Origin: Alphaproteobacteria bacterium
GTDB lineage: Bacteria; Pseudomonadota; Alphaproteobacteria; Rs-D84
Direction of reading: 5' to 3'
Assembly: GCA_017443235.1 (NCBI GenBank)
Contig: JAFSOV010000014.1
Coordinates: 1,867 to 65,866, forward strand
DNA length: 64,000 nucleotides
Part shown: one piece after another, positions 1-64,000 of the stretch
Position numbering within the stretch: the stretch's first letter is position 1
Layout of the letters: every line of letters begins with the position of its first letter
Made by a program: the position numbers and the translations under genes
The notes under the pieces: generated by a model
What the model was told of the DNA's origin: nothing
The model's database searches: none
The model's input: the letters and a program-made list of their open reading frames with translations, nothing else

Positions 1-72
1 GTACGAAGATGAAACCGGATTTTTTAAATTGGGTACCAATGCCAGCCTGTGCGAATAGTTTTTGAAGCATAT

Positions 73-102
73 AAAAAAACCGCCCTGTTTTGGGCGGTTT
101 TT
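73..102. terminator. Bidirectional rho-independent terminator downstream of tig
   Basis: GC stem CCGCCC (80-85) / GGGCGG (92-97). An A-run precedes it and a T-run follows, so it reads as a terminator on both strands. It lies 20 nt below the tig stop. Confidence 0.6.
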
Positions 103-122
103 GGTTTTGATTTGTTGTTTTG

Positions 123-1433
123 TTATTTCGCCTTGGCCGGTTTGAACAGTTCGGTTGGTTTAACCGCCTTTTCTTTTGTCTTAACATGCGTCAGCATTGC
201 ATCCAACGCCTTGCGTTCGAAAATCATTCCGCGCAGCATGGTCAGGGCATTTTGATTCTTGTTATAGAATTCAAAAATCTGTTTCGGATCCGGATAACGT
301 GCGGCCTCGGCCCAGATGGCATTCTGCAAATCATCACGTGTGACTTCGACCTTGTTCGCGCTGCCCCACTCGGCCAAAATAAGGCCCAATTTCACGCGGC
401 GTTCGGCCTCGCGACGTTCTTTCTTTTCATCAAATTTGCAATCGCCATCACATTTGCCTTCACAGTGCGCGTGATGATGTTCATGTTCATCTTTGGCCAT
501 TTGTAATTCTTGGGCGACCACGACTTCGGGTAAATCCAATTTAACCTTGTCCGCCAAGATATCCAATAATTCATTGCGCATTTCGGCTTTGGCGGCCTCG
601 CTATATTGTTCGTTCAATATATTGCGGATATGTTCGCGCAATTTATCGACCGTGTCAAAACCAATAGATTTTGCGAATTCATCATTTAATTCCGGCAAGA
701 TATGTTTGCGAACTTCATGAACCTTGACCGCGAAACGTGCCGATTTGCCCGCCAAGTTATCGGCGTGGTAATCGCGCGGGAATTTTACATTGACATCAAA
801 TTCATCGCCCGATTTGTGACCGATAATTTGATCTTCGAAACCCGGAATAAAGGAACCAGATCCCAAAACCAAGTGATGCATTTTTGCGGCGCCGCCTTCG
901 AATGCGTCTTGACCAATGTATCCGGTAAAGTCAATAACCGCGGTGTCACCGTTTTCGGCCTTGTACGCGTCCGGTTGTTTTTCGGCGGTGCTGCGTGCGC
1001 GACGCAGGTTTTCCAATGCTTTTTCTACTTCGGCCTCGTCCAATTTAGTTGTTTTCTTGGTGACCGTGAATTTTTCCAAATCAATTTCCGGCAAAGTCGG
1101 CAAAATGTCAAATTCCAGAGTATATTCGGCGTCCGCCCCAATTTCCCATTTCCCCAGGTCGGCACGTGGCGCACCCGCAAGGCGGATTTTTTTGTCGGTC
1201 GCGTACTTTTCCAAATCCGCGTTCATCAATTTATCAATTGCATCCGCCATGGCGTTCGCGTTATATTTTTGACGCAGAACAGTCAATGGCACGTGGCCCG
1301 CCCGGAACCCCGGCATTTTGACGTCCGCCCCGTATTTTTCCAATATTTTATCGGCGGCGGCCTGAATTTCATCGGCGGTCAGCACGCCGGTCACAGAATA
1401 ATGTAAATCTTTGATTTTTTCTTTTTTAATCAT
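123..1433 (-). CDS. tig: Trigger factor (ribosome-associated chaperone / PPIase)
   Basis: Full-length trigger-factor-like translation, including PGFRAGHVP and the central FKBP-like region FPGFEDQIIGHKSGDEF. Start placed at the internal ATG (MIKKEKI), which follows AAGGGA; the track ORF extends to 1466. Confidence 0.9.
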   Translation of the reverse strand: MIKKEKIKDLHYSVTGVLTADEIQAAADKILEKYGADVKMPGFRAGHVPLTVLRQKYNANAMADAIDKLMNADLEKYATDKKIRLAGAPRADLGKWEIGADAEYTLEFDILPTLPEIDLEKFTVTKKTTKLDEAEVEKALENLRRARSTAEKQPDAYKAENGDTAVIDFTGYIGQDAFEGGAAKMHHLVLGSGSFIPGFEDQIIGHKSGDEFDVNVKFPRDYHADNLAGKSARFAVKVHEVRKHILPELNDEFAKSIGFDTVDKLREHIRNILNEQYSEAAKAEMRNELLDILADKVKLDLPEVVVAQELQMAKDEHEHHHAHCEGKCDGDCKFDEKKERREAERRVKLGLILAEWGSANKVEVTRDDLQNAIWAEAARYPDPKQIFEFYNKNQNALTMLRGMIFERKALDAMLTHVKTKEKAVKPTELFKPAKAK

Positions 1434-1521
1434 AATTTTCCCTTTATATACAGATTTGCCGGGCAATTATACACGCATTTTTTTACGAATTCAACATATT
1501 TTGCAACTGGTTGTGTGCCAA

Positions 1522-1550
1522 TAAAAAACCGCCCGATTGGGCGTTTTTTT
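1522..1550 (-). terminator. Rho-independent terminator after the 1554..2129 gene
   Basis: Stem CGCCC / GGGCG with loop GATT, flanked by A- and T-runs. It lies immediately 3-prime of the minus-strand ORF stop. Confidence 0.55.
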
Positions 1551-1553
1551 AAT

Positions 1554-2129
1554 TTAGTTTATACTCCACAATAAACAATTTTCGTCCGTTTCTTCGGCGT
1601 TGTCCAGATAGCGCGTACAGGTCATTTTGTCTTGTTTTTCTGTCATTGCCGCCATAGTTGGAATATATTGGGATGCATCACGAGAAGAATTCATGGCGTC
1701 CGCAGAATTTACCGTTAGCAAATGGTCAAACGCGACCTGGTTATTGCTAGAAAATACCGGAATCCAGTGATAACTAGATGTAGCATCTGCAAGAGGGGTA
1801 TATTCAATTCCATTACTAAGATAAGTAAGTGCTTTAGTTAACATATCCATTGTTGGTAAATAATCTTTATAATATGCATAATTTGAATTTGCAGTTTGTG
1901 CCGCATAACGGGCATAGTTGGCATTATATAATCCTCGTTCGCCAACTGTGCCGGCATCACTGGTATATGCAACAACACTGCCCGAATTAACGGTTCCTGC
2001 GGGGATTTTTGATTGAAAATTTGTGTCAACATAACTTTGTGTCGTGATGGTTGACGTTGTTGTTTCCGCAAATGCGTTGATTGTTAAAACGGATGCAATT
2101 ACACCGATGCTAAGAATTGAAATCCTCAT
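1554..2129 (-). CDS. Secreted hypothetical protein with a tail-fibre-like YVD motif
   Basis: 191-aa ORF with signal peptide MRISILSIGVIASVLTINAFA/ETT. SYVDTNFQSKIPAG resembles the YVD..K motifs in the 58102 and 60470 proteins. No enzymatic motif seen. Confidence 0.6.
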   Translation of the reverse strand: MRISILSIGVIASVLTINAFAETTTSTITTQSYVDTNFQSKIPAGTVNSGSVVAYTSDAGTVGERGLYNANYARYAAQTANSNYAYYKDYLPTMDMLTKALTYLSNGIEYTPLADATSSYHWIPVFSSNNQVAFDHLLTVNSADAMNSSRDASQYIPTMAAMTEKQDKMTCTRYLDNAEETDENCLLWSIN

Positions 2130-2176
2130 ATTCCCTTCCTTTGTTATGCTTGTTTTTTATACATAAAATAGTGTAA

Positions 2177-2201
2177 CAAAAAGGTACCTTTTTTGTGACC
2201 A
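2177..2201. promoter_or_regulatory. Palindromic box 1, AAAAAGGTACCTTTTT followed by TGTGACCA; candidate operator
   Basis: Perfect 16-bp palindrome 48 nt upstream of the 1554..2129 start. A second copy lies about 86 nt away. Confidence 0.4.
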
Positions 2202-2261
2202 GGGGTCAGTTTTTGTAAGTGATTGATTTTACTGAATCGGAATTTCTAAAAAAAGTGGTGG

Positions 2262-2290
2262 ACAAAAAAGGTACGTTTTTTGTGACCACC
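2262..2290. promoter_or_regulatory. Palindromic box 2, AAAAAAGGTACGTTTTTT followed by TGTGACCA; candidate operator
   Basis: Near-identical direct copy of box 1 with one central mismatch. It lies between the rpsI terminator and the 1554..2129 gene. Confidence 0.4.
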
Positions 2291-2296
2291 CTGCGC

Positions 2297-2336
2297 ACAA
2301 AAACCGGCGGAAATCCGCCGGTTTTGTGTTTTTTGT
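2297..2336 (-). terminator. Rho-independent terminator after rpsI
   Basis: Stem AAAACCGGCGG / CCGCCGGTTTT with loop AAAT. A T-run follows on the minus strand. Confidence 0.6.
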
Positions 2337-2354
2337 TCCCAAACAAACGATAGA

Positions 2355-2894
2355 TTAACGTTTGCTGAACTGGGTTGAACGACGTGCCTTGCGGAAACCA
2401 TAGTGTTTACGTTCGACAACACGGCTGTCGCGGGTCAAGAACCCGGCCGCCTTTAATGCCGGACGTAAATCCGATTCGGCCTTTTCCAATGCCTTGGAAA
2501 TACCGTGTTTTACCGCGCCGGCCTGGCCCGACAGGCCACCACCCATAACCATTACGAATGCATCATATGCGCCTTCGCGTTTTGTCACCGCAAATGGTTG
2601 ATTCAAAATCATTTGCAAAACCGGACGGCGGAAATATTCCGTCATCGGGCGGTCGTTGATAACAATGTTGCCACGGCCCGGCATCAAATATACACGTGCA
2701 ACGGAATCTTTACGTTTTCCGGTCGCATAAATCGCGTTATTCAATTTCGGTGTTGCAACCGCCGTTGCGGCTTTCGCCGCCGCGGTTTTTGTGGTTGTTT
2801 TTTTGGTCGCCGTTGCCTTTTTGGTTGCCGGGGCGGCTTTCTTTGTAGTTGTCGCCTTTTTGGTGGCGGTTGTCTTTTTTGTATCTGTTGCCAT
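2355..2894 (-). CDS. rpsI: 30S ribosomal protein S9 with a Lys/Thr/Ala-rich N-terminal extension of about 50 aa
   Basis: C-terminal 125 aa are canonical S9: [29 protein letters not shown], ending [12 protein letters not shown]. The start overlaps the rplM stop by 1 nt (TAATG). Confidence 0.93.
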
Positions 2895-3367
2895 TATTCG
2901 CCCCTTTTGTTTTTACGATTCAAACCCGCAAAATCAATAACAATTGGATTTTGTGCGGCATGTTTGTGTTCCGCACCCGCATACACGTGCAGTTTGGTCA
3001 GGCGTTTGTCCGCCAATGCCACCGCCGTGCGACGGCCCATCATACGCTTAACCGCGTTTTTAACCAACAAAGTCGGTTTTTCCGCGCGCATTTGGCCCAA
3101 TGTGCGTTCTTTGATTCCGCCCGGGTATGTTGTGTGCCAATAGAATTTTGTTTTGTCGGCCTTGGTTCCCGAAAGTGCCACTTTGTCGGCATTGATAATA
3201 ATCACATGATCGCCGCAATCCATATTCGGTGTCCATGTGGCCTTGTTTTTGCCGCGCAGGATGTTCGCAGTATATGCCGCCAAACGCCCCAACGTGCAAT
3301 CGGTCGCGTCAATCAAATACCATTTGGCATCCAATTCACACTTTTTTAACGATTTTGTCGCCATCAT
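2894..3367 (-). CDS. rplM: 50S ribosomal protein L13
   Basis: L13-like translation ([27 protein letters not shown]). Start set at the internal MMATKS; the track ORF reaches 3466. Confidence 0.93.
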
Positions 3368-3538
3368 TTTTGTTTTACCTTTGGTTTGTTTTAAAAAGTT
3401 CGCCCTATTATGTCGCAACCTCCCGGAAAAGTCAAGAAAAATCGATATGGTATTATTGTACCGCAAAATAAAAAAACTTGATAATGGCGCGATTGTTTGA
3501 TAACCTTGTATCTGCTTAGTTTATTACAGGGGTGCATT

Positions 3539-5944
3539 ATGGCAACAGATGATATCAAGAAAGTAATTGAACGCGAAGAAAAATGGCAGCGGCGTTGGCG
3601 CGATGCGCACGCGTTTGTGCCGAAAAACGACGGTTCAAAGCCAAAGTATTATAATCTTATTGAATTTCCTTTCCCGTCGGGTTCGGGTTTGCATGTCGGT
3701 CACATGTTGCCGTATACTGGGATGGATGTTATGGCGCGCTATAAACGTATGCGTGGGTATGATGTATTATTCCCGATTGGATATGATTCTATGGGGATTT
3801 CATCTGAAAAGTATGCAACCAAAATTGGAAAGCATCCGCGGGATTCTGTGGCAGAACTGATTAAGATTTTTGAAAAAGATATTTCTGTTATGGGGTTGTC
3901 TTTTGATCCGGAATCCAAAATTGCGACATCGGACCCAGAGTATATCAAATGGACCCAATGGATGTTTATTCAATTTTGGCGTGCGGGACTCGCGTATAAA
4001 TCTGAATTGCCAATGAATTGGTGCCCGAATTGTCGGACGAATTTGACCAATGAAGAATTGGAAGATGGATGCTGTGAACGTTGCCATGGACCGGTCGAAA
4101 AAAAGATGAAATTACAATGGAATCTGGCTATTACCAAATATGCCGATCGGTTAATTGATGATTTGGCGTTGGTAGATTATCCGGAAAAAGTTAAAATTAT
4201 GCAGGAAAATTGGATTGGGCGTTCATATGGTGCCGATGTAGATTTTCGTGTTGGGGACGATATTATGACGGTCTATACCACGCGTGTGGATACTATATTT
4301 GGTGTGACATTCTGTGTTATTGCGCCCGAACATAAATTGGTTAAAAAATGGTTGGACGAATGCCGAATTAAGAATGTTGATGCGGTTCGTGAATATATCG
4401 CGGCGGCTAAAGCAAAGTCAGAAATAGAACGCACCGATGTTACAAAAGACAAGACGGGTGTTCGTTTGGACAGTGTTATGGCGACAAATCCATTTAATGG
4501 TCGTGAAATTCCAATCTTTATTTCCGACTATGTTTTGGCGGACTATGGTTTTGGTGCAATTATGGCGGTGCCGGCGCATGATTCGCGCGACTGGGACTTT
4601 GCCAAGAAATTTGGTCTGGAAATAATCCCTGTCTTGGCGGGTGGCGAACCGGATAAAGTCTGGGAAGGTGACGGCACGCATATAAATTCGGAATTCTTGA
4701 ATGGTATGGATAAAGAAACCGCGATTGCCACCGCAATAAAATATGGAACCGAACGTGGTTTTGCGCGTGGGACAAAAAAATATAAATTAAAAGATTGGGG
4801 TTTTTCACGTCAAATGTATTGGGGTGAACCAATTCCGATGGTATATTGTGAAAAATGTGGCTGGCAACCGATTCCCGAATCCGAACTGCCGTTGTTGCAA
4901 CCGTATATGGAAGATTACAAACCAACAGATACGGGTGAAAGCCCGTTGGCGCGTGCAACCGATTGGATAAAAACAACATGTCCAAAATGTGGTGGTGTGG
5001 CAAAACGTGAAACAGATACTATGCCGCAATGGGCGGGGTCTTCGTGGTATTTTATGCGTTATCTGGATCCGCGCAACGATAAAGAATTCTGTTCGCGCGC
5101 GCAACTTGATAAATGGATGCCGGTTGACCATTACAATGGTGGTATGGAACATACGACACGGCACCTGCTCTATTCGCGTTTTTGGTATAAAGCATTGGCG
5201 GATTTAGGGTATGTGCCGGGCGTGGAGCCGTACAAAAAACGCACCAGTAATGGCCTTATTATGGGTGCGGATGGGCAAAAGATGTCCAAATCGCGCGGAA
5301 ATGTGGTACCTTCGTCCGATGTGGTTGCGCGTGTGGGGGCGGATGCATGCAGGTTGGCGATTTTGTACCTTGCACCGTGGGAACAGAATAATATGAATTG
5401 GTCCGAAGACACATTGCGCGGGGTTGAACGTTTCTTGCGCCGTGTCGAGGCGGCGTTTGATGGCGTGACAAATGATGCACCGACGGCGGAACAAGATATT
5501 TTGGTAAATCGTTTAATTGCCGATGTGACCGAACGTTTGGATGGTATGAAATTTAATACGGCGATTTCCGCGATGATGGAATTTATAAATGAATTTCCGG
5601 GCGGAAAAATGCCGCGCCGTGCGTATGAAGTGTTGATTCAAATGTTGAACCCGTTTGCACCGCATTTGACCGAAGAAATGTGGGAAAAATTGGGGCGCGC
5701 GGATATGTTGGTGTTTGAACCGTGGCCGACATTCGATGCGTCTAAATTGGTTGAAACAACCGCAACATTTGCGGTGACGGTAAATGGCAAACGCGTTGCC
5801 GAATTTGTGGCAGATTTGAACGCAGATAATGAAACGCTGGTTGCCCTGGCCCGTGCGGCGGCGGGTGCCCGGATTGCCGGCACGGAAATCATTAAAACCA
5901 TCGTCGTGCCAAAGAAATTGGTGAATTTTGTTGTAAAGAAATAA
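3539..5944 (+). CDS. leuS: Leucyl-tRNA synthetase
   Basis: Class I signatures present: HVGH (PSGSGLHVGHMLPY) and KMSKS (QKMSKSRGN). Overall length and layout fit LeuS. Start at MATDDIKK. Confidence 0.95.
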   Translation: MATDDIKKVIEREEKWQRRWRDAHAFVPKNDGSKPKYYNLIEFPFPSGSGLHVGHMLPYTGMDVMARYKRMRGYDVLFPIGYDSMGISSEKYATKIGKHPRDSVAELIKIFEKDISVMGLSFDPESKIATSDPEYIKWTQWMFIQFWRAGLAYKSELPMNWCPNCRTNLTNEELEDGCCERCHGPVEKKMKLQWNLAITKYADRLIDDLALVDYPEKVKIMQENWIGRSYGADVDFRVGDDIMTVYTTRVDTIFGVTFCVIAPEHKLVKKWLDECRIKNVDAVREYIAAAKAKSEIERTDVTKDKTGVRLDSVMATNPFNGREIPIFISDYVLADYGFGAIMAVPAHDSRDWDFAKKFGLEIIPVLAGGEPDKVWEGDGTHINSEFLNGMDKETAIATAIKYGTERGFARGTKKYKLKDWGFSRQMYWGEPIPMVYCEKCGWQPIPESELPLLQPYMEDYKPTDTGESPLARATDWIKTTCPKCGGVAKRETDTMPQWAGSSWYFMRYLDPRNDKEFCSRAQLDKWMPVDHYNGGMEHTTRHLLYSRFWYKALADLGYVPGVEPYKKRTSNGLIMGADGQKMSKSRGNVVPSSDVVARVGADACRLAILYLAPWEQNNMNWSEDTLRGVERFLRRVEAAFDGVTNDAPTAEQDILVNRLIADVTERLDGMKFNTAISAMMEFINEFPGGKMPRRAYEVLIQMLNPFAPHLTEEMWEKLGRADMLVFEPWPTFDASKLVETTATFAVTVNGKRVAEFVADLNADNETLVALARAAAGARIAGTEIIKTIVVPKKLVNFVVKK

Positions 5945-6012
5945 AAAAACCGCCCGGATGTCACCCACAAAATTTTTAATTTTGTGGGACCCGAACCGGG
6001 CGGTTGTTTTTT
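5943..6012. terminator. Nested double-hairpin bidirectional terminator between leuS and rpiB
   Basis: Outer stem AACCGCCCGG (5948-5957) / CCGGGCGGTT (5996-6005). Inner stem CCCACAAAAT / ATTTTGTGGG. A-run on the 5-prime side and T-run on the 3-prime side. Confidence 0.6.
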
Positions 6013-6457
6013 ATGAAATCTTTGCAATTCTGCGGCGACGTTTTTCGCAATCGTCAAATGGGCTTTCAAGGAAAGCCTGTGCGCAAAGGAACGCCATTTC
6101 AATATCTATGTCGTCCGCGCCCAATGCCAAAACATTTATGTCATCGTGGAAACGGTCGTCGCGTGCCTGGTCTGGTCTATCGCAACGCGAAGCGCGAATA
6201 TGGCGATAGCGGTTTGCGGCAATCTGGACCCCGGCACCCGTGCCACACACCAATATTCCACGTGTTTCCGGTTCGCCATCCATTGCGTCCGCCAATGTCT
6301 TGGCAACATCGGGAAAATCCACCGGTGTATTCAAATCGTCGGTCCCCAGGTTCACCATATTATACCCCAGTGCACTTAACATTTCGATTAAATAGAGTTT
6401 TAACCCTACCCCACGATGGTCGGCGGCAATAAAAACTTTTTCGATTGATTTATTCAT
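6011..6457 (-). CDS. rpiB: Ribose-5-phosphate isomerase B (RpiB/LacA/LacB family)
   Basis: IAADHRGVGLK and ILVCGTGAGVQIAANR motifs; 148 aa. Confidence 0.85.
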   Translation of the reverse strand: MNKSIEKVFIAADHRGVGLKLYLIEMLSALGYNMVNLGTDDLNTPVDFPDVAKTLADAMDGEPETRGILVCGTGAGVQIAANRYRHIRASRCDRPDQARDDRFHDDINVLALGADDIDIEMAFLCAQAFLESPFDDCEKRRRRIAKIS

Positions 6458-6803
6458 GTTTTTTATCCTTGCGTTTTGCCAATTTGCATTCCAGACCCGT
6501 ATTGGCGGTTATGTTCAATGTTCGATATGACAATACCCCGGTCATTTGCGCGTGCGAAAACACATTTGCAATTTCAACCGTTGCCGGGCCGTCCAATGTT
6601 CCGTGCAGAAATAAATTGTCGGCAATAATTTTACCCTGGACCGTGCCCCCGCGGCCAATAACAACCGTTTCGGCGACAATATCGCCAACAATATGTCCGT
6701 GAATTTGAACACTGTGGTCGGTTTTTATATCGCCGGTCAATTTACACCCCGCCCCGATAATTGTTGGGGATGTTTTTTCGTCTGCGTTTGTAAATGCCAA
6801 CAT
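6450..6803 (-). CDS. Bactofilin-family cytoskeletal protein
   Basis: 117 aa of beta-helical bactofilin-type repeats: IIGAGCKLTGDIKTDHSVQIHGHIVGDIVAETVVIGRGGTVQGKIIADNLFLHGTLDG. It overlaps the rpiB start by 8 nt. Confidence 0.8.
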   Translation of the reverse strand: MLAFTNADEKTSPTIIGAGCKLTGDIKTDHSVQIHGHIVGDIVAETVVIGRGGTVQGKIIADNLFLHGTLDGPATVEIANVFSHAQMTGVLSYRTLNITANTGLECKLAKRKDKKHE

Positions 6804-6816
6804 TTTCCTTTCCTTT

Positions 6817-8094
6817 TTATTCTTTTACGAATTTTTCCGGGTCAAATGGATTTCCCTTGTACCGAATTTCATAATGCAGGTGCGGACCCGTCGAACGGCC
6901 CGATGAACCGCCAAGCCCCACAATTGTTCCCGGTCGCACCCAATCGCCACGCGACACGGTTATTTTCGACAGGTGCGCATACAGTGTTGTAAAGCCAAGT
7001 CCATGGTCAATTTCAACCGTTGTGCCGTACCCCACGCGTTCGCCGGCCGATATGACGCGTCCCGGCGCGACCGCCATCAATTCTGTGCCGACTTTGCCGG
7101 CAAAATCTATGCCACGGTGGAATTTAGGCGTACCCGTAAATGGGTCTTGGCGTGTGCCATATTTCGATGTTACGCGCACGTTTTTTACCGGCGCACCCAA
7201 CGGCAATATTCGTCTTAATTTGTTCAGGCCGTTCCACAGTGTTATATCGTTTGCCAATTTTTGATATTTTTCATCCAATTCTTTATCTATTTCCAACGGA
7301 TTGAATGCCGCACCAACCAATTGGTTTGAATATTTATTCGCGTTTTTGACCAATTCGGCCTCGCCCAGGCCCAGTGCGCTTAACGCCCCGTTTATACGCT
7401 TTAATTCACTGCGTAATTCGGCGGTGTTATCGGCGGCCAATTTTGATACCGCATCTACGATTTTTGTGTCGGCCTCAACAACTTTGGCCACGGTTTCCAA
7501 TATTTCAATGTCGCGTTTTTTGATTTCTATGTTTTCGGCACGGGTTAATTCGTATTCAATTGCCAAATCAGATATTTTCGAATATTCGGGTGCATAATCT
7601 TCGTTTGTGAACATTTCGGTTATGCGGGTTTTCAAGAAATCTAATTCGCCCCACGTTTTAAGACGTTCATTGATTAAATCTTCTTTTTGTGCATCGGTCA
7701 GTTTTTTATCTTTTAACAGTTTATCGTCTATAACGTTGATATTCTTGGTCAGGTCGTTGTATTTGCCCAGGTAATTCCGTAAATCTATCATATGGGTGGC
7801 GTATTTTTCCCGCATCTGTTCCAATTGCTGGGTCCGGTTTTGTAGCATTGGACGGTGATATACAAAAACATATGTTGACCAAGATGCCCATACAATCAAT
7901 CCCGCCTTGGCACAAAATTTTGTGAAACGCCAAAAACTGCTTTGATTAAAAGTATAAACATTGCCGCGCGGGGTATCCATAACCGTGAATTCACGTGGTG
8001 GGAAAATCCGCACAATTACGCGCCAAACGGCACGAAAAGGCGCCGTTATAAACGCCCACAGTGATGTAAAATATCGTGTTATAAAATTTATCAT
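6817..8094 (-). CDS. Bitopic M23 (LytM-type) metallopeptidase with a coiled-coil linker
   Basis: N-terminal hydrophobic segment, long coiled-coil region, then a C-terminal M23 domain. Both metal-binding motifs look intact: HRGIDFAG (HxxxD) and HLHYEI (HxH). Confidence 0.88.
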   Translation of the reverse strand: MINFITRYFTSLWAFITAPFRAVWRVIVRIFPPREFTVMDTPRGNVYTFNQSSFWRFTKFCAKAGLIVWASWSTYVFVYHRPMLQNRTQQLEQMREKYATHMIDLRNYLGKYNDLTKNINVIDDKLLKDKKLTDAQKEDLINERLKTWGELDFLKTRITEMFTNEDYAPEYSKISDLAIEYELTRAENIEIKKRDIEILETVAKVVEADTKIVDAVSKLAADNTAELRSELKRINGALSALGLGEAELVKNANKYSNQLVGAAFNPLEIDKELDEKYQKLANDITLWNGLNKLRRILPLGAPVKNVRVTSKYGTRQDPFTGTPKFHRGIDFAGKVGTELMAVAPGRVISAGERVGYGTTVEIDHGLGFTTLYAHLSKITVSRGDWVRPGTIVGLGGSSGRSTGPHLHYEIRYKGNPFDPEKFVKE

Positions 8095-8143
8095 AACGAC
8101 AACAGCATAGTAGAATAATCCGTGATAGTCAAGTCATCACCAT

Positions 8144-8851
8144 TTATCGTGATGTCCTTTGGTTTATGTCAAGAATGTCACATATGGATTTACCATAACG
8201 CAAGATGTCTTCGTTATTCATGGACATACCATCAAACACTTTGGCGTTTGGGGCGCGACCCACCCGTGCGGACACCAATACGCGTTCGGCGATGTTTTTG
8301 TTGCTGAATAACGGTAAAATACGAAAATCGCCACAGTGACGCGTAGTTTCGTAAATAACGGGTGCAATTTTCTGGGCATCAACAATTGTGGCAAACATTC
8401 CGCCCGGTTTGACGCGCGCGATACATTTGCGTGTCCATTGTACCAAATCTGCGTTATGGTGCGCATTGTGTGTGGCGGGTGTACCGTTAAAATAAGGCGG
8501 ATTTGTGATAACTAAATCAAATGTTTGACCGGTGCGCCATGTCATTATATCTGTATTTACAAATTCGGCCGTTTGATGGTTCAGTTCAAAATTTTCCCGT
8601 GCCGCGGCCAACATATCGGGTGATATATCAATTGCCGTCATTTTAATATTCGGTATGCGCGCCATTAAACACAGTGCCACCGCCCCGGAACCCGTGCCAA
8701 CATCTAAAACCGTTTTAGGCGTGGTGTCAACAAACGCCGCCAGCCATACGGCGTCACTGGTTGGGTTGTATATTCCGCGCCGCATTTTCACGCGACCACC
8801 CATAATAGTAAAAATGTCTTGTTTTTCTGTCACGCCTATATAATAATCCAT
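8144..8851 (-). CDS. Class I SAM-dependent N6-adenine methyltransferase, TrmN6/YfiC-like
   Basis: SAM-binding motif VLDVGTGSGAVAL and catalytic NPPY (DLVITNPPYF). Confidence 0.7.
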   Translation of the reverse strand: MDYYIGVTEKQDIFTIMGGRVKMRRGIYNPTSDAVWLAAFVDTTPKTVLDVGTGSGAVALCLMARIPNIKMTAIDISPDMLAAARENFELNHQTAEFVNTDIMTWRTGQTFDLVITNPPYFNGTPATHNAHHNADLVQWTRKCIARVKPGGMFATIVDAQKIAPVIYETTRHCGDFRILPLFSNKNIAERVLVSARVGRAPNAKVFDGMSMNNEDILRYGKSICDILDINQRTSR

Positions 8852-8871
8852 TAAAAATAAAAGGCAAGTTT

Positions 8872-9891
8872 ATGTTTGACGAAAGTTTAGTGGTGGCAAG
8901 CGCGGTCAGTGCTTTTAATAATGCCGCGGTTGTTGGTCCCGCGTTTTTATGGAACGCGGTGTTGGCATCGCCGCTGTTTGTGGCAATATATGTTTTTGGA
9001 CGTAAATTTCTGGATGCAACGGGGTTGCGTCCATACGTGACGGGTGCGCGCGTGACATTTTGGACGGTTGTGTTCACGGCACTGTGGGTTGTGTTTATGG
9101 GCGGAAATTATGAAGTGCTGCGTGATGGCGTGTCACTTTTGCCGTGGGTTACGGCCGCCATTTTGTTTGTGACATCGATTTTTGTTGGAATAAATACCCG
9201 CGCGGTTAAATTACCGATTTGGTACGGTCGGCGGGATGTGTCAAATCGCCGCCGTTGGTGGGTGAATGTTTTGGTGTTTGCAATTGCGATGGTTCCGGTG
9301 GGTTTAAGTGATACACTAAATTGGTGGGGGCCGATATTACAGATTGGTGCGGTTCTGCTTGGTTTTATTATCGGTCGCCGTTCGCGGTGGCATATGCGCG
9401 GAACCGCATGGGCCATTGGGGTTATGTTGGCAACCACAATTGGTGTTTTGATGCAGCCTGAATTATGGCGATTTGGACAATTGGGAAATTTGACACCGGC
9501 GCACCTGATTTGGGTTATGTGTGTTGGAATTTTGGCGGCGGCGGCATTTGCGCTGGATGTGGTAAATCCACGTGGGCGGATTCATCAAAGTGCATATGTT
9601 AAATTAAAGTGGTTGATGCGGTTTGTGACCGCTTTGGCCGTTATATTGTTCGTCTTGACCGAGGCGGTGCCGATTTTCATCGGTGCGGTTATAATGGCAT
9701 TTGTTTTGTTTGCTATGTCAATTTGGCATGCGGAATCTGTCCCGGATGGCTTGGCAAACCGGATGGTTGCGTTGACCATTATCGCGTTTGGGGTACTGAC
9801 CGGATTGGTGGTCGTGACCGCGATGGGCGTATTGTGGTATGCCACGTTGCGTGATTCGGCACGGCACGGTGGCGCGGGATTCTTGTTATAA
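8872..9891 (+). CDS. Polytopic inner-membrane protein, function unknown
   Basis: 339-aa ORF with roughly 9-10 hydrophobic spans. No recognisable motif. Confidence 0.6.
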   Translation: MFDESLVVASAVSAFNNAAVVGPAFLWNAVLASPLFVAIYVFGRKFLDATGLRPYVTGARVTFWTVVFTALWVVFMGGNYEVLRDGVSLLPWVTAAILFVTSIFVGINTRAVKLPIWYGRRDVSNRRRWWVNVLVFAIAMVPVGLSDTLNWWGPILQIGAVLLGFIIGRRSRWHMRGTAWAIGVMLATTIGVLMQPELWRFGQLGNLTPAHLIWVMCVGILAAAAFALDVVNPRGRIHQSAYVKLKWLMRFVTALAVILFVLTEAVPIFIGAVIMAFVLFAMSIWHAESVPDGLANRMVALTIIAFGVLTGLVVVTAMGVLWYATLRDSARHGGAGFLL

Positions 9892-9978
9892 TTCGTTATA
9901 TTTATTGAATGTAAATCTGGGCACGGGTTGTGTAATATTCGCATAAGAAAATAACCGAAAATTTAGGGTGATTGACTT

Positions 9979-10779
9979 ATGACAAATATACATCCAACCG
10001 CAATTATTCGCGAAGGCGCCGTTATTGGTGCCGATTGCAAGATTGGCCCGTTCTGCATTGTTGGGCCGAATGTCGTTCTGGGCGAACGTGTAGAATTGGT
10101 TTCCAATGTTGTTATTGATGGAAAAACATCAATTGGTGATGATTCTATTGTGTATCCTTTCGCCGTTTTGGGCGTGATGAGCCAAGATTTGAAATGGCAA
10201 GATGAAGCCGCGATGACGGGGCTGCGTATTGGGAAACGTTGCAAAATTCGTGAATATGTGACAATTCATTCGGGAACACCGGCGTCCGATGGGACGGTAA
10301 TTGGTGACGATTGCCAAATTATGGTGAACGCCCACGTAGGTCACGATTGCAAGATTGGAAACAGTGTGGTTATGTCTAACCTGGTCCAGGTTGCCGGCCA
10401 TGTTGAGGTTGAAGATTTCGCAATTTTATCGGGCGATGTTATGGTTTTGCAATTTGCGCGCATTGGTCGTAACGCGTTTATTGGTGGAATGTCGGGCGTG
10501 TCTAATGATATTTTGCCGTATGCGATATATGATGGGCCGCGTGCAACATACCGAACCATCAATCGTGTTGGTTTGATGCGGCACGGGTTCACAAACGAAG
10601 ATATGCACGCGATTCATTCGGTCTATAATGCGGTATTTCGTGAAACCGAAGGAACGGTGACGGAACGTCTTAACCGTGTCCGGCGCGATGTAAAAAATAA
10701 CAAATACGCGATGGACGCGATTGATTTCATAGAAAATCGTTCTAAACGTGGAATTGGAACGTCGAATAATGCAGAATAA
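9979..10779 (+). CDS. lpxA: Acyl-ACP--UDP-N-acetylglucosamine O-acyltransferase
   Basis: Left-handed beta-helix hexapeptide repeats from the N-terminus (IHPTAIIREGAVIGADCKIGPFCIVG), followed by an LpxA-type C-terminal helical domain. Confidence 0.92.
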   Translation: MTNIHPTAIIREGAVIGADCKIGPFCIVGPNVVLGERVELVSNVVIDGKTSIGDDSIVYPFAVLGVMSQDLKWQDEAAMTGLRIGKRCKIREYVTIHSGTPASDGTVIGDDCQIMVNAHVGHDCKIGNSVVMSNLVQVAGHVEVEDFAILSGDVMVLQFARIGRNAFIGGMSGVSNDILPYAIYDGPRATYRTINRVGLMRHGFTNEDMHAIHSVYNAVFRETEGTVTERLNRVRRDVKNNKYAMDAIDFIENRSKRGIGTSNNAE

Positions 10780-11908
10780 AAAAATCAAGATTTTTATCAT
10801 TGCCGGCGAGGTTTCGGGTGACGCGTTGGCGGCGCGCGTTATGCAACGTATGGCATCGTGCGCGGAATTTGTTGGAATTGGTGGCGCGGCAATGACGGAA
10901 TGCGGATTAAAATCCATATTTCCAATGGCCGATTTGTCGGTAATGGGAATAATGGAGGTTTTGGCGCATGCCCGGACATTGACGCGACGCGTAAATCAAA
11001 CGGTTGACGCAATCATCGCGGCAAGGCCGGATTTGGTTTTGACGGTGGATTCACCGGGTTTTGCCAAACGCGTCATAAAAAAACTGCGTTCTTCGCGTGA
11101 TGGACGCGATATGATTGCGCGTGGGTTGCGGTTCCATCATATTGTCGCGCCCCAGGTTTGGGCGTGGCGACCGGGACGCGCCAAGAAATATGCCAAGACT
11201 TTTGATAAACTGTACGCGTTTTTTGATTTTGAAGTGCCCTATTTTACCAAATATGGCCTTGACACAATTGCGGTTGGACACCCGATTGCCGAAAATATTA
11301 TGAATTTGCCGCGCGCAAAAAAGCCTGATGATAAAATAATCACTCTGGTTCCCGGCAGTCGTTTAAGCGAAGTCAAAAAGTTGATGCCGATATTTCGGCA
11401 ATTTGTTGAAACAATAAATTCTTGTGGGTATATGGGGTATAAATTTGCGATTCCAATTGTTGAAACGACCGCGGATTATGTAATGCGTGAAATCAAAGAT
11501 TGGGTTGTTAAACCGGAACTGGTTGCCGCGGATGCGCGATATGATTTATATCAAAGAACCTATGTCGCGGTGGCGGCCAGTGGCACCGTGTCGGCGGAAT
11601 TGGCAATGATGCACGTGCCGGCAATAATCACATATAAAATGAATCGTATAACGACATTGATTGGGCGAATATTGATAAATGTGCGTTGGGTGTCTTTGGT
11701 AAATATTTTATTGAATCGTGCGGTGTACCCCGAATTTTTGGGCGGTGATGCAACGGCGGAAAATATTATCAATGAATTTGATACAATAATTTTGCCGGCG
11801 AATCGCGCAAAAATGATTAAGGAATTGCACGCGGCGGACAATATGTGGGTTCGCCCCGAAGGCGTGGCAAGTAAGATTATTGCGGATGATATATTAAAGA
11901 GTGTTTAG
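10769..11908 (+). CDS. lpxB: Lipid-A-disaccharide synthase
   Basis: KIFIIAGEVSGD N-terminus and PGSR motif (LVPGSRLSEV). Start at MQNKKIK, overlapping the lpxA end by 11 nt. Confidence 0.9.
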   Translation: MQNKKIKIFIIAGEVSGDALAARVMQRMASCAEFVGIGGAAMTECGLKSIFPMADLSVMGIMEVLAHARTLTRRVNQTVDAIIAARPDLVLTVDSPGFAKRVIKKLRSSRDGRDMIARGLRFHHIVAPQVWAWRPGRAKKYAKTFDKLYAFFDFEVPYFTKYGLDTIAVGHPIAENIMNLPRAKKPDDKIITLVPGSRLSEVKKLMPIFRQFVETINSCGYMGYKFAIPIVETTADYVMREIKDWVVKPELVAADARYDLYQRTYVAVAASGTVSAELAMMHVPAIITYKMNRITTLIGRILINVRWVSLVNILLNRAVYPEFLGGDATAENIINEFDTIILPANRAKMIKELHAADNMWVRPEGVASKIIADDILKSV

Positions 11909-11929
11909 TGGCTAGTGTTAGTGGTTAGT
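11906..11929. repeat. Short tandem array of the 6-7-nt unit TTAGTGG (locus 1)
   Basis: TTAGTGG CTAGTG TTAGTGG TTAGTC. The first TAG is the lpxB stop codon. Related arrays lie at 24758 and 35893. Confidence 0.65.
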
Positions 11930-11981
11930 CCGTCCCGTCACCACGCAGTGGTGCCGTGGCTGCGACGGGTGCAAGTGGTAT

Positions 11982-12012
11982 AAAAAAACTGGGGCGTTCC
12001 GCCCCGGTTTTT
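11982..12012. terminator. Bidirectional terminator between lpxB and the 12011 gene
   Basis: Stem GGGGCG / CGCCCC with a 3-nt loop. A-run upstream and T-run downstream. Confidence 0.6.
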
Positions 12013-14698
12013 ATGGTAATATACCGTCGGGCAGATCCAGGAATTCATCCTGATGTGCGGACATATATGCTTCGCAATCATCTTGATGAGCAAACGGACA
12101 CACCTGATTAGTTGCGGAATTGACAGCCGAAGTGCACCAATCCTGAATCGTTGCATTTGCATTTCCTATCGTGTAACTGTTAATACACGCACCGTCATTC
12201 ACTGGGAATGTTTCACCACCTGGTTCTTCACGGGGTTGCACAGGTATGCCAGCCACACATTTCCCAAATAGGCCGTTTTTACTTCTGCGACCACCATTTT
12301 CCCAACATAGACAGGCGCCCCATGCATTGGTGTCTACATTTAATATGTACCCTTTTGGACACATGTTTTCGTGCCAATTACTGGCGGAATTTCCGTAATT
12401 GCTTTCAAGTTCTTGCCCCATATAGTAGTCTACGCTCTGCCAGCTTAAAGAACAGATAGGATTTAATTGAACTCCGTACAAGCGATGATCAATAAATTGT
12501 GGTTCGATAAATTTGCCTTGGACATTCATACATTGCGTCATAAGGCCGTCTATGATTTGATTATAAACCTCGGTCGCGACACCGGTTGGACGCAAACGGC
12601 GATTCTTGAATTTATAAGTTTTGTTGCCATTGGGGTCCCAATTGTTTATATCAATTGAACCATCGGCATCGCGCATTGCCCAACCGTACGCATTTATGTT
12701 ATCCCCGTCCGGTGCGGTGTATTCATATTGACCAAATGTGGGGGATGTGTCGCGGTGTGCAACAACCATATCTAACCCGCCAAATACTTCTTCGATTTGG
12801 TCGGCGCAACTGGATATATCGGCAACACGTTGCGCGCACAAAGATTTATACCCCGATTTTCGTATCCCGTTTTCATCGTATTCATACAGTGTGAACCAAT
12901 CCAATGCCGTTTTTTTATCGGCCGATTCGGGCGTGTCAACAACATTTGCCGTGAACAGGCCGCTGTTCGGGGCATAGAAGTTTTCGTAATTTGTGCCGCC
13001 GAAACTGTCAAAGCATTGTTGGGCAACCGCACGGCACGCCGCCAATGTATCGGTACCTGTTTGTGATTCGATATATGTGGCAATTACATCATCACCGAAC
13101 AGACCGTTACACGAATCGATATAATCACTGCACATTTGTTGCGTAAGGACGATTTTGTCCGGAATCAAAGATGTATCGGAATCGCCATCAATCAATGCCG
13201 CCATTGCCGCGGTTATTGCGGTTTCGCGTTCGGCATAGCACGCAGATATCAAATCAAAACAACCGTTTTGTATGGTTTTGACCTTGGATTGCTGGGCATA
13301 GTATATGTCTAATAAAGCCTTGTCCAAATATTCCGCCCACACCGCATCGGCGATTTCTGTACATTTGTCCAACGCGTCCGCCGCAAACTTTTTGGTTTTA
13401 TTTTCGAAATTTTTAAGGAACTTTTGATTGTACGGGTTTTGTGACAGTTTTTGATCAACCGCGTCTTTACCAAAGTCGAACTTTAACAATTTGCCCAATT
13501 CGTTAAAGTTCACCACGCCCGCGATTGGTGCGCCCGTTGTCACGTCTATGAATTCGCCATTATCCAGGCATTTATGATAATTTGCACCGCATACTTGCTC
13601 GCTAAGCACCGCGGATTCAACTTCGTTTATACATGTGGTCATATCGGATGAATTGTGTTTTTTGCGGTTTTCTATACGCGCCAAATCCAACATTGCATCA
13701 CCTTCGCGGATGGCGGTTTTTAATTCTTTCTTTTTGCCTTCTAGTGCGGTCTGAACCGTATTGCAATCTTGTTCAATTGCCATAAGGTACGCCGTCACCG
13801 CCCTTTGCAACGATGCATCATTACAATCAGATGCGACCACCGTCCGGCATGACGGATAAACCGCGTTATACAGTTCAATGCCGTTATATGATGCGACAAC
13901 CTGGGCCGTGTCATTCAGGCCGAACATATTTGTCGTATCAAACGACAGATTTATACTGTTCAAATCGGACCATTTGCCGCCAACGGTTGTGTCTTCACCG
14001 CGGATTGAATTCATAATTGCGGTCAATAAAGCCTTGGATGCGGAAACATCGCGCGTCAGTGCATTTTCGCCATCGGACGCGGTGTGAACGGCGGTTGCCT
14101 GGGCCGCGGTCATCCCAACCATATCAAGGTTTTCCGTAAATTCAGACAATTTTGCGTTCGTGTCGTCCAAACTTTTGCGCATATTGACCAATTCGCCGAT
14201 GCGCGAACTGCAAGAACACCGGCGATATTCGTCGTTCTTTAATGTGCAGAATTGGTCCATACATTGGAAATATGCGCTTTTGCATTGGTTGTATGCCGCG
14301 CCGGTGCGGGTTTCCGCCATATTTGTCGCGGTCGAATTTGCCGTTGCCGCGGCACGCGCAGTTACCGCCCCGCGTGCGGCGGTGGTGGATGCGGTTCGCG
14401 AATTGGTCGTTCCGGAACGGCCATTGATTACCGCCGTTCGTGTGCGTGTGGCGGTTTCGGTGCGTGGTGTGGTAATTGGTAATGTTCCCGCGCGTGTCGC
14501 AACCGTTTTCTGGGCACGGGTTTGTGTTGCGGCGCGCGATAAGTCCGCCGCGGTACGTGCGGTTGTGGCCCCCCGTGATTGGGTGGTTGATGTGGCGCGT
14601 GGCGCACCGGTCGATGACGCGGCATCACGCACCGCGGCATACGCGGGCGCGCCGGCCAAAAAGCCCAGAATTGCGCCAAAAAGCAGAATTTTCTTCAT
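12011..14698 (-). CDS. Large secreted Cys-rich protein; paralogue of 55692..58067
   Basis: Signal peptide MKKILLFGAILGFLAGAPAYA, then an Arg/Thr/Ala-rich tract of about 130 aa, then CKSAYFQCMDQFCTLKNDEYRRCSCSSR. About 500 aa can be aligned by eye with the 791-aa protein. Start set at MKKILLF. Confidence 0.8.
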   Translation of the reverse strand: MKKILLFGAILGFLAGAPAYAAVRDAASSTGAPRATSTTQSRGATTARTAADLSRAATQTRAQKTVATRAGTLPITTPRTETATRTRTAVINGRSGTTNSRTASTTAARGAVTARAAATANSTATNMAETRTGAAYNQCKSAYFQCMDQFCTLKNDEYRRCSCSSRIGELVNMRKSLDDTNAKLSEFTENLDMVGMTAAQATAVHTASDGENALTRDVSASKALLTAIMNSIRGEDTTVGGKWSDLNSINLSFDTTNMFGLNDTAQVVASYNGIELYNAVYPSCRTVVASDCNDASLQRAVTAYLMAIEQDCNTVQTALEGKKKELKTAIREGDAMLDLARIENRKKHNSSDMTTCINEVESAVLSEQVCGANYHKCLDNGEFIDVTTGAPIAGVVNFNELGKLLKFDFGKDAVDQKLSQNPYNQKFLKNFENKTKKFAADALDKCTEIADAVWAEYLDKALLDIYYAQQSKVKTIQNGCFDLISACYAERETAITAAMAALIDGDSDTSLIPDKIVLTQQMCSDYIDSCNGLFGDDVIATYIESQTGTDTLAACRAVAQQCFDSFGGTNYENFYAPNSGLFTANVVDTPESADKKTALDWFTLYEYDENGIRKSGYKSLCAQRVADISSCADQIEEVFGGLDMVVAHRDTSPTFGQYEYTAPDGDNINAYGWAMRDADGSIDINNWDPNGNKTYKFKNRRLRPTGVATEVYNQIIDGLMTQCMNVQGKFIEPQFIDHRLYGVQLNPICSLSWQSVDYYMGQELESNYGNSASNWHENMCPKGYILNVDTNAWGACLCWENGGRRSKNGLFGKCVAGIPVQPREEPGGETFPVNDGACINSYTIGNANATIQDWCTSAVNSATNQVCPFAHQDDCEAYMSAHQDEFLDLPDGILP

Positions 14699-14836
14699 CT
14701 CTGATAAAAATGTTAGCAAATTTTGTAAATCCGGGGCAAGCATATTTTTACATATTTACACAACAGATTTTTCATTGTTTTGGTATTTTCCCCTTGCAAA
14801 ATGTATGAATTTGATTTATTATTGGCGTTGCCTTGT

Positions 14837-14921
14837 GGGCATATGGCGGAATTGGTAGACGCGCTAGTTTCAGGTACTAGTGGGGCGACCCTTGGAAGTT
14901 CGAGTCTTCTTATGCCCACCA
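14837..14921 (+). tRNA. tRNA-Leu (anticodon CAG), CCA encoded
   Basis: Acceptor GGGCATA/TATGCCC. Anticodon arm CTAGT-TTCAGGT-ACTAG. Long variable arm. Confidence 0.9.
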
Positions 14922-14933
14922 TATAAAAGTTTT

Positions 14934-15009
14934 GGGGTTGTAGCTCAGTTGATAGAGCGCTACGTTCGCATCGTAGAGGTCGTGGGTTTGAGTCCCATCA
15001 GCTCCACCA
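14934..15009 (+). tRNA. tRNA-Ala (anticodon CGC), CCA encoded
   Basis: Acceptor GGGGTTG/CAGCTCC carrying the G3:U70 alanine identity pair. Anticodon arm CTACG-TTCGCAT-CGTAG. Confidence 0.88.
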
Positions 15010-15152
15010 AAAATTGTTGATGCGCACCAAAAGTGCGCATTTAAAATTTTTGAATGCCGCGGCGGAGTGTGTGAAACGCACGAAGACGGGCGATAAGCAA
15101 AATTTTTCTTGCGCGGGGCGAAACATATTGGTATTATACCACGCGTTCACAC

Positions 15153-15239
15153 GGGGATATGGCGGAATGGTAGACGCTGAGGACTTAAAATCCTTTGGTC
15201 ATTGCGACCGTGTGGGTTCAAGTCCCACTATCCCCACCA
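15153..15239 (+). tRNA. tRNA-Leu (anticodon TAA), CCA encoded
   Basis: Acceptor GGGGATA/TATCCCC. Anticodon loop CTTAAAA. Long variable arm. Confidence 0.9.
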
Positions 15240-15331
15240 CCAAAATTTCAAGCAAGCAACGCGAGCGTTGAAATTTTTAGTGTCGCGGCGTAGAACACAA
15301 AGTGTGCGAAGACGGACAGAATATAGTTTTT

Positions 15332-15408
15332 GGATGTGTAGCTCAGTTGGTTAGAGCGCTTCGTTCACATCGAAGAGGTCGTTGGTTCGAGTCCAATCAC
15401 ATCCACCA
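15332..15408 (+). tRNA. tRNA-Val (anticodon CAC), CCA encoded
   Basis: Acceptor GGATGTG/CACATCC. Anticodon arm CTTCG-TTCACAT-CGAAG. Confidence 0.9.
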
Positions 15409-15413
15409 CAAAT

Positions 15414-15441
15414 AAAAAAATCGGGTGCATCCCGATTTTTG
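15414..15441 (+). terminator. Rho-independent terminator after the tRNA cluster
   Basis: Stem ATCGGG / CCCGAT followed by TTTTT. Confidence 0.6.
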
Positions 15442-15484
15442 TTATTTATTCTGTAAAGATTTGGTATAATTACACGATAGGGAT

Positions 15485-16573
15485 ATGAGGGAGTTACGTT
15501 TTATATTTTATTTGTTGTGCGGATTTGCACCGTGTTTGGTGCGGGCGGATTTTTTGCCCGATTTTGTTGTGCCGTTTCCAGATGTGGCAAATACAGATTA
15601 CCAAATCACAAAGTTACGGCCTGTGGATTTTCCGGCAACGGTGGCGGATCTAAGTTTTACGGATCGTATGGCATTAAAATCTAAATCTTATGAACCATTT
15701 CGTGATATGCGCGCATATCATGATTTGGTGGTCGAAGGCGAAGAACATTTTATTGAACGGCAAATGGCGTTGATGGAAATGGAACGCGAATATGATTATG
15801 AAATGATGGACAATGCCGAATATTGCAATAATTATTCTTTGGACGAAGAACATTGTGCCCAGGCGCCGGATGCGTGGCAAGAAGTCATTGATGTGGCAGA
15901 TGATGTTTCATACGGCACAGAATATTATGGAACAACGATTGGTGGTGGTGCGGTGATTGCCAACAACAAAGTACGTGGCGGTTCGTGCTATCCGGCGGCA
16001 AAAAGTAATGATTTCAAAAATCAAATTCTTACCAGTGGAACGTATGAAAGGATTTCGCCCGCGTTTGAAAAGGCAATGATAACGGTGTTTCGTAAAGAAG
16101 GTACATGCGGGATAATTGAAGGTGATCCGTGTGGATATACGTGTTACGGCATTGGGCAAAATTGTCTTGGTAAAGATTTGGGAATCAATGTTCGTAATTT
16201 GACACGGCTCCAGGCAGAAAAAATCTATTATGATAATTTCTGGCAAAAATATAATGTTGGTATGTTGCCGGATGTTATTTCTGGGGATTTGTTTTTGGCA
16301 ATGATGGCCAGTGGTCCCAAAACCGGCATCAGTCAGTTTAGAAAGTTTTTAGGTTTGACGAATGGGTACCAGTTGGATGAAAATGTTGTTGCCGCGGTGC
16401 AAAATTATAATGGCGATATTCATCAATCTTGGTTGGATGTGCGTAAGCAATTCTTGGTACAGGTTGCCGCAAGAAAATATAACAATCGTGTGTTGAACGG
16501 ATGGATGCGCGCAATTAGGTTAAAGCGCGAAAATGGGTGCCACGTAATACCGGTGACCCCATTATACAGATAA
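15485..16573 (+). CDS. Secreted GH108-like muramidase-domain protein with a novel N-terminal region
   Basis: Signal peptide present. The C-terminal half resembles Glyco_hydro_108 plus PG_binding_3: VFRKEGTCG..GDPCGYTCYGI..LTRLQAEKIYYDNFW..GDLFLAMMASGPKTGISQFRKFLG...NGWMRAIRL. The N-terminal FPATVADLSFTDR module is shared with the 18883 protein. Confidence 0.72.
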   Translation: MRELRFIFYLLCGFAPCLVRADFLPDFVVPFPDVANTDYQITKLRPVDFPATVADLSFTDRMALKSKSYEPFRDMRAYHDLVVEGEEHFIERQMALMEMEREYDYEMMDNAEYCNNYSLDEEHCAQAPDAWQEVIDVADDVSYGTEYYGTTIGGGAVIANNKVRGGSCYPAAKSNDFKNQILTSGTYERISPAFEKAMITVFRKEGTCGIIEGDPCGYTCYGIGQNCLGKDLGINVRNLTRLQAEKIYYDNFWQKYNVGMLPDVISGDLFLAMMASGPKTGISQFRKFLGLTNGYQLDENVVAAVQNYNGDIHQSWLDVRKQFLVQVAARKYNNRVLNGWMRAIRLKRENGCHVIPVTPLYR

Positions 16574-16591
16574 ATTTATCCCATAAATTTT

Positions 16592-16909
16592 TTATCGCAA
16601 ACCCAATGCGCGGCAACACGATGACGCGGCGGTTTTCCAATCAGAATATTGCTTTTCAGGATTGCGCAGGTCACGCCAACCCTGCCACCCGGAACACGTT
16701 TTCTTGGTGCCGGTACCGGTGCATTTTACATATCGGCGCAGCGAACAAGTTTGATTCGACAGTTTGCCCAAATCGGTCGTGCATTTAACAACCACATTTT
16801 GATTTTTCGCATCATCTTTGCCCAATTCCTTGGACGATATAACCTGGTACGCGTGGGCGGACACGACGGTTGATATTACAATTATAAAAGCGGTAAAAAA
16901 TTTTTTCAT
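16592..16909 (-). CDS. Small secreted Cys-containing protein, function unknown
   Basis: 105 aa with signal peptide MKKFFTAFIIVISTVVSAHA and six cysteines. Last gene of a co-directional run. Confidence 0.55.
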   Translation of the reverse strand: MKKFFTAFIIVISTVVSAHAYQVISSKELGKDDAKNQNVVVKCTTDLGKLSNQTCSLRRYVKCTGTGTKKTCSGWQGWRDLRNPEKQYSDWKTAASSCCRALGLR

Positions 16910-16983
16910 CTTTGACCCCCTGTTCCGTTCATTGTTATTTTATAAGAAAAAATATGAAAAGACAACAGGTTTTTTATCGCACA

Positions 16984-18879
16984 TCATTCGGCGGTTGACC
17001 ATGGTTCATCGTTCATCACCAACCAATACAGTTCTTCGCTGTCTGTGCCGGGATTGCGAATTATTGGGCGCACCACATAAATATCGACATCACACGCGTG
17101 GCGACCGGATTCATCCTGAACCTCGGTCAGGTCTTGATAAAACTTTTGTGCGAAATCCATTGCTTGCAGGTATGCGGTGTCATCATCGGCGGCATTGGTT
17201 GAATTGCCCGTCCACATAAGCCACATTCCGTAATTGACAACGTTATCTTGGCCTTCGATAGAATCCGCAGACAGCAACAACAGCGGACTCATTTTAATAC
17301 CGTTTGTGAATTCGTCTGTTTCGGTGTCCGCCCAATCATAGAATCCGCCGATAATCCCAATGACAAAGTTCAATGCCGCCAAATCTTCGCCAACACGTGC
17401 AACACGGCCAATATTGCGCATAGTGGAATGGAACAGCCAATCGCGCGCGCGACCGGATTTTGTGGCCTGGCGCGCAACTTTTTCGACCCGATTTAATGTC
17501 TTGGTGCCGGTGTTTGCGACCTTGATACTTTTGCCGATGTTTTTTGCGCCCTGCCAGGTGCGGGTTATAACGTTGCCGGTGCGTGCGTTTTTGAACGCCT
17601 TTAATTCCCGTGAATATTTTATCGCGTCTTTTAATGCGTCATATTCTTTGACATATTCGGCGACATTTTTATCGGCACGTGCCATTTCCGCCATTTCTTT
17701 TTGAATTTTGGCAATCTCGTCAGCGTTGACTTTTTTGAGATCGTCGATTTTATCAAGATCTTTTATATTTTTGAATTCATTGGCGCGGCCGAATTTCTTT
17801 GCGTCTTCCAAGTGCAATTTACGGGCGTTTTCCAATTGTTTTTCAATGCGTGCATATTTTTTTGTGCCCTTTTCCGCCCTGGCCAGATTTTCTTCCAATT
17901 TTGCCATGTTCCGGAAAGATTTTGCAAATTTTTCCGCGTTTTCTGTTGTTCGTGTGATTTTTTTCACTTTGTCTGCTTTTTCAATATATTTACCAACCTC
18001 AGGAATACGCCCCAAAACGCGCAGACTCTTTTTTATTGTTTTGCCCGCATGTGCGGCGCGGGCGCCTTTGGATACCCCAGATAGTGCGGCATAACCACCG
18101 TATGATACAACGGTCAATGCAATATCAACGACAACTTCGGCCACGGAAATCCATTTCAGGTTTCTGTCGCCCGCAATGTAATAATTATTATCATCGTCTT
18201 CCATTTGAACGGTACGATTGCGCAGAACATTGTGAACCATAGAATCGTTTATTTTGGCACCTATGCCCGTTTTGGTGGAACACCAACCATCGGCGTTATG
18301 CGGGTACAAATTGCCGATGTTTTCTTCAACCCATTTCATTGAAACAGTGTTATTTTTATCCGGCCCCACAAAGTCGCGTAATGCGCCCGATTGTGTCACC
18401 ATAACGCCATACCATGCCGGTTCAGTGTTGACCCATGTGGCGTGTTCATCGGTTGAACTGATGCCTGGATTCGGGTCGTTCGTTGGTAATTCGGTTTTTG
18501 TTGCCAACATAAAACGTTGTTCCAAAACCTTGACCTGGGTTTCATAGTTGATATCAATTGTTCGCCCGCCGGGAAAAGTATATTTTATCGGCATATAAAT
18601 TGTGTCGGTTTCATCGGCATCGGCAACCTCGGGACATGAAAGGACGGCACCAAGCGCCTCGGGCGATTGCAGGATATCGTAAATCCAATCGCGCACGACA
18701 TCACGGTCGTCATTCTCATTCATCAAGTATGCGTTTTCCGCCAACGCGTTATTAAATTCCATTGTCGCACATTCGGCATTCACGCGGTGCGACATATTTA
18801 ACAATTCCGCAGTGGTGTTTATATCCCCCGCCGCAAACGCAGAGAGAGGGAACAGCAGAAAGAGTAATAATTGATACAT
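16984..18879 (-). CDS. Secreted or membrane-associated protein with a Lys-rich coiled-coil core, function unknown
   Basis: 631 aa with signal peptide MYQLLLFLLFPLSAFA. The central segment of about 200 aa is Lys/Glu/Ala-rich and flanked by hydrophobic stretches. Its start lies 3 nt after the upstream gene's stop. Confidence 0.75.
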   Translation of the reverse strand: MYQLLLFLLFPLSAFAAGDINTTAELLNMSHRVNAECATMEFNNALAENAYLMNENDDRDVVRDWIYDILQSPEALGAVLSCPEVADADETDTIYMPIKYTFPGGRTIDINYETQVKVLEQRFMLATKTELPTNDPNPGISSTDEHATWVNTEPAWYGVMVTQSGALRDFVGPDKNNTVSMKWVEENIGNLYPHNADGWCSTKTGIGAKINDSMVHNVLRNRTVQMEDDDNNYYIAGDRNLKWISVAEVVVDIALTVVSYGGYAALSGVSKGARAAHAGKTIKKSLRVLGRIPEVGKYIEKADKVKKITRTTENAEKFAKSFRNMAKLEENLARAEKGTKKYARIEKQLENARKLHLEDAKKFGRANEFKNIKDLDKIDDLKKVNADEIAKIQKEMAEMARADKNVAEYVKEYDALKDAIKYSRELKAFKNARTGNVITRTWQGAKNIGKSIKVANTGTKTLNRVEKVARQATKSGRARDWLFHSTMRNIGRVARVGEDLAALNFVIGIIGGFYDWADTETDEFTNGIKMSPLLLLSADSIEGQDNVVNYGMWLMWTGNSTNAADDDTAYLQAMDFAQKFYQDLTEVQDESGRHACDVDIYVVRPIIRNPGTDSEELYWLVMNDEPWSTAE

Positions 18880-18882
18880 AGT

Positions 18883-20589
18883 TTAATAAGTTTCTATTGT
18901 GCCGGGCGTGCAACTTGTGTTGTCTGATGCGTCGCCCCCAATGCAAATTGCTTTATAAGGCTTCAAATCGCCATCGCCCTTGTAACCGGATGAAGGTAAT
19001 TTGTCTATGAATAACCACCAATCTCGTCCGTGTGAAGAATCGCACTCGCTTGATATATTGGATATATTATCTGTAATTGCTTTAATAAATTTTTCCACAT
19101 CCGCTTTACTCAATTCCAACCTTTCCGGCCAACCACTTGATCGGTCACTTGCAAGTAATTCGCCACCATTTGAATAACCATACAGTATATCACTGCGAAC
19201 CTGTTCTTTGAACAGTCGATTTATTATCCCCATATTTGGATAAGAATATGAACCAATGCAATTATCTATGCCGTTTTTATTCGTTCGGCACATTTTAGAC
19301 CATTTACTAAGTGCGGAATTGCCGTCTTTATGTATCAATCGTACTGCCGCAGTATTTTTTGCCAAACAATACCACACAACAAAACGTTCTTCATCATCAT
19401 CACAGTAGTTAGCGATATTTTTACCGTTATCGCATACGCATTTGCCGGATTCTTCATGAGTGTTTGGAACCACCGTGCATGCGCAATTTGCGTCCATATA
19501 CGTTGGGTCAGTACAAGCATTTGTGTTTGGACCAGGACCGATTCCGCCACCATTGTATCCACCATTCTTGCCACCGCCTGACGTGCCGGGCCGGACGCAT
19601 TTATTATCACGCAATTCATATCCGGTGTTGCATGTGCATTTGGCGTAAAATGTTTTATCGTCACGGTCGTTCGGCGAAATTGTATGCGTGGTTGCGCAAT
19701 TGGTTTTTGCGGCATCTGTGCACCATGCCGTACATTTGCCGTTTGTAAGTGTCGGCGTGCATGACACGGTTGCACCACGACCGGTTGAATATTTTGTCGG
19801 GCAACCGCTGTCATTGGTGCCGGCACCGATGTAATGTATGTCGTGTTCCAGTACCGATTTCATACGTTCGTAATATTCATCTTCGGTTTCAAATTTTGGC
19901 GTTTTATATGCGTTCAAATTTTTATATGGTTCGTATCCCGCAGTCGTGTTTGCCAATCGGTCGGTAAATGATAAATCATCAACCGTTTTTGGAAAGTTTG
20001 CCGCCGTCACTGTTGCCGTGGGCGTTGTTACGTTTTGCAAACCTTCTAATTCCGCGGTGCGTTCCGCAACCAATTTTTCATAATCGGTTTTTGTTTGGGC
20101 AAATGGGTTGCCTATTTGAATTGTTGGTTGAGTTTGCTGAACCGGTTTCACAAGATTATTCGTGGACGAATTGCCGTATGTTTTTTTATAATCTTCAAAT
20201 ATAGAATCAATATATCCGCCACAAGATGTTGCAAAATTATGCCCCGGTAATTGTGACAATTGCACCATAACAACCGGTCGCACGTCTGATATACGCGAAT
20301 TTGAACAATAATTACGATTCGCACAATATTCGGTCACCAAATTTTGAACGATTCGGTTGCAATCGCCGGTGGTTAAATCTGCACCGGTTGCATAAATTGG
20401 GGTTGGAAAGCGTTGGTTGTACGGACTGTTGGGTGTCCAAAAAGGATTAGATGAATATTTGTTCACAGATTGAATTTCGCCGTATTTAGACATAACCGTT
20501 GGCGCGTTCTGGGCCGCGCGGGCGTTGCAAATACACGCGCCGCATAGAACCGCGAACGAAGTGGCAAAAAAACGATTATGTTTAATCAA
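18883..20589 (-). CDS. Secreted Cys-rich protein with an EGF-like segment and a Gly-rich spacer, function unknown
   Basis: 568 aa with a signal peptide. Contains CTCNTGYELRDNKCV and further Cys spacings, a GGGKNGGYNGGGIGPGP spacer, and an FPKTVDDLSFTDR module. Confidence 0.8.
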   Translation of the reverse strand: MIKHNRFFATSFAVLCGACICNARAAQNAPTVMSKYGEIQSVNKYSSNPFWTPNSPYNQRFPTPIYATGADLTTGDCNRIVQNLVTEYCANRNYCSNSRISDVRPVVMVQLSQLPGHNFATSCGGYIDSIFEDYKKTYGNSSTNNLVKPVQQTQPTIQIGNPFAQTKTDYEKLVAERTAELEGLQNVTTPTATVTAANFPKTVDDLSFTDRLANTTAGYEPYKNLNAYKTPKFETEDEYYERMKSVLEHDIHYIGAGTNDSGCPTKYSTGRGATVSCTPTLTNGKCTAWCTDAAKTNCATTHTISPNDRDDKTFYAKCTCNTGYELRDNKCVRPGTSGGGKNGGYNGGGIGPGPNTNACTDPTYMDANCACTVVPNTHEESGKCVCDNGKNIANYCDDDEERFVVWYCLAKNTAAVRLIHKDGNSALSKWSKMCRTNKNGIDNCIGSYSYPNMGIINRLFKEQVRSDILYGYSNGGELLASDRSSGWPERLELSKADVEKFIKAITDNISNISSECDSSHGRDWWLFIDKLPSSGYKGDGDLKPYKAICIGGDASDNTSCTPGTIETY

Positions 20590-20614
20590 TCCCCCTGTCC
20601 TTTCACAAGACTTA

Positions 20615-21094
20615 TTATAACAAAAATGCGGTTATAATCAAAGACAAAATTCCACCGATTATGAAAAAAGGCGCAAAAGGAATAAATTTCTGTTTTTTGC
20701 GATACGCCCAGGCCGCACCAAATATGCACGCCAAAACCAAACTGATGGCCAATCCCAATGGGCCACACCACAGCCCCCCAACCGCAATCAATTTTATGTC
20801 GCCCATCCCGATTGGTGTGTCGGCCCCCGGGTTGTGACGCGTTATTATGCGATCAAATATCAATCCAACCACCGCCGCCATAATGTATCCAAATGCCATA
20901 CCCATAACACCCGCGCCTATGTCATGTGGCCACGGGAAAAAGGTTGTTAAAACGGCCCCGATTATCATAAGCGGAAACAGGTACGCATCGGGAATAATCC
21001 GCCGCCGCATATCGGCCGCGCCAATCTTGTACGCCAAATAAATGGCCAATAAAATCAGCAATATGAACATCGCATAAAATATGTATAAAAACAT
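20615..21094 (-). CDS. A24-family prepilin-peptidase-like membrane protein (CpaA-like, no methyltransferase domain)
   Basis: Polytopic membrane protein, 159 aa from MFLYIF. Two Asp-containing motifs typical of the family: RRIIPDAYLFPL and IGMGDIKLIAVGG. Confidence 0.72.
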   Translation of the reverse strand: MFLYIFYAMFILLILLAIYLAYKIGAADMRRRIIPDAYLFPLMIIGAVLTTFFPWPHDIGAGVMGMAFGYIMAAVVGLIFDRIITRHNPGADTPIGMGDIKLIAVGGLWCGPLGLAISLVLACIFGAAWAYRKKQKFIPFAPFFIIGGILSLIITAFLL

Positions 21095-21170
21095 TATTTC
21101 CCCCTTGCGTTTCGAATCGGTTTTATGATACACTTATCATATCATATAAAGTGAATAAGGTTTATAGAAA

Positions 21171-21764
21171 ATGAGCAAATCTTGGGACAGTAGTATTTTG
21201 AAGAAGTTAAAGGCCTTGGTCGGCAAGGGTTTGTCAACCGCGGAAATCGGTAAAAAACTGGGGATTTCCAAGAACGCCGTTGTTGGAAAATTACATCGTA
21301 TGGGGTGGAATGCAACCGCGGCCGAATCGACCGATGCCAAGTCCAAGAAAGAAACGGCGAAAAAAACCACAACAAAAACCGCAACCAAAAAGGCAACGCC
21401 GGCCAAGACGGTAAAGCCCGCCAAATTGGATAAGGTTGCCAAAGGCGCAAAAACGGTCAAGGCCGCGCCAAAGGCCGCCGATAAAACATCGGCCGTGAAA
21501 AAGGCGTTGAAAACCGTTGCGGAAAACAAGCCCAAAAAGGTGGTTGGTCGCCCGATTGCCGTGCGCGGAACAAATGTTCATCAACGCATTGTGCAACACG
21601 CGTTGGAAATGGCGAACCTTAAACCGAATCAGTGTCGTTGGCCAATTGGTGACCCGGATTCCGAAGATTTTCATTTCTGTGGTCAAACCGTGTTTGTGGG
21701 CAAACCGTATTGTTATGAACACTGTAAACAGGCGTATCAATTCACGCCACCAAAGAAAAAGTAA
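21171..21764 (+). CDS. gcrA: GcrA-family cell-cycle regulator
   Basis: N-terminal W-x-LKALVGKGLSTAEIGKKLGISKNAVVGKLHRMGW and C-terminal CRWPIGDPDSEDFHFCG...KPYCYEHCKQAY, joined by a Lys/Ala/Thr-rich linker. Confidence 0.85.
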   Translation: MSKSWDSSILKKLKALVGKGLSTAEIGKKLGISKNAVVGKLHRMGWNATAAESTDAKSKKETAKKTTTKTATKKATPAKTVKPAKLDKVAKGAKTVKAAPKAADKTSAVKKALKTVAENKPKKVVGRPIAVRGTNVHQRIVQHALEMANLKPNQCRWPIGDPDSEDFHFCGQTVFVGKPYCYEHCKQAYQFTPPKKK

Positions 21765-23860
21765 TGCCGTGGGGGCCATTCAAAATGCCGAGAGAGAAAA
21801 AATCTTTTCAAAAATTACGTTCTGTGGATTATGACATCGATGGGTATGCGTTTCGTGCGTGGAAGAATGATGCCGATGAATTGGTATTTGTCGTTGATGA
21901 AACGATTGATGAATTTAAGCCTAATGTTCTGTTGGTATTAAATGCGCATGACGACCGCAAATGGGACGATATATTGGCAAATGATTATGGGGTCAACCTT
22001 GAAGACGTTCGGCCCAAGGCCGACAATAAATATCAAAAGTTGGATATTGAATATAATGGGTTGGATGTATATGCGCAATTGATTGATGAATACGAACGTG
22101 GCGCGGATTTGACGGCGATAATTGCCGACCTGATTGATTTTCGTGATACGGCGGCGCGGCGTGCGGCCATGGCGCGATTGGCGGCCGCGAATGAAACCAT
22201 TGCGGCGGCCGAAGATACGATACTGCGTGCAGAACGTGCCAAGGCGGGTCTGCGTGACCGGCGGCGGAATTTGCGCGCGCGCCTTAATAAACAAAAAGAA
22301 TATATCGGTCGCGAACCGACCAAGCAATCTGCATCCAAGATTCTTAGAACCGAATCGCAGATTGATACGACAAACGAAAAATTGGCACGGGCAGATAAAC
22401 GTATAGAAAATGCCAAGCGGCGTATAGAAATTGCAACCGAAGATGCGAATGCGGCGCGCGATTTGTTGGCACGGCGCCGGGCGGTCACGGTTGTCGATCA
22501 AGACGATGCGGCAAATCAAATTTCGGTGCCTGCAAAACGCAAGGTACCGTCTGTTAAAACCAAAGTGAATAATCGGGCCAAAGAACCGGAAAATAAACAT
22601 GATGAAGTGGCATATTTCCCGGTGCCGGATTATGAATATAAATCACAACCCAGGGATGAAAAAATGTCGGATGAAGAAGTAAAACCGTTGTTGGACCAAG
22701 ACCCCGAAATATTGGACGAAGAAATTGCGTTCAAACCGGTGGAATTTGATGATATTAAACCGCGGGTTGAAGAAAACAAGGCGCCCACGGACACGAAAAA
22801 ACAGTATGCAGAGCCCGAAACAGAATCATCCGGCGAACGGGGTGATACGGTTGCACGTCCGTTGGCGTTTTCCAGTGCAGAAGATACGCCGCGGGTGGAC
22901 GTCTATGAAGAAAAGACAGAAGAAGAAACGCCTGTGATGGATACAATAAAAACGGTTGAAAAACCGGATGTGGCGGATACAGATACCACGGGTCGCACAA
23001 TCAATACGCAATACGATAATGCGGAACCGATTCGCCCGGCAAGTCCGGTTGCGCCGACCGCAAATACATATACGCGCCCTATTTCGCCAATTACGGGTAA
23101 TGCACCGGTTCGCCCGGTGGGCGCGGAACACAACCGTCCGTCATTTGCGTATTACCTGTTGTTGATATTATTGATTGCGTTGTCTGTGTTCACACTGTGG
23201 TTGTATCAAAAGAAGAATGGCGGCAGTGTTCCATTCTTGAATGCGTCCACAAATGGCACAATTGAAGATACAAACGAAAATGCAACGGATAATAATTTGG
23301 TCGGTTTTGATGACCAACCGGTTGTTGAACAAATTGCTTTGCCGGAACCAGAACCGGTGGTGGCGCCTGAACCACAGCCCGAACCTGAACCGGAACCTGT
23401 GGCAATGCCGGTTGTCGCGGATGAACCGATTAAGATAGAATATCCAAATGCAAATATTTTACGCGGGGCGGACCCCGATGTTCCGGTGGTCGAATCGGAA
23501 GAAGACGTTTTGGCGCGCAAAGACGCATATGATGTTGCACGCGAAGATCGTCCTATCTATGTGCCGGAACCGCGTGTGACGAATATTGTGTCGCCTGATG
23601 TGATTTTTGATGATGATGTTATATCTGTACCGGTTGCGCCGGCGGATTATGCGGACCAAGATATGTATTATCAAGACGAAGATGTTTATTATGATAATCA
23701 ACAGGCCGCATATTATGATGAAAACGCCGCATATCAAGAATATGTTGATGAATCAAATGCATATGTTGCGGAACAACCGCGCGAACCGCAGACAACACGT
23801 CATTTGGATGTGTATGATGGTGGGCAATACAGTATCGGTTATACCGAAACAACATATTAA
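21764..23860 (+). CDS. Bitopic protein with an N-terminal coiled-coil, one TM segment and an acidic/Pro-rich C-terminal region; function unknown
   Basis: 698-aa ORF. Its ATG overlaps the gcrA TAA by 1 nt (TAATG). TM segment FAYYLLLILLIALSVFTLWLY. PEPEPV-type repeats and an acidic Tyr-rich tail. An alternative start is at 21785. Confidence 0.72.
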   Translation: MPWGPFKMPREKKSFQKLRSVDYDIDGYAFRAWKNDADELVFVVDETIDEFKPNVLLVLNAHDDRKWDDILANDYGVNLEDVRPKADNKYQKLDIEYNGLDVYAQLIDEYERGADLTAIIADLIDFRDTAARRAAMARLAAANETIAAAEDTILRAERAKAGLRDRRRNLRARLNKQKEYIGREPTKQSASKILRTESQIDTTNEKLARADKRIENAKRRIEIATEDANAARDLLARRRAVTVVDQDDAANQISVPAKRKVPSVKTKVNNRAKEPENKHDEVAYFPVPDYEYKSQPRDEKMSDEEVKPLLDQDPEILDEEIAFKPVEFDDIKPRVEENKAPTDTKKQYAEPETESSGERGDTVARPLAFSSAEDTPRVDVYEEKTEEETPVMDTIKTVEKPDVADTDTTGRTINTQYDNAEPIRPASPVAPTANTYTRPISPITGNAPVRPVGAEHNRPSFAYYLLLILLIALSVFTLWLYQKKNGGSVPFLNASTNGTIEDTNENATDNNLVGFDDQPVVEQIALPEPEPVVAPEPQPEPEPEPVAMPVVADEPIKIEYPNANILRGADPDVPVVESEEDVLARKDAYDVAREDRPIYVPEPRVTNIVSPDVIFDDDVISVPVAPADYADQDMYYQDEDVYYDNQQAAYYDENAAYQEYVDESNAYVAEQPREPQTTRHLDVYDGGQYSIGYTETTY

Positions 23861-23864
23861 AATA

Positions 23865-23898
23865 AAAAATATCACACAGAAATGTGTGATATTTTTTT
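23865..23898. terminator. Bidirectional terminator between 21764..23860 and acpS
   Basis: Perfect stem AAAAAATATCACACA / TGTGTGATATTTTTT with loop GAAA. Confidence 0.65.
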
Positions 23899-23911
23899 GT
23901 TTCATTTGACT

Positions 23912-24289
23912 TTATTCTTTTTCAATAACAACCATTGCGGCGGAAAAATTTTCTTGATCTGTAATGGATAAATGGACGCGTGCAGTTATGCCCGCCAATT
24001 CTTTTAACGCGGCACGTGCCCCGCCGGCAATCATAATTTCCGGCCGGCCCGCATCATCGTGAACAACGGAAATATCAGAAAACGCAATATCTTCGCCGAA
24101 TCCGGTGCCAAGTGCCTTTAGGCAGGCCTCGCGCGCGGCCCAGAAATTTGCCAAATGCTTTTCGGCGTTTGCGTTATCTGTTTCGGCATATTCCAATTCT
24201 TTTTTTGTAAAAATACGCTGTTTCTTAAATGCAGACCAATCCAAAAAACGTCCCGATTCGACCAAGTCTATCCCGATGCCAACAATCAT
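23912..24289 (-). CDS. acpS: Holo-[acyl-carrier-protein] synthase
   Basis: MIVGIGIDLVE start and 125-aa length; AcpS-like throughout. Confidence 0.88.
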   Translation of the reverse strand: MIVGIGIDLVESGRFLDWSAFKKQRIFTKKELEYAETDNANAEKHLANFWAAREACLKALGTGFGEDIAFSDISVVHDDAGRPEIMIAGGARAALKELAGITARVHLSITDQENFSAAMVVIEKE

Positions 24290-24461
24290 ATGATTCCTCC
24301 CTTTTGGATATATGAAATACAGGTTTAACTGATACGGGAATATAGAAACTTTTTTCCGATTCGTGCAAGCATAAAATTACATAATATATATTTTTATAAA
24401 AAATACTTGCGTTTTATAATCATTATATATTATAATAATTATTGAATCAAAGGAGTCATAT

Positions 24462-24755
24462 ATGAAAACACACAATCTTTTAATTGCGGCCGGCGTTGTT
24501 GCGGCGACATTTACGGCGGGTTCTGCGGTTGCGGCACCGAATCATGGCGGATCAAATTATTCGCATGTGTATCAAACTCAGCACGTTCAAACAATGCCAC
24601 GTCCGGGATATCAACATAATGGCGGGCACCATCACAGTCATCATGGTGGTGGTCACACAGTTGTGGTAACTCAACCACATCACCATCATCATCACAATCA
24701 TACCGCAGGGAATATCATCCTGGCTACGGCATTGTTGGTATCTGCATTTATGTAA
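24462..24755 (+). CDS. Small secreted His-rich protein with a C-terminal hydrophobic tail
   Basis: 97 aa with signal peptide ending AVA/AP. Contains GGHHHSHHGGGH and HHHHHHNH runs and the tail AGNIILATALLVSAFM. Strong RBS AAAGGAG and a very AT-rich upstream region. Confidence 0.65.
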   Translation: MKTHNLLIAAGVVAATFTAGSAVAAPNHGGSNYSHVYQTQHVQTMPRPGYQHNGGHHHSHHGGGHTVVVTQPHHHHHHNHTAGNIILATALLVSAFM

Positions 24756-24757
24756 TG

Positions 24758-24789
24758 TCAGTGGTTAGTGTAAGTGGTCAGTGTTAGTG
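24758..24789. repeat. Short tandem array of the TTAGTGG-type unit (locus 2)
   Basis: TCAGTGG TTAGTG TAAGTGG TCAGTG TTAGTG, starting 3 nt after the His-rich gene's stop. An 8-bp-stem GC hairpin follows: CGGGCGCA...TGCGCCCG (24791..24838). Confidence 0.6.
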
Positions 24790-24907
24790 CGGGCGCAGTC
24801 CAGTCGCGACGAAGTGATAGCGAAGACGGATGCGCCCGTGTTTTATATTATATAAATAAAAAACATTTGTTTTTTGCATAATCTTGTTTTAATATGATTT
24901 GCGTTGT

Positions 24908-24984
24908 CGGGGCGTAGCTCAGCCTGGTAGAGTACTTGCATGGGGTGCAAGGGGTCGCAGGTTCGATTCCTGTCGCCCCGACCA
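24908..24984 (+). tRNA. tRNA-Pro (anticodon GGG), CCA encoded
   Basis: Acceptor CGGGGCG/CGCCCCG. Anticodon arm CTTGC-ATGGGGT-GCAAG. T-arm contains GGTTCGATTCC. Confidence 0.9.
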
Positions 24985-25024
24985 TAAAATAAGAATGTCG
25001 CCAACGGCGGCATTATTATTTTAT
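24966..25024 (+). repeat. Direct repeat copy 1: tRNA-Pro 3-prime end plus its terminator hairpin
   Basis: ATTCCTGTCGCCCCGACCATAAAATAAGAATGTCGCCAACGGCGGCATTATTATTTTAT. It recurs at 25119 with 2 mismatches. Confidence 0.8.
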
Positions 25025-25118
25025 CACCGCGTAGCGGTGGAATCGAACCGTGGTTCGGGACAAGCACGCAATGCGTGCGCAGTGAAAGGGGCCCACGAAT
25101 GAAGTGAGTGGGAATTAC

Positions 25119-25177
25119 ATTCCTGTCGCCCCGACCATAAAATAATAATGTCGCCAACGGCGACATTATTATTTTAT
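25119..25177 (+). repeat. Direct repeat copy 2: orphan tRNA-Pro 3-prime fragment plus terminator hairpin
   Basis: ATTCCTGTCGCCCCGACCATAAAATAATAATGTCGCCAACGGCGACATTATTATTTTAT. There is no tRNA body upstream of it. Its hairpin ATGTCGCC/GGCGACAT also ends the convergent 25188 gene. Confidence 0.8.
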
Positions 25178-25187
25178 AACCGATTTA

Positions 25188-27320
25188 TTATTGATTAGAT
25201 TCAGGTGTGCAATCTCTAAGTGATATGTTCACCCTACGGCATTCAGGTTCGTTGTTCTTTGGGTATTTGTCTTTGGTACACTCTGCGTCGGCAACACCCT
25301 TGGAATTATAGGTTATCTTGTTTGCATAATTGGCGAATTTATTAGTTAAGTATTGTTGTATGCTTTCCGCGCGTTGAGTGGATAATTTTGTGTTGTTCAT
25401 ATTTGAACCACGGGGGTATTGAGTTCTGTCCGTGTGCCCAGTAATATCTATACATACCTGTTGATTGTCAGATAAAGATTCCATAACATTTTGTAATCTA
25501 GCGGCCAATGCATCCAAAACGGTCGAATCTTTAACGGTCGATTTACCGGTATCAAAAGTGGCATCACCTTTTATATCAAGACTGATTGTTTCGCGTTCCG
25601 TTAATTGTGTTAATTGTGGCATCGCGCTTCTTAAATTAGATGTGTCAATCGTAGGTGCCGGCAAAGATGTGTCCAGTTGTACACGTTCCGCGGGTGTGAA
25701 TACAAACGCAGGTAATTGTTCTTCAATATCTGCCACCGTTGTGTCAAGTTTTTGTTGCAATTCGGTCTTTTTTCGGCCGTTGATAAGGTAATTCCCGGCG
25801 ATGCCACCAACTATACCGGCGCCGGCAACAATTGCACCGGTCTTTAATTGTTTTGCGGTTTGTTCTTTTTGTTCGGCCCAACGCGCGGCGTCTTCACTCG
25901 TTTCGTCACTTAATGCGCGCGCCAGGGATATTTCACCACCACTTTTTCTTTCCGCGGTTGCATATTGATAGAGTCCCGATTCTGCGCGGTCATATAATGT
26001 TTCGCTTTCGATGCCATTGCGCAGTCCCAATGCCGTCTTGGTTGTTTTCAAATTATCCGCCAAAGTTTTATATTCTGTATAGTATTCCAACAATTCATTA
26101 CCGCCCGGCAAAGTTATTTCTTCATTGCCCGCATTAAATTCTTGGCCACCACCATGTTCACATTTGAAAGTGGCCAGATAGTCACGCATTTGTTTTTCCG
26201 CCGTGGCGTCCGCCCGTTGTTCGGCAATTGCCGATGCCGCCTGCATTGCGCCGATTCCCGTTGCCGCGGTTGATGCCCCCGATACAGCACGATTTGCCCA
26301 ACTGTTTTCTTTTTCCCGGGCCGCATCTAATGCACTTTGCGCATCGGCCAGTTTTTGGTCTAAATCTGTTTCTTGGATGTTTTCATATTCTGTGCTTGTG
26401 GAACTGGTGGTTTGCGGTATAGGTTGGGCATTTTGTTGCTTCTGAGTTTGCGCAACTTGTCTGGACATATTTGGTGATATTTCAGAATCAGTTTGCCCAA
26501 GATTATTCCCTGTTGTATCCAATATTATGATATTGTCTTTTTCATCTTGAATCTGTTTGATGGTCAAAATCTGTGAAATGTAACCTTCTTTGGAAATTTT
26601 TATTTGTGTAAGGTTCGCATATTCCCCAATAGTCATTGTATAAGTGTTGCCGGATTCAGTTGCAATATTTTTGTTTTGGTTTTCCGGTAAATTCATTTGG
26701 GGGTATGTAAATGATACGCCCGATAGAAATTCGCCATCTGTATTTTTAACAACAACACTAATGGAATGGGCATCACTGGTGTTACAAACCTCATCTACAA
26801 ATAGAAATTCGCCGCCTTGAAACATACAATTGTCTTCTTCGGCGTAATATTTGGTCAAGGCCACCTTGCAAATATCATTGGTTTGTATCTTGTGGTATTC
26901 GTCATAATTTGGAAAGAAAATATAATCTAATTGATTTTTATCGGCTATAAGATAACTTCCGCTTGAAGTGCTGCGGTCCATTATGTTATCGAAATCGCAA
27001 TCTTCAAATTGTGAATCGTCTAATTTTATCCATTTGTTGTTTTGGCATTGATAAATATCACCGTCCCCGCCCAACACTTGGCTGTCGTTAGAGCAATAAA
27101 CAAAACTATCATTGGTTGCGCCATTGGGGCCACATTGTAAGTATCTTATTTTATCGTCATCATCGGGATGCAATATTGTATATTCGTCTTGTATATATTT
27201 TGTGTCCGGACCAGTTTTCACCCCTGCGGGCAATTCTTTTTTTAGAACGCCATATGCACAATCGGCAACGGATGGCACGGCATATAATGTGATAAGAAAG
27301 GCAAATAAAAAATTTCTCAT
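25188..27320 (-). CDS. Large OmpA-C-like (peptidoglycan-binding) domain protein with a novel N-terminal region
   Basis: 710 aa. Order: signal peptide, Cys-containing N-terminal region, Gln/Thr-rich linker, coiled-coil, hydrophobic segment GAIVAGAGIVGGIAGNYLI, then a C-terminal OmpA-like domain (ITGHTDRTQ...NTKLSTQRAESIQQYL). Confidence 0.82.
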   Translation of the reverse strand: MRNFLFAFLITLYAVPSVADCAYGVLKKELPAGVKTGPDTKYIQDEYTILHPDDDDKIRYLQCGPNGATNDSFVYCSNDSQVLGGDGDIYQCQNNKWIKLDDSQFEDCDFDNIMDRSTSSGSYLIADKNQLDYIFFPNYDEYHKIQTNDICKVALTKYYAEEDNCMFQGGEFLFVDEVCNTSDAHSISVVVKNTDGEFLSGVSFTYPQMNLPENQNKNIATESGNTYTMTIGEYANLTQIKISKEGYISQILTIKQIQDEKDNIIILDTTGNNLGQTDSEISPNMSRQVAQTQKQQNAQPIPQTTSSTSTEYENIQETDLDQKLADAQSALDAAREKENSWANRAVSGASTAATGIGAMQAASAIAEQRADATAEKQMRDYLATFKCEHGGGQEFNAGNEEITLPGGNELLEYYTEYKTLADNLKTTKTALGLRNGIESETLYDRAESGLYQYATAERKSGGEISLARALSDETSEDAARWAEQKEQTAKQLKTGAIVAGAGIVGGIAGNYLINGRKKTELQQKLDTTVADIEEQLPAFVFTPAERVQLDTSLPAPTIDTSNLRSAMPQLTQLTERETISLDIKGDATFDTGKSTVKDSTVLDALAARLQNVMESLSDNQQVCIDITGHTDRTQYPRGSNMNNTKLSTQRAESIQQYLTNKFANYANKITYNSKGVADAECTKDKYPKNNEPECRRVNISLRDCTPESNQ

Positions 27321-27418
27321 CTCTTGTTGGTCCCTTATGCCCTATTCTATCAAATTTGGGATTTTTGAACAAGAAAAAAACACGTATCATTTTATTGATA
27401 CGTGTTATGATTTCAACC

Positions 27419-29131
27419 TTACATTTCGTTTGGAATTTTTAACCCCATTAAATCCAGTGCCTTGGTCAAAACATCTGTGGCAATTTGGACCAGTGTTAAG
27501 CGTGTTGCACGCGTGTCCGCCGGAATGTCTTCGCGCAATATCGGGCAATTGTGATAGAACGTATTTATCAATTGGCACAAATCGTATGTATAGTTTGCAA
27601 CCAAGTCCGTGGCACGTGAATCAAATGCCGATTGAACCGTACGGTCGAAATCCAGTAATTCCATAATCAAATTGCGTTCATCCGATTCGAATTTCGCGGT
27701 GTCCGGCGTGGCGAATTTGCCCGCGCGCCGCAAAACAGAATTTAACCGGACCGCCGTGTATAAAATGTATGGGCCGGTGCGCCCTTCGAACGAAGTGATT
27801 TGGGCCGGGTCAAATATATAGTCCGCACGCAGGTCGTGCGACAAATCGTTGAACTTTAATGCCGCCAACGCAATCATATCAATCGTTTCATCGTCCAGTT
27901 TTTTGCCGGATTCCGCCACGCGTTCGCGCGCCGCCACGCCGACCATTTCGATAATGTCGTTCAATTCGGCAACATTTCCGTCACGCGTTTTGAACGGTTT
28001 ACCGTCCGCGCCGTTTATTGTGCCGTAACCAATGTGTTCCAACGCATCGGCCGGGAACATCTTTAACAATTCGGCAACACGGAACAATTGTTCAAAGTGC
28101 AACGATTGGCGTTTGTCCGTTAAATAAATTACTTTGTCCGGATTGTCCGTCTTTTTGCGATAATACAATGCCATAATGTCGGTTGCATCATATGTGACCG
28201 CGCCACGCGAATTATAGAACATAACCGGTGGCATAGGCTTTTTATCTTCATCACGTTTTACAACAACAACTTCGGCGCCATCACTGGGTTCCAGTAAATT
28301 TTTGTCGCGCAGAATTTTTTCCACGTCTTTGGTATATTTCGCCGCGTTGCGTTCACCCAAATCATTATCAAACGGAACAATGTTCAATGATTTAATTGTG
28401 CGGTCCATTGATGCCAATGCTATTGGTAAAAATATGTTGTACAGTGCGGTATATCCAGCATGGCCATTCTGTAATTCTGCGGTAATTTGTTGCGCGTGTG
28501 CCAAGAATGCCTCGTCTTCTTTGGCAAGTGCACTGGCCTTTGGGTAATATGTGTCCAATTCGCGTGGGTCAATTGTATATTTTGAATAATCGCCCCGTGG
28601 GTCGAAATTCACCCCAAAAAATGGCCAATCGGGGTGTAATTTTTCAATCCATGCAATAACCAATCCCATTGGACGGCCCCAATCGCCGATATGATTATAA
28701 GAAATCATTTTGTGTCCCAATGCACGGCCCAAACGGTACAATACATCTCCAACAATTGATGTTCGCATATGCCCAATGTGCAGTGATTTTGCAACGTTAT
28801 ATGCGCCATAGTCCATATCTATGACCAACGGCGTGGCCGCGGGTGTTATGCTTGCGGCGGTGTGTGCGGCGCGCCACAAAAAATCATCACGGATTTTAAG
28901 GTTTATAAAACCCGGCCCCGCAATAGATGCAGATTCCACAAAATCCAATTCTTGAATTTTTGGTAAAATATCGGTTGCCAATTCACGTGGATTTTTGCCG
29001 GCCGATCGTGCCATAACCATTGCCGCGTTGGTCGAAAAATCACCGAATTCACGGTTGCGCGGAATTTCCAGTTTTGCATCAAATCCCAATTTTTCGTTGA
29101 TTTTTTCAGATACATATTTATAAAGATTCAT
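27419..29131 (-). CDS. argS: Arginyl-tRNA synthetase
   Basis: Overall ArgRS layout with HIGH-type motif (AKSLHIGHMRTSIVGD) and a C-terminal anticodon-binding region ending in M. Confidence 0.95.
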   Translation of the reverse strand: MNLYKYVSEKINEKLGFDAKLEIPRNREFGDFSTNAAMVMARSAGKNPRELATDILPKIQELDFVESASIAGPGFINLKIRDDFLWRAAHTAASITPAATPLVIDMDYGAYNVAKSLHIGHMRTSIVGDVLYRLGRALGHKMISYNHIGDWGRPMGLVIAWIEKLHPDWPFFGVNFDPRGDYSKYTIDPRELDTYYPKASALAKEDEAFLAHAQQITAELQNGHAGYTALYNIFLPIALASMDRTIKSLNIVPFDNDLGERNAAKYTKDVEKILRDKNLLEPSDGAEVVVVKRDEDKKPMPPVMFYNSRGAVTYDATDIMALYYRKKTDNPDKVIYLTDKRQSLHFEQLFRVAELLKMFPADALEHIGYGTINGADGKPFKTRDGNVAELNDIIEMVGVAARERVAESGKKLDDETIDMIALAALKFNDLSHDLRADYIFDPAQITSFEGRTGPYILYTAVRLNSVLRRAGKFATPDTAKFESDERNLIMELLDFDRTVQSAFDSRATDLVANYTYDLCQLINTFYHNCPILREDIPADTRATRLTLVQIATDVLTKALDLMGLKIPNEM

Positions 29132-29151
29132 TTTTAACCCCGTGATTTTTA

Positions 29152-30432
29152 TTAAACCGGCAATACCACGCGCACGCGCAGACCACCCAGTTCACTGTCT
29201 TCCAAGAATATTTGGCCGCCGTGGTTTTCTATCGCCGTTTTGGCAATGGACAAACCCAAACCCGTTCCGCCGGTATCCGCCGCGCGCGCATCGTCCAAGC
29301 GGACAAATGGGCGCATCGCATCGGCCTTTTTATCGTCCGGAATGCCGGGGCCATCATCTTCTATGATAATGGTTGTTTCGCCCGCGGTGTCTGTTTCGGT
29401 TATTTTGATAATCTTGTTCGCATAACGTGCGGCGTTTTCGATTATGTTTCCAAACGCACGTGCCAATGCCATTGGGCGCGCATAGAATTGAACCGGGGTG
29501 TCCGGAAATTCGGTTATAATACGTTTGTCCGGTGCCGCGTCACGCGCGATGCGCAACAACATTGGTGGCAATTCGGTGGACTGTTCTATTTCCGGCATTT
29601 CGCCACGTGCAAATGCCAAATATCCACTTATCATCGCACTCATACGATCAATGTCGGTCAATAATGCGTTTTTGTCCGCGGTGTCGGTTTCAATTGCAAG
29701 ACGCATCCGGGCAAGTGGTGATTTCAAATCGTGACTGACCGCGTTTAACATATCTGTGCGGGTGCGGTTGTATCGGTCCAATCGTTCTTTCATTGTTATC
29801 ATTGCGGTTGCGGCCTCGCGTATTTCGCGCGAACCGGTCGGTTGGAATCCCGGCGCATCCAGTCCACGCCCGAAACGATTTGCCGCATGTGCAATGCGCC
29901 GAATGCTGCGATTATGCAATATGATAAACGGCGAAACCAAAATCGAAACGATTAAAATCGCACCAATCAGCCATATTATAAATACTTCGGTACTGGTAGA
30001 ATAAATGCGATAAAGACTTGTCCCGAATGTTGCAATTTTGCCGTCCCGCGTTGGAATATCAATATAGATAAGGCGCGAAGCACGATCAATATATATATTC
30101 GCGCGTCTTTTTACCCGATTGGACAATTCGTGCGCAAGTAATCCAGCCTCGCGCGAGGCGTTATCGCTGTGCTTTGGGCGGTTCAATTTGTCGTGAACCG
30201 AGAAATTTATGCCGACATCGGTCGCCATTGTTTGTGCCGCACCGGTGTTGCCGGCGTCCATAAAATTCATCATTGTTGTCACTTCGCCGGCCAATGTGCG
30301 CGCCAAAGTCGCATGCACCCGCGCCCAGTGATTACCAAAAAATACGTTGGCAATAATAACCTGGGCCACGACCAGTGGAACCAATATCAATAAAATCGTA
30401 CGCCAGAAAAAACTGCGTGGAATCAATCTCAT
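29152..30432 (-). CDS. Sensor histidine kinase (EnvZ-like: two TM segments, HAMP, HisKA, HATPase_c)
   Basis: H-box AVSHDLKSPLARMRL and G-boxes DDGPGIP and GGTGLGLSIAK. Start set at MRLIPRSFF, 4 nt below the regulator's stop. Confidence 0.88.
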   Translation of the reverse strand: MRLIPRSFFWRTILLILVPLVVAQVIIANVFFGNHWARVHATLARTLAGEVTTMMNFMDAGNTGAAQTMATDVGINFSVHDKLNRPKHSDNASREAGLLAHELSNRVKRRANIYIDRASRLIYIDIPTRDGKIATFGTSLYRIYSTSTEVFIIWLIGAILIVSILVSPFIILHNRSIRRIAHAANRFGRGLDAPGFQPTGSREIREAATAMITMKERLDRYNRTRTDMLNAVSHDLKSPLARMRLAIETDTADKNALLTDIDRMSAMISGYLAFARGEMPEIEQSTELPPMLLRIARDAAPDKRIITEFPDTPVQFYARPMALARAFGNIIENAARYANKIIKITETDTAGETTIIIEDDGPGIPDDKKADAMRPFVRLDDARAADTGGTGLGLSIAKTAIENHGGQIFLEDSELGGLRVRVVLPV

Positions 30433-30436
30433 ACGT

Positions 30437-31090
30437 CTATTCTGCCTTTGTTGTGCAGTCCGGATTTGAACATACCAATTTGTAACCACGACTGCGTATG
30501 GTCACAATGTCCAGATGTGATAATACACTATTTAATTTGTTGCGCAAGCGTTTTGCAACCATTGGGGCCGCCGCCACAATATTGCCAACCGGGCAGGTCA
30601 AATTTAATAACAATTTCTTTTCTTCGCCCGACAGCGCCAATATGCGTGTTTCCCCATTTGGCGATTGAACAAAAAATTCGTTATCAATCAAGGCCAATCC
30701 ATCGGGCATTTTGGGTGTGGTGCCCCGGGCGTGGCGCGTAATATTATTTATGCGCAATATCAATTCACGCAATTGAAACGGTTTGGCCAAATAATCATCC
30801 GCGCCACCGACAAGACCTTCGATGGCATTTTCCGCACCCCCCATCGCGGTCAGTATAATCGTCGGCGTGTTGTTGCCCGCCGCCCGCAGTTTTTTAAGGA
30901 ACGTTAAACCGTCCATATCCGTCATCATACGGTCCAGAATAATTGCGTCAACCAAAATGCGCCCCAATATTTCGCCCCCGTCATTGGCGCAACCCGCAGT
31001 CAAAACATTAAAACCGTTCGCGCGCAATCCCCGCGCAAGCGTCGTGCGCAACATATCATCGTCATCAATAACAAGAACAGTTTTGTTCAT
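30437..31090 (-). CDS. OmpR-family response regulator
   Basis: Receiver domain (VLVIDDDD...ILDRMMTDMDG...AKPF) plus a winged-helix C-terminus (TIRSRGYKLV). Confidence 0.9.
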   Translation of the reverse strand: MNKTVLVIDDDDMLRTTLARGLRANGFNVLTAGCANDGGEILGRILVDAIILDRMMTDMDGLTFLKKLRAAGNNTPTIILTAMGGAENAIEGLVGGADDYLAKPFQLRELILRINNITRHARGTTPKMPDGLALIDNEFFVQSPNGETRILALSGEEKKLLLNLTCPVGNIVAAAPMVAKRLRNKLNSVLSHLDIVTIRSRGYKLVCSNPDCTTKAE

Positions 31091-31160
31091 ATTCGGGCCT
31101 TTTGTCTTATTCTAGGCGTTTTTTATGCCGATTTCAAGCCCAACACATTAAATCTGTGAA

Positions 31161-32066
31161 TTATTTCCGCAACGGTTCAACCGCATATTCACCGGGTTGA
31201 ATCGTTTGAATAAGGTTGTCGTTTTCGTCAACCGCCGCACGGAATTGCATACCACCCGTTGTAAATTCGGTCTTGAACAACGCATAACCCGTTCCGCCAC
31301 CGGCGGTTGGGCCCTGGGTCCCCAAAGAATAGTACCCGCCCAAAATGCCATAATCCAAATCTATATAATCCAAGTTCACCAATAATGAAACATTACTGAA
31401 ACCGTCACTGGTCATATTGCATGTAAATTCCCGATTCGACAATGTTGCCGATGAATTGTTCGGTATGACAATATCCATAATCGTGGGTTCGCAAACACGG
31501 CTTATACCATTTACCAACAATTCGTACGTCATATTCACCGTTGCACGCGAAAGACCGGTTGAAACGTTTACCTGGGAAATGGTGGCCTTGGGTATTTTAA
31601 TAAGCGCGTTCGCAATACCGGCCCGAACCGGGAACGAAATGCCCGATTGCAGACAGTCGCGTGAAAATGGATCGGCCTCGCAAATATATAGACGGGAATG
31701 CGCGTTCATCATAAATGTGTTGACCAGGCTGTTAAATAAAAACGTACGTGTGATTTTGTCATTCAGCCGCGTACAACCAAAATTGCGGCACACAACCATT
31801 GGACGTTCGGCAAACATAACGCCGGGGTGTGCCATGCTTTCCGCTTCGCGGGCATCGATTATATTTTGGTCGTAATTCAAACTGTCTGCGCGTTGCATAA
31901 ATTCACTTTCGGGGACAAAGTTTGGGTCATCCGGGTATGCATAATATGATTGAACCGGGGTTTCGGTATAAATTGTTTGAAAACTTTCTTCAATATATTG
32001 GGTTGCGCCAAACGCATTTGTCGCGACAATTACGCCCAAGGCCGCCGTTAAAGTTGAATTTTTCAT
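31161..32066 (-). CDS. Secreted hypothetical protein
   Basis: 301 aa with signal peptide MKNSTLTAALGVIVATNAFG. Lies directly upstream of, and co-directional with, the two-component genes. Confidence 0.65.
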   Translation of the reverse strand: MKNSTLTAALGVIVATNAFGATQYIEESFQTIYTETPVQSYYAYPDDPNFVPESEFMQRADSLNYDQNIIDAREAESMAHPGVMFAERPMVVCRNFGCTRLNDKITRTFLFNSLVNTFMMNAHSRLYICEADPFSRDCLQSGISFPVRAGIANALIKIPKATISQVNVSTGLSRATVNMTYELLVNGISRVCEPTIMDIVIPNNSSATLSNREFTCNMTSDGFSNVSLLVNLDYIDLDYGILGGYYSLGTQGPTAGGGTGYALFKTEFTTGGMQFRAAVDENDNLIQTIQPGEYAVEPLRK

Positions 32067-32199
32067 TTTATTGCCCTTCCCTTGATACTTTTATGGTGTT
32101 ATTCTAAAACATTATGGCCATTCGTGTCAAAGCAAAAATTTTTATTGAAAATTAGTTGTGGTTTGTTCTATAAAACATACTATAATATATTGAACAAAA

Positions 32200-32874
32200 T
32201 TGGAAAGGTGTGTTATGGTTGACATTATTATATCTGGGGATGCGGGAAAATTGCACGCGGTTTATCACAAATCTTTGACCGAAGGTGCACCATTGGCGGT
32301 CGTGTTGTCGGGCAACCCGCGGCAAAAGCATCATATGAACGACAGAATATCTTATGCGATGTTTCGTGCGTTTATGGATATTGGGTTTTCGGTTGTGCGC
32401 TTTAATTATCGTGGCGTCGGCGATAGCGAAGGCGCACTTGGCACAACGGCGGACAATATGTTGGATATTGCAACGGTCATAGATTGGATACAGAATCATA
32501 ATGAAGACAGTGATAAAATATGGTTGGCGGGGCATCAATTGGGCGCTTGGTACGTTTTGCAAACATTGATGCGCCGGCCCGAAGTGTCTGGATTTGCCCT
32601 TGTGTCGCCGGATGCGTCTGTGTCGGATTTTGCGTTCCTGTCGCCGCGTCCAAATCGTGGTCTGTTGCTTCAAGGTGCCGAAGAATCAGAAGACGCCAAG
32701 ATGTTTTCGACCCATTTGACCCAGGTGTTAAAGAAACAGGCCCAGATTGATTTGGAAACTATCCGCATCAAGGGTGCAAATGAAACATATGGTGCGCCGG
32801 CCGATTTACGCCAATTGTATAACGACCTTAAGGCATATGTGGGACGCGAAAACGCAGATACCAAATTATTATAA
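32200..32874 (+). CDS. Alpha/beta-fold hydrolase-like protein, possibly lacking the nucleophile
   Basis: VVRFNYRGVGDSEG matches the short alpha/beta hydrolase family. The expected nucleophile elbow reads LAGHQLGAW, that is G-H-Q-L-G rather than G-x-S-x-G. The start could instead be 32215. Confidence 0.65.
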   Translation: MERCVMVDIIISGDAGKLHAVYHKSLTEGAPLAVVLSGNPRQKHHMNDRISYAMFRAFMDIGFSVVRFNYRGVGDSEGALGTTADNMLDIATVIDWIQNHNEDSDKIWLAGHQLGAWYVLQTLMRRPEVSGFALVSPDASVSDFAFLSPRPNRGLLLQGAEESEDAKMFSTHLTQVLKKQAQIDLETIRIKGANETYGAPADLRQLYNDLKAYVGRENADTKLL

Positions 32875-32892
32875 GAATAAATTGGATAACAA

Positions 32893-33882
32893 ATGGACAA
32901 AACAAACAGATTTATGGACCCAAATATACCCGATGAAATGGCGGCAAGCATTCGCCCCAAGACCTTGGCGGACTTTATCGGTCACGATGCGTTAAAGCAG
33001 AATTTGTCGGTGTTTATATCGGGTGCGCGGTCGCGCGGTGAACCGATGGACCACGTGTTGCTGTATGGGCCGCCGGGGTTGGGTAAAACCACCCTGGCCC
33101 ACATAGTGGCAAATGAATTGGGCGCAAATTTTCGGGCGACATCGGCGCCAATGTTGACCAAGCAAGGCGATTTGGCGGCGATATTGACGGCGTTGGAACC
33201 GATGGATGTTTTGTTTATTGATGAAATTCATCGTTTGCCGACCGCCATAGAAGAAGTTCTGTATTCCGCAATGGAAGATTTCAAATTGGACATTATGTTG
33301 GGCGAAGGTCCGTCCGCAAAAAGTGTTCGAATCGATTTACCGCCGTTCACATTGGTTGGTGCAACAACGCGGACGGGGTTGTTGTCGAATCCGTTGCGCG
33401 ATCGCTTTGGAATTGATTTGCGGCTTAGTTTTTACCCCCCCGCGGATTTGGCGAAAATTATTCGGCGCAGTGCGGGGATTTTGGGAACAGAAATTGACGA
33501 TGCCGGGGCCTTGGCATTGGCAAAAAGTTCACGTGGAACACCGCGTATTGCCAACCGTTTGTTAAAACGTGCGCGGGATTTTGCCGCGGCAATGGGTTCC
33601 GGGATAATCACGGCGGACGTGATAAAGACAACATTGGAACAATTGCATATTGATGCGTCTGGGTTGGATCAAATTGACCGGGATTATTTGAATGCGATTA
33701 TAATGCACTATGCGGGCGGCCCGGTTGGAATTGATAATTTGTCGGCGGCGTTGTCTGAACCGGCGGACACTATTGAAGACGTTATTGAACCATATCTAAT
33801 GCAATTGGGTTTGATTCAGCGCACCCCGCGTGGGAGAATCGTTACCGATGCAGGATATCGTCATATGGGATTGGAGAAATAA
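32893..33882 (+). CDS. ruvB: Holliday junction branch-migration helicase RuvB
   Basis: Walker [10 protein letters not shown], Walker [11 protein letters not shown], sensor and arginine-finger regions; RuvB-like throughout. Confidence 0.95.
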
Positions 33883-33884
33883 TC

Positions 33885-34259
33885 ATGAAAACATATAAAT
33901 TTAATTTTTCGGTTGCCTATGCCGACACCGATGCGGGTGGAATAATGTATCATGGGCGTTATATCGAGGTTGCCGAACGTGCGCGGATGAATATGATGCG
34001 TGGAATATCCGTGCCGGACACTGATTTGGGATTTGTGGTTAAAAAATTAGACATAAAATATATGTCACCGTTAAAATTGGCGGACGATTTTATGGTGGAA
34101 ACGACAATAACCGCGGTTGGCGCGGTTTCTATGGATTTAGAACAAAAGTTCGTGCATGGTGATGCAATTTGTGCTATAATGCACATAACTGTGGCGTATA
34201 TTGGCGCAGATATGAAATTAAAAAGTATCCCCGGCGATATTACATCACGGTTGAATTAA
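33885..34259 (+). CDS. ybgC: YbgC-type acyl-CoA thioesterase (hotdog fold)
   Basis: VAYADTDAGGIMYHGRYIEVAERAR motif, 124 aa. Sits in the ruvB-ybgC-tolQ position. Confidence 0.8.
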   Translation: MKTYKFNFSVAYADTDAGGIMYHGRYIEVAERARMNMMRGISVPDTDLGFVVKKLDIKYMSPLKLADDFMVETTITAVGAVSMDLEQKFVHGDAICAIMHITVAYIGADMKLKSIPGDITSRLN

Positions 34260-34289
34260 ATGTTTTTAATTTTAAGGTAAGGAATAAAA

Positions 34290-34730
34290 ATGAATGCGTT
34301 TTCTTTGTGGAGATTGTTCACAAGCGATGTCGTTACGGCGGTTGCATCTATTACTTTGGTGGTATTTAGTGTTATGTCGTGGGCGGTGATTATTGAAAAA
34401 ATTCGACTTTTTCATGGGGTGCGCCATAAAAAGATAAGCGGAAATCCCGATGAAGCGATTCGTCCATTCGATAAAAATCTTTGGTTTTTGGCGATGTGCG
34501 CATATGTTTCGCCATTTATTGGATTGTTTGGAACGGTTTGGGGGGTTATGGATTCTTTTGCGTCCATTGGCGCAAACCAATCGGTCAGCATCGGCGTAAT
34601 TGCGCCGGGTTTGGCGATTGCATTGGGAACAACGGCGTTGGGGTTGGTTGTGGCAATACCTGCGGCAATCGCGCACCAGGTTTTTTCCAAACGTGCCGAT
34701 GATTTATATGAAAAAATTGGGGGAAAATAA
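34290..34730 (+). CDS. tolQ: MotA/TolQ/ExbB-family proton channel subunit, unusually short (146 aa)
   Basis: Three TM segments. Conserved TM2-TM3 region: PFIGLFGTVWGVMDSF and LAIALGTTALGLVVAIPAAIAH. The cytoplasmic loop is only about 35 aa. Confidence 0.8.
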   Translation: MNAFSLWRLFTSDVVTAVASITLVVFSVMSWAVIIEKIRLFHGVRHKKISGNPDEAIRPFDKNLWFLAMCAYVSPFIGLFGTVWGVMDSFASIGANQSVSIGVIAPGLAIALGTTALGLVVAIPAAIAHQVFSKRADDLYEKIGGK

Positions 34731-34731
34731 A

Positions 34732-35133
34732 ATGTCACGGACACGCCGCAGGATTACGGATGCCAGCCTTTCGCTTACGCCAATGATTGATGTTATGACG
34801 GTGTTGTTGGCGGTGTTTATGGTGACGACACCGATGATGACCAATGGTATAGATTTGGATTTGCCGAATGCCGGAACAACGGTTTTGACCGGTACAGACC
34901 ACGCAATGCAAATCAGTGTCGATTCGGCCGGGCGTTATTATATTGGTACGACCCAATTGCCGCTGGATGATGTGATTAAACGCGCGGTGGCGATGCGGGG
35001 TGAAAATTCTAACCTGGCCATTGTGATAAATGGTGACCGGCGCGCGGATTATGGTGCGGTTATGGCGGTTATGGGAAAATTAAAGACCGCGGGTTTTGAA
35101 CGTGTGGGGTTGCGGACAAAATTGGATAAATAA
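34732..35133 (+). CDS. tolR: ExbD/TolR-family protein
   Basis: LTPMIDVMTVLLAVFMV TM motif and a C-terminal ExbD fold region. Start at MSRTRRR, 1 nt after the tolQ stop. Confidence 0.85.
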   Translation: MSRTRRRITDASLSLTPMIDVMTVLLAVFMVTTPMMTNGIDLDLPNAGTTVLTGTDHAMQISVDSAGRYYIGTTQLPLDDVIKRAVAMRGENSNLAIVINGDRRADYGAVMAVMGKLKTAGFERVGLRTKLDK

Positions 35134-35135
35134 AA

Positions 35136-35888
35136 ATGGGCAAATTTAACCATTTTTTGGCGGAAAATTTTGGGTTTTCAATATTGGGGCACTTGGTTGT
35201 TTTGGGTGTCATTGTTTTGATGGCGGACGTTGTCTTTGACCGGTTTGAACGTTTTATTGCCCCCGACAGAATTCAAATAACAATGATAGATTTGAACAGT
35301 GTGCGCGTCACCGGGGATGAAACGGTGCTGTATAATACAAATGTGAACGAAGTTGATAAAACCAGGCCGCAGGACGCGGAAAATAAAAAACAACCGGAAC
35401 AAAATGCCGCGCAAAATCAAAGCGAAGAAATAAAATCTACGACGTTGGTTGCGGACGAAGAAAAAAGTAAAAAGGATACCGCAAAGCCGGATGAAAAAAA
35501 TCCAGATGAAGTTTCTGCGCCGAAAACCAAGACGGTTGTGCGGGTGAATCGAAATGTTGTGTCATTGGACCGGACACTGACTGTGTCGGTTGTTGATGCG
35601 TTGCGTGTGGCGATGACGCGTTGTTGGAACATTGATACGTCGCGACCGGGATTGGATGGAATACGTGCGGTTGCGCATTTGACAATGCGGCAAAATGGAA
35701 CGGTGGCCGATGTTTGGTTCGAATCGGCGGCGCGTGCCGATACCGATTCGGCATTTGCATATGTTTTGGAAACCATACGCAGTGCGATAAATGTTTGCCA
35801 ACCATTACGAATGTTGCCGGCAAATGAATATGATAAATGGCAAAAGATTCAATTGACATTCTATCCCACAACCGGGGCGGTGATGTAG
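35136..35888 (+). CDS. tolA: TolA-like envelope protein
   Basis: N-terminal TM segment, a charged Lys/Glu-rich linker and a C-terminal domain of about 100 aa. It occupies the tolA position after tolQR. The assignment rests on position and architecture only. Confidence 0.55.
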   Translation: MGKFNHFLAENFGFSILGHLVVLGVIVLMADVVFDRFERFIAPDRIQITMIDLNSVRVTGDETVLYNTNVNEVDKTRPQDAENKKQPEQNAAQNQSEEIKSTTLVADEEKSKKDTAKPDEKNPDEVSAPKTKTVVRVNRNVVSLDRTLTVSVVDALRVAMTRCWNIDTSRPGLDGIRAVAHLTMRQNGTVADVWFESAARADTDSAFAYVLETIRSAINVCQPLRMLPANEYDKWQKIQLTFYPTTGAVM

Positions 35889-35892
35889 GGTA

Positions 35893-35925
35893 TTAGTGGT
35901 TAGTGGATAGTGTTAGTGGTTAGTA
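35893..35925. repeat. Short tandem array of TTAGTGG (locus 3, direct copy)
   Basis: TTAGTGG TTAGTGG ATAGTG TTAGTGG TTAGTAG, starting 5 nt after the tolA-like stop. Confidence 0.65.
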
Positions 35926-35973
35926 GAATCTGGCATAATTTCATAATAACGAACTTATTCCAGGAACCATTAA

Positions 35974-36005
35974 TTAGCCACTGTCCACTTGCAATAACCA
36001 CTAAA
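35974..36005. repeat. Inverted, degenerate copy of the TTAGTGG-type array
   Basis: TTAGCCACTGTCCACTTGCAATAACCACTAA is the reverse complement of a TTAGTGG-like array. It lies about 50 nt from the direct copy and abuts the rnpB terminator. Confidence 0.5.
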
Positions 36006-36027
36006 AACGCCCCCTTGCGGGGACGTA
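36001..36027 (-). terminator. Rho-independent terminator of rnpB
   Basis: The minus strand reads ACGTCCCC-GCAA-GGGGGCG-TTTTT: a GNRA-loop hairpin followed by a T-run. Confidence 0.65.
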
Positions 36028-36029
36028 TT

Positions 36030-36372
36030 GCCGTACCGGTCGAACGATAAGCCGGATTCTGTACCGCCCAAACTCAGTGATGTTCCGGCGCGTTCATCAC
36101 CAAACATTGGGTGGCAAGCATAATTAATCTGCACAATGTGTTACCACAAAGTGTCAAGCCCTCTACCCGCCCCCGATTCGGGACAAATCATTGGGGGCCT
36201 ATTTGAAGTTGCTGCGCACAGAGATTGCCCGTTTCACTCAGGTTAAACCTGCTTCGTCACTGTTGCTCTAATCGTCGGGTTTCCCCGCCCGGTCGTTAAC
36301 CGGTGTGCCGTCCCGCGCAGTCCGGACTTTCCTCCGCCACGATTGTGACGGCTATGCTTTGTTCGACTGTTG
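36030..36372 (-). ncRNA. rnpB: RNase P RNA, bacterial type A (compact, about 340 nt)
   Basis: The minus strand carries the universal GAGGAAAGTCCGGAC (P4 5-prime strand), GGGGAAACCC, AGAGCAACAGTGA and ACAGAATCCGGCTTATCG. P1 pairing is GTCGAAC (5-prime) with GTTCGAC (3-prime). Ends are accurate to about 5 nt. Confidence 0.88.
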
Positions 36373-36440
36373 CGATAATTTTATATGATTGAAATTGAAA
36401 TGCAAGGCTGTTTTTTTGTACATAAAAATAAATTTAACTG

Positions 36441-36470
36441 TTGACAGGCAAAATTGATTTTTCCTAAGAT
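36441..36470 (+). promoter_or_regulatory. Candidate sigma-70 promoter for the giant gene
   Basis: TTGACA, an 18-nt spacer, then TAAGAT. RBS AAGGAAGGA lies upstream of the ATG at 36504. Confidence 0.4.
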
Positions 36471-36503
36471 TAGATTACAAGCAAAGGAAGGATTGGAGAT
36501 TTT

Positions 36504-39500
36504 ATGTCTGGTTTTTTGAGGAAAATCTGCGTATTTTTTATGGTTATTGCGGCATGTTTCGCGGGGGTGCGCATTTATGCCGCAAGTACTTCCAGTTATT
36601 ATTACACATTGAACGATGACGGCGCCAAAGTGGCCAGTGTCCCGCATTCGTGGGCAATTGGTTCGGTCACACAGTTATCTTCCCTGCCGTATAAACCGGG
36701 TTATGGTTATGGTGGACATTACACCGCGCGGGGTTGCAGCGGAACCCAGGTTATAGATCATACCGGCTCTGTCCAAGTGTCCTTTAATGCCAATACCACA
36801 TTGTATGCGTGTTGGTATGCATATTATCCGCCATCTATTGTTTTGGATGATGCCGGGGGTTCGGGCGGGTTGTTGTATAATGGTGGTTGCTCTAATGTTG
36901 TGAGGTATATTTATAGCAATAATAACGAAGTGACGGTGACTTTTGCAAATCATGATGATTGGGCACGTGATTATATGGAGGTTGACAAAAGTTCCCCGTA
37001 TACGTGGAGAATTGGATGTTCCAACAATGATGTAGTGACCCAGATGTACAACTTGCCAACGCGTTCGGGGTACGCGTTTGGTGGATATTATACCGAACAA
37101 AATGGTTCGGGTACCCAGATTATCGATTCAAGTGGTAATTTAATTAATGCCGCGACCGTTTATAATACATTAGGCAATGCATCCCCAACAACAATCTATG
37201 CATATTGGACATCGAACAGTCCCACATGGGCGACGGTGACAATAAATGATCAATCTGCGACGACAAATTCCCAATATTCCACATTATATATAAATACGAA
37301 CAACAGTTTGAGCAATTGTGGTGGGTATCGAACGGGCCAATCGTGTACCGCGCTAAATATTACTTCTTTTACCCCACCAACCAAGACGGGATATACATAT
37401 GGCGGACATTACACGCAAACGAATGGTGGCGGATGGCAATGGGCGAATTCCAGTGGTGTGATACAGTACAGTGTGTCGGGAAATCAAACCGTTTACGCCA
37501 AATGGACACCCAAGGTTTATACGGTGACACTGAATCACGGCAGTCCCACAAATTCTCCCGCCCCATCAACGGTATACTTGAAGTATGGAACCGGATGGTA
37601 TTCCAATTCGGGGGCAACCACACCGATTTATGCCATGACGACCGTGCCACAAAAGACGAATTATACATTTGGTGGATATTGGACCGGACAAAATGGAACC
37701 GGAACGCGCGTTATCGATTCGGATGGAAATTTCCTTTATACAACGGCGGCACTGACGGCCCTAACATCAAACGCCACAATTTATGCGTATTGGACGGCGG
37801 CTACGCAAAATCCGACATGGATAACCGTCACATTTGATGATAACAGTCCCACAAATTATTCACAATATAATGGTGGGCGTTTGCGATATTTATATCGAAA
37901 TACGAATTCCGCGATTTCGAACTGCAGTGGATATAAATTATCACAATCGTGCAATGCAACAACCGTCACGCATTTTACACCACCTACAAAGGGCGGTTAT
38001 ACGTATGGTGGACATTATACTGGTTCGACCCAGTGGTCGGATGCAAGCGGAAATATTTTGGTGAACCTTAGTGCAAACACAACGGTGACCGCACAATGGA
38101 CGCAAAATTCCGGCACTATTTACACCGTGACATTATATCCAAATGGTGGAACGGGTTCAAATTTGTTGATATATGAAAGGCAGAATATAGGTTGGTATCG
38201 TGATAGCGGTGGAACATATCAAATTACATCATCTATATTTAATTCAACTTCTTCTGGCGGTGCGGGTTTGACCCAACCGACCTATACCAATCATGTGTTT
38301 AACGGTTATTGGACAGGAAAGACGGCCGATGGCGCGACATCATGTTCCGGAACCCAAATGATTGATGCCAATGGTAATATTTTGGCAAGCCCGTCATACG
38401 ATGCCAGTCAGCGTTGGTATGCCTGCTGGGTTGGTCAACAATCAACCGTGACATTGAATGCAAATGGTGGAACGGCGTGCGCGACAACATCGGTGACGGC
38501 GACATATGGCGCACAGATGCCGACACTGTCATGTGCCCCAACCGCGCCAACCGGGCACCATTTTAATGGGTACTTTGATGCCACGTCCGGTGGGACACAA
38601 TATTATTATGCCGACCTAAGTTCTGCACGCAATTGGGACAAGACCGGTGCACAAACGTTGTATGCCCAGTGGGTTGCAAATACTTATATTGTTAAATACT
38701 ATTGTGACAAAGAAGAATATGAATTGGGTACACCGGCCGCCACGGATACTGTGACATATGGTCAAACATATGTTGTTAAAACCCGTGCCCAGGTTGGGTG
38801 TTCTTTGGCAAGTGGTAAAAAATTTATTGGTTGGGATTACGGGGAAGGCAATGCAAATCTATGGCAACCGGGGGATATTATAACATATAATTATACCGAT
38901 GATTTGGATGTTTCGGGATATGTTATGGACATAAATACCGTGACATTAAATCACGGTTCACCCGATAACAGCCCCGCCCCGAATACGGTTTATTATGTTA
39001 CAAGCGACGGTTGGTATTCCGATTCGAACGCAACGATTGAGGCAACTGTGTCGCCGATTCCGGTTAAATATGGATATGATTTTCTGGGATATTGGACTAC
39101 CGCGACATCTGGTGGAACCCAGGTTGTGGATGCTAGTGGGCAATTTATTACGACCACTGTTACTGAGCCAACAACCATATATGCGCGTTATAGTGAAAAA
39201 ACATATCAAATTGCGCTGGATGATCAAAACGCTACAACCGCCGGTGCCCCGACACCGTTGTATTATAGTATTTCAAATGGATGGTCGGCGACCAGTGGTG
39301 GAACAACAATTACACAAATTACAACGGCCCCGACAAAATCTGGATATGTGTTCAATGGATATTGGACACAAACCGGTGGTAATGGAACAAAAATTATAAA
39401 TTCGGACAGAACATTTGCAACAGTGCCATCTGCAATTCTGCAGGCGATGCACGATGGCGAAATTGATATGCTGTATGCGGATTGGTTGACTGTGAATACT

Positions 39501-42500
39501 GTCACATTCTCGTGTCAGAATCAGGCTGGTGATGGTTCGGGAACCCCAAGCCCGGCAACAGTTCAGATACATGATGGCGAAACATTAACATTCCCATCAC
39601 TTTCAAACTGTTCGTGGGGTAATGCGGGATATAGTCCATTTTTGTGGGGTTATGTTGTAAATGGCAGTTTTGTAGAAACTCATGATGCGGGTGACACGAT
39701 AACATGGGATTCTGGTTGGGGAAATCGCACATTTAATGTGTGGTATGCGCCAAATTATTTCAATTATGAATATTCCTGTGGTGCCGGGTCCGGAACGCCG
39801 CCGGCATCCGGAAATACATATTATCATAATGGTGGATGGACAACCGCGGCAAATACATGTACGCTACCGGCGAATAAGCATTTTGTCGGGTGGTTGGAAC
39901 CTGTGTCAAATGAGGTATGGGCGGAAAGCACCACGCCAACAAATGGTTGGCGGTGGCCATACGATGTGACGGCCGCGGCCGGTGGCGCGTTTGTTGCACA
40001 ATATGACGATGATACATATACGGCGACATTTACATGCGAAAATAACGCATTTTCGCCATATGTGTACAGTGGAACCGCGCCAGACGATATAACGGATATC
40101 GCGTATCAGCAGACGATTACCCTGCCATCGCCATCTGTGTGTACAAATAATTATCCGGACGCGGGTTGGATTGCTTCGCCGGCACAGGAATGGAATTATT
40201 ACTGTGTTGATGCCAATAATGGGGCTGCCTTGGGTGGTGGCTCCGCCGGTGCAGGATCTTGGACATGGCCAAAACAAGGTAATTGCACATTCCAGGCATC
40301 CGGTGGACGCAGTATATATCATATTTATTATTATTGCGATGATACAACAAGTACGGTTTCATTGGATCAAACCGTTGATTATTCAAATCGTGATACGGTG
40401 CGCCCGGCAACTGTCGCGGTCGCCGGATGCACTGCGCCAACGGGGTATCATTTTACCGGATGGAAGGTTGGTGCGACCAATACAATTTTATCGCCCGGGC
40501 AATATGGTGGCAACAATGCCCTGTGGCCGTATGCCGCACATACGCATCTGCGTGCCCAGTGGGAGGCAGACACATATAACCTGACCTGGGGTTGTGGCGA
40601 TGGAACCGGGACGCCGTCCGGCGCATCGTTCCCGACAAGTATAGATTATGGCGAAACACTGACATTCCCGGCAAATACGGTATGTTCCGCGCCGATGGGG
40701 TATGAATTTGCCGGTTGGACCATTGATGCGAATACGACAACATATCAACCAAACGGGACATTTGTGTGGAACCTGACATCGGGCAGCGAGATAAACGCTT
40801 CGTTCACACCAATAACATATACGATAACATATGACTGTAACGGTGGAACCGGTTCGCCGTCAACGCAAAATGTGACCTATGGTGGTTCGATTCAATTGAT
40901 TTCTACGGACGCGTGTACCCGGGGTGGTTATACGGCGAACGGTTGGGATGTTTCGGGGACATCGCCGGTTGTTAACTATGCATCCGAGGCGGTGGTAAAT
41001 CCGTGGCCATATGCGGCAAACAAAACGCTAAGTGTTAATTGGACCGCCAGAACATATACGATAACGTATTACGATGAAGATGGTACGACCGTATTGACGG
41101 GATTGAACCCGACCAGTTATACATATGGTACGGGTGCAACAATAAATGCGGTTCCAACCAAGGCATATTCGGTGTTTAATGGTTGGTGTACAACACGCAA
41201 TGCGACAACAGGTACGCTTTCTGGGTGCCAACCGACAACAAATCCGCATGTTATTGGAACAACAGAAACCGACAACAAGGCATACTATGCCAGTTGGTCT
41301 TGCGCAACCGGGTACCGAAAATATAACTATGCAGTAGACAGTTTTTTGTATCCATCGGGTGGCGGACAAATTCCGGCGGGTTCGTGCGCCCCGATTCGTT
41401 ATATTATAAATTGCCATGGTAATGGTGGAAACGCATGTTTGGAACAGTTTAACCTGGGGCAATCTGGGACGGTTGGTACATACAGTTTTGGAAGTTCGTA
41501 TAACACCATTGCCATCAATTCCACGGGCAGCGATATAAGCGCAGTACCATTGCCTGTATCTAATAATGGTAATGTGGAACCTGTTTGGCCGTTCTTGTTT
41601 ACCAAAAGTCCGGATGCAAATTATACGGCCTTTACACCGTGGCCCGCCAATGGCCTGGTCAGCAGCAGTGTGCAATCAGGTTATCTTAGTCATAACTATG
41701 TGACATTTATGCAGGCGGTTGCCAACGAATCGTATAACAACGGTATAGATTTTGGTCGTCCGCATTATACATTTGACGGTTTGTGGACCGCGGCAGATGG
41801 TGGAAACAAATATATTGGTGCCGATGGTTTGTCGCCAACCGGTGGATATGCGTTTGATAGTCAAGAAATGGCAAATTTCTTTACGGCGGATGCGGATGTC
41901 TATGCGCATTGGGTGCCGGATCGTTATACAATAATGTTAGAGGCCGAAGGGTATGATGGGACATTGCCTGCGATTTATGAAACATATAACACCGGATGGG
42001 CCCAGACATCGACAGAAACACCGGGCGATTGGGTGCCGTTGACCGCGGAACAAATGGCACATCGGGCAGGATATACATTCTTGGGATATTATTCGTCTGC
42101 TTCGGGCTCGAATGCCACCAAATACATCAATGCCGATGGAACATTGGCCAATGGTGTGACGGCAACGACATTTGGCCAAAGCACGTCCATATTTGCTCGA
42201 TTCGAAGCAAACACATACAATGTGACATATGATTGCAATGCGGATGGTGCGACCGATTATACGGATACGGCGACATATGATTCTACATATACGGTATTAA
42301 GGTTGAGTGAAGCGGGATGCTCGGTCATAATTGGACATACATTTGGTGGTTGGGCGATATCCGGGACAAACCTGATTAAGAGTGGTGGCGATACGTTCAC
42401 ATGGAACTATACAGAACCCAAGACTTTAACCGCCCAATGGACGCCGAATGTTTACCATATTACATTTGATTTCAATAATAATTATACCGGTGGTGGCGCC

Positions 42501-45500
42501 CAGGTCGGTACGGCAAATATGTATGAAAAATATGGCGTTGGTTGGGGCGTGAACGAAAGTGGCGGTACCGGTTCGACATCGGGTGAATTATGGAGTGACA
42601 CCGTAATTACATTACCGCGTTATGCAGGACACACCTTTGTTGGTTATTATGATAACACTGCGGGAACCGGCACGCAATATGTTGGCCCAGATGCGCAATT
42701 GCCATCCAACAGGACCTTTGTAATGGATAAAATATTGTATGCGGTGTGGAGTGATTGTACACCGGGAAATTATTGCGATGATGGCCAGGTTATATCGTGC
42801 AGCACCGCGACAAATGGTAAATACCCGTACAGTGACGCCGGGGCAAGCAGTATAAACGATTGCTATTTAACATTAACGACCGGGAAACGTGTCGCGACCG
42901 CCGGCGCGGGTATGACCAATTGTGCCGCGAACAGTTTCAGTGACGACACAACAACGAACGTTTATTATGGTGGCACGGCATCCGCATCGCACCCCACAAC
43001 CAGTTCTTGTCCGGCCTGCTCTACACTGGGTGGTGGATTGTACGCAACCAGTGCCGGCGGCACAGGTTCAACCGGATGCTATATAACGACAACGGCGGGA
43101 AAATATGTTGTTGCAAATACTGATACCGCCCAGACAACATGCCCGGTCAAGAAATACTGTGAATCTGCAACATTGTATTGGCCGAGTGTTGGGCAAATTG
43201 CGGATTGTCCAACCCCAGACGCGTCAACAATGCGCACAACATATCCAGATAATTATTATAATGTATCAGATATATCAATTTCATGGGGGTCGGCCACTGG
43301 TGCAACATCTATATCAAAATGTAGGGCAATTTATTTTGTGACAAACGAGCGTGGTAAATTCTATCATACGCAAATAGAGTATAATCCTGTTACAGGAAAA
43401 TATGATTCTGGCAACGGGGTACAGAAATATTACACAGTTTTGAATCCGGGATATTATGGTACGGAAAAATTGTATTCGGCTTCGTATTGCAATTCTTCGT
43501 CCACGACAAGCCTTATGTATTATAAAGATGCGCAACCGTGTCCGACGGGCAGTTATTGCCCGGGCCTGACCAGTATGCCATTGTGTTCATCGGGAACATA
43601 TGAAACGACAATTGGTCTGTATTCTTGTCCGGTTGCATATCCCGACAGTGCCGCAATGTCAACCAGTATCGATGCGTGCTATTTAACCACAACGGCGGGG
43701 AACTATGTCGCAACGGCGGGTGCGGGTGAAACGCAATGCGCCGCAAACAGTTTCTGTACCGGTGGCACGGTCGTGTATTATAACGGTACCGGCGGTATCA
43801 CCGCATGTTCAACCGGCGCCGCCAGCAGTTACAGCACCAGCGCCGCCGGCAGTGACGCCGCCACAGATTGCTATAAAACCGTCACATTAAACAAAAATGG
43901 TGGTTCGGGAACGATTCAGGGAACAAGTGGAACCGACCCGGCATCCGTCACATGTTATTATAACACATCTTGCCCGTTTGGCAGTGCCGGCGGATTGCAA
44001 CAAACCGGATATACATTCACCGGCGGTTGGGGTACGTCCGCATCGTGCAGTGATACAACAACGTCCTATACCGTGCCAAACGGAACAAATACGTACTATG
44101 CATGTAAATCCCAGAAAGATTATACAATGCAATATTTGTGCAGTGATGGCACGGAAAGTGCAAACTGGAGTTTTGCCGGTACGGCACCGGTCGCAACAAA
44201 TCCGGTGCATTATGGCGACAGTGTGACAATGGCCGCCAATCCATATGGTGATCAAACCGGTTGCCGCAAAGTATGGGGAACATCCGGCGATGCAGATTAT
44301 TGTACAGATTGCTTTACGTTCGGCGGTTGGAAGATTCCAGCAGAATTTACGTCACTGGAACAAACTTTGGTACACCTGGGCGGTTCCGATGTAAATACGT
44401 GGGGTAATACAGACAGTACAGATTGGTGTATTATTGACAATACATCTGATGCGTGTACTGGATTCTCGGATGCGGTATTTTATGTTTACCCAATGTATAC
44501 TCCAAAACAATATGATATAGAATATATGTATGCGACCAGTCCGGTAAATAATAATGCGTCTATGCCGGCGGATTATACATATACCGTTGGCACCAGTATC
44601 AGCAACGCGGACCAGACCCCACCCGCACACGCCACATTTAATGGTTGGTGCACGGGCGCGAATGGAACCGGAACATGCTATAATGCCGGTCAATCCATTA
44701 CAATTGGCAATCGCGCCCATGGTGATATAACATATTACGCAAATTGGTCATGTGGTTCGGGATATACTTTGACATACGATACGAATAACCAACCGGTATG
44801 TTCGGCGGATGTGATAACGTGCGATCCGGGTTATTATTTGCAAGGTTCCAGCGCAACATGTCAACCATGCTTGGTTGGTGATTATTGCGAGGGTGGAAAT
44901 TTCGTGCATAATGGAACCGACCAAGGGTTGAAAGTATGTGCGACCGAGATTGCCACAGGTTGGACCAGTTTGGGTGGAACAGATTGCACCGCCAAGACCA
45001 GTTGTTATTATCCGGTGACATTGAACAAAAACGGATTTAGCGGAACCATAGCCGCGGGTGCCGGTACCGGATGCACGGTTGCAGCCAAATCCACGGGTAC
45101 AAATCCGGCAACATTAAGGTTATTCTATAATACCGCATGCACTTTGCCAACATTTACAACGGGTTTGACCCAGACAGGATACACCAATGCGACCACATGG
45201 TCGGAACAAAGCACGTTGAATGCAACGGCGGTTTCAACAATTGATGCCGTGACCACAACGCCCGCGGTGACGACATATTATGCGCGAAAAACTACGTGCA
45301 AGGCTAATTATTATACCCCCGATAATACAACATGTACGGCATGCAGTGGTTTGGCCGGTGGCGCATACCCCAAAAGTGCCGCAGGAACGGGTGACGCAAC
45401 CAGTTGCTATGCATCAATAACATTGAACAAAAATGGATACAGCGGAACCATATCGGCAAATGCGGGCACGGGATGTAAGGTTGCATCAAGGGCTATCGGC

Positions 45501-46385
45501 ACAACAAATGCAACGTTAAAATTATTCTATAATACCGCATGCACTTTGCCAACATTTACAACGGGTTTGACCCAGACAGGATACACCAATGCCACAAAAT
45601 GGTCCGAGTTTAATACCATAGACGCAACAACGGTCAGTACGATTCCGGCATCAACGACGGCACCCACGATAACCACGTATTATGCTCAAAAACCAAGTTG
45701 TGCTGCGAATTATTATAAAAACGATACAACAACCTGCAGTTTATGCAGCGGTTTGGGTGGCGGTTTGTACACCAAAAGTGCCGCCGGTAACAAGACCGAT
45801 AATACGGTATGTTATTCGACTGTGACCGCGGGGACATACATTGTCAATAATACAGATTCGGCCGTGACAGAATGCCCAGGTGGTTCGTATTGTATTGGTG
45901 GTAATGTGTATTGGCCGAATGTGGGTAATATTGATTCTTGCCCGGATGGTTATGATTTGGGTGACGCCGGTTTAAGTGCTCAAAATCAGTGCCAGACCAG
46001 TTGCCCGGCGGGTCAGTGTTTGCCGGTGGCGGGTGGTTCGTGTGTGGATGCGGGCGTTGGTAATTGGTCGGCCGGGGGACTTGTTGGGTATGGTTCCACA
46101 TTGGCGTGCAATGTGTGCCCGACGGGACTGACCACCATTGGGTATGGTGCCGGTGCGGACGAAGCCGACGATTGTGGACGTGTTTTGCATATGGGTGAAA
46201 ACCGGTTGTACCTGCGCGGAGCGTTCCGGACAACGCCGTCTTTGCGGGTAAAGGTCGGTGATAACGTATTCTATGGCAATATGTCAACCACATTAAAGAA
46301 TATGTCCGATGGTATAAACAAAAAATTAAGATTAAAATATAATGGTACAACATATTCGGTATATGATGACAGTGTCGGTGAATAG
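36504..46385 (+). CDS. Giant secreted surface protein (3,293 aa): InlB B-repeat / Listeria-Bacteroides repeat array plus a Cys-rich C-terminal region
   Basis: One uninterrupted ORF with signal peptide MSGFLRKICVFFMVIAACFAGVRIYA. At least 22 by-eye copies of the repeat core G-Y-x-F-x-G-[WY] ending in YA-x-W. From about aa 2080 there are CPxGxYC-type Cys modules. Confidence 0.9.
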   Translation: MSGFLRKICVFFMVIAACFAGVRIYAASTSSYYYTLNDDGAKVASVPHSWAIGSVTQLSSLPYKPGYGYGGHYTARGCSGTQVIDHTGSVQVSFNANTTLYACWYAYYPPSIVLDDAGGSGGLLYNGGCSNVVRYIYSNNNEVTVTFANHDDWARDYMEVDKSSPYTWRIGCSNNDVVTQMYNLPTRSGYAFGGYYTEQNGSGTQIIDSSGNLINAATVYNTLGNASPTTIYAYWTSNSPTWATVTINDQSATTNSQYSTLYINTNNSLSNCGGYRTGQSCTALNITSFTPPTKTGYTYGGHYTQTNGGGWQWANSSGVIQYSVSGNQTVYAKWTPKVYTVTLNHGSPTNSPAPSTVYLKYGTGWYSNSGATTPIYAMTTVPQKTNYTFGGYWTGQNGTGTRVIDSDGNFLYTTAALTALTSNATIYAYWTAATQNPTWITVTFDDNSPTNYSQYNGGRLRYLYRNTNSAISNCSGYKLSQSCNATTVTHFTPPTKGGYTYGGHYTGSTQWSDASGNILVNLSANTTVTAQWTQNSGTIYTVTLYPNGGTGSNLLIYERQNIGWYRDSGGTYQITSSIFNSTSSGGAGLTQPTYTNHVFNGYWTGKTADGATSCSGTQMIDANGNILASPSYDASQRWYACWVGQQSTVTLNANGGTACATTSVTATYGAQMPTLSCAPTAPTGHHFNGYFDATSGGTQYYYADLSSARNWDKTGAQTLYAQWVANTYIVKYYCDKEEYELGTPAATDTVTYGQTYVVKTRAQVGCSLASGKKFIGWDYGEGNANLWQPGDIITYNYTDDLDVSGYVMDINTVTLNHGSPDNSPAPNTVYYVTSDGWYSDSNATIEATVSPIPVKYGYDFLGYWTTATSGGTQVVDASGQFITTTVTEPTTIYARYSEKTYQIALDDQNATTAGAPTPLYYSISNGWSATSGGTTITQITTAPTKSGYVFNGYWTQTGGNGTKIINSDRTFATVPSAILQAMHDGEIDMLYADWLTVNTVTFSCQNQAGDGSGTPSPATVQIHDGETLTFPSLSNCSWGNAGYSPFLWGYVVNGSFVETHDAGDTITWDSGWGNRTFNVWYAPNYFNYEYSCGAGSGTPPASGNTYYHNGGWTTAANTCTLPANKHFVGWLEPVSNEVWAESTTPTNGWRWPYDVTAAAGGAFVAQYDDDTYTATFTCENNAFSPYVYSGTAPDDITDIAYQQTITLPSPSVCTNNYPDAGWIASPAQEWNYYCVDANNGAALGGGSAGAGSWTWPKQGNCTFQASGGRSIYHIYYYCDDTTSTVSLDQTVDYSNRDTVRPATVAVAGCTAPTGYHFTGWKVGATNTILSPGQYGGNNALWPYAAHTHLRAQWEADTYNLTWGCGDGTGTPSGASFPTSIDYGETLTFPANTVCSAPMGYEFAGWTIDANTTTYQPNGTFVWNLTSGSEINASFTPITYTITYDCNGGTGSPSTQNVTYGGSIQLISTDACTRGGYTANGWDVSGTSPVVNYASEAVVNPWPYAANKTLSVNWTARTYTITYYDEDGTTVLTGLNPTSYTYGTGATINAVPTKAYSVFNGWCTTRNATTGTLSGCQPTTNPHVIGTTETDNKAYYASWSCATGYRKYNYAVDSFLYPSGGGQIPAGSCAPIRYIINCHGNGGNACLEQFNLGQSGTVGTYSFGSSYNTIAINSTGSDISAVPLPVSNNGNVEPVWPFLFTKSPDANYTAFTPWPANGLVSSSVQSGYLSHNYVTFMQAVANESYNNGIDFGRPHYTFDGLWTAADGGNKYIGADGLSPTGGYAFDSQEMANFFTADADVYAHWVPDRYTIMLEAEGYDGTLPAIYETYNTGWAQTSTETPGDWVPLTAEQMAHRAGYTFLGYYSSASGSNATKYINADGTLANGVTATTFGQSTSIFARFEANTYNVTYDCNADGATDYTDTATYDSTYTVLRLSEAGCSVIIGHTFGGWAISGTNLIKSGGDTFTWNYTEPKTLTAQWTPNVYHITFDFNNNYTGGGAQVGTANMYEKYGVGWGVNESGGTGSTSGELWSDTVITLPRYAGHTFVGYYDNTAGTGTQYVGPDAQLPSNRTFVMDKILYAVWSDCTPGNYCDDGQVISCSTATNGKYPYSDAGASSINDCYLTLTTGKRVATAGAGMTNCAANSFSDDTTTNVYYGGTASASHPTTSSCPACSTLGGGLYATSAGGTGSTGCYITTTAGKYVVANTDTAQTTCPVKKYCESATLYWPSVGQIADCPTPDASTMRTTYPDNYYNVSDISISWGSATGATSISKCRAIYFVTNERGKFYHTQIEYNPVTGKYDSGNGVQKYYTVLNPGYYGTEKLYSASYCNSSSTTSLMYYKDAQPCPTGSYCPGLTSMPLCSSGTYETTIGLYSCPVAYPDSAAMSTSIDACYLTTTAGNYVATAGAGETQCAANSFCTGGTVVYYNGTGGITACSTGAASSYSTSAAGSDAATDCYKTVTLNKNGGSGTIQGTSGTDPASVTCYYNTSCPFGSAGGLQQTGYTFTGGWGTSASCSDTTTSYTVPNGTNTYYACKSQKDYTMQYLCSDGTESANWSFAGTAPVATNPVHYGDSVTMAANPYGDQTGCRKVWGTSGDADYCTDCFTFGGWKIPAEFTSLEQTLVHLGGSDVNTWGNTDSTDWCIIDNTSDACTGFSDAVFYVYPMYTPKQYDIEYMYATSPVNNNASMPADYTYTVGTSISNADQTPPAHATFNGWCTGANGTGTCYNAGQSITIGNRAHGDITYYANWSCGSGYTLTYDTNNQPVCSADVITCDPGYYLQGSSATCQPCLVGDYCEGGNFVHNGTDQGLKVCATEIATGWTSLGGTDCTAKTSCYYPVTLNKNGFSGTIAAGAGTGCTVAAKSTGTNPATLRLFYNTACTLPTFTTGLTQTGYTNATTWSEQSTLNATAVSTIDAVTTTPAVTTYYARKTTCKANYYTPDNTTCTACSGLAGGAYPKSAAGTGDATSCYASITLNKNGYSGTISANAGTGCKVASRAIGTTNATLKLFYNTACTLPTFTTGLTQTGYTNATKWSEFNTIDATTVSTIPASTTAPTITTYYAQKPSCAANYYKNDTTTCSLCSGLGGGLYTKSAAGNKTDNTVCYSTVTAGTYIVNNTDSAVTECPGGSYCIGGNVYWPNVGNIDSCPDGYDLGDAGLSAQNQCQTSCPAGQCLPVAGGSCVDAGVGNWSAGGLVGYGSTLACNVCPTGLTTIGYGAGADEADDCGRVLHMGENRLYLRGAFRTTPSLRVKVGDNVFYGNMSTTLKNMSDGINKKLRLKYNGTTYSVYDDSVGE
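45003..45806 (+). repeat. In-frame tandem duplication (2 x 402 nt) inside the giant gene
   Basis: The units start at 45003 (CYYPVTLNKNGFSGT) and 45405 (CYASITLNKNGYSGT). A stretch of about 70 nt is identical between 45119..45190 and 45521..45592. Confidence 0.85.
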
Positions 46386-46399
46386 CAAAGGGATAAAAT

Positions 46400-47077
46400 A
46401 TGAACAAAAACCAGAAAATATTTATACTTGCGGCGTTGATGGGTTTGGCGGGTGCATGTAAAAAAGACCCGATTCCGGAACCGAATCCGGCCCCAACACC
46501 GAATGTGCCGACCGACACCATTGTGCCACCAACGCCCGGTGATACAATCACACCCGTGGTGCCCGGCGATACAATTGTTCCAAATCCACCAACGCCGGGT
46601 GATACGATACAGCCTGGAAATTATGATACTATTCCTGGGCGTAAGGTAGAATTTTTGTTAGTGAAACCAGGCAATTCTGGGATACGTTATCCGACCAGAG
46701 ATACTATATTGTTTTATGCCAATCATCCAGGTTGTGATAGTATAGTACTTAAATGGAAAGTTGGCGCTGGTTATACAACAGGTTGGACACCGGATGCCTT
46801 TCATTCGCCACGCGACAGTTTGAGGAAGCGCTTTATAAGCCCAAAAGTTTTTGGAAAAGGCAGAATTAACGTTAATCAAAATTATGGTGGCGCCAGTATA
46901 CCATGTGCGGATTCGTTAGATATATCTAAATTAGGAATGACCGTGTGTGATAGCGCGATTTTTGCAGATTGGGGGTATGAACCTTATCGTGATCCATATT
47001 CGAAATCACGCGAAGAGCATATTAAGTTTATTGACACGGTTGGAATGTCGCGTGCAATATTGGGTCGAACCCGGTAA
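46400..47077 (+). CDS. Putative lipoprotein with a Pro-rich PGDTI-repeat linker, function unknown
   Basis: 225 aa with a signal peptide and lipobox-like LAGAC. PGDTI occurs three times in a Pro-rich linker, followed by a globular C-terminal domain. Starts 15 nt after the giant gene's stop. Confidence 0.75.
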   Translation: MNKNQKIFILAALMGLAGACKKDPIPEPNPAPTPNVPTDTIVPPTPGDTITPVVPGDTIVPNPPTPGDTIQPGNYDTIPGRKVEFLLVKPGNSGIRYPTRDTILFYANHPGCDSIVLKWKVGAGYTTGWTPDAFHSPRDSLRKRFISPKVFGKGRINVNQNYGGASIPCADSLDISKLGMTVCDSAIFADWGYEPYRDPYSKSREEHIKFIDTVGMSRAILGRTR

Positions 47078-47100
47078 AAAAGGCATAAAAAACAGGACAA

Positions 47101-47132
47101 AAAAGCCGGCACAATGATTGTGTCGGTTTTTA
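47101..47132 (+). terminator. Rho-independent terminator after the giant-gene/lipoprotein pair
   Basis: Stem CCGGCACA / TGTGTCGG with one G:U pair, followed by TTTTT. Confidence 0.55.
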
Positions 47133-47160
47133 AAATAATTGCGTTGTGTCAATGGATTAT

Positions 47161-47376
47161 TTATTGTTTTTCACCCATTTTCTTGGTGGATTTTAATGCG
47201 GTGCGTAATGATTCCAATGCGACTTCGTATATGCGGGCGGAAAATGTTCGCATATTCATTGTGTCGGCAAAATTCTTGCTGAACACATCGGCCAGATATT
47301 CCAACTGGGCGGGTGATATTACGAAAACTTCGCTGGTTATATTTGTTGGTTGTAATTGTTTTATTTGATCTTTCAT
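47161..47376 (-). CDS. Small hypothetical protein (71 aa)
   Basis: The ORF has a plausible helical composition and lies divergent from secA. No motif recognised. A competing plus-strand ORF (47114..47368) looks compositionally poor. Confidence 0.4.
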   Translation of the reverse strand: MKDQIKQLQPTNITSEVFVISPAQLEYLADVFSKNFADTMNMRTFSARIYEVALESLRTALKSTKKMGEKQ

Positions 47377-47534
47377 TTTTTATCGCCCCCCTGTTGCCCC
47401 GAAAATGCACAATCGCAAATAAAAATTTTAATTGTGGCTTGTTTATTTTTCTAAACGTATTATATCATAAAGTATCTTGACCGCAAGACACAAAATTTGC
47501 TATACCAAGATTTGACAAAAGACAAGGAAAAGTT

Positions 47535-50144
47535 ATGGTTATGAATATTATTCAAAAAATATTGGGTTCGGCGAACGACCGATTGGTTAAATCTTATGAT
47601 AAAACCGTATCAATGATAAATGATTTGGAACCCAAATATCACGCAATGAGTGATGAAGAATTACGCGCGCAAACGGATGTTCTGCGGGCGCGTATTGCGG
47701 CGGGCGAAAAAGAAAAAAATATTTTGCCCGATGCGTTTGCCGCCGTGCGCGAGGCATCTATTAGAACCATCGGCCTGCGGCACTTTGATGTTCAAATGAT
47801 TGGGGGTATGGTTTTGAACAACGGTCAAATTGCAGAAATGAAGACCGGCGAAGGTAAAACATTGGTTGCAACTTTGGCTTTGTACCTTAAGGCACTGTAT
47901 GGCAAAGGCGCGCATTTGATTACTGTGAACGATTATTTGGCATCGCGTGACGCAAAATGGATGGGGCAAGTTTATGAATTTTTGGGTCTGTCGGTTGGGA
48001 TTATTCAGCATGATATGACCGATGACGAACGCCGCGCGGCATATGCGTGTGATATTACGTATGTGACGAATTCCGAACTGGGGTTTGATTATTTGCGTGA
48101 CAATATGAAGTTTTCAAAATCGCAACAGGTGTTGCGTCCCCTGTTCTTTGGTATTGTTGACGAAGTGGACAGTATTTTGATTGACGAAGCGCGCACGCCA
48201 CTTATTATCTCTGGCCCGTCCGAGGATATTAGTGAATTGTATAACAAGGTCGATGCGGTGGTGGCAAAACTGGCCCCGGATGATTATAAAAAGGATGAAA
48301 AAGACCGCCACGTCACTTTGACCGAGGGCGGTGTGGATTCTGTGACGCGATTGTTGCGCGACGCGGGTTTATTGGTTGGCGATAATCTGTATGCCCCCGA
48401 AAATGCCGCGTTGGTTATGCATATTCAACAATCTTTGTTGGCGCATCATTTGTTCCAGAAAAATGTGAACTATGTTGTGCGTGATGGCGAGGTTTTAATT
48501 GTCGATGAATTTACCGGGCGCGTAATGACGGGGCGGCGATTCGGGCGCGGTCTGCACCAGGCGATTGAGGCCAAAGAACATGTCACGGTTCAACCGGAAA
48601 ATCAAACCGTGTCCAGTATTTCTTACCAGAATTTATTCCGTTTGTATGAAACTTTGGCCGGTATGACCGGAACCGCCATGACCGAAGCCGCCGAATTCGA
48701 TGAAATTTATAAACTGCGCGTGGTTTCAATTCCAACCAATCGCCCCGTTGCGCGTGTGGATCATCATGATGAAATTTACCTTAATAAAAATGAAAAATAT
48801 GATGCGATTGTCAATCAAATTGCCGATTGTATGAAACGGAATCAGCCGGTCCTGGTTGGCACGGTTTCAATTGAAAAATCCGAAGAATTGGCCGATGTGG
48901 TTCGCAAACGCTTGGGCGTGAATCCGGCGGTATTAAATGCAAAACACCATCAATCTGAGGCGAAAATCGTTGCCCAGGCGGGCGCGCCGGGCGCGATTAC
49001 CATTGCAACAAATATGGCGGGACGTGGAACCGATATTAAACTTGGTGGAAATGCCGAGGATTTAATTGCAGACCTGGACAAAGATGCACCGGATTACGAG
49101 GCCAAGAAGAAAGAGATATACGACACAATCGAAAAAAATAAAAAGATTGTTTTGGATGCCGGTGGTTTGTATGTGATTGGGACCGAACGCCATGAATCGC
49201 GGCGCATAGATAATCAGTTGCGCGGCCGCAGCGGACGTCAAGGTGACCCGGGCGATTCAAAATTCTTTTTGGCGTTGGATGATGATTTGATGCGTATATT
49301 TGGTGCGGCGCGTTTGTCGGGAATGCTGACTACACTGGGGTTAAAACCGGGCGAAGCGATTACACATCCATGGATTACCAAGGCATTAGAGAAAGCGCAA
49401 AAACGCGTTGAAGCCCGTTATTTCGAGGCGCGTAAAGAACTGTTAAAATATGATGACGTTATGAATGAACAACGTGGCGTTGTCTATAAACAGCGCGACG
49501 ATTTAATGACATCGAATGATTTGACACCTTTGGCACGCGAGATGATTGCGGACGTTGTTGAAATAATCTGCGAGAATAATATTCCGGAACGGGCCCAGCC
49601 CGCAGATTGGAATATCAAAGGCATTCATGACGCAATGGTTCGTGTTTTTGCATTGGATATTACCGATTTGGAAAATTGGAAAAAAGACGAAACGCTTACC
49701 GACCGCAAGGCGTATGATACTTTGTTGGGATTGGCGATGCAGCGGTATCAAAATCAAGCCGACAAATATGGACCCGATATGATGCAGACCGCATCACGAC
49801 AAATGATGTTGGGTGCATTGGATTCTGTGTGGAAACAACACCTGCAACAGATGGATTATTTGCAGACCGGTATCGGTTTGCGCGGATATGCACAAAAGAA
49901 TCCATTGTATGAGTACAAGCGTGAAGCATTGGGTTTATTCAAAAACACTATCAACAATTTCAAGATTATGTCGGTGGCGTATATTTCCCGTATGGAATTG
50001 ACGCGTGCGGATGTTGATGCAACCGAAAAGCAACGCAATGAACATGACCAATCCTTGAATGCCGCCGGCGAGGCCCGACGCAATGCGCCATGTCCGTGTG
50101 GTTCGGGATTAAAATATAAACATTGCTGTGGCAAATTAAAATAA
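47535..50144 (+). CDS. secA: Preprotein translocase ATPase SecA
   Basis: Walker A MKTGEGKTL, DEAD-like VDEVDSILIDEARTPLIISG, and the C-terminal zinc-binding CPCGSGLKYKHCCG. Confidence 0.96.
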   Translation: MVMNIIQKILGSANDRLVKSYDKTVSMINDLEPKYHAMSDEELRAQTDVLRARIAAGEKEKNILPDAFAAVREASIRTIGLRHFDVQMIGGMVLNNGQIAEMKTGEGKTLVATLALYLKALYGKGAHLITVNDYLASRDAKWMGQVYEFLGLSVGIIQHDMTDDERRAAYACDITYVTNSELGFDYLRDNMKFSKSQQVLRPLFFGIVDEVDSILIDEARTPLIISGPSEDISELYNKVDAVVAKLAPDDYKKDEKDRHVTLTEGGVDSVTRLLRDAGLLVGDNLYAPENAALVMHIQQSLLAHHLFQKNVNYVVRDGEVLIVDEFTGRVMTGRRFGRGLHQAIEAKEHVTVQPENQTVSSISYQNLFRLYETLAGMTGTAMTEAAEFDEIYKLRVVSIPTNRPVARVDHHDEIYLNKNEKYDAIVNQIADCMKRNQPVLVGTVSIEKSEELADVVRKRLGVNPAVLNAKHHQSEAKIVAQAGAPGAITIATNMAGRGTDIKLGGNAEDLIADLDKDAPDYEAKKKEIYDTIEKNKKIVLDAGGLYVIGTERHESRRIDNQLRGRSGRQGDPGDSKFFLALDDDLMRIFGAARLSGMLTTLGLKPGEAITHPWITKALEKAQKRVEARYFEARKELLKYDDVMNEQRGVVYKQRDDLMTSNDLTPLAREMIADVVEIICENNIPERAQPADWNIKGIHDAMVRVFALDITDLENWKKDETLTDRKAYDTLLGLAMQRYQNQADKYGPDMMQTASRQMMLGALDSVWKQHLQQMDYLQTGIGLRGYAQKNPLYEYKREALGLFKNTINNFKIMSVAYISRMELTRADVDATEKQRNEHDQSLNAAGEARRNAPCPCGSGLKYKHCCGKLK

Positions 50145-50149
50145 ATTGA

Positions 50150-50176
50150 AAAGTCCCGCAAAACCGGGACTTTTTA
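50150..50176 (+). terminator. Rho-independent terminator after secA
   Basis: Stem AGTCCCG / CGGGACT followed by TTTTT. Confidence 0.6.
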
Positions 50177-50247
50177 ATTGGTAAAAAAATGAATTTTTTC
50201 AAAATATGTGATTGCCTTGGATGTTAAAATTTGCTAGTGTGCGTTGT

Positions 50248-53200
50248 ATGAAAGGAACATTTATTCATCTTCGCACGCACAGTCGTCTGTCTATTGGGGC
50301 CAGCACCATAGAGGTTAAAAAAATTCCAAAACTTTGTTTGGAAAATAATATGTTCGCGTGCGCGTTGACCGATACGAATATGATGTCGGGGTGTGCAGAG
50401 TTTTCGGATGTTATGCCGTCCGCCGGCATTCAACCAATTATTGGTGTGGAAATAACACTGAACCATCATACGGCCGACCCAAAAATGTTGCGCACATCTT
50501 CTTTGTCCAAGGTTGTTTTATTGGCGCAAAATCATGATGGATATTTGAATTTGTGTGAATTAAGCCGTGTTATGTATATGCGTGGCGAAAATCATCATTT
50601 GGGGCCATATATTACCCTGGATGAATTGGAATCGCATTCGGGTGGCGTGATTTGTTTGTCGGGTGCGCATACCGGGCCAATTGGTATGGCGGTGTTGAAT
50701 GCCCAGGATAACCTTGCGCGGAATTATGCCGAGCGTTTTGTTCAAATATTCGGTGACCGGTTTTATATTGAAATTCAACGCCACGGATTAGATGCCGAGA
50801 TAAAAACAGAACCGGCATTTTTAGAAATTGCCAAATCTTTGAACATTCCAATTGTTGCAACAAATGATGTGTGTTTTGCCGGTGCGGCGGATTACGAGGC
50901 CGCAGATGCGTTAAGTTGTGTTCTTAATCAAACAAAAGTTATTGACCCGGACAGACCACGAAAATCATCGGAACAATACTTTAAGAATTCAACGGAAATG
51001 ATTGATATATTCGCAGATTTGCCCGAGGCGATTGAAAATACGGTCAATGTTGCGCGGCGTTGTGCGTTCTTGGTAAATGTTCATGAAAAACCGTTGTTGC
51101 CACGTTTTGGTGATAATTTTGATGACGAATGTAAAATGTTGCGCGATAACACCATGAATGGATTGACCGAACGGTTGAAGCAGCATAATATCAACGACAC
51201 CGCCCCGTATTTTGAACAGGCAAATTATGAATTAGATGTTATTATCGGGATGGGTTTCCCGGGTTATTTCCTTATTGTTGCAGATTATATCGATTGGTGC
51301 AGGAAACACGATATTTTAACCGGGCCGGGACGCGGTTCGGGCGCGGGGTCCATCGTGGCGTGGTCGTTGGGAATTACGCATGTAAATCCGTTAAAGTATG
51401 GTTTGTTGTTTGAACGATTCTTGAACCCAGACCGTATTTCTATGCCGGATTTTGACGTTGATTTTGAACCCAGCGGTATCGAGCAAGTTTTGGCATATAT
51501 TTGCGATAAGTACGGGCATGATTCTGTGTGTCGTATTATCACGTTTGGCAGTCTTCAGGCGCGCGGCGCAATTCGTGATGTTGGACGTGTTTATGGAATA
51601 CCGTATTCTAAATCGGACCGACTGTCTAAAATGATACCGATGGAGGCGAAGAAGTTAAAAGATGCCGTTGATACATCGCGGGAAATTCAAAATGTGTTAA
51701 ACACCGATGAAGATATGGCCAAGGTTGTTTCGATTGCAGAAGAATTGGAAGGTTCGTTCAGGAACCTTGGGCAACACGCGTGCGGGGTTGTTATTGGCGA
51801 CCGGCCAACAACCAAAATTGCACCGGTTTATCGTGACCCGGCGAACCCGTTGCCTTCGTGTCAATTTGACGGACATTATTTGGAATCGGCCGGGTTGATA
51901 AAATTTGACTTTTTGGGTTTGGAAACTTTGGTTGTGTTAAAGTATGCAACAAAATTGATACAAAAAACGCATCAACAAAATATAAATCTGGATGATATTC
52001 CAACCGATGATGAAAAAACTTTGGCGTTGTGGCAATCGGGTATGACCGAAGGTATATTCCAATTCGATGCCCCGTTTGTGCAGCAGACACTTAAAAAAAT
52101 GCACCCGACCAGTTTCTTGGAAATTTCGGCATTGAATGCGCTAAACCGGCCGGGCCCTATTGCATTTATTCCGCAATTTATTGCACGTATGCATGGCGAA
52201 GAAGAAATCGAATATGTGCATCCGCGCGCAGAACCGATATTAAAAGAAACATACGGTATTATCGTTTATCAAGAACAGGTTATGCAATTGACGCGTGCTT
52301 TGGCGGGATTCACGCGCGGCGAATCCGATACCGTGCGCAAGGCAATGGGTAAAAAGAAATTGGATTTGTTGGCAAAATTGGAAGTTAAATTTTTGGACGG
52401 GTGCAAAAAAGAAGGAACTTTGGATGAAGCGGCCGCCAAAGATTTGTGGGAAAAATTCAAAGAATTTGCAAAGTACGCATTTAACAAATCGCACGCCATC
52501 GCCTATTCTATTGTCGCGAATCAATGTGCGTATCTTAAGGCGCATTTCCCGGCGGAATTTTTGGCGGCGTCTATGTCCAGTAATATGAACGATACCGACC
52601 AATTGGCGTTGTTTGTTGATGACGCAAAATCTAATTTTGGAATTCAAATCGTTGCGCCGGACATCAATAAAAGTGAATCTTTGTTCACGGTTGATGGCGG
52701 TAAAATAATTTATGCTTTGGCGGCGATTAAGGGCGTGGGTGTTGCGGCAACCGATGCGATTATTGCAGAACGCGCCAAGGGCAAATTCAAAAACATAACC
52801 GATTTTGCAAAACGTTGTGCGCCGATAATAAACAAGCGTGTTTTAGAGGCCTTTGCCAAGGTTGGTGTGTTGGATTCTATCAATCCAAATCGTGCAGAAA
52901 TATTTATGAATGCAGATATGATTTTATCCTATGCGGCAAAATCCAAAGAAAGTGCAAATATGTTATCGCTGTTTGCAAACACGGTTGAAGACGATGTTGC
53001 CGAAGATCGCTTGGCCAAGAATTTGGTTAAAACCACACCGTGGACGTTCGGTCAAAAATTGGAAAATGAATTGTCAGCATTGGGTTTTTATATATCGGCG
53101 CATCCCTTGGATCAATATAAACATTTGATTAGTCGGGCGCGTTTGGCGACCAGTACGAAATTGGCCGAAATGCCGGATCGTGCAAATGTGCGAATCGCCG

Positions 53201-53655
53201 CAAATGTGAATTCTTATTCGCATCGGCGAACCAAGACCGGTAAAGAAATGATAACCATAAATGCATCCGATGGGTTCGGTAATATTGATGCGGTTGCGTT
53301 TGGTGATGCGGTGGCAAATTTGACCGGGGTTTTGGCCACGGAAACCGAGGTTGTAATTTCTGGTCGCCTGTCCAATCGTGATGACCGGGTATCCGTCTTT
53401 GTTGATTCAATAATACCCTTGGCGCAATGGGTGGCGGGAATCGCGAAAAAGATTACATTAGATATTCGGGTGCAATCTGTGTTGGCGGATGTGAAAAAGG
53501 CTTTAAGTACCCTGGGCGCCGGGAAAACCAAGGTTGCATTAAACCTGTATTCGGGCGGCAAGAAAACAACCGTGGAATTACGTGGCGGATTAGAGTTGGG
53601 CAAAAACACCATAAAAGATTTTACAGGATTGGGTATAAAGGTGGAAATAGAATGA
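50248..53655 (+). CDS. dnaE: DNA polymerase III alpha subunit
   Basis: PHP-domain start FIHLRTHS, polymerase core (GRGSGAGSIVAWSLGIT, PDFDVDF) and a C-terminal OB region. Start set at MKGTFIHL. Confidence 0.95.
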   Translation: MKGTFIHLRTHSRLSIGASTIEVKKIPKLCLENNMFACALTDTNMMSGCAEFSDVMPSAGIQPIIGVEITLNHHTADPKMLRTSSLSKVVLLAQNHDGYLNLCELSRVMYMRGENHHLGPYITLDELESHSGGVICLSGAHTGPIGMAVLNAQDNLARNYAERFVQIFGDRFYIEIQRHGLDAEIKTEPAFLEIAKSLNIPIVATNDVCFAGAADYEAADALSCVLNQTKVIDPDRPRKSSEQYFKNSTEMIDIFADLPEAIENTVNVARRCAFLVNVHEKPLLPRFGDNFDDECKMLRDNTMNGLTERLKQHNINDTAPYFEQANYELDVIIGMGFPGYFLIVADYIDWCRKHDILTGPGRGSGAGSIVAWSLGITHVNPLKYGLLFERFLNPDRISMPDFDVDFEPSGIEQVLAYICDKYGHDSVCRIITFGSLQARGAIRDVGRVYGIPYSKSDRLSKMIPMEAKKLKDAVDTSREIQNVLNTDEDMAKVVSIAEELEGSFRNLGQHACGVVIGDRPTTKIAPVYRDPANPLPSCQFDGHYLESAGLIKFDFLGLETLVVLKYATKLIQKTHQQNINLDDIPTDDEKTLALWQSGMTEGIFQFDAPFVQQTLKKMHPTSFLEISALNALNRPGPIAFIPQFIARMHGEEEIEYVHPRAEPILKETYGIIVYQEQVMQLTRALAGFTRGESDTVRKAMGKKKLDLLAKLEVKFLDGCKKEGTLDEAAAKDLWEKFKEFAKYAFNKSHAIAYSIVANQCAYLKAHFPAEFLAASMSSNMNDTDQLALFVDDAKSNFGIQIVAPDINKSESLFTVDGGKIIYALAAIKGVGVAATDAIIAERAKGKFKNITDFAKRCAPIINKRVLEAFAKVGVLDSINPNRAEIFMNADMILSYAAKSKESANMLSLFANTVEDDVAEDRLAKNLVKTTPWTFGQKLENELSALGFYISAHPLDQYKHLISRARLATSTKLAEMPDRANVRIAANVNSYSHRRTKTGKEMITINASDGFGNIDAVAFGDAVANLTGVLATETEVVISGRLSNRDDRVSVFVDSIIPLAQWVAGIAKKITLDIRVQSVLADVKKALSTLGAGKTKVALNLYSGGKKTTVELRGGLELGKNTIKDFTGLGIKVEIE

Positions 53656-54500
53656 TGAAACATATACCTGTACTTTTGGATTCGGTTATGGATGCCTTGG
53701 GTGATATTCGTGGTGCGCATATTTTGGATGCAACGTTTGGTGCGGGTGGATACACGTGTGCATTTTTGAATGCCGGCGCATCGGTTGTGGCATTTGACCG
53801 CGACCCGAATGTAGCGGACGATGCGAAAATTATAAAACGCGAATTCGGTGAAAAATTTGAATTTGTGCCGCGACCTTTTTCGGCAATGGCGGAATTGACC
53901 GATAAATTTGATGCGATTGTTTTCGATTTGGGAATTTCTTCAATGCAAATTGATAATCCGGAACGTGGGTTTTCTTTTCGTGCCGATGCGCCGTTGGATA
54001 TGCGTATGTCGGGAAATGGGCCAACGGTTTGTGAAATGTTTGAACAATGGACGGTGGCTGATATAACAAAAATCCTGCGCGATTATGGTGATGTTAAACC
54101 GGCGGTGGCGATTGCGAATGCAATAAAACAAAAAATGCCCAAGACTACGTTTGAACTGCGTGATTTGATTCATAATCCACGTGATATTGCCCCAACCTTT
54201 CAGGCATTGCGTATTGCCGTAAATGATGAAATGGGCGAATTGCAACGCGCGTTGGCGGCGGTGCCGGGTTTATTAAAGATTGGCGGCAAATGCATTTGTG
54301 TGACCTTTCATTCATTGGAAGATAGAATTGTAAAAAATACTTTTCGTGATTGGACGACCGCGCCGGGTGACCCACGTATGCCGCAAACGGCGCAACCAAA
54401 ATTTGAATTAATGCGCGCGCAAACACCCACAAAACAAGAGGTTGAAAAAAATCCGCGTGCGCGCAGTGCGCATATGCGCGGTGTAAAAAAATCATGTTGA
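53652..54500 (+). CDS. rsmH: 16S rRNA (cytosine1402-N4)-methyltransferase
   Basis: MMKHIPVLL start with DATFGAGGY, DLGISSMQ and FHSLEDR motifs. Its ATG overlaps the dnaE TGA (ATGA). Confidence 0.92.
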   Translation: MMKHIPVLLDSVMDALGDIRGAHILDATFGAGGYTCAFLNAGASVVAFDRDPNVADDAKIIKREFGEKFEFVPRPFSAMAELTDKFDAIVFDLGISSMQIDNPERGFSFRADAPLDMRMSGNGPTVCEMFEQWTVADITKILRDYGDVKPAVAIANAIKQKMPKTTFELRDLIHNPRDIAPTFQALRIAVNDEMGELQRALAAVPGLLKIGGKCICVTFHSLEDRIVKNTFRDWTTAPGDPRMPQTAQPKFELMRAQTPTKQEVEKNPRARSAHMRGVKKSC

Positions 54501-54547
54501 CTAAATAAAACGATTTTTAATAGACTGATAAACAAAAAGGAAAGGAA

Positions 54548-55039
54548 ATGAAAAAACTGTTAGTTGGTTTAATGGGGATGTTTGCGGCGGGAAAATCTTT
54601 CGCAAACCCGGCCTGTGCGGTGTGCACGATTGCCATTGGTGCAACATTATCTATATCCAGAAAACTTGGGGTTTGTGATAATGCGGTTGCAATTTGGGTT
54701 GGCGCATTTTTGGTTTTGATGGGTTATTGGCTTATCAAATGGTTTGATAGGAAAAATTGGCATTTCTGGGGTCGCGATATCATTTTAATATTATTGTCTT
54801 TTTCAATGATTGCGGGGCTGTATATCAAGCATTTAACATATAATCAGTGTTATTGGATAATTGATGCGTTTTTGTTCTGGGCCATGGTTGGTGGGGCGAT
54901 TTATATTCTGTCGCAAAAGTTATATGAATTTATGAAACGTCGCAACAATAATCATGCACATTTTCCATTCGAGAAGGTTGTCTTGGCCTTGGTTATGTTA
55001 TTTATTGCCAGTTTTATTGTTGCCAAATTGGCCGCATAA
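54548..55039 (+). CDS. Small polytopic membrane protein, function unknown
   Basis: 163 aa with about 4 hydrophobic spans and an N-terminal CAVC motif. Confidence 0.6.
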   Translation: MKKLLVGLMGMFAAGKSFANPACAVCTIAIGATLSISRKLGVCDNAVAIWVGAFLVLMGYWLIKWFDRKNWHFWGRDIILILLSFSMIAGLYIKHLTYNQCYWIIDAFLFWAMVGGAIYILSQKLYEFMKRRNNNHAHFPFEKVVLALVMLFIASFIVAKLAA

Positions 55040-55057
55040 GTTAAAAGGAGAAAACAA

Positions 55058-55633
55058 ATGAAAAAAATGTCTTTGGAAGAAATGGTAAAAAAAGTTGATG
55101 AATCCAAAAAAGTGAATCCGTTGGATTTGTCTTCGGACCAAGATTTGTCGATTGCGTTGATGAACTTGGTGTCATTGGAAGAACATTTCTTTTTCAGTGG
55201 TGCAAAAACGAAACAGCCGGGATTTTACGATTTAATAAACGTTGTGCGAAATATGCGCAAAGAATTGATGGAACGTGTCGTTGATAAATCCGGCAAACAG
55301 GGTAACGAAGTTTGGTGTATATCAAAACATTTGTTGGCGGCATCTATGCGTCTGTACGAGGTTGGAACCAAGGCATTGGGCGCGGGAAATAAAAAAGACG
55401 CATACAAAATGTTTGAAAAGGCTTATGAGTTATATTCTCTGTTCTGGGGATTGAATATGAAAATGATAGACCTTAGTGGGGTTCAGGAAATGGAACCTGA
55501 ATTTTATGGCGCCGTTATGGACAAAGATGCGAAAAAATCAAAAGATGTAAAAAAAGAAATGGTTGAATCGCGCTCGGCCGTCCAGAAATTGGGCGATTGG
55601 GTCAAAAAAACGGTGAATTGCTGTATAGAATAA
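55058..55633 (+). CDS. Hypothetical helical protein
   Basis: 191 aa with RBS AAAGGAG, Lys/Glu-rich, ending in the C-terminal CC pair (NCCIE). No known motif. Confidence 0.6.
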   Translation: MKKMSLEEMVKKVDESKKVNPLDLSSDQDLSIALMNLVSLEEHFFFSGAKTKQPGFYDLINVVRNMRKELMERVVDKSGKQGNEVWCISKHLLAASMRLYEVGTKALGAGNKKDAYKMFEKAYELYSLFWGLNMKMIDLSGVQEMEPEFYGAVMDKDAKKSKDVKKEMVESRSAVQKLGDWVKKTVNCCIE

Positions 55634-55691
55634 AAAAACAGGTTGATTCAAATTTGGAATTTTTACTATAATCGCAATCGAAGGGAGTGAA

Positions 55692-58067
55692 GTGTTAAGG
55701 ACGAAAGAGATTTTTTCTTGGTTTTGTGCCTTTTTGGCAACGGTTTTTGTCGGTGTGTCCTATGCGGTCCAGGCGCCCAATCCGCGTGCGGTCGAATCGG
55801 AATCTGCACCGCGTCAGGTCAAGACCGATACCCAGTCGCGTCGTGCGACCGCGTCACCGACACGTATCCGCATAATTGGGCCGACGCGCGTAAATGCCAA
55901 TGGTGGGCGCAGTGCGACAACATTGACCGCCGTAAGGGTTGATGCCACGAATGCGCGTGCAAATTCTTCTACGCGCAGTGCGGTGCCGGCCGCGCGCGCG
56001 CGCAGTACCAAGTCCGGCACAACAAATGCGCGTGCGGGTGCAAAAGTTGCATCGGGCCCCAAAGGCGTGGCGCGCAGTGCGACCGCCCGTGCCACCGCGG
56101 TATATAATGATGTTAGCAAGATTGGTGGCGGATATGCCGAATGTCGCGAATCGTATGCAACGTGTATGGATCAAATGTGTGCAAACGCCAATGAAACATA
56201 TCGCCGGTGTTTTTGCAGTGACCGTTTCACAAAATTCCGTGATATAGAAAATTCTTTGGACCAGGCAATGATTCTGTTGCAACAATTCCAAGACAATAAC
56301 TTGAACGTGGTTGATAAAACCGCGGCCGAGGTCGAGGCGATGTATTCCCCGACCGTGGGTGAATTGGCAATTAAAAAAGACACCAGTGCCGCCGCCAAGG
56401 CGTTGGATGCAATCAATGATTTGTTGTCGGGGAAATCGTCTTCATCATATTCGTCTTCATCGGGTTCTTTGGGAATATTGGACTTGGATTTCACCACAGA
56501 TTTTGATGATATTTGGTCAAACGATGTTGGTTCCATATTTTCGTCCAGTGGTACAGATATGTCCACGTTGGAAGGCACGGCATTGTTTAACGCGGCACAA
56601 AATCAATGCGTGCGTTTAACCCAAAATAATTGCAGCAGTGACGCCATGTTTTCTATGTCGCGCAGTTCGTATAATATTTTGATAACCCAAGATTGCAATA
56701 TATATGAAAAGAATTTGAACAAGAAACGCGAAACCGTGGCCCAGGCCGTTCGTACGGCCGAAAAATACTTGCGCGAGGCACGTTTGGAAGAATATCGTTC
56801 GCATAATTCTGCGGACGTGAACGAATGTATTGCCAAGGTTCGTGATGCAATTTTGGCGGACACCGCGTGCGGTGCGAACTATAAACGTTGTTTGGACCCG
56901 ACCGGGGCATATATCAATGGTGCAACGGGTGAACCGATTTACAGTCCGCGGTTGTTCAAATTGGACGAAACAATCACGTTAAGCGGGGATGTTAGTGGCG
57001 ATGTGTTGCAACAAAACCCCAGTTATGATAAATATTTAGAAAATTATCGTAAATATGTGACGCGCGAATTGGATACATGTCGTGATATTGCGGATTTTGT
57101 TTGGACAGAATTCAAACGGAATGCGATTATCGAAATTGCCCAATCGCAAAGTGCAAAAATAGAAGAAGTGAAATCGTCCTGCGTTGATACGATGGCGGAA
57201 TGTTATGACACCCAAACAAACGCATTAAAGAATTTTGATAAAAACACGGCGACGACGGCCGCGGCGTTGGGTCGATATACCGCGCGCGATATGTGTCGTG
57301 AAAAGGTGGCAACCTGTGCCGCATTGTACGGTGGTGAAAATTGCCAATTTGACAGTCGGGGTAAATTAACAAATGCGGGTGCGTGCGGATTGACATCTTT
57401 GTTAAGTTATGTTGAAACCGTGGATTCTTTGAATGTTGTTGAAAAGTGTGAAACCGCCCTGCAAGAATATGTGACAAAACTGTGTACGCCCGATAATACC
57501 ACATATTCATATCCGTATAATTGTCGCAGTATGACATTCAGCGGCAGTGGCACCACCAATTTACGCGAAACGTTGGAAAATTTTGCGTTGCAGAATTGTC
57601 GTGACCCATTAAAAACAGGCGAAATAACAACCTATACCGAATTGGGTAACCAAATGCCCCAGATACGGGTACAGATTGATTCTTTGATTGCCGGGGTTCG
57701 TGACGCGTTAAGTTCATCTTTGGCCGAGGTTTGTAATGATTTGGGCGGTATGTGGGCACCACAGGTCGAACCCGGGGCTCAAGCTCAATATTTACAGTCT
57801 TTCTATAACACCGCATTTGGTGGGTATTTGCCCGACAATACGTCTGGGCGGCCCGCGGGTAAAGAGTATGGCCTTTGTTATGAAAACAGCGCGTATCTTG
57901 CGTGCCAAGAATACGAAAGATTGGGCGAAGAAAAAGATAAAAAATTCGCAGAATGGAACGAGGCAACCCAGACATGTGTGCTGTATGATGGATGGTATGA
58001 ATATAAATGCGCCGAATTGGGGACGGGATATTATATGGAAGGTGTATGTTACATCGTCGCAAATTGA
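55692..58067 (+). CDS. Large secreted Cys-rich protein; paralogue of 12011..14698
   Basis: GTG start after AAGGGAG. Signal peptide, an Arg/Thr/Ala-rich tract, then CRESYATCMDQMCANANETYRRCFCSDR. Conserved later blocks include ACGANYKRCLDP, QNPSYDKYLENY and DTCRDIADFVW. Confidence 0.82.
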   Translation: MLRTKEIFSWFCAFLATVFVGVSYAVQAPNPRAVESESAPRQVKTDTQSRRATASPTRIRIIGPTRVNANGGRSATTLTAVRVDATNARANSSTRSAVPAARARSTKSGTTNARAGAKVASGPKGVARSATARATAVYNDVSKIGGGYAECRESYATCMDQMCANANETYRRCFCSDRFTKFRDIENSLDQAMILLQQFQDNNLNVVDKTAAEVEAMYSPTVGELAIKKDTSAAAKALDAINDLLSGKSSSSYSSSSGSLGILDLDFTTDFDDIWSNDVGSIFSSSGTDMSTLEGTALFNAAQNQCVRLTQNNCSSDAMFSMSRSSYNILITQDCNIYEKNLNKKRETVAQAVRTAEKYLREARLEEYRSHNSADVNECIAKVRDAILADTACGANYKRCLDPTGAYINGATGEPIYSPRLFKLDETITLSGDVSGDVLQQNPSYDKYLENYRKYVTRELDTCRDIADFVWTEFKRNAIIEIAQSQSAKIEEVKSSCVDTMAECYDTQTNALKNFDKNTATTAAALGRYTARDMCREKVATCAALYGGENCQFDSRGKLTNAGACGLTSLLSYVETVDSLNVVEKCETALQEYVTKLCTPDNTTYSYPYNCRSMTFSGSGTTNLRETLENFALQNCRDPLKTGEITTYTELGNQMPQIRVQIDSLIAGVRDALSSSLAEVCNDLGGMWAPQVEPGAQAQYLQSFYNTAFGGYLPDNTSGRPAGKEYGLCYENSAYLACQEYERLGEEKDKKFAEWNEATQTCVLYDGWYEYKCAELGTGYYMEGVCYIVAN

Positions 58068-58101
58068 GAAAATGAATAAAACGAGCAAAAAAGGAAGGTA
58101 A

Positions 58102-59118
58102 ATGTTAAAAAACAAAATAATGGTAAGCGTGATTGCTGTGGCGGCTGGTTTTGGCCCCGCGTTTGGTGCGGCCAGTCTTAGAACCGGTGATCGCGCAGGC
58201 AGCCTTAGGGTGACACCCGCGGTGACAACGGTCAAGACGGGTGGGACGGGTACGGCAACGACCACGACGAATACCGCGACATCGCTGTCGGGTGGGCGTA
58301 TGGCGACTTTGCCGGGGCCAACCAACATCAGCACTAAACCCAAACTGCCATCGTCGGCATCGGCGGCATCGGTTGCGGATTTGAAAAATAAACTGGACCA
58401 ATTGGCCCAAGAAATCAGTGATTTGGCGAATGCCGGCGTTGACGAAGGTGCGGTTCGGGATATTATAGATTCTGAATTGGCCGGCAAAAATTATGCGACC
58501 GTCCCGTATGTTGATACGGCCGATAGCGCAAAATTAGACACGGATGAATTTGCCAATAAATTCGATACACGTGTGACGGAAAAACAGCTGGTTGATGAAA
58601 CCGCGTTGGCGGCCCATGCATATACCAAGCCCGAGGTTGATGGTATTGTTGCGGCGATAAAACCGTCTGCGGCGATAAGATATGATGAATCAACCGGGGA
58701 TTTGCAATATCAAGATTCCAATGATTCATGGACAACGTTTGCGAATAAGAGCGATTTCGCAGGCACGGATGGTAAAAACATCGAATTACAAAAAACGGAC
58801 AATGCTATTCAATGGCGTGTCAAGGGTTCAGGGGAAAATTGGCAGGATTTGGTTTCTTTGGACGAAATTACCGGTGCCACGGGCACGACCGGTGCGGATG
58901 CGTGTGAACCTAAATATTCGTCGGCAATCACCGCGGATGGCGATACGCGTGTCACGATAACCTGTGTGAATGATGATACCAAGGTTTTGGGTCAATACAC
59001 AGTGTCCAAGGGCGCGGATGGCGCAATCCCATGTCCGGGCGGCATAGAATTAGAACAAGATACGGCGTATTCTGGGGCGGATGGTGCCACCAAGTACGAT
59101 CTTGTCTGCAAGGAATAA
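58102..59118 (+). CDS. Secreted fibre-like protein with phage-tail-fibre-type motifs
   Basis: 338 aa with signal peptide and an Arg/Thr-rich tract. Contains a coiled-coil, YVDTADSAKLD, and the GTDGKNIELQKTDNAIQWRVKGSGENWQDLVSLDEITGATG motif. A Cys module follows, and the protein ends KYDLVCKE. Confidence 0.8.
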   Translation: MLKNKIMVSVIAVAAGFGPAFGAASLRTGDRAGSLRVTPAVTTVKTGGTGTATTTTNTATSLSGGRMATLPGPTNISTKPKLPSSASAASVADLKNKLDQLAQEISDLANAGVDEGAVRDIIDSELAGKNYATVPYVDTADSAKLDTDEFANKFDTRVTEKQLVDETALAAHAYTKPEVDGIVAAIKPSAAIRYDESTGDLQYQDSNDSWTTFANKSDFAGTDGKNIELQKTDNAIQWRVKGSGENWQDLVSLDEITGATGTTGADACEPKYSSAITADGDTRVTITCVNDDTKVLGQYTVSKGADGAIPCPGGIELEQDTAYSGADGATKYDLVCKE

Positions 59119-59162
59119 AAACAAATAAACAAACAATAATTTAGGAACAAAAGGAAGCAAAA

Positions 59163-60434
59163 ATGAAAACAAATAAAATAATCTTTTCTGGAATCTGTGC
59201 AACGGTTGCAATGTTGATTGGTGCAAATGCGCATGCAGATCGTGTCATCGGCAGCATCGTTGTGGAACGTGGTCCCCAGGGTGTGCCGGGTGTGGGTATT
59301 ACATATCGCGGTGAAGTCGCAGATTGTAACGAGTTGGCCGGCCTGACCGGTATGGTCCAAGGTGATGCATACTATAACCGTGAAGAAGGTTTGTTATATA
59401 TCTATAATGGTACATCGTTCCCGACATGCCCGGGCGGTGGTGTTCCGTTCAAGGGTGAACAGGGTGAACAAGGACCCCAAGGTGAACAAGGACCGGCCGG
59501 TCAAACATGCGCGATTACCGCAGAAACCGCCACTACAACCGTTGATGGCAAAGATGCGGTTAGAACGACCATGAAAAACAGTTGTACAAATGAAACAATT
59601 GGTTCGTTCACGGTGGCAAACGGTGCCGATGCCGAGGACCCATGTGTACCAACATTTACAACGGCGCACAATGCGGCAACACATAAAACGACCGCACAAT
59701 ATACATGTGGTTCAACCAGTCAATCATTTGAAATCCCGGATGGCGTTGGTGTTTGCGATGATGTTGCAAATGCGGCAACGGCGGTAAAAACATATACCAA
59801 GACATATACCGCGCCAACGGCGACCGCGGCGGGTTATGTGGCGTTACAACAAACGATGTGCGACGGTGGCACCAATACCACCAATTACCAGGATACGTGT
59901 ACGCCGATTATTTCATCCAACAAAGATATTTGCAGTGGCAACGGCGGGACATATATGGAATGCACACGCCAAGATACCGGTGCGGCGTATAATATCTGCA
60001 AGGCAATAACCACAGAAAACGCCAGTGCAATTTCTACGGCAATCAGCACTGCACAAACCGCGGCGGAAAATGCGGCCACTGCGGCAAGTGCGGCACAATC
60101 AACGGCGGACAATGCCCAATCAACCGCAAACACAACCGCGAACAAGGTTGATAATGAAAACACCGGGTTGGTGGCAACATACAGCTTGGCATCCCAGGCG
60201 AACACTGGTCTGGCCAACAAGTTGTCCAAAAACGTCACGTTCGCCGAAGAAACGGTCGATGGGGTGCTCTCATATGTATTAAAAGAAGGCAACACCACGG
60301 TCGCGGTTTTGGCCGCCAAAGAAGACCTGAAAGGTGACCCGGGTGACACGCCGTGCAGTGATATTCAGGTTGTAAAAAATACTTCTGCAAGTACAGAAGA
60401 GGCAGCGCAATATGATGTAATCTGTGTCGAGTAA
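59163..60434 (+). CDS. Secreted collagen-like / tail-fibre-like protein
   Basis: 423 aa with signal peptide, then ADRVIGSIVVERGPQGVPG and GDAYYNREEGLLYIYNGTSF. G-X-Y run GEQGEQGPQGEQGPAG, a Cys module, an Ala/Ser/Thr-rich stalk, ending QYDVICVE. Confidence 0.82.
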   Translation: MKTNKIIFSGICATVAMLIGANAHADRVIGSIVVERGPQGVPGVGITYRGEVADCNELAGLTGMVQGDAYYNREEGLLYIYNGTSFPTCPGGGVPFKGEQGEQGPQGEQGPAGQTCAITAETATTTVDGKDAVRTTMKNSCTNETIGSFTVANGADAEDPCVPTFTTAHNAATHKTTAQYTCGSTSQSFEIPDGVGVCDDVANAATAVKTYTKTYTAPTATAAGYVALQQTMCDGGTNTTNYQDTCTPIISSNKDICSGNGGTYMECTRQDTGAAYNICKAITTENASAISTAISTAQTAAENAATAASAAQSTADNAQSTANTTANKVDNENTGLVATYSLASQANTGLANKLSKNVTFAEETVDGVLSYVLKEGNTTVAVLAAKEDLKGDPGDTPCSDIQVVKNTSASTEEAAQYDVICVE

Positions 60435-60469
60435 GGAAAGGATTGTGAAATAAATAAAAAGGAAGTCAA

Positions 60470-62392
60470 ATGTACAAAAAAATGACTTTTTGGGGCGTGT
60501 GTATGGCGCTGGCCATGGTGGTCGGTGCGCCGGCGGTCGCGGCAGATAGGGTTATTGGTAATATTATTGTGCCAATCCCATCGAACGGGACCAACGGTGC
60601 GGCGGGTGCCGATGGTGCGTCTGCATACCAGATTTGGTTAAATGCCGGCAACACCGGAACCGAGGCCGATTTCTTGGCATCATTGGTCGGTGCCCCCGGA
60701 ACAAATGGCGTTGATGGTGCGCCCGGTGCGGCGTGTGAATCAACCATTACATCGGTTGTTTGCGGACCGAACGAGACTGTAAAATGTGCGGTTCAAAGCA
60801 AGTCCGGTGTTCGTATAGCCAAGACGGATTGCAACAACGAGAATCCAACGTACGATTATGTGTATGATGGTGCGGATGGTGATGATGGTGTTGGTGTGTG
60901 TGATGGAATATCGTCTGCCAATATGAATAAAACCGTCAAGAACACAACCAGTGTTTATACGGCGGCAACGTCTTCGGCGGCCGGTTATGTGACGAATACT
61001 CGCACTATGTGTGACCTAACAACCGTCACAACCGATACGGTGCAGGACACATGCACACAAATCGTAGATACCCGTACCAGTGGCGCGTGTGACGGGGCAT
61101 ATATGATGTGCACGAATCAGACTAACAATGCAACATATTATGTTTGCAAGGCGGTGACCGGAACAAATGTTAGTTCCATAAGTTCGGCAATCAGTTCGGC
61201 ACAAACCGCGGCGGATAATGCCCAATCAACCGCAAATAACAAGGTTGACACGGCAACATTCACATCGTACCAGGCCACGGTTGCATCGACCTATGCAAAT
61301 AAAGATGATGTTTATAACAAAACGCAGGTTGATAACGCAATAAGTACTGCAACAAGCGGTCTGGCAAGCGAAACCTATGTTGATAACGCGGTTGCGAACA
61401 AGCAGGATACTTTGAGTTCTGCACAGTTGGCGGCGGTGAACAGTGGTATTACGTCAAACAATATTACAACGTATGACGGATATGCAACCACCATTGCAAA
61501 CAAGGCCGATGCGTCGGCGTTGACCACCGCAAATGGCAAAATTACCGCATTGGAAACAACGGTTGGTGATGCGTCCAGTGGTCTGGTGCAACAGGTGAAT
61601 ACTAACACCAGCGCGATTGGTGATGCGTCCAGTGGTTTGATCAAAGATGTTGCCGATGCCAAGACGGATGCGTCAAGTGCGCTAAGTACTGCAAATACGG
61701 CGTCCGCCAACGCAACCCAGGCCAAACAAGACGCGGCAGATGCCAAAACAGATGCGGCAAGCGCATTGTCCGGACTTTCGTCCAAACTGGATGCGTCCAC
61801 GGCGGCCAGTACGTATCTTAGCCAGACAAATGCAGCTTCAACATATTTGACGCAGACGAGCGCCGCAAACACCTATGCAACGCAAACGGATTTGTCGAGC
61901 GTTGACGCCACGGCGAGACAGGCGGCAAGTGATGCGTCCGATGCGGTTAGTACAGCGAATACTGCGTCAACGAATGCGTCCAGCGCGTTGACGGCGACAC
62001 AGACATTGAATACGACCGTTTATGGTGCCGCCGATGGAACCGAAACCAGAGACGGATTGACGACAATTGTAGGTAAAACTGCGTCTACCGGTTTGCGCGG
62101 TACCGTCGCAACCAATGCCTCAAACATCAGTTCGTTGAACACGACTGTGTCTGAGCATACGTCAAGTATCAGTTCGTTGGACACGACTGTGTCTGGGCAT
62201 ACGACCAGTATTTCTTCGTTGCAATCACGGGCCAGCAGTCTTGAAACCACCGTTAATGGAACGTGTACTGGACGTGGCAGTTCCGGTTCGGAAGAGTCCG
62301 GCGGTAATACCGGTGGAAGCGGAACGTGTACACAAAGTCTGGAAGATCGTATCGCGGCAATCGAGGCCAGATTGACAGCCGGTGGACTATAA
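60470..62392 (+). CDS. Secreted fibre-like protein with a long Ala/Ser/Thr-rich repetitive stalk
   Basis: 640 aa with signal peptide, then ADRVIGNIIVP. The NGAAGADGASAYQIWLNAGNTGTEADFLASLVGAPGTNGVDGAPG motif is common in tail-fibre proteins. Its Cys module is paralogous to that of the 59163 protein. Repeats include DASSGL and TTVSxHTxSISSL. Confidence 0.82.
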   Translation: MYKKMTFWGVCMALAMVVGAPAVAADRVIGNIIVPIPSNGTNGAAGADGASAYQIWLNAGNTGTEADFLASLVGAPGTNGVDGAPGAACESTITSVVCGPNETVKCAVQSKSGVRIAKTDCNNENPTYDYVYDGADGDDGVGVCDGISSANMNKTVKNTTSVYTAATSSAAGYVTNTRTMCDLTTVTTDTVQDTCTQIVDTRTSGACDGAYMMCTNQTNNATYYVCKAVTGTNVSSISSAISSAQTAADNAQSTANNKVDTATFTSYQATVASTYANKDDVYNKTQVDNAISTATSGLASETYVDNAVANKQDTLSSAQLAAVNSGITSNNITTYDGYATTIANKADASALTTANGKITALETTVGDASSGLVQQVNTNTSAIGDASSGLIKDVADAKTDASSALSTANTASANATQAKQDAADAKTDAASALSGLSSKLDASTAASTYLSQTNAASTYLTQTSAANTYATQTDLSSVDATARQAASDASDAVSTANTASTNASSALTATQTLNTTVYGAADGTETRDGLTTIVGKTASTGLRGTVATNASNISSLNTTVSEHTSSISSLDTTVSGHTTSISSLQSRASSLETTVNGTCTGRGSSGSEESGGNTGGSGTCTQSLEDRIAAIEARLTAGGL

Positions 62393-62403
62393 AGCAAAAC
62401 GAT

Positions 62404-62431
62404 AAATCGGTCGGGAATCCGGCCGATTTTT
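62404..62431 (+). terminator. Rho-independent terminator after the fibre cluster
   Basis: Stem ATCGGTCGG / CCGGCCGAT followed by TTTTT. Confidence 0.6.
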
Positions 62432-62440
62432 CATTTGATA

Positions 62441-62473
62441 TAAAAACACCGCCAAACGGCGGTGTTAAATTTT
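62441..62473 (-). terminator. Rho-independent terminator after the XRE regulator gene
   Basis: Stem ACACCGCC / GGCGGTGT, with a T-run on the minus strand. Confidence 0.55.
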
Positions 62474-62486
62474 AATAATGTTTGGC

Positions 62487-62900
62487 CTATTCTTCGCCGG
62501 CAAATGTTTTTAGCATCTTGATAATAGATGCGCGTTGGGCATCGGTTCCCAATTTCCAATAAAGACGTATCAATTCCAAACTTTCTGTGCGCAACATTGG
62601 GTCGTCTGCGTCCGGTTGATGTAAATGCATGGAACGTGTTGCCCGCGTTTCGTCCGGCATATTGCCCGGCAAACCACTAAAGAAAAAAGACACCGGCGTT
62701 TGCATCGCCGCGCCAATTTCAAATAGACGTGATGCAGATATGCGATTGTCCGCCGTTTCATATTTTTGAATCTGTTGAAATGTCACACCGCATATGTTGG
62801 CCAAATCTTTCAAAGATAGCCCCAACATTGTGCGTCGTAATTGCATACGCCGGCCGATATGTTGATCAACGATGCTTGGGATATATGTTTTGCCTGCCAT
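62487..62900 (-). CDS. XRE-family helix-turn-helix transcriptional regulator
   Basis: HTH_3-type motif LGLSLKDLANICGVTFQQIQKYETADNRISASRLFEIGAAM; 137 aa. Confidence 0.85.
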   Translation of the reverse strand: MAGKTYIPSIVDQHIGRRMQLRRTMLGLSLKDLANICGVTFQQIQKYETADNRISASRLFEIGAAMQTPVSFFFSGLPGNMPDETRATRSMHLHQPDADDPMLRTESLELIRLYWKLGTDAQRASIIKMLKTFAGEE

Positions 62901-63026
62901 AATTTTCCTCCGGTTTCAAGGACGCGTTTCCTAGTTATGTTTATACAATCTTTCTTTTTGTTTTGCAATCAAAAAAGCGGTATGATACACTTATTGATGT
63001 CAAAAAAATTCAAAAGGGGAAAATTT

Positions 63027-64000
63027 ATGTCGGGTCCGGTTGTTTTATGTATATTAGATGGTGTCGGGGTCAGTGATATTCGTGCACATAATGCGGTGGC
63101 ATTGGCCAAAATGCCGTTTTTCCGCGGGTTGATAAAGAAATATCCAAATTCGCTGTTGCGGGCCAGTGGCACCGCCGTTGGTTTGCCGGGAAATTTAATG
63201 GGAAATTCCGAGGTTGGGCATATCTGCATCGGTGCAGGCCGCGTGGTTATGCAATATCTGTTACGCTTTGCGCGAACGGATTGGGCGAAAAACAAACCGT
63301 TAAATAAATTTATTGCGGATGTAAAACATGATGGCGGAATTGTGCACTTTGCCGGATTGATGTCCGATGGCCGCGTTCATGCCGATGTGCGGGACGAGAT
63401 GAAAATCGTAAAATATATTTTGGATTCTGGATTGCGGGTTTGTATTCATTTTATTGGTGATGGACGTGATACACCGCCGCGGTCCGCAATGAAATATGTG
63501 CGGACAATCAAACGTATGTTGGCGGCATATTTCGCGGATGGTCGTGCGTTTTTTGGAACGCTATCGGGGCGTTATTATACAATGGATCGCAACAAGAATA
63601 TGGACCGTACAGAATTGGCGTTTAATGCGTTGGCGCGCGCCCGGGCCGATTTGCACGCCGACACAATCGAAAACGCAATAAAACAATCTTATGCTGATGG
63701 TGTGACCGATGAATTTTTCAAGCCGACCCTTATAAACGCTGTGCCGATTACCCGGCGCGATGGGTTTATATTTGGTAATTATCGCAGTGACCGCGCGCGC
63801 CAGATTGTGCGCGCCGTGTTGGACACGGGCGCGCATATTCTGTGCTTTTCACAATATGGCGAAGGGTTAAATGAAAAGTGCCCTGCACTGTTAAATGATA
63901 TTCCGGTGGAAAATACCTTGGGCGATGTTGTGGCGGCGGCGGGTTTGCGCCAACTGCGTATTGCGGAAACCGAAAAATATAATCACGTCACATACTTTAT
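63027..64000 (+). CDS. gpmI: 2,3-bisphosphoglycerate-independent phosphoglycerate mutase (partial; runs off the window)
   Basis: Hand translation from the ATG at 63027 gives MSGPVVLCILDGVGVSD...LRASGTAVGLPGNLMGNSEVGHICIGAGRVV, the iPGM N-terminal signature. The frame stays open to the window end. It is absent from the ORF track because it has no stop. Confidence 0.85.
   Translation, partial: MSGPVVLCILDGVGVSDIRAHNAVALAKMPFFRGLIKKYPNSLLRASGTAVGLPGNLMGNSEVGHICIGAGRVVMQYLLRFARTDWAKNKPLNKFIADVKHDGGIVHFAGLMSDGRVHADVRDEMKIVKYILDSGLRVCIHFIGDGRDTPPRSAMKYVRTIKRMLAAYFADGRAFFGTLSGRYYTMDRNKNMDRTELAFNALARARADLHADTIENAIKQSYADGVTDEFFKPTLINAVPITRRDGFIFGNYRSDRARQIVRAVLDTGAHILCFSQYGEGLNEKCPALLNDIPVENTLGDVVAAAGLRQLRIAETEKYNHVTYF

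Follow-up and report, generated by a model that had tools for sequence, protein, structure and literature searches.

The window, the whole 64-kb stretch of DNA analysed here, encodes 15 secreted proteins among core genes, which raises the question of whether these are parts of one surface structure. The host genome is a MAG of 984,916 bp (94% complete) of a Candidatus Enterousia-like bacterium of the order Rs-D84. A sequence-only reading had described 15 signal-peptide proteins with about 9,570 amino acids on about 45% of the sequence, tied by shared modules into one undescribed surface-structure system. We established which families the proteins belong to, how many copies exist, how they are distributed, their synteny and their selection regime. 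The 15 proteins divide into six or more groups that are unrelated to one another and have had separate evolutionary histories. The window is rather likely a dense sample from the exported proteome, very large and lineage-specific, of a gut or rumen alphaproteobacterium of the Candidatus Enterousia type with a genome of ~1 Mb, not one system.

Inventory of the exported proteins

All 15 ORFs were confirmed, with a total of 9,585 amino acids or 45.0% of the window. Every N-terminus has a signal-peptide-like n-h-c pattern and an AXA-type site, a plausible Sec signal; p46400 carries a lipobox. Interspersed core genes are tig, leuS, lpxA/B, argS, ruvB, tolR, secA, dnaE, rsmH and iPGM. Within the window the loci do not form one island, as had been read, but for nine of the 15 the corresponding position in G350, a complete congeneric genome used for positional comparison, is either unoccupied or holds something else. 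The other six have positional orthologues there.

The proteins are overwhelmingly uncharacterised. Only three of 15 reached a Pfam cut-off, GH108 (p15485), OmpA (p25188) and Flg_new (p36504), and therefore the set does not resolve into well-characterised families; the proposed novelty holds. A eukaryote- or phage-like nature was retained in its second half: PHROG and tblastn matches to phage tail fibres and an endolysin-like GH108 domain reveal phage-like modules in some of the 15, but EGF-type matches (E 0.03) were not significant. Dense cysteines, ascribed to most of the proteins, are a feature of six of 15 at a content of at least 2.8% (non-secreted proteins, 1.35%). The number of cysteines past residue 25 is even in 13 of 15.

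Genome-wide clustering with jackhmmer used 239 signal-peptide-like proteins of the own genome, the genome-wide counts coming from a crude in-house heuristic. It yielded a YVD cluster (33 members, 8,171 amino acids), a module-chained cluster (15 members, 12,056 amino acids) and a CMDQxC cluster (13 members, 10,416 amino acids), together 9.3% of the genome, as well as small pairs and five singletons from the window. The three large clusters did not join into a single network. Profile tests left p25188, p46400, p16592, p16984, p24462 and p31161 unlinked.

The CMDQxC family and the module-sharing proteins

12011..14743, minus strand: p12011, CMDQxC family; signal peptide, basic R/T/A/S-rich tract, Cys-stapled helical domain, Cys-rich C-terminus
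54548..55039, plus strand: x163, small multi-pass membrane protein; near-invariant CxxC; position between rsmH and p55692 conserved
55692..58067, plus strand: p55692, CMDQxC family; positional orthologue across ~60 species

The CMDQxC domain shared by p12011 and p55692 was confirmed by BLASTP (E 1e-60 across 542 amino acids). The true start of p12011 is likely the internal MKKILLF at ~14698. Family members consist of a Sec signal, a basic disordered Arg/Thr/Ala/Ser tract of 100–150 amino acids, an all-alpha domain of ~450 amino acids with 14 invariant cysteines across eight paralogues, and a variable Cys-rich C-terminus. The Arg/Thr/Ala tract is a hallmark of this family: among 180 signal-peptide proteins, the top seven are all CMDQxC proteins (R+T+A+S 0.58–0.72, net charge +3 to +13). 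The same tract had been assigned to p58102, where it is weak: this protein ranks 11th, with only 4% Arg and a net charge of +3.

The own genome has 11–13 copies, and 12–19 per genome occur across the taxonomic family. CMDQxC proteins were found in 78 of 81 genomes and 16 of 18 genera of the order, and in none of 298 other Alphaproteobacteria. A large protein collection holds 983 clusters among 1.84 billion representatives; Pfam, PDB and BFVD gave no match. The AF2 model of p55692 is all-helical at medium confidence (pLDDT 72.8, pTM 0.46), and fold comparison found no match to it. Orthologues of p55692 are present in 'Candidatus Enterousia sp.' and rumen/gut Alphaproteobacteria MAGs. The gene order rsmH, x163, x191, p55692, a variable slot of 0.5–5.3 kb, HTH and iPGM is kept in ~60 species, and 43 of 44 aligned x163 homologues have the CxxC. 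In G350, the positional orthologue of p12011 follows lpxB (50% identity). The dN/dS of the p55692 helical domain is ~0.10, equal to rsmH, versus 0.15–0.26 for the fibre proteins. CMDQxC is an old, order-confined family, maintained as positional orthologues under purifying selection. Its genes frequently adjoin other large Cys-rich secreted genes. The architecture suggests structural envelope or surface proteins, in which the basic tract would act as a tether and the variable end would be displayed.

Ten further genes described here lie between these loci:

15485..16573, plus strand: p15485; signal peptide, DLSFTDR module (aa 48–103), GH108-type N-acetylmuramidase domain (aa ~193–344)
16592..16909, minus strand: p16592, small secreted protein with six Cys; closes the conserved string peptidase-18883-16984-16592
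16984..18879, minus strand: p16984; signal peptide, internal hydrophobic segment, Lys-rich coiled-coil-like middle
18883..20589, minus strand: p18883, 27-Cys secreted protein; conserved N-half ending in the DLSFTDR module (aa 198–253)
20615..21133, minus strand: type IV prepilin (leader) peptidase (Pfam Peptidase_A24, E 1.3e-10, passing the cut-off); immediately precedes the co-oriented p18883
24462..24755, plus strand: p24462, 97-aa His-rich singleton; signal peptide, hydrophobic C-terminus
25188..27320, minus strand: p25188; Cys-rich N-domain, coiled-coil middle, Gly-rich hydrophobic segment, OmpA-C peptidoglycan-binding domain
31161..32066, minus strand: p31161, conserved secreted singleton upstream of a response-regulator/histidine-kinase pair
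36504..46385, plus strand: p36504, giant adhesin-like protein of 3,293 aa; Flg_new (Listeria-Bacteroides) repeats at ~aa 1–2080, Cys-rich repeats in the C-terminal third
46400..47077, plus strand: p46400, lipoprotein; LAGAC lipobox, PGDTI Pro-rich linker

The DLSFTDR link between p15485 and p18883 was confirmed (BLASTP E 3e-11). A Cys-rich repeat module in the variable C-half of p18883 is also found in p36504 (E 3e-6), a link missed earlier, and the two modules chain the three proteins. A third DLSFTDR copy forms the head of an M23 peptidase on another contig. The GH108 domain of p15485 scored 39 bits (Pfam cut-off 21.2), with matches to a PHROG endolysin (E 6e-17) and to PDB 7dnp/2ikb; the protein is absent from G350. 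Only aa 30–251 of p18883 and the final 111 amino acids of p36504 are conserved there. The Flg_new match of p36504 has an E of 4e-17. It has five paralogues; with paralogue C7:82899 it shares a 5′ leader at 84% identity.

Downstream of the prepilin peptidase, in the same arrangement in G350, p16592 has a syntenic orthologue (68% identical) and no paralogue in the own genome. p16984 (39% identical in G350) is probably a membrane-anchored envelope protein; of the genomes sampled, 31 of 32 in its taxonomic family and none of 29 in the order's other families encode it. p25188 (OmpA, 36 bits; cut-off 27.2) has two paralogues and is not at the syntenic site in G350. It is located just past a duplicated stretch of 64 nt from the 3′ end of tRNA-Pro. 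The syntenic G350 orthologue of p31161 is 78% identical; Pfam, PHROG, NCBIfam and PDB gave no match to this protein. A G350 search gave no hit for p24462 and p46400. The single paralogue of p46400 is placed after a CMDQxC gene on contig 9.

The three proteins above Pfam cut-offs resemble Flg_new (PF09479) giant adhesins, GH108 (PF05838) muramidases and OmpA-C (PF00691) envelope anchors. They differ by lineage-specific fusions to Cys-rich repeats (p36504), to the DLSFTDR module (p15485) and to a Cys-rich N-domain with coiled coil (p25188). The p15485/p18883/p36504 set may combine adhesion with hydrolysis of the wall, and DLSFTDR may serve as a shared module for docking or targeting. The remaining groups are an OmpA-C anchored envelope protein (p25188), the operon from the prepilin peptidase to p16592, and the singletons p24462, p31161 and p46400.

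Fibre-like proteins, the YVD family and its cassettes

1554..2129, minus strand: p1554, YVD secreted family; conserved signal peptide and T-x-x-YVD-x5-KQ-x-KI N-terminus, hypervariable middle, conserved C-terminal C-x13-C-LLW loop
2178..2280, no strand: cassette upstream of p1554; two palindromic ACAAAAAAGGTACCTTTTTTGT-like sites 87 bp apart, ~65-bp segment between
58102..59118, plus strand: p58102, T/G/A-rich fibre-like protein; C-terminal Cys-bracketed ~50-aa module like that of p59163; PHROG tail protein E 1.7e-6
59163..60434, plus strand: p59163, fibre protein combining collagen-like (G-X-Y) sequence and Cys-bracketed modules; PHROG match to a tail fibre at E 1e-8
60470..62392, plus strand: p60470, fibre protein; phage-tail-fibre N-module (aa 53–100), collagen-like triplets, Ala/Ser/Thr-rich repetitive stalk

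The tandem trio p58102/p59163/p60470 occupies the hypervariable slot and occurs only in the three closest species (L003–L005). Two links had been missed: p59163 and p60470 are homologous (hhalign probability 99.6%, E 1e-24), and the C-terminal 50 amino acids of p58102 and p59163 are weakly linked (65%, P 6e-5). p60470 has PHROG tail matches (E 9e-14), matches 24 phage records and holds one YVD-x5-KQD motif. The proposed sharing of this motif held weakly for p60470 (motif HMM E 2.7e-5, family hhalign P 0.012), tying p1554 to it, but not for p58102 (E 0.19, P 0.34). Beyond these weak YVD-p60470 and p58102-p59163 links, hhalign found no kinship between CMDQxC, YVD and the fibre trio.

The YVD family has 30–33 paralogues (jackhmmer) or 40–43 six-frame matches in the own genome. 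Pfam, PHROG and NCBIfam searches with p1554 gave no hit, and its structure model reached a pLDDT of 59. At E 1e-5, 80 other genomes had 0–2 weak matches each; at E 1e-8, 25 relatives had none. A database of 5.8 billion proteins contains only 31 members. The family is essentially confined to the host species.

The genome has 18 palindrome pairs at 85–87 bp spacing, almost every one of them preceding a YVD-family gene. The inner segment has the window's orientation in at least nine copies and is reverse-complemented in four; inversion is read from this difference in state among paralogues rather than from sequencing reads of a single locus. A single independent assembly of the window's locus shows the same orientation. 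The cassette upstream of p1554 is a candidate invertible promoter switch. Phase variation by invertible promoters is known from E. coli fimS and the Mpi-controlled promoters of Bacteroides fragilis, with repeat-flanked segments upstream of surface-protein genes. Likewise, the YVD cassettes are short repeat-flanked segments directly upstream of predicted surface genes, in both orientations, in a genome with six serine and five tyrosine recombinases, which are candidates for the inversion. Unlike fimS and Mpi promoters, they are very small and each site is itself palindromic.

The mosaic adhesive trimer (MAT) fibres of Bdellovibrio bacteriovorus comprise 21 copies of ~1,000 amino acids with a beta-rich N-domain of ~130 amino acids and S74 or other tips (PMC10769870). 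MAT proteins, the YVD family (30–40 copies) and the additional collagen-like trio are multi-copy, signal-peptide-bearing and phage-tail-fibre-like; the N-terminal region is conserved and the distal parts vary. They occur in bacteria that depend, or are proposed to depend, on other cells. YVD proteins differ by their size (~170–340 amino acids), a motif of ~25 amino acids and a C-terminal disulfide loop; the likeness is one of architecture, and trimerisation is putative. Candidate invertible promoters are a feature of the YVD genes that the available part of the MAT description does not mention.

Export and readings of the exported proteome

The Dsb machinery is partly represented: the genome encodes a membrane-anchored CPYC DsbA-like protein, but DsbB and VKOR were looked for in the genome and are absent. 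A secretin was found. Except for OmpA-C, no outer-membrane translocation or anchoring domain is recognisable in the 15. Export would proceed by Sec and oxidation by the DsbA-like protein, and possibly through the secretin and prepilin-peptidase machinery.

If the parts of one integrated apparatus docked together, they might have modules in common. DLSFTDR indeed spans a muramidase, an M23 peptidase and a Cys-rich protein; p18883 and p36504 have a module in common; CMDQxC genes often lie beside large Cys-rich secreted genes, and a prepilin peptidase heads the p18883 string. Such an apparatus is nevertheless very unlikely. Profile clustering gave separate components, and the module ranges proved discordant (order, family, three closest species, essentially one species). 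Moreover, nine proteins are missing or replaced in a congener that retains the others. The single surface-structure system was not upheld.

Positional orthology beside lpxB, rsmH and the two-component pair, together with strong purifying selection, would also fit divergent housekeeping proteins. p12011, p55692, p16592, p16984, p31161 and p25188 would then function in the periplasm or envelope biogenesis, look novel through lineage divergence and have no role towards a partner. No outer-membrane export signal can be recognised, and the OmpA-C domain and internal membrane segments indicate an envelope location. This explanation is unlikely: 12–19 paralogues of ~850 amino acids are hard to reconcile with extreme genome reduction, the Cys-rich C-termini are variable, and evolution is fast, at 39–50% identity to G350 against 55–90% for most annotated core neighbours. 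It also leaves the fibre genes, giant adhesin and YVD family unexplained. For the fibre-like genes (the p1554 family and the trio p58102/p59163/p60470), the PHROG and tblastn matches would allow fibres of a phage or a domesticated podovirus-like particle instead of the cell surface, which is hardly credible. All bear a cleavable signal peptide for Sec export, but the assembly of phage particles takes place in the cytoplasm. The phage similarity is confined to a ~45-aa module and collagen-like triplets, no YVD relatives were found in viral contigs, and no other phage genes are adjacent.

A large lineage-specific exported proteome is the preferred reading. Expanded surface families are known from other Alphaproteobacteria with reduced genomes: Anaplasma msp2/p44, Ehrlichia OMP-1 and Rickettsia sca are outer-membrane proteins of the beta-barrel or autotransporter type, and gene conversion varies some of them. 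The Enterousia-type families likewise combine a small genome with a large paralogous exported share in three families, conserved ends and variable centres. They have no homology to these proteins, and the major family is all-helical and disulfide-stapled; its leader is basic and disordered, and its positional orthologues are stable.

The cell-associated lifestyle that had been suggested agrees with the literature and is not new: Rs-D84 genomes are without respiration, biosynthesis and standard transporters, and partner dependence was proposed from these metabolic gaps (PMC12306168). The exported proteins may act at the cell surface in adhesion and partner recognition. The fibre trio and the YVD family would be surface fibres that bind a partner and are toggled by DNA inversion.

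Exported proteins of the window and their genomic setting

Rs-D84/Enterousia bacteria are widespread in metagenomes from rumen and gut, and they presumably live off other cells. To our knowledge, no culture has ever been obtained. The MAG containing the window comprises 984,916 bp on 18 contigs with 42 tRNAs. A 16S rRNA gene was not found in this 94% complete MAG. Loci related to p55692 (signal-peptide ORFs are named by their start in the window) were searched with an alignment of four sequences as query. The orthologues came from MAGs titled 'Candidatus Enterousia sp.' and from rumen or gut MAGs titled 'Alphaproteobacteria bacterium', with RUG585 as closest relative (87% identity). An obligately cell-associated lifestyle, as inferred in the sequence-only reading, is reasonable because published Rs-D84 genomes are smaller than 1 Mb and lack respiration, standard transporters and a complete glycolysis; this inference is already in the literature (PMC12306168).

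All 15 signal-peptide ORFs are present. Their sum of 9,585 aa covers 45.0% of the window, in agreement with the earlier estimate of about 45%. Each opens with a basic n-region and a hydrophobic core, followed by an AXA-type cleavage site; in 46400, a lipobox takes the place of this site. Their scattering among core genes was also confirmed: tig, leuS, lpxA, lpxB, argS, ruvB, tolR, secA, dnaE, rsmH and iPGM lie between them, together with genes for an M23 peptidase, a histidine kinase and response regulator, GcrA and a type IV prepilin peptidase. By a crude heuristic, signal-peptide proteins make up ~28% of total genome length and 48% of the window's contig, so the window is among the richer parts of a genome that has many such proteins throughout. 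Rfam models detected five tRNAs and one further RNA in the window, nothing else:

36032-36370, minus strand: RNase P RNA (188 bits), filling most of the 615-nt gap that precedes the giant gene 36504

At 357 aa, the product of the longest rsmH ORF (53427-54500) exceeds the 282-284 aa of its orthologues by ~75 aa; translation probably begins near 53655, in overlap with the end of dnaE. Gene 3' ends at 11900-11929, 24753-24782 and 35895-35924 carry arrays of a heptad-like unit (AGTGGTTAGTGGATAGTG...), and blastn revealed dozens of related intergenic copies across the genome.

Shared modules and separate families

The expectation of mostly novel proteins held in database searches: only 15485, 25188 and 36504 reached a Pfam cut-off, and NCBIfam gave no match above its cut-offs for any of the 15 proteins. 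Protein p36504 belongs to the Listeria-Bacteroides repeat proteins (Flg_new, PF09479): repeated units of ~65 aa match in several stretches above the gathering threshold (E 4.4e-17; 62.4 bits vs 27). Eleven Flg_new core motifs were counted by regular expression. Protein p15485 belongs to GH108 (PF05838, 39 bits vs a cut-off of 21.2; PDB relatives 7dnp/2ikb). By eye, its FRKEG...GDP stretch corresponds to the N-terminal catalytic Glu in an E-G motif, and the protein is a predicted N-acetylmuramidase. An OmpA-C domain (PF00691) was found at aa 589-677 of p25188 (36 bits vs a gathering threshold of 27.2). PHROGs provided an endolysin match for 15485 and tail or tail-fibre matches for 58102, 59163 and 60470. 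A PDB sequence search had no match for 59163, 60470 or 31161. Sub-threshold Pfam matches to HdeA, BORCS7, DUF5717, DUF4756 and Trypan_PARP were set aside, as were EGF-type matches (E 0.03, also sub-threshold).

The modules described in the sequence-only reading were confirmed in part. BLASTP among the 15 proteins yielded four significant links. Two of these support proposed modules, the CMDQxC domain in 12011 and 55692 (E 1e-60) and the DLSFTDR module in 15485 and 18883 (E 3e-11). The others connect 18883 with 36504 (E 3e-6) and 59163 with 60470 (E 2e-13; HMM-HMM probability 99.6%). A C-terminal module of ~50 aa in 58102 and 59163 has moderate support (hhalign probability 65%, P 6e-5). The YVD motif had been assigned to 1554, 58102 and 60470. 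A motif HMM of 23 YVD-family N-termini matched 60470 (E 2.7e-5), for which the hhalign signal was weak (P 0.012); the link of 58102 to the family was rejected (motif HMM E 0.19, hhalign P 0.34). Likewise, the Arg/Thr/Ala tract is a hallmark of the CMDQxC family, including 12011 and 55692, but its assignment to 58102 reflects a loose compositional resemblance: among 180 signal-peptide proteins ranked for this tract, the top seven are all CMDQxC members, and 58102 ranks 11th with 4% Arg.

An iterated profile search clustered 239 signal-peptide-like proteins genome-wide. The YVD cluster has 33 members, including 1554. A module-chained cluster has 15 members, including 15485, 18883, 36504 and an M23 peptidase, and the CMDQxC cluster has 13, including 12011 and 55692. 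Together these three clusters represent 9.3% of the genome. Small clusters are a trio with 25188, a pair with 46400 and the pair 59163/60470. No partner was found in this set for 16592, 16984, 24462, 31161 and 58102. HMM-HMM comparison did not link CMDQxC with any other group (hhalign P 0.24-0.88).

In the module-chained cluster, DLSFTDR follows the signal peptide in the GH108 muramidase 15485 and in the M23 peptidase of contig 13; in 18883 it marks the end of a conserved N-terminal half. A same-strand string runs from the prepilin peptidase (20615-21133) to 18883, 16984 and 16592 and is kept in G350, a complete congeneric genome. GcrA (21171-21764) adjoins this string, and a secretin is encoded elsewhere in the genome (C2:33985-34485). 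Of the 32 sampled genomes of the taxonomic family, 31 encode 16984, against none of 29 from the order's other families. The 82 nt upstream of 36504 (36422-36503) are 84% identical to the upstream region of a paralogue at C7:82899 and thus indicate a common 5' leader or promoter.

In a comparison with the whole G350 genome (958,618 bp), the majority of annotated core neighbours had identities of 55-90%. Positional orthologues exist for 12011 (50%), 16592 (68%), 16984 (39%), 18883 (42%, N-terminal half only), 31161 (78%) and 55692 (44%). For 36504, only the last 111 aa are present. Missing or replaced in G350 are 1554, 15485, 24462, 25188, 46400, 58102, 59163 and 60470. A 64-nt direct duplication (24966-25029 and 25119-25182; 95% identical, copies 153 nt apart) begins within the 3' end of a tRNA-Pro gene and is immediately followed by the accessory gene 25188. 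The duplication resembles an att-like integration scar at a tRNA hotspot.

The sequence-only reading had proposed a single underlying surface-structure system. This is not supported: the clusters are separate, and the families range in age from order-wide to essentially species-specific. The 15 proteins form a mosaic, drawn from at least six exported families that are lineage-specific and unrelated to each other.

The conserved CMDQxC family and the variable fibre-like proteins

Eight paralogous CMDQxC domains share 14 invariant cysteines, including the starting pattern C-x6-CMDQxC-x9-C-x-CS. Behind the signal peptide, the architecture comprises a basic low-complexity stretch (100-150 aa), the domain itself (~450 aa) and a variable Cys-rich tail. 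An AlphaFold2 model of p55692 (aa 140-791, 45 sequences; pLDDT 72.8, pTM 0.46) predicted nearly exclusively long helices besides a small alpha/beta C-terminal part. A fold search with this model gave no match in PDB (best E 0.4) or BFVD (best E 0.9). The domain is present in 78 of 81 sampled Rs-D84 genomes. Copy numbers are 12-19 in the ~0.9-Mb genomes of the window's taxonomic family and 1-10 in the order's other families. It was not detected in 298 other alphaproteobacterial genomes (252 genera). Among 1.84 billion representative proteins, it forms 983 clusters; the database relatives are all annotated as 'hypothetical' and have no Pfam domain.

Protein p55692 is a positional orthologue in ~60 species, which keep it behind rsmH, the gene of a small CxxC membrane protein and that of a 191-aa protein; p12011 retains its position after lpxB in G350. 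The helical domain of p55692 has a dN/dS of ~0.10, like rsmH, with dS near saturation; the tract and the C-terminus evolve faster. CMDQxC is a conserved, functional and order-defining family without a recognised fold. We infer a role as tethered envelope or surface protein.

A check for Dsb machinery was positive for the oxidase: a membrane-anchored DsbA-like protein with a CPYC site (PF01323, above cut-off) is encoded at C1:9258-10142. For re-oxidation, neither DsbB (PF02600) nor VKOR (PF07884) was matched in the 94% complete genome. The small CxxC protein (x163, 54548-55039) is a multi-pass membrane protein of 163 aa with the CxxC in 43 of 44 aligned homologues, kept directly upstream of the Cys-rich operon partner p55692. 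With neither DsbB nor VKOR matched, this protein is a candidate for a thiol-oxidoreductase partner in the membrane.

YVD proteins are conserved at both ends and hypervariable in the middle. In six-frame searches, their own genome had 40-43 matches; each of the order's 80 other sampled genomes had 0-2, all weak (E 1e-5). At E 1e-8, none was found in 25 relatives; the family is absent from G350, and a database of 5.8 billion proteins contains only 31 relatives. The AlphaFold2 monomer of p1554 (33 sequences, pLDDT 59) was unusable. Many YVD genes are located at contig ends or run off them (C2, C3, C6, C7, C8, C12, C13, C14 and C16). The family evidently fragments the assembly, and its copy number is probably underestimated.

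Upstream of p1554, a cassette at 2178-2280 has 19-nt arms that are 95% complementary and 65 nt apart. It is one of 18 pairs of palindromic sites, 85-87 bp apart and nearly all upstream of YVD members. The enclosed segment has the orientation of the window in at least nine paralogous cassettes and is the exact reverse complement in four. At the p1554 locus itself, a single orientation was seen: one of two assemblies agrees with the window, and the other breaks off 13 nt upstream of p1554. The comparison of orientations between paralogous loci fits a candidate invertible on/off switch. Candidates for driving such inversions are recombinases of the serine type (six, three of them with 207-230 aa) and of the tyrosine type (five), all encoded outside the window. 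Their genes are located on C4, C7, C10, C13, C18, C6 and C14, unusually many for a genome of ~1 Mb.

A hypervariable slot directly downstream of p55692 separates it from a conserved HTH gene and from iPGM. Across species, 0.5-5.3 kb lie between the end of p55692 and iPGM, and the slot usually contains one unrelated signal-peptide protein of 276-476 aa. The tandem fibre-like trio 58102/59163/60470 occupies it only in the three closest species. The tail or tail-fibre matches to p59163 and p60470 (PHROGs, E 1e-8 to 9e-14) are confined to N-terminal modules. Amino acids 53-100 of p60470 match annotated tail-fibre proteins in 24 phage records (tblastn, 5-8% of p60470). Viral contigs matched p59163 through collagen-like triplets only and contained no YVD-family relatives.

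A variable exported repertoire

The window is an instance of a known phenomenon, the variable surface repertoires of reduced-genome, partner-dependent bacteria. The mosaic includes the well-conserved, truly uncharacterised CMDQxC family as well as one candidate family of phase-variable fibres (YVD).

A more far-reaching and rather improbable reading is that Candidatus Enterousia is an epibiotic parasite or predator of gut microbes with an exported repertoire of fibres, hydrolases and CMDQxC proteins as attack kit. Phase-variable YVD and collagen-like fibres would be interchangeable receptor-binding proteins, analogous to the MAT fibres of Bdellovibrio. MAT fibres have a conserved beta-rich N-domain of ~130 aa directly after the signal peptide (PMC10769870), whereas the conserved YVD N-region has only ~45 aa. 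The DLSFTDR-tagged GH108 and M23 hydrolases would breach the wall of the partner. The order-specific CMDQxC proteins, which would combine a basic tether with a new helical fold stapled by disulfides, would build a lineage-defining surface coat or attachment organelle. If true, the animal gut would harbour an alphaproteobacterial counterpart to the biology of Patescibacteria or Bdellovibrio.

The mosaic of lineage-specific families removes the misleading notion of one hidden surface machine. The impression of many odd secreted proteins is replaced by defined, testable units: an order-wide helical Cys-rich family of 12-19 copies without known fold, an expansion to 30-40 small fibre-like YVD genes that lie behind candidate invertible promoters and are essentially limited to this species, a hypervariable cargo slot past a conserved gene, and the DLSFTDR module common to two wall hydrolases. 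These units have potential uses in enrichment, labelling and host-partner prediction, and they are obvious candidates for partner recognition and attachment.

Follow-up and report, generated by a model that had tools for sequence, protein, structure and literature searches.

An Exported, Cysteine-Rich Protein Family with Arginine-Spaced Leaders in the Reduced-Genome Gut Order Rs-D84

The window analyzed here, a 64,000-nucleotide stretch of an alphaproteobacterial contig, raises the question of what two of its genes, designated A and B and encoding large, cysteine-rich proteins, contribute to the bacterium that carries them. The organism belongs to the order Rs-D84, whose members, including Candidatus Enterousia, have not been cultured but are widespread in the guts of ruminants, birds, and people of non-industrial populations (PMC12306168). 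Because their genomes are smaller than 1 Mb and apparently lack respiration, as well as much of biosynthesis, these bacteria are thought to depend on other cells, and they have been proposed to be obligate symbionts or parasites (PMC12306168). The analyses described below place A and B in an old family of exported proteins that, judging from sequence and predicted structure, probably builds or decorates the cell envelope.

Gene A, which has lpxB and a tRNA cluster as neighbors, is encoded on the minus strand within an open reading frame spanning 12011..14743, and the reading of 895 amino acids begins at the ATG at 14698 (MKKILLFG...). This start is supported because all 39 orthologs aligned (39/39) begin at the same methionine; in that alignment both M1 and L5 are invariant. 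Judged by eye, the N-terminus comprises a basic n-region, a hydrophobic core, and an A-x-A site with cleavage between AYA and AV; residues 2-14 are helical in the AF2 model, and A22, V23, R24, and D25 are at least 90% conserved among orthologs. The protein consists of four parts, namely a signal peptide, a disordered Arg-repeat tract, a conserved all-alpha core, and a paralog-specific C-terminal domain (Table 1). The candidate promoter, located inside the 15-codon upstream extension of the open reading frame, scores below the threshold of a consensus scan and is accordingly weak.

Table 1. Positions of gene A, its parts and flanking signals, and of gene B and the first fiber gene, in window coordinates.
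Feature	Position	Strand	Basis or remark
Gene A (895-aa family member)	12011..14698	minus	Open reading frame and translation; stop codon 12011-12013
Signal peptide of A, residues 1-21	14636..14698	minus	MKKILLFGAILGFLAGAPAYA then AVRD; by eye
Disordered polycationic leader of A, residues 22-130	14309..14635	minus	Degenerate [V/T/A][S/A]R[A/S/T]A units
All-alpha Cys-stapled core of A ('CMDQxC domain'), residues 131-570	12989..14308	minus	
Subfamily-A-specific Cys-rich alpha/beta C-terminal domain, residues 571-895	12014..12988	minus	
Intrinsic-terminator-like hairpin and T-run, directly after A stop codon	11991..12005	minus	GGGGCGGAACGCCCC, then AGTTTTTTTA
Tentative A promoter	14710..14739	minus	TTGCCC-N18-TAACAT; by eye; ends 11 nt before ATG
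Gene B (791-aa paralog, separate orthogroup)	55692..58067	plus	Exclusive clade, 35 representatives, support 100
Fiber-like 338-aa protein	58102..59118	plus	First of three fiber genes downstream of B

An earlier, sequence-only reading of this DNA had proposed that A and B are paralogs with a common order of parts, and BLASTP comparison of the two proteins bears this out (31% identity over 542 aa, E=8e-62). In both, a signal peptide is followed, as had been described, by a tract of 100-125 aa in which R (12-13%), T (12-27%), and A (20-25%) are abundant, along with S, and the existence of a large, exported, cysteine-rich paralogous family with a shared arrangement of parts is confirmed. The alignment ends at approximately residues 537 and 549 of A and B, respectively, and the C-terminal domain of A does not align to B, which agrees with the observation by eye that the C-termini of the two proteins differ. 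What they share is a roughly 400-aa helical, Cys-studded core containing the anchors VCGANYHKCLD/ACGANYKRCLD, QNPYNQKFLKNF/QNPSYDKYLENY, and DKCTEIADAVW/DTCRDIADFVW, all of them present as reported; the first anchor, while likewise found in both proteins, has the spacing C-x3-Y-x2-CMDQ-x-C-x6-YRRC-x-CS-x-R rather than the C-x2-Y originally given. That the similarity is not confined to low-complexity sequence is evident from a profile built on the core only. Run against 1.84 billion proteins, this profile finds 954 clusters at 50% identity, of which 569 score E<=1e-30; its match on A spans residues 133-537.

The description of A as a founding member of the family does not hold, given that this 0.98-Mb genome encodes at least 11 members distributed over 7 contigs. 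Together, 11 members sum to 8,785 aa, or approximately 26 kb and 2.7% of the 985-kb genome, a share of a minimal genome that makes the family a prime candidate for the interface with a partner or for an unusual envelope architecture. Nor is the expansion local to this lineage, as had been supposed; it is old and order-wide. Members were detected in 149 of 151 sampled genomes of Rs-D84, and genomes from the genera of the bacterium's own family yield 8-16 matches apiece. When the whole class was sampled (253 genera, 301 genomes), the bacterium's own genus was the only one matched, in each of its 3 sampled genomes, and the family is absent from the approximately 250 other alphaproteobacterial genera sampled. 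The family is confined to the reduced-genome gut order comprising Candidatus Enterousia and its relatives. A full-length ortholog of A is found in 277 species-level genomes of Candidatus Enterousia; paralogs A, B, C, D, E, and G each form a well-supported clade of their own (10-42 representatives), and A and B each occupy a fixed syntenic position in other species. Each paralog is an old orthogroup with a fixed chromosomal place. In the case of B, the order rsmH, a 163-aa membrane protein, a 191-aa protein, and B is kept in most of 8 related genomes, while the collagen-like fiber genes located directly downstream of B are present in 4 of the 8 and were not found in 3.

Searches of A against Pfam-A and NCBIfam (E<=1) and PHROGs (E<=0.01) returned no family match, domain scans of B yielded nothing but a sub-threshold match to DUF4756, and a sequence-profile search of the PDB produced only keratin-type coiled-coil noise. 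Structural comparison was similarly negative: no Foldseek match to the PDB was significant (best E=0.86 with the full model and 1.2 with the core model), the best match in BFVD had E=0.034 and a TM of 0.06, and the non-significant matches consist of generic coiled coils, among them EnvC, PcsB, RipA, spectrin, Tc-toxin shells, and colicin Ia. Across Pfam, NCBIfam, PHROGs, PDB sequences, and Foldseek, then, the family is undescribed, as the sequence-only reading had expected in recognizing no characterized relative. Neither of the two refuting outcomes named in that reading emerged from the comparisons made here. Kinship with another Cys-rich secreted protein of the same genome (666 aa) was considered and is not supported (hhalign probability 17.5%).

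The core is the most constrained part of the protein. When A is compared with five orthologs, overall dN/dS is 0.12-0.15, and values by part are 0.03-0.06 for the core, 0.14-0.31 for the C-terminal head, and 0.22-0.42 for the leader, demonstrating strong purifying selection on the core. Among the paralogs of the bacterium's own genome (n=9), cysteine occupies 16 of the 24 invariant core columns. In the full-length AF2 model of A, pLDDT in the core is just 40-85, compared with about 90 in the C-terminal domain, while modeling of the core only, from a cross-subfamily alignment, gives an all-alpha structure with two helices of approximately 55 residues (pLDDT 85.3; the deep alignment used for structure prediction comprised 90 rows). 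The family is thus nearly order-wide, with a core conserved to a housekeeping-like degree and a predicted fold that has no match among solved structures. In the head of A, islands such as CLCWENGGRRSK are conserved in orthologs, with indel-rich loops between them. No Pfam match to an autotransporter-type beta-barrel translocator was found in A, and its modeled C-terminal domain, which combines alpha and beta elements and has short strands, forms no barrel. Repeats of the Flg_new type (PF09479) are present in the C-terminal parts of 5 of 37 long family members (best E=6.9e-41); the domain scan detected none in A or B.

A second characteristic of the family is the composition of the leader. That of A (R 12%, T 27%, A 25%, K 1%) has a pLDDT of 26-32 and shares an identity of only 0.28-0.34 with its orthologs, with indels. 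Family-wide, leaders contain 11.5% R, 2.6% K, and 4% D+E, with a median net charge of +13, and their arginines are regularly spaced, with a peak at 5-9 residues and avoidance of lysine. Directly adjacent arginines (spacing of 1) make up 3% of observations where 11.5% is expected, and this deficit, together with the low lysine content, indicates that clustered basic motifs are avoided. The suggestion of a tract shared with the fiber protein encoded from 58102, putatively a sorting or anchoring signal, is partly supported as regards the sharing, in that tracts of similar composition follow the signal peptide in fiber-like proteins, in a short family member, and in a Pom-type porin-like protein; the fiber protein itself does open with a tract of this type, though in a weaker R/T/G/A form. 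Other proteins with Phe as their last residue, probably barrels, likewise have similar tracts at their N-termini. The N-termini of barrels are normally periplasmic, and the occurrence of the tract at such positions therefore favors a function in the periplasm. A Brucella-type covalent linkage of the N-terminus to peptidoglycan, in which the mature protein begins with Ala-Asp, was considered and set aside, the mature N-terminus of A being AVRD.

Cysteine parity is a recognized mark of DsbA substrates (PMC7678975, PMC2823432), and the number of cysteines in the mature protein is even in 129 of 145 representatives (odd in 16) and in 9 of 10 paralogs of the bacterium's own genome, with counts that are not multiples of four; mature A has 30 and mature B 28. 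The genome encodes a membrane-anchored DsbA-like protein with a CPYC site, which 38 of the 41 genomes from the bacterium's family retain, so that A combines a signal-peptide-like N-terminus (by eye), an even mature cysteine count, and a DsbA in the same genome. The partner that would re-oxidize DsbA was not detected: the genome contains no PF02600 or PF07884 (DsbB, VKOR), and DsbB rose above the cut-off in none of the 41 genomes. With approximately 170 disulfides' worth of cysteines, a DsbA, and no DsbB, VKOR, or quinones, the family poses a biochemical puzzle.

The explanation that best accommodates these data, and to which we give roughly even chances, is that the family consists of Sec-exported proteins, each composed of a basic tether, a disulfide-stapled rod, and a paralog-specific head, residing in the envelope or on the surface. 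Following export, the DsbA-like oxidoreductase would pair the cysteines into intramolecular disulfides, and all paralogs would share the stapled helical core as a rigid rod or scaffold. The flexible Arg tract could act as a multivalent electrostatic tether to an anionic polymer, whether the LPS or peptidoglycan of the cell itself or the surface of a partner, and the divergent heads would confer a separate binding specificity on each of the approximately 11 paralogs, which together might form an envelope or surface layer where the partner-dependent bacterium meets its surroundings. Hints of a surface location come from the Flg_new repeats of the long members and from the fiber genes that follow B. 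An outer-membrane crossing route may exist, since the genome encodes a secretin and a GspE/GspF/PilO-type machine; GspE/F are not adjacent to the secretin and lie on another contig. Against the surface reading count the lack of Flg_new repeats in A and B, and A carries a Sec-type signal only, with no recognizable outer-membrane translocation or anchoring domain. Absence of DsbB and VKOR in an anaerobe without quinones counts against the disulfide step, and the conservation of the core is compatible with a surface role but no less with an internal structural one.

Such an internal role is the substance of a possible, if somewhat doubtful, alternative in which the proteins form a disulfide-cross-linked lattice in the periplasm, under the outer membrane, with the Arg tract binding peptidoglycan and the Cys-rich bodies stiffening the envelope, much as is believed of OmcB in chlamydial elementary bodies. 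In OmcB, wall rigidity is believed to derive from the part of the protein outside the basic region (PMC2229832). The Sec signal unaccompanied by a translocation module, the tracts of the porin-like and probable-barrel proteins, the housekeeping level of core dN/dS, and the fixed gene positions adjoining lpxB and rsmH all favor this view; eleven diverged paralogs with differing heads are, however, hard to fit to a purely structural role, Flg_new repeats are typical of extracellular proteins, and even cysteine parity suggests that pairing takes place within molecules and not between them. A further proposal, unlikely but worth stating, concerns the tract itself, which may be a new envelope-targeting or tethering module common to unrelated exported proteins (the Cys-rich family, fiber, and Pom-type porin-like proteins), such that surface structures are fixed to one anionic polymer or routed through the secretin and the approximately 11 paralogs constitute the main contact apparatus of an obligately partner-dependent alphaproteobacterium. 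If this were true, the Arg-only tract would be an unrecognized N-terminal module of Rs-D84 bacteria. The regular Arg-only tether is, in any case, a candidate new anchoring motif.

Two other accounts are less probable still. A role as released effectors or bacteriocin-like weapons is quite improbable; in such a colicin-like layout, the N-terminal tract would thread into the target cell, the helical hairpin would bind a receptor, and the variable C-terminus would carry the activity. The succession of disordered tract, very long helices, and variable C-terminus does resemble the translocation, receptor-binding, and cytotoxic domains of colicins, colicin Ia is among the non-significant Foldseek matches (E=2.9), and the organism is believed to live at the expense of other cells (PMC12306168); nevertheless, the signal peptide and the 28-44 cysteines set these proteins apart from colicins, scans of the family proteins and their neighbors found no toxin or immunity family, the Foldseek likeness is that of a generic coiled coil (TM at most 0.19), and the genes are core-genome, syntenic, and present in nearly all genomes of the order, while bacteriocins are accessory and variable. 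We consider it highly improbable that the conserved cysteines bind metal (Zn or Fe-S) and render the core metal-stabilized or redox-active. Retention of DsbA in minimal genomes, cysteine counts that are even without being multiples of four, a histidine content of 0.7% in the body, and the spread of cysteines along long helices instead of in knuckles weigh against metal, in whose favor stand the dense N-terminal cluster C-x6-C-x4-C-x9-C-x-C, the anaerobic habitat, and the missing DsbB and VKOR.

Among known systems, colicin Ia (PDB 1cii) shares with the family the order of a disordered N-terminal tract, a long helical hairpin, and a variable C-terminal domain; the present proteins differ from colicin-type bacteriocins in their signal peptide, many cysteines, and order-wide synteny, and are accompanied by neither an immunity nor a lysis gene. 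Among surface proteins, the modular fibrillar type with Listeria-Bacteroides (Flg_new) repeats or a stalk-plus-head layout likewise combines a long rod-like conserved part with a variable distal domain, but the rod here is Cys-stapled rather than a Cys-free coiled coil, and the host is Gram-negative, with no LPXTG or other known anchor. OmcB offers the third comparison. Its basic N-terminal domain, which carries an XBBXBX heparin-binding motif, binds the polyanion heparan sulfate, and its body is believed to lend the envelope stiffness (PMC2229832). The present proteins are unrelated to it in sequence, A and B matching no Pfam family; the tract here is 100-270 aa long and Arg-only, with a single Arg per 5-9 residues and no XBBXBX, and the body is all-alpha with two 55-residue helices and exists as about 11 paralogs per genome. 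What the two systems have in common is a signal peptide, a faster-evolving basic N-terminal region, and a Cys-rich body under stabilizing selection, in each case in an obligately host- or partner-dependent Gram-negative bacterium.

A, the gene for an 895-aa Cys-rich exported protein, and its 791-aa paralogue B encode products that share 31% identity over 542 aa (BLASTP, E=8e-62), the alignment ending at residues ~537/549, beyond which the proteins differ, as the sequence-only reading had stated. The anchor motifs listed in that reading are all present, but the spacing of the first requires correction (C-x3-Y-x2-CMDQ-x-C-x6-YRRC-x-CS-x-R, not C-x2-Y). Rather than being confined to low-complexity sequence, the similarity extends to 24 invariant core columns, 16 of them Cys, in an alignment of nine own-genome paralogues, and a profile of the core alone recovers 954 clusters (50% identity) among 1.84 billion proteins, 569 of these at E<=1e-30. 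Among the 150 matches listed, the core domain starts no further than ~310 residues from the N-terminus, and mostly 100-300 residues in.

Searches for known relatives returned no match to A and only a sub-threshold DUF4756 match to B in Pfam-A and NCBIfam (both E<=1), no match in PHROGs (E<=0.01), and coiled-coil noise only in a profile search of PDB sequences. Similarly, Foldseek found nothing significant in the PDB (best E=0.86 for a full-length and 1.2 for a core-only model of A, TM at most 0.19) or in BFVD; the weak matches were generic long-helix proteins. Those homologues that carry a name are all designated "hypothetical protein", and a study analysing Rs-D84 genomes makes no mention of cysteine or of this family (PMC12306168). 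The CMDQxC family is real and well supported, and, as initially supposed, the databases and papers searched contain no description of it.

With respect to gene A itself, the ATG at 14698 (MKKILLFG...) is shared by 39 orthologues from other species, M1 and L5 being invariant in the alignment, and because all 39 begin there, the 895-aa reading is the right one. Given the tRNA genes on the other strand upstream and the convergent neighbour lpxB downstream, A looks monocistronic. Of 82 related loci, each reaching ~4 kb either side of A, only 11 have an orthologue of the nearby GH108-like protein. Comparison with five orthologues gave dN/dS values of 0.12-0.15 for the whole gene, 0.03-0.06 for the core, 0.14-0.31 for the C-terminal domain (head) and 0.22-0.42 for the Arg-rich leader (tether). 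Judged by these ratios, A is clearly functional, and the core is its most constrained part, head and tether being faster-evolving.

Coordinates of gene A, gene B and other features (window positions unless a contig of the bacterium's own genome, C1 to C18, is named)
Feature	Position	Strand	Remark
A open frame	12011-14743	-	910 aa
G+C-rich hairpin, then T-run	12005-11991	-	directly 3' of A stop codon
Promoter-like TTGCCC-N18-TAACAT	ends 11 nt before A ATG	-	weak; read by eye; below promoter-scan threshold
tRNA cluster Leu-CAG, Ala-CGC, Leu-UAA, Val-CAC	14837-15408	opposite to A	upstream of A
Secreted 362-aa protein	15485-16573	+	GH108 muramidase-like domain (E=1.2e-9); beyond tRNA cluster
RNase P RNA gene	36032-36370	-	
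3,293-aa ORF	36504-46385	+	just downstream of RNase P RNA gene; largest ORF of window by far
191-aa protein	55058-55633	+	58 nt upstream of B
B	55692-58067	+	
Fibre-like secreted proteins, three	58102-62392	+	338, 423, 640 aa; 3' of B
XRE-type gene	62487-62900		
DsbA-like protein	C1, about 9267-9743	-	
Secretin	C2, 32920-34545	+	lipobox-like start
GspE/PilB ATPase, GspF/PilC platform, PilO-like protein	C14, 48879-53403	-	
Long CMDQxC family members	C3 three; C4 two; C9 one; C11 two (A, B); C15 one; C18 one		

The count of relatives that the sequence-only reading had proposed was carried out. The bacterium's own genome (984,916 bp, 18 contigs, 94% complete) encodes ten long members, which range from 697 to 1067 aa and contain 28-44 Cys in the mature protein, and one short member of 322 aa on C10, whose match is limited to the first half of the core (hhalign probability 96.6%, E=4.9e-10); together they sum to 8,785 aa, or ~2.7% of the genome. 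Relatives of A are encoded in 277 stretches of a one-genome-per-species collection, and those among the matches listed are 49-92% identical over residues 1-893. Full-length orthologues at the 80 loci listed belong to Candidatus Enterousia or unclassified alphaproteobacterial MAGs, from sources including rumen, yak, deer, goat, chicken and human gut, and one lies in a closed 958,618-bp genome. When the class was sampled evenly (301 genomes from 253 genera), family matches were confined to the bacterium's own genus, while a sample of the order had them in 149 of 151 genomes: 8-16 per genome in genera of its own taxonomic family (up to 12 candidates scored) and 1-10, weaker, in other families. 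In a tree of 156 core domains, orthogroups A, B, C, D, E and G each occupy an exclusive clade of 10-42 representatives (support 99-100). Gene positions are likewise fixed: A lies between the tRNA cluster and lpxB, with lpxB present at 72 of 82 loci and tRNAs at 74, and the order rsmH, 163-aa membrane protein, 191-aa protein, B is kept in seven of eight related genomes. Range, clades and positions together establish the family as an ancient, order-wide set of orthogroups; neither a recent local duplication nor the designation of A as "founding member" survives this result, A being in no special sense a founder.

Full-length A, modelled with AF2 from an alignment with 40 orthologues, has a disordered leader at pLDDT 26-32 (residues 16-132), a helical core for which confidence is mixed and, at residues ~550-890, an alpha/beta C-terminal domain that is well defined (pLDDT about 90). 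A core-only model (residues 126-566, from a 90-sequence alignment spanning subfamilies) has an all-alpha fold that includes two helices, each ~55 residues long (mean pLDDT 85.3, pTM 0.57). Mature Cys counts are even in 129 of 145 family representatives and 9 of 10 own-genome paralogues, and such parity is known to characterise exported proteins with disulfide bonds (PMC7678975, PMC2823432). A single DsbA-like protein is encoded in the genome; it has membrane segments at its N-terminus and a CPYC site, and 38 of 41 genomes of the taxonomic family retain it (26 of 27 of high quality), even though they span only 0.6-1.1 Mb. DsbB and VKOR are absent from the bacterium's own genome, and DsbB scored above cut-off in none of the 41, in agreement with the respiratory chains reported lacking in Rs-D84 (PMC12306168). 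Further large secreted proteins with 21-47 Cys, on C5 (1066 aa) and C15 (666 and 286 aa), share short C...C..CG.(D/N)F..C motifs and lack significant profile similarity to the family (hhalign probability 17.5% for the 666-aa protein).

Across 142 members, leaders have a median length of 131 residues (range 29-270), a median net charge of +13, and a composition rich in Arg (11.5%, Lys only 2.6%; body 3.3% and 5.2%), Thr (17%), Ala (18%) and Ser (13%), with 4.1% Asp plus Glu. Successive Arg residues lie 5-9 residues apart far more commonly than by chance, adjacent Arg is depleted (3% vs 11.5% expected), and the usual context is [V/T/A/I]-[S/A]-R-[A/S/T]-A, as in VSRAA, SARSA and SARTA. Leaders of A orthologues are only 0.28-0.34 identical, with indels, yet the spaced Arg columns persist. 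These patterns indicate an ordered repeat, not mere low complexity. Similar post-signal tracts occur in two fibre-like proteins (including the 338-aa protein at 58102, as noted earlier), the short family member, another Cys-rich protein, and a 522-aa ORF on C9 matching the Protochlamydia porin family, Pom (36 bits, cut-off 22.4). Three proteins ending in terminal Phe (C6, C13, C18), probably outer-membrane barrels, also carry post-signal extensions, two of them Arg/Thr-rich. The proposed sharing of one module gains some support but is not certain, since the tracts of the Pom-like and some terminal-Phe proteins contain abundant Tyr, Gln and Asn as well. Outer-membrane barrel N-termini are normally periplasmic, and a tract located there argues for action in the periplasm.

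Other observations bear upon the surface. The export signal of A is of Sec type only. The secretin and the separate C14 cluster resemble the machinery of a type IV pilus or of type II secretion, here within a genome of <1 Mb; a route across the outer membrane may therefore exist, without any tie to the CMDQxC family. Flg_new (Listeria-Bacteroides) repeats, a domain typical of extracellular proteins, occur in 5 of 37 long members (best E=6.9e-41). The fibre-like proteins following B contain collagen-like GEQGPQG repeats and segments resembling alanine zippers, and they are similar at their C-terminal ends, which contain Cys; their genes were found after B in four of eight related genomes and not in three, the eighth locus ending just after B, and the stretch from B to the XRE-type gene differs among these genomes. 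The 191-aa protein, with no signal peptide or Pfam family, is 66-90% identical at the same position in seven of the eight, with no match at the B locus of the remaining one, and this conserved position suggests a possible dedicated partnership with B.

The function and localisation that we infer for the family are as follows. A would be exported by Sec, its cysteines would be oxidised by a DsbA-like enzyme, the Arg tract would hold it to an anionic polymer, and it would present a paralogue-specific head. We favour, with no more than even confidence, such a tether-rod-head protein of the envelope or surface. An OmcB-like, cross-linked lattice in the periplasm is a more doubtful proposition: similar tracts at barrel N-termini and housekeeping-like conservation speak for it, while diversified heads and Flg_new fusions speak against it. 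A colicin-like effector released from the cell appears improbable, and a metal-binding core more improbable still; Cys counts (28, 30, 34, 36, 38, 42, 44) are not multiples of four, and His is rare (0.7%).

The closest analogue of the tether-rod-head protein envisaged here is chlamydial OmcB, which has a signal peptide, a faster-evolving basic N-terminal region that binds polyanions, and a constrained Cys-rich body (PMC2229832). The two nevertheless lack homology and differ in that the XBBXBX motif is specifically avoided in CMDQxC family leaders, and in that the family has a helical fold and about 11 paralogues.

Follow-up and report, generated by a model that had tools for sequence, protein, structure and literature searches.

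What is the product of the 9.9-kb gene that lies between rnpB and secA in this stretch of DNA, how would it leave the cell, and what might it do there? These questions were pursued in the window, that is, the whole 64,000-nt stretch that was analysed. The analysis of positions 36504..46385 on the forward strand reveals one open reading frame of 3,293 aa with no internal stops, whose product is listed at NCBI as MBQ6736476.1, an "InlB B-repeat-containing protein." A chimeric assembly or a decaying pseudogene within a repeat-rich region might be suspected of a long, repetitive gene from a metagenome-assembled genome (MAG), but the same protein recurs as identical copies on 15 independent metagenome contigs from different samples, no two DNA repeats inside the gene exceed 78% identity, the frame is uninterrupted, and the same slot holds full-length orthologues elsewhere. 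Since the recurrence and the low repeat identity make an artefact unlikely, this explanation is scarcely credible and was rejected; the gene is real and intact, as an earlier sequence-only reading had proposed in describing a single 9.9-kb frame.

The first part of the protein is a repeat array. A whole-protein Pfam scan returned Flg_new (PF09479) as the sole match, in 8 stretches and at 62.4 bits where the cutoff is 27; TIGR02543 also passed (25 bits versus 20.95), so that the hmmscan check supports the array of Flg_new or InlB B-repeat units claimed from the letters. The units were mapped with a profile made from the repeats of the protein itself, which placed 20 of them within aa 30-2088 and three clear and two weak extra ones within aa 2458-3066, for a total of about 23-26. 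The earlier count of at least 22 cores up to about aa 2080 was therefore somewhat high for that part (about 20), while the array itself stands. Taken alone, the segment aa 2458-2754 reached 23 bits against Pfam Flg_new. The coordinates of all features are collected in Table 1.

Table 1. Features of the giant gene and of its slot, in window coordinates
Feature	Position	Strand	Evidence
rnpB, RNase P RNA class A, upstream slot border	36032..36370	-	Rfam RF00010, 188 bits
Promoter-like site TTGACA, 18-nt spacer, TAAGAT	36441..36470	+	Consensus scan, 10/12 matches; pattern match only
Shine-Dalgarno-like AAGGAAGGATTGGAG	36484..36498	+	Read from sequence; ends 5 nt before ATG
Signal peptide, aa 1-26 (MSGFLRK, hydrophobic core, IYA before AS)	36504..36581	+	Sole hydrophobic segment
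Array of ~20 Flg_new (Listeria-Bacteroides / InlB B-repeat) units, aa 30-2088	36591..42767	+	PF09479, TIGR02543, own profile
Non-repeat insert in array, aa 1605-1738	41316..41717	+	Repeat-map gap; no Pfam match
Cys-rich spacer modules, aa 2083-2214	42750..43145	+	Cys positions; C-x2-C...G.Y...SAAG...C type; no Pfam match
Core beta-rich module, 160 aa, lineage-specific, aa 2215-2375	43146..43628	+	Family profile, AlphaFold
Cys-rich spacer, aa 2376-2457	43629..43874	+	Cys map
Three further Flg_new-like units, aa 2458-2754	43875..44765	+	Own-profile E 2e-11, 2e-5, 2e-15
Cys-rich modules and two degenerate VTLNKNG.SGTI units, aa 2755-3198	44766..46097	+	Own profile, Cys map
Family-defining C-terminal domain, 95 aa, aa 3199-3293	46098..46382	+	Alignment A1, AlphaFold
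Lipoprotein-like ORF, 225 aa, lipobox LAGAC, Pro-rich PTPGDTI linker	46400..47077	+	Translation
Conserved 71-aa ORF between slot gene and secA	47161..47376	-	37 related loci; no Pfam/PHROG family
secA, downstream slot border	47535..50144	+	NCBIfam, 1167 bits

Beyond the array lie two domains without a counterpart in the databases searched. The core module is matched in the window ORF by its profile at E 1.7e-51, is present at one to seven copies in each of 102 among 335 family sequences, and was modelled by AlphaFold with a pLDDT of 85 and a pTM of 0.78. The C-terminal domain opens with CP.GLTTIGYG.GADEA.DCGR, continues through six beta strands and ends in YSVYDDS (signature ..GADEA.DCGR.LH.G...LYLRS..KT.PSL.V...YGNM...YSVYDD); the profile of alignment A1 finds it in the window ORF at E 1.5e-43. 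Its model has a pLDDT of 84, and the domain-wise structure prediction that had been suggested as a check thus gave confident models for both. Searches of Pfam, NCBIfam and PHROGs returned nothing significant for either domain, and Foldseek comparison of both models with the PDB gave best E-values of 0.7 and 1.5 with TM below 0.25. For the C-terminal domain, Foldseek against viral models brought up three gut-phage proteins, all uncharacterised, with E-values from 7.6e-3 to 0.65, which is below significance. Neither domain matches Pfam, NCBIfam or a fold of the PDB.

The C-terminal domain also delimits a large family. It is present as a single copy in each of 31 among the 120 listed homologues and, at E<=1e-3, in at least 699 cluster representatives (one copy each, in proteins of up to 6,644 aa). 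GTDB genomes contain 156 confirmed loci, several per genome; of 80 GTDB loci, 79 come from Alphaproteobacteria of the gut or rumen, from Ca. Enterousia or from "Rickettsiales" MAGs, and the remaining one lies on a 3-kb contig binned as 'Bacteroides fragilis'. Within the window, the C-terminal-domain and core profiles found no second member. By this distribution, the protein belongs to a family restricted to the order Rs-D84 (Ca. Enterousia and relatives), in keeping with its earlier description as lineage-defining. A literature search covering Enterousia, Rs-D84 and the giant proteins with Flg_new repeats turned up no account of such a family. In most relatives, as in the window protein, the chain stops no more than a few residues past the domain. 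About one-fifth of the C-terminal-domain proteins found run on for another 110-225 residues; these extensions are Cys-rich or lectin-like rather than enzyme-like, have no toxin Pfam matches and, in one class, resemble the C-termini of phage tail proteins.

The remainder of the C-terminal third had been read as a switch to Cys-rich modules of eukaryote-like character, closed by a Cys-free domain. The last 65 aa indeed contain no Cys, and Cys rises from 38 residues (1.8%) in aa 1-2082 to 65 (5.7%) in aa 2083-3228; the region is nonetheless Cys-enriched rather than purely Cys-rich, as Flg_new-like units are interleaved with the modules. The two degenerate VTLNKNG.SGTI units represent a 300-nt duplication at 73% identity. 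The eukaryote-like label did not hold: a Pfam search of aa 2081-3215 gave no Ephrin_rec_like or TNFR-like match even at E<10, a PDB sequence search with aa 2081-3293 gave none, and only the Cys modules of relatives pass the cutoffs, narrowly (Ephrin_rec_like 25.8 versus 23.1; TNFR_ELAPOR1_6th 34.7 versus 33.2; PF07699 is precomputed for relatives P0018, P0053 and P0116). NCBIfam and PHROGs likewise gave nothing significant for the Cys-rich segments. The C-x2-C-P-x-G...C spacing has five pattern matches in the window protein. Nor does the Cys-rich third look like a fused-on piece, being an ancestral bacterial body that is present in members down to 441 aa. By sequence comparison, this third is the conserved body of the family and the Flg_new array a clade-specific addition, and nothing indicates a eukaryotic origin of the Cys-rich part.

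The genomic setting is equally constant. The gene is flanked by ruvB, ybgC, tolQ, tolR, a tolA-like gene, rnpB, secA and dnaE, and its GC content equals that of the rest of the window, in agreement with the housekeeping neighbourhood first described. The window protein fits the position of the slot orthologues, between rnpB and secA, in the conserved order tolQRA-rnpB-X-secA-dnaE, where slot proteins range from 441 to 3,293 aa. Downstream of the C-terminal-domain gene we found secA in 38 loci, a 71-aa ORF in 37 and dnaE in 29. Neighbour clustering over about 78 loci revealed housekeeping synteny only (secA, dnaE, RNase H and transketolase) and no conserved accessory or secretion gene beside family members. 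A 225-aa lipoprotein-like ORF starts 15 nt past the stop of the giant gene; it has no family in Pfam, NCBIfam or PHROGs and is found in only 7 related loci (58% identical in L086). Its position and sequence make it a possible clade-specific partner of the giant protein, and a universal partner was rejected since only these close relatives carry it.

The window also contains lpxA and lpxB, which imply an organism that makes lipid A and has an LPS-bearing outer membrane, and a prepilin peptidase gene at 20615..21133. Its SecA shares 91.5% identity with the SecA of a 'Ca. Enterousia sp.' MAG and 80% or more with that of every slot neighbour, and the host is a small-genome alphaproteobacterium of the gut or rumen, uncultured and of the Ca. 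Enterousia type. Bacteria of Rs-D84 and Ca. Enterousia are uncultured and are common inhabitants of the guts of humans, ruminants, horses and poultry; their genomes, of 0.75-1.0 Mb, encode neither a TCA cycle nor respiration nor the standard transporters, and they have been proposed to be partner-dependent (PMC12306168). With a genome below 1 Mb, a gene of 9.9 kb takes up about 1% of it.

The signals for expression and export agree with a secreted product. The promoter and ribosome-binding site that had been placed ahead of the frame are both there as pattern matches, and the signal peptide is well founded: the N-terminus, MSGFLRKICVFFMVIAACFAGVRIYA followed by AS, is the only hydrophobic segment of the whole protein, and family members share a signal of the MSRxLRF type that closes with AxA. 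The IAAC at aa 15-18, which resembles a lipobox, is confined to the protein's own clade, where V[IV]AAC is conserved; the pattern occurs in 11 of 121 distinct family N-termini, and lipoprotein anchoring was thus rejected as a property of the family. An AxA site follows downstream in all 11, which favours signal peptidase I, and cleavage after IYA would be the work of this enzyme. A mature N-terminal motif common in the family, AGYTCPTYKKYTSC, is absent from the clade of the window protein.

How the protein would be held or sorted after export was approached by excluding known classes. As already noted from the sequence alone, no dedicated secretion system is adjacent: T1SS, T5SS and sortase genes were not found among the window ORFs scanned, and the protein shows no LPXTG, C-terminal TM segment, autotransporter barrel, T9SS domain or RTX repeats. 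Sortase anchoring was rejected because LPXTG and a C-terminal hydrophobic segment are absent and lpxA/lpxB indicate an outer membrane; a type I RTX adhesin (LapA/MpIBP type) because a Sec signal is present, GGxGxD motifs number zero and no ABC/MFP genes are nearby; and type V secretion because the C-terminal domain has only 95 aa and six strands, versus a barrel of ~250-300 aa, with no autotransporter Pfam match and no conserved adjoining partner. The check for a recognisable C-terminal sorting domain came back negative for the T9SS domain HMMs (PF18962 and TIGR04183), the host is an alphaproteobacterium, and no T9SS genes were seen within the window; T9SS cargo was accordingly rejected.

The pattern of divergence offers a different kind of evidence. 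The window protein and its syntenic orthologue P0002 are 47% identical end to end, while their SecA proteins are 97.9% identical, and alignments with orthologues alternate between blocks of 90-100% identity and blocks of 5-40%. Against L086, nucleotide identity is 91.6% at the 3' end, 83% in the flanks and 67% in mid-gene. The most variable stretches are aa 2101-2500 and 2801-3200, directly before the C-terminal domain. These alignments show that the giant gene diverges as a mosaic and changes far faster than its neighbours, as expected of a cell-contact or coat protein, and suggest that the protein outside the C-terminal domain may have been diversified by segment exchange between strains or paralogues.

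Taken together, we consider it somewhat probable that the product is an extracellular surface fibre of a Ca. Enterousia-like alphaproteobacterium of Rs-D84, exported by Sec, stabilised by disulfides and varying by recombination. The signal peptide would be followed by about 20 Flg_new beads, added in this clade, and then by the conserved family body with its Cys-rich spacers, one core module, a few Flg_new-like units and the 95-aa beta-hairpin C-terminal domain. SecA/SecYEG would move the protein over the inner membrane and signal peptidase I would cut it after IYA; once outside the cytoplasm, the Cys-rich modules are assumed to oxidise and fold, although the bacterium is an anaerobe that has no respiratory chain; and the protein would reach the outer membrane or beyond, as a contact or adhesion fibre or a coat for a bacterium proposed to depend on a partner. 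Surface location, disulfides and adhesion are thus what we infer from this architecture. The C-terminal domain would be the module that every family member requires, and we lean slightly towards a role in attachment or sorting close to the cell rather than one as a distal head. The residues past the domain in about one-fifth of members argue against a strictly terminal sorting signal and fit a distal head, variability that peaks just before the domain is odd for a cell-proximal end, and the lack of an anchor motif and of a conserved accessory or secretion gene beside any family member counts against the proposal as well.

The first two of these points lend weight to the opposite polarity, a rather unlikely arrangement in which the C-terminal body would be a distal ligand-binding head, the Flg_new array a stalk, and attachment N-terminal, either through lipidation of Cys18 (IAAC) or through the conserved mature motif. 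A stalk that varies (slot proteins of 441 to 3,293 aa) under a constant C-terminal body would suit it, as would the modules past the C-terminal domain with their phage-tail-like class, the high variability of the C-terminal third, the weak Foldseek matches to gut-phage proteins and the lipobox-like pattern conserved in the window's clade. Those Foldseek matches, however, are below significance, the lipobox-like pattern is rare in the family and always followed by an AxA site, and the window's clade lacks AGYTCPTYKKYTSC.

Quite improbable, in our judgement, is that the product is no adhesin but an exoprotein set free from the cell, or a protective coat that assembles itself (of the S-layer or Giardia VSP kind), in which Cys-rich, Thr/Gly-rich modules would resist gut proteases and variation would evade immunity or phages. 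The absence of an anchor motif, the composition (Thr 14.8%, Gly 11.3%, with a Cys-rich C-terminal third), several paralogues per genome and the mosaic variation are all consistent with it, but there is no sign of lattice formation, the 7-fold length range of slot proteins is hard to fit to a regular coat, and the Cys density of the C-terminal third is about half that of Giardia VSPs. Polymorphic-toxin-like delivery, with the C-terminal domain bounding a variable effector and small downstream ORFs as immunity genes, could draw on the variable extensions of some members and the small clade-specific ORF downstream; it is highly improbable and was rejected, as the window protein has no effector domain and stops, like most relatives, near the C-terminal domain, the extensions are not enzyme-like and have no toxin Pfam matches, the downstream ORF is by sequence an exported lipoprotein and not a cytoplasmic immunity protein, and Rhs, CdiA and T6SS context is absent.

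The giant gene is a concrete candidate for the apparatus of contact with a partner, given its share of the genome, its lineage-wide slot and a reshuffling that far outpaces the genes around it. Both undescribed domains provide simple markers for family surveys and targets for structural and localisation work. Should the C-terminal domain turn out to serve as a tag for sorting or anchoring, this would be a sign of a route of surface display so far uncatalogued in outer-membrane bacteria. Decidedly speculative, and on the unlikely side, is the wider view that this is the largest known allele of an Rs-D84-wide system of several recombining, mosaic, Cys-rich surface proteins per small genome, with the C-terminal domain as the tag of an undescribed attachment or export route and the core module serving partner or host recognition.

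Comparison with known systems places the family among several partial parallels. The T9SS cargo domain of Bacteroidota (PF18962/TIGR04183) is likewise all-beta, ~80-95 aa long and present once at the C-terminus, and in both cases hundreds of otherwise unrelated-looking giant Sec-signal proteins carry the domain; in contrast, the domain of the window's family sometimes precedes further modules. With Ephrin_rec_like/GCC2_GCC3 (PF07699) and the TNFR-like PF23091, the family shares C-x2-C-P-x-G...T...G-A...C modules, although the window protein itself has no Pfam match and only relatives pass. Giardia, an anaerobic gut organism, has VSPs with variable Cys-rich ectodomains and a conserved C-terminus, at roughly twice the Cys density of the window protein's C-terminal third; variable ectodomains, a constant C-terminus and several paralogues per genome are common to both, whereas the window protein has no TM segment or CRGKA tail and a Cys content of 5.7%. 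The Rickettsia Sca and Chlamydia Pmp autotransporters and Anaplasma Msp2 are paralogous, variable surface families of small-genome, host-dependent bacteria, to which a large share of the genome is likewise given over, also with a conserved terminal module and a variable, recombining remainder; the window protein differs in having no autotransporter beta-barrel or known anchor, and gene conversion would be a hypothetical source of its variation. A further class is that of giant Flg_new/InlB B-repeat proteins, to which NCBI assigns MBQ6736476.1 and which, in the homologue list, are typical among the huge secreted proteins of gut bacteria: tandem units of ~70-100 aa and the core P-x-K-x-G-Y-x-F-x-G-W...Y-A-x-W are common to both. 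The Flg_new proteins of Eubacteriales, Raoultibacter and Prevotellaceae in the hit list, and those there with SLH (PF00395) or a T9SS tail (PF18962), are without the C-terminal domain, whereas in the window protein the array is joined to a lineage-restricted body with two domains outside Pfam and NCBIfam.

The giant protein is confirmed as an intact, stop-free ORF of 3,293 aa, which is the sole long ORF over its span and has the same GC content (0.46-0.48) as the remaining window. The gene follows a promoter-like site and a AAGGAAGGATTGGAG stretch that ends 5 nt upstream of the ATG, and its product opens with a Sec-type N-terminus (MSGFLRKICVFFMVIAACFAGVRIYA|AS), the protein's one and only hydrophobic segment, in agreement with the secretion signal proposed from sequence alone. 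Gene calling yields the identical protein (NCBI record MBQ6736476.1) on 15 contigs of different metagenome assemblies, and chimeric assembly or repeat collapse is unlikely because the intragenic direct DNA repeats are at most 78% identical.

The repeats make this a genuine Flg_new / InlB-B-repeat protein, as its annotation already says: the Pfam family PF09479 (Flg_new) matches eight stretches at 62.4 bits (gathering cutoff 27) and TIGR02543 scores 25 (cutoff 20.95), which bears out the repeat identity first claimed. A profile iterated from the protein's own units, whose E-values are therefore circular and usable as a map only, places 20 units at aa 30-2088; in the C-terminal third it marks three further units clearly (aa 2458-2539, 2540-2587, 2674-2754) and another two weakly (aa 2845-2942, 2972-3066). 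On this map the sequence-only count of at least 22 units is correct over the whole protein. Cys density is 1.8% at aa 1-2082, 5.7% at aa 2083-3228 and 0 in the last 65 aa; the proposed switch of the last third to Cys-rich modules thus holds for composition but is too simple, given the repeat units found there.

The last 95 aa recur, by inspection, in 31 of the 120 best homologues, one copy every time, with the consensus ..CP.GLTTIGYG.GADEAGDCGR.LH.G...LYLRS..KT.PSLNVK.G...YGNMS....K.LK...TTYSVYDDS. A search of 1.84 billion cluster representatives with a profile built on the alignment of this domain (A1) matched 699 proteins at E<=1e-3 (512 at E<=1e-10), the longest of 6,644 aa; in nearly every one of the 150 matches listed, the domain is one stretch located at the C-terminus or close to it. 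The domain has no match in Pfam, NCBIfam or PHROG, and its confident AlphaFold model (pLDDT 84, pTM 0.74; six strands, three hairpins) has no structural neighbour in the PDB (best E 0.7) and weak matches to three uncharacterised gut-phage proteins (E 7.6e-3 to 0.65, TM 0.42-0.47). About one-fifth of the proteins found have 110-225 residues beyond the domain. Three module classes were seen in this position, of 130 aa ('...CWCQITSP...CANNMKG...YRTNLY'), 180-225 aa ('...GYT.LEYIQSSG.QYI.TG...VPV.RNSD...G.YD.V...F') and 109 aa (matching phage tail-protein C-terminal parts; phrog_18629, E 3.9e-7), and a separate group of relatives without the domain terminates in '...CMYQGQKY...CNPGYKMW'; these features occur in the homologues P0008, P0010, P0019, P0021, P0038, P0045, P0012, P0024, P0131 and others.

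Short complete family members (441-905 aa) display a minimal architecture of signal peptide, Cys-rich N-terminus (often AAGYTCPTYKKYTSC), Cys-rich spacers, a ~160-aa core module, further spacers and, last, the C-terminal domain. Of 335 family sequences, 102 carry the core module, each with 1-7 copies; in the window protein it lies at aa 2215-2375, and its confident model (pLDDT 85, pTM 0.78) has no structural neighbour in the PDB. The window protein's spacers have no Pfam match at E<10; two relatives narrowly exceed Pfam cutoffs (Ephrin_rec_like, 25.8 vs 23.1; TNFR_ELAPOR1_6th, 34.7 vs 33.2) and PF07699 is precomputed for three homologues, which places the spacers in the general TNFR / ephrin-receptor Cys-rich type. 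The earlier description of a fusion to a eukaryote-like Cys-rich region does not survive this comparison: nothing points to a fusion or to an origin in eukaryotes, and the C-terminal third is the family's own body, already laid out in the short members. The C-terminal 1,200 aa are the ancestral body, and the Flg_new array between signal peptide and body is an addition specific to the window protein's clade.

Scanning the C-terminal-domain alignment against one genome per GTDB species gave 156 confirmed loci. Among the 80 retrieved, 79 come from MAGs of gut or rumen origin under the labels Alphaproteobacteria, Candidatus Enterousia or "uncultured Rickettsiales", which upholds the suggested lineage-specific character; the odd one, a 3-kb contig (L043, CAVGNU010000030.1) carrying a family member in a bin labelled Bacteroides fragilis, most likely reflects contamination of the bin, not a true occurrence outside Alphaproteobacteria. 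Every one of the 38 SecA neighbours of family loci matches the window SecA at 80% identity or more; the figure is 97.9% for a water-buffalo rumen MAG (L006) and 91.5% for a Ca. Enterousia sp. MAG (L007). The window also contains lpxA and lpxB, which means that the organism produces lipid A and possesses an outer membrane, and encodes a prepilin peptidase and the regulator GcrA, which is alphaproteobacterial. Ca. Enterousia is a member of the GTDB order Rs-D84, whose genomes measure 0.75-1.0 Mb; the TCA cycle, respiration, standard transporters and parts of glycolysis are missing from them, and a partner-dependent lifestyle has been proposed (PMC12306168). The 9.9-kb giant gene would occupy about 1% of such a genome.

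The giant gene lies near ruvB, ybgC, tolQ, tolR, a tolA-like gene, class-A rnpB, secA and dnaE. Clustering of neighbour genes across ~78 related loci revealed secA on the downstream side of the C-terminal-domain gene in 38 (median distance 647 bp), a 71-aa opposite-strand ORF in 37, dnaE in 29 and a tolA-like gene upstream wherever the gene start was within reach; the order tolQRA-rnpB-X-secA-dnaE is therefore conserved lineage-wide, with X a family member of 441 to 3,293 aa. Other family members occupy different housekeeping contexts, and no conserved secretion or accessory gene adjoins any member across these loci.

This conserved slot encodes a rapidly changing protein. Against the syntenic orthologue P0002 (locus L004), the flanks share ~90% nucleotide identity and SecA 97.9% amino acid identity, and the giant protein only 47% end to end. 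An identity profile in 100-aa steps against eight orthologues is a mosaic, in which blocks of 90-100% identity are shared with different partners: P0002 at aa 301-500, 901-1100 and 2001-2100, P0004 at aa 501-700 and P0003 at aa 3001-3293. Outside these blocks identity is 5-40%, with minima at aa 2101-2500 and 2801-3200. Against L086, a more distant genome that carries P0003, nucleotide identity is 83% in the flanks, 67% mid-gene and 91.6% at the 3' end (45399..46583). We read this pattern as probable segment exchange by recombination.

Features of the window (positions in the whole stretch)
Position	Strand	Feature	Remarks
12011..14743 and 25188..27320	-	Two more large secreted proteins	One of 910 aa, Cys-rich (30 Cys), no family; the other of 710 aa with C-terminal OmpA-like peptidoglycan-binding domain
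16984..18879	-	Unknown secreted ORF
18883..20589	-	Unknown secreted ORF	27 Cys
20615..21133	-	Prepilin peptidase (Peptidase_A24)	Followed on the same strand by the two secreted ORFs (16984..21133)
33885..36370		ybgC-tolQ-tolR-tolA-like, then interrupted	rnpB (- strand) and giant gene where tolB-pal expected
36441..36470		Promoter-like site	TTGACA-18-TAAGAT
36504..46385	+	Giant gene	3,293 aa
46400..47077	+	Lipoprotein-like ORF, 15 nt past giant-gene stop	Lipobox LAGAC, then Pro-rich PTPGDTI linker; family search negative; closest relatives only (7 loci); 58% identity in L086 (SecA 94%)
47114..47368	+	ORF of one gene caller	Overlaps the 71-aa ORF; probably not the gene
47161..47376	-	71-aa ORF between slot gene and secA	No family in Pfam or PHROG
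54548..62392	+	Six-ORF run	No Pfam family
55692..58067	+	Secreted Cys-rich protein in this run	791 aa
60470..62392	+	Signal-peptide protein in this run	640 aa, Gly-rich GAxGxxG stretches

The giant protein is modular and all-beta / Cys-rich, and neither its sequence, Pfam/NCBIfam scans nor the C-terminal domain model contains a TM segment, LPXTG, RTX repeats, autotransporter barrel or T9SS domain. Because an AxA site is universal in family N-termini and a lipobox-like pattern is confined to 11 of 121 distinct N-termini, all of them within the window clade or close to it, signal peptidase I would be expected to cut after Ala26. The Cys-rich modules would fold oxidatively outside the cytoplasm, and the protein would be displayed on, or released from, the cell surface. 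The prepilin peptidase locus might be what is left of a T2SS, Tad or pilus locus, or a new form of one, and could offer a route of export. The protein is probably a contact or adhesion fibre, the reading favoured by the lifestyle proposed for Rs-D84, slot retention and rapid mosaic change; a variable coat is our second reading. The C-terminal domain, being uniform, single-copy and most conserved, looks like an anchoring or sorting module and may well sit close to the cell. That this end is instead the distal head has a little under an even chance: one extension class resembles phage tail proteins, and the most variable region of the protein adjoins the domain.

A literature search found no paper on this protein family, and novelty lies in the family context rather than in the protein itself: a pair of undescribed domains that are modelled confidently and have no structural neighbours, a conserved chromosomal slot, and mosaic hypervariability in a small-genome gut lineage. 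The protein lacks the defining features of a T9SS cargo, autotransporter, RTX adhesin or sortase substrate, and its Cys-rich part is similar to Ephrin_rec_like / TNFR repeats, although itself below their thresholds. The closest functional analogies we take to be the paralogous families of variable surface proteins in host-dependent bacteria with small genomes, and Cys-rich coats, for example the Giardia VSPs.
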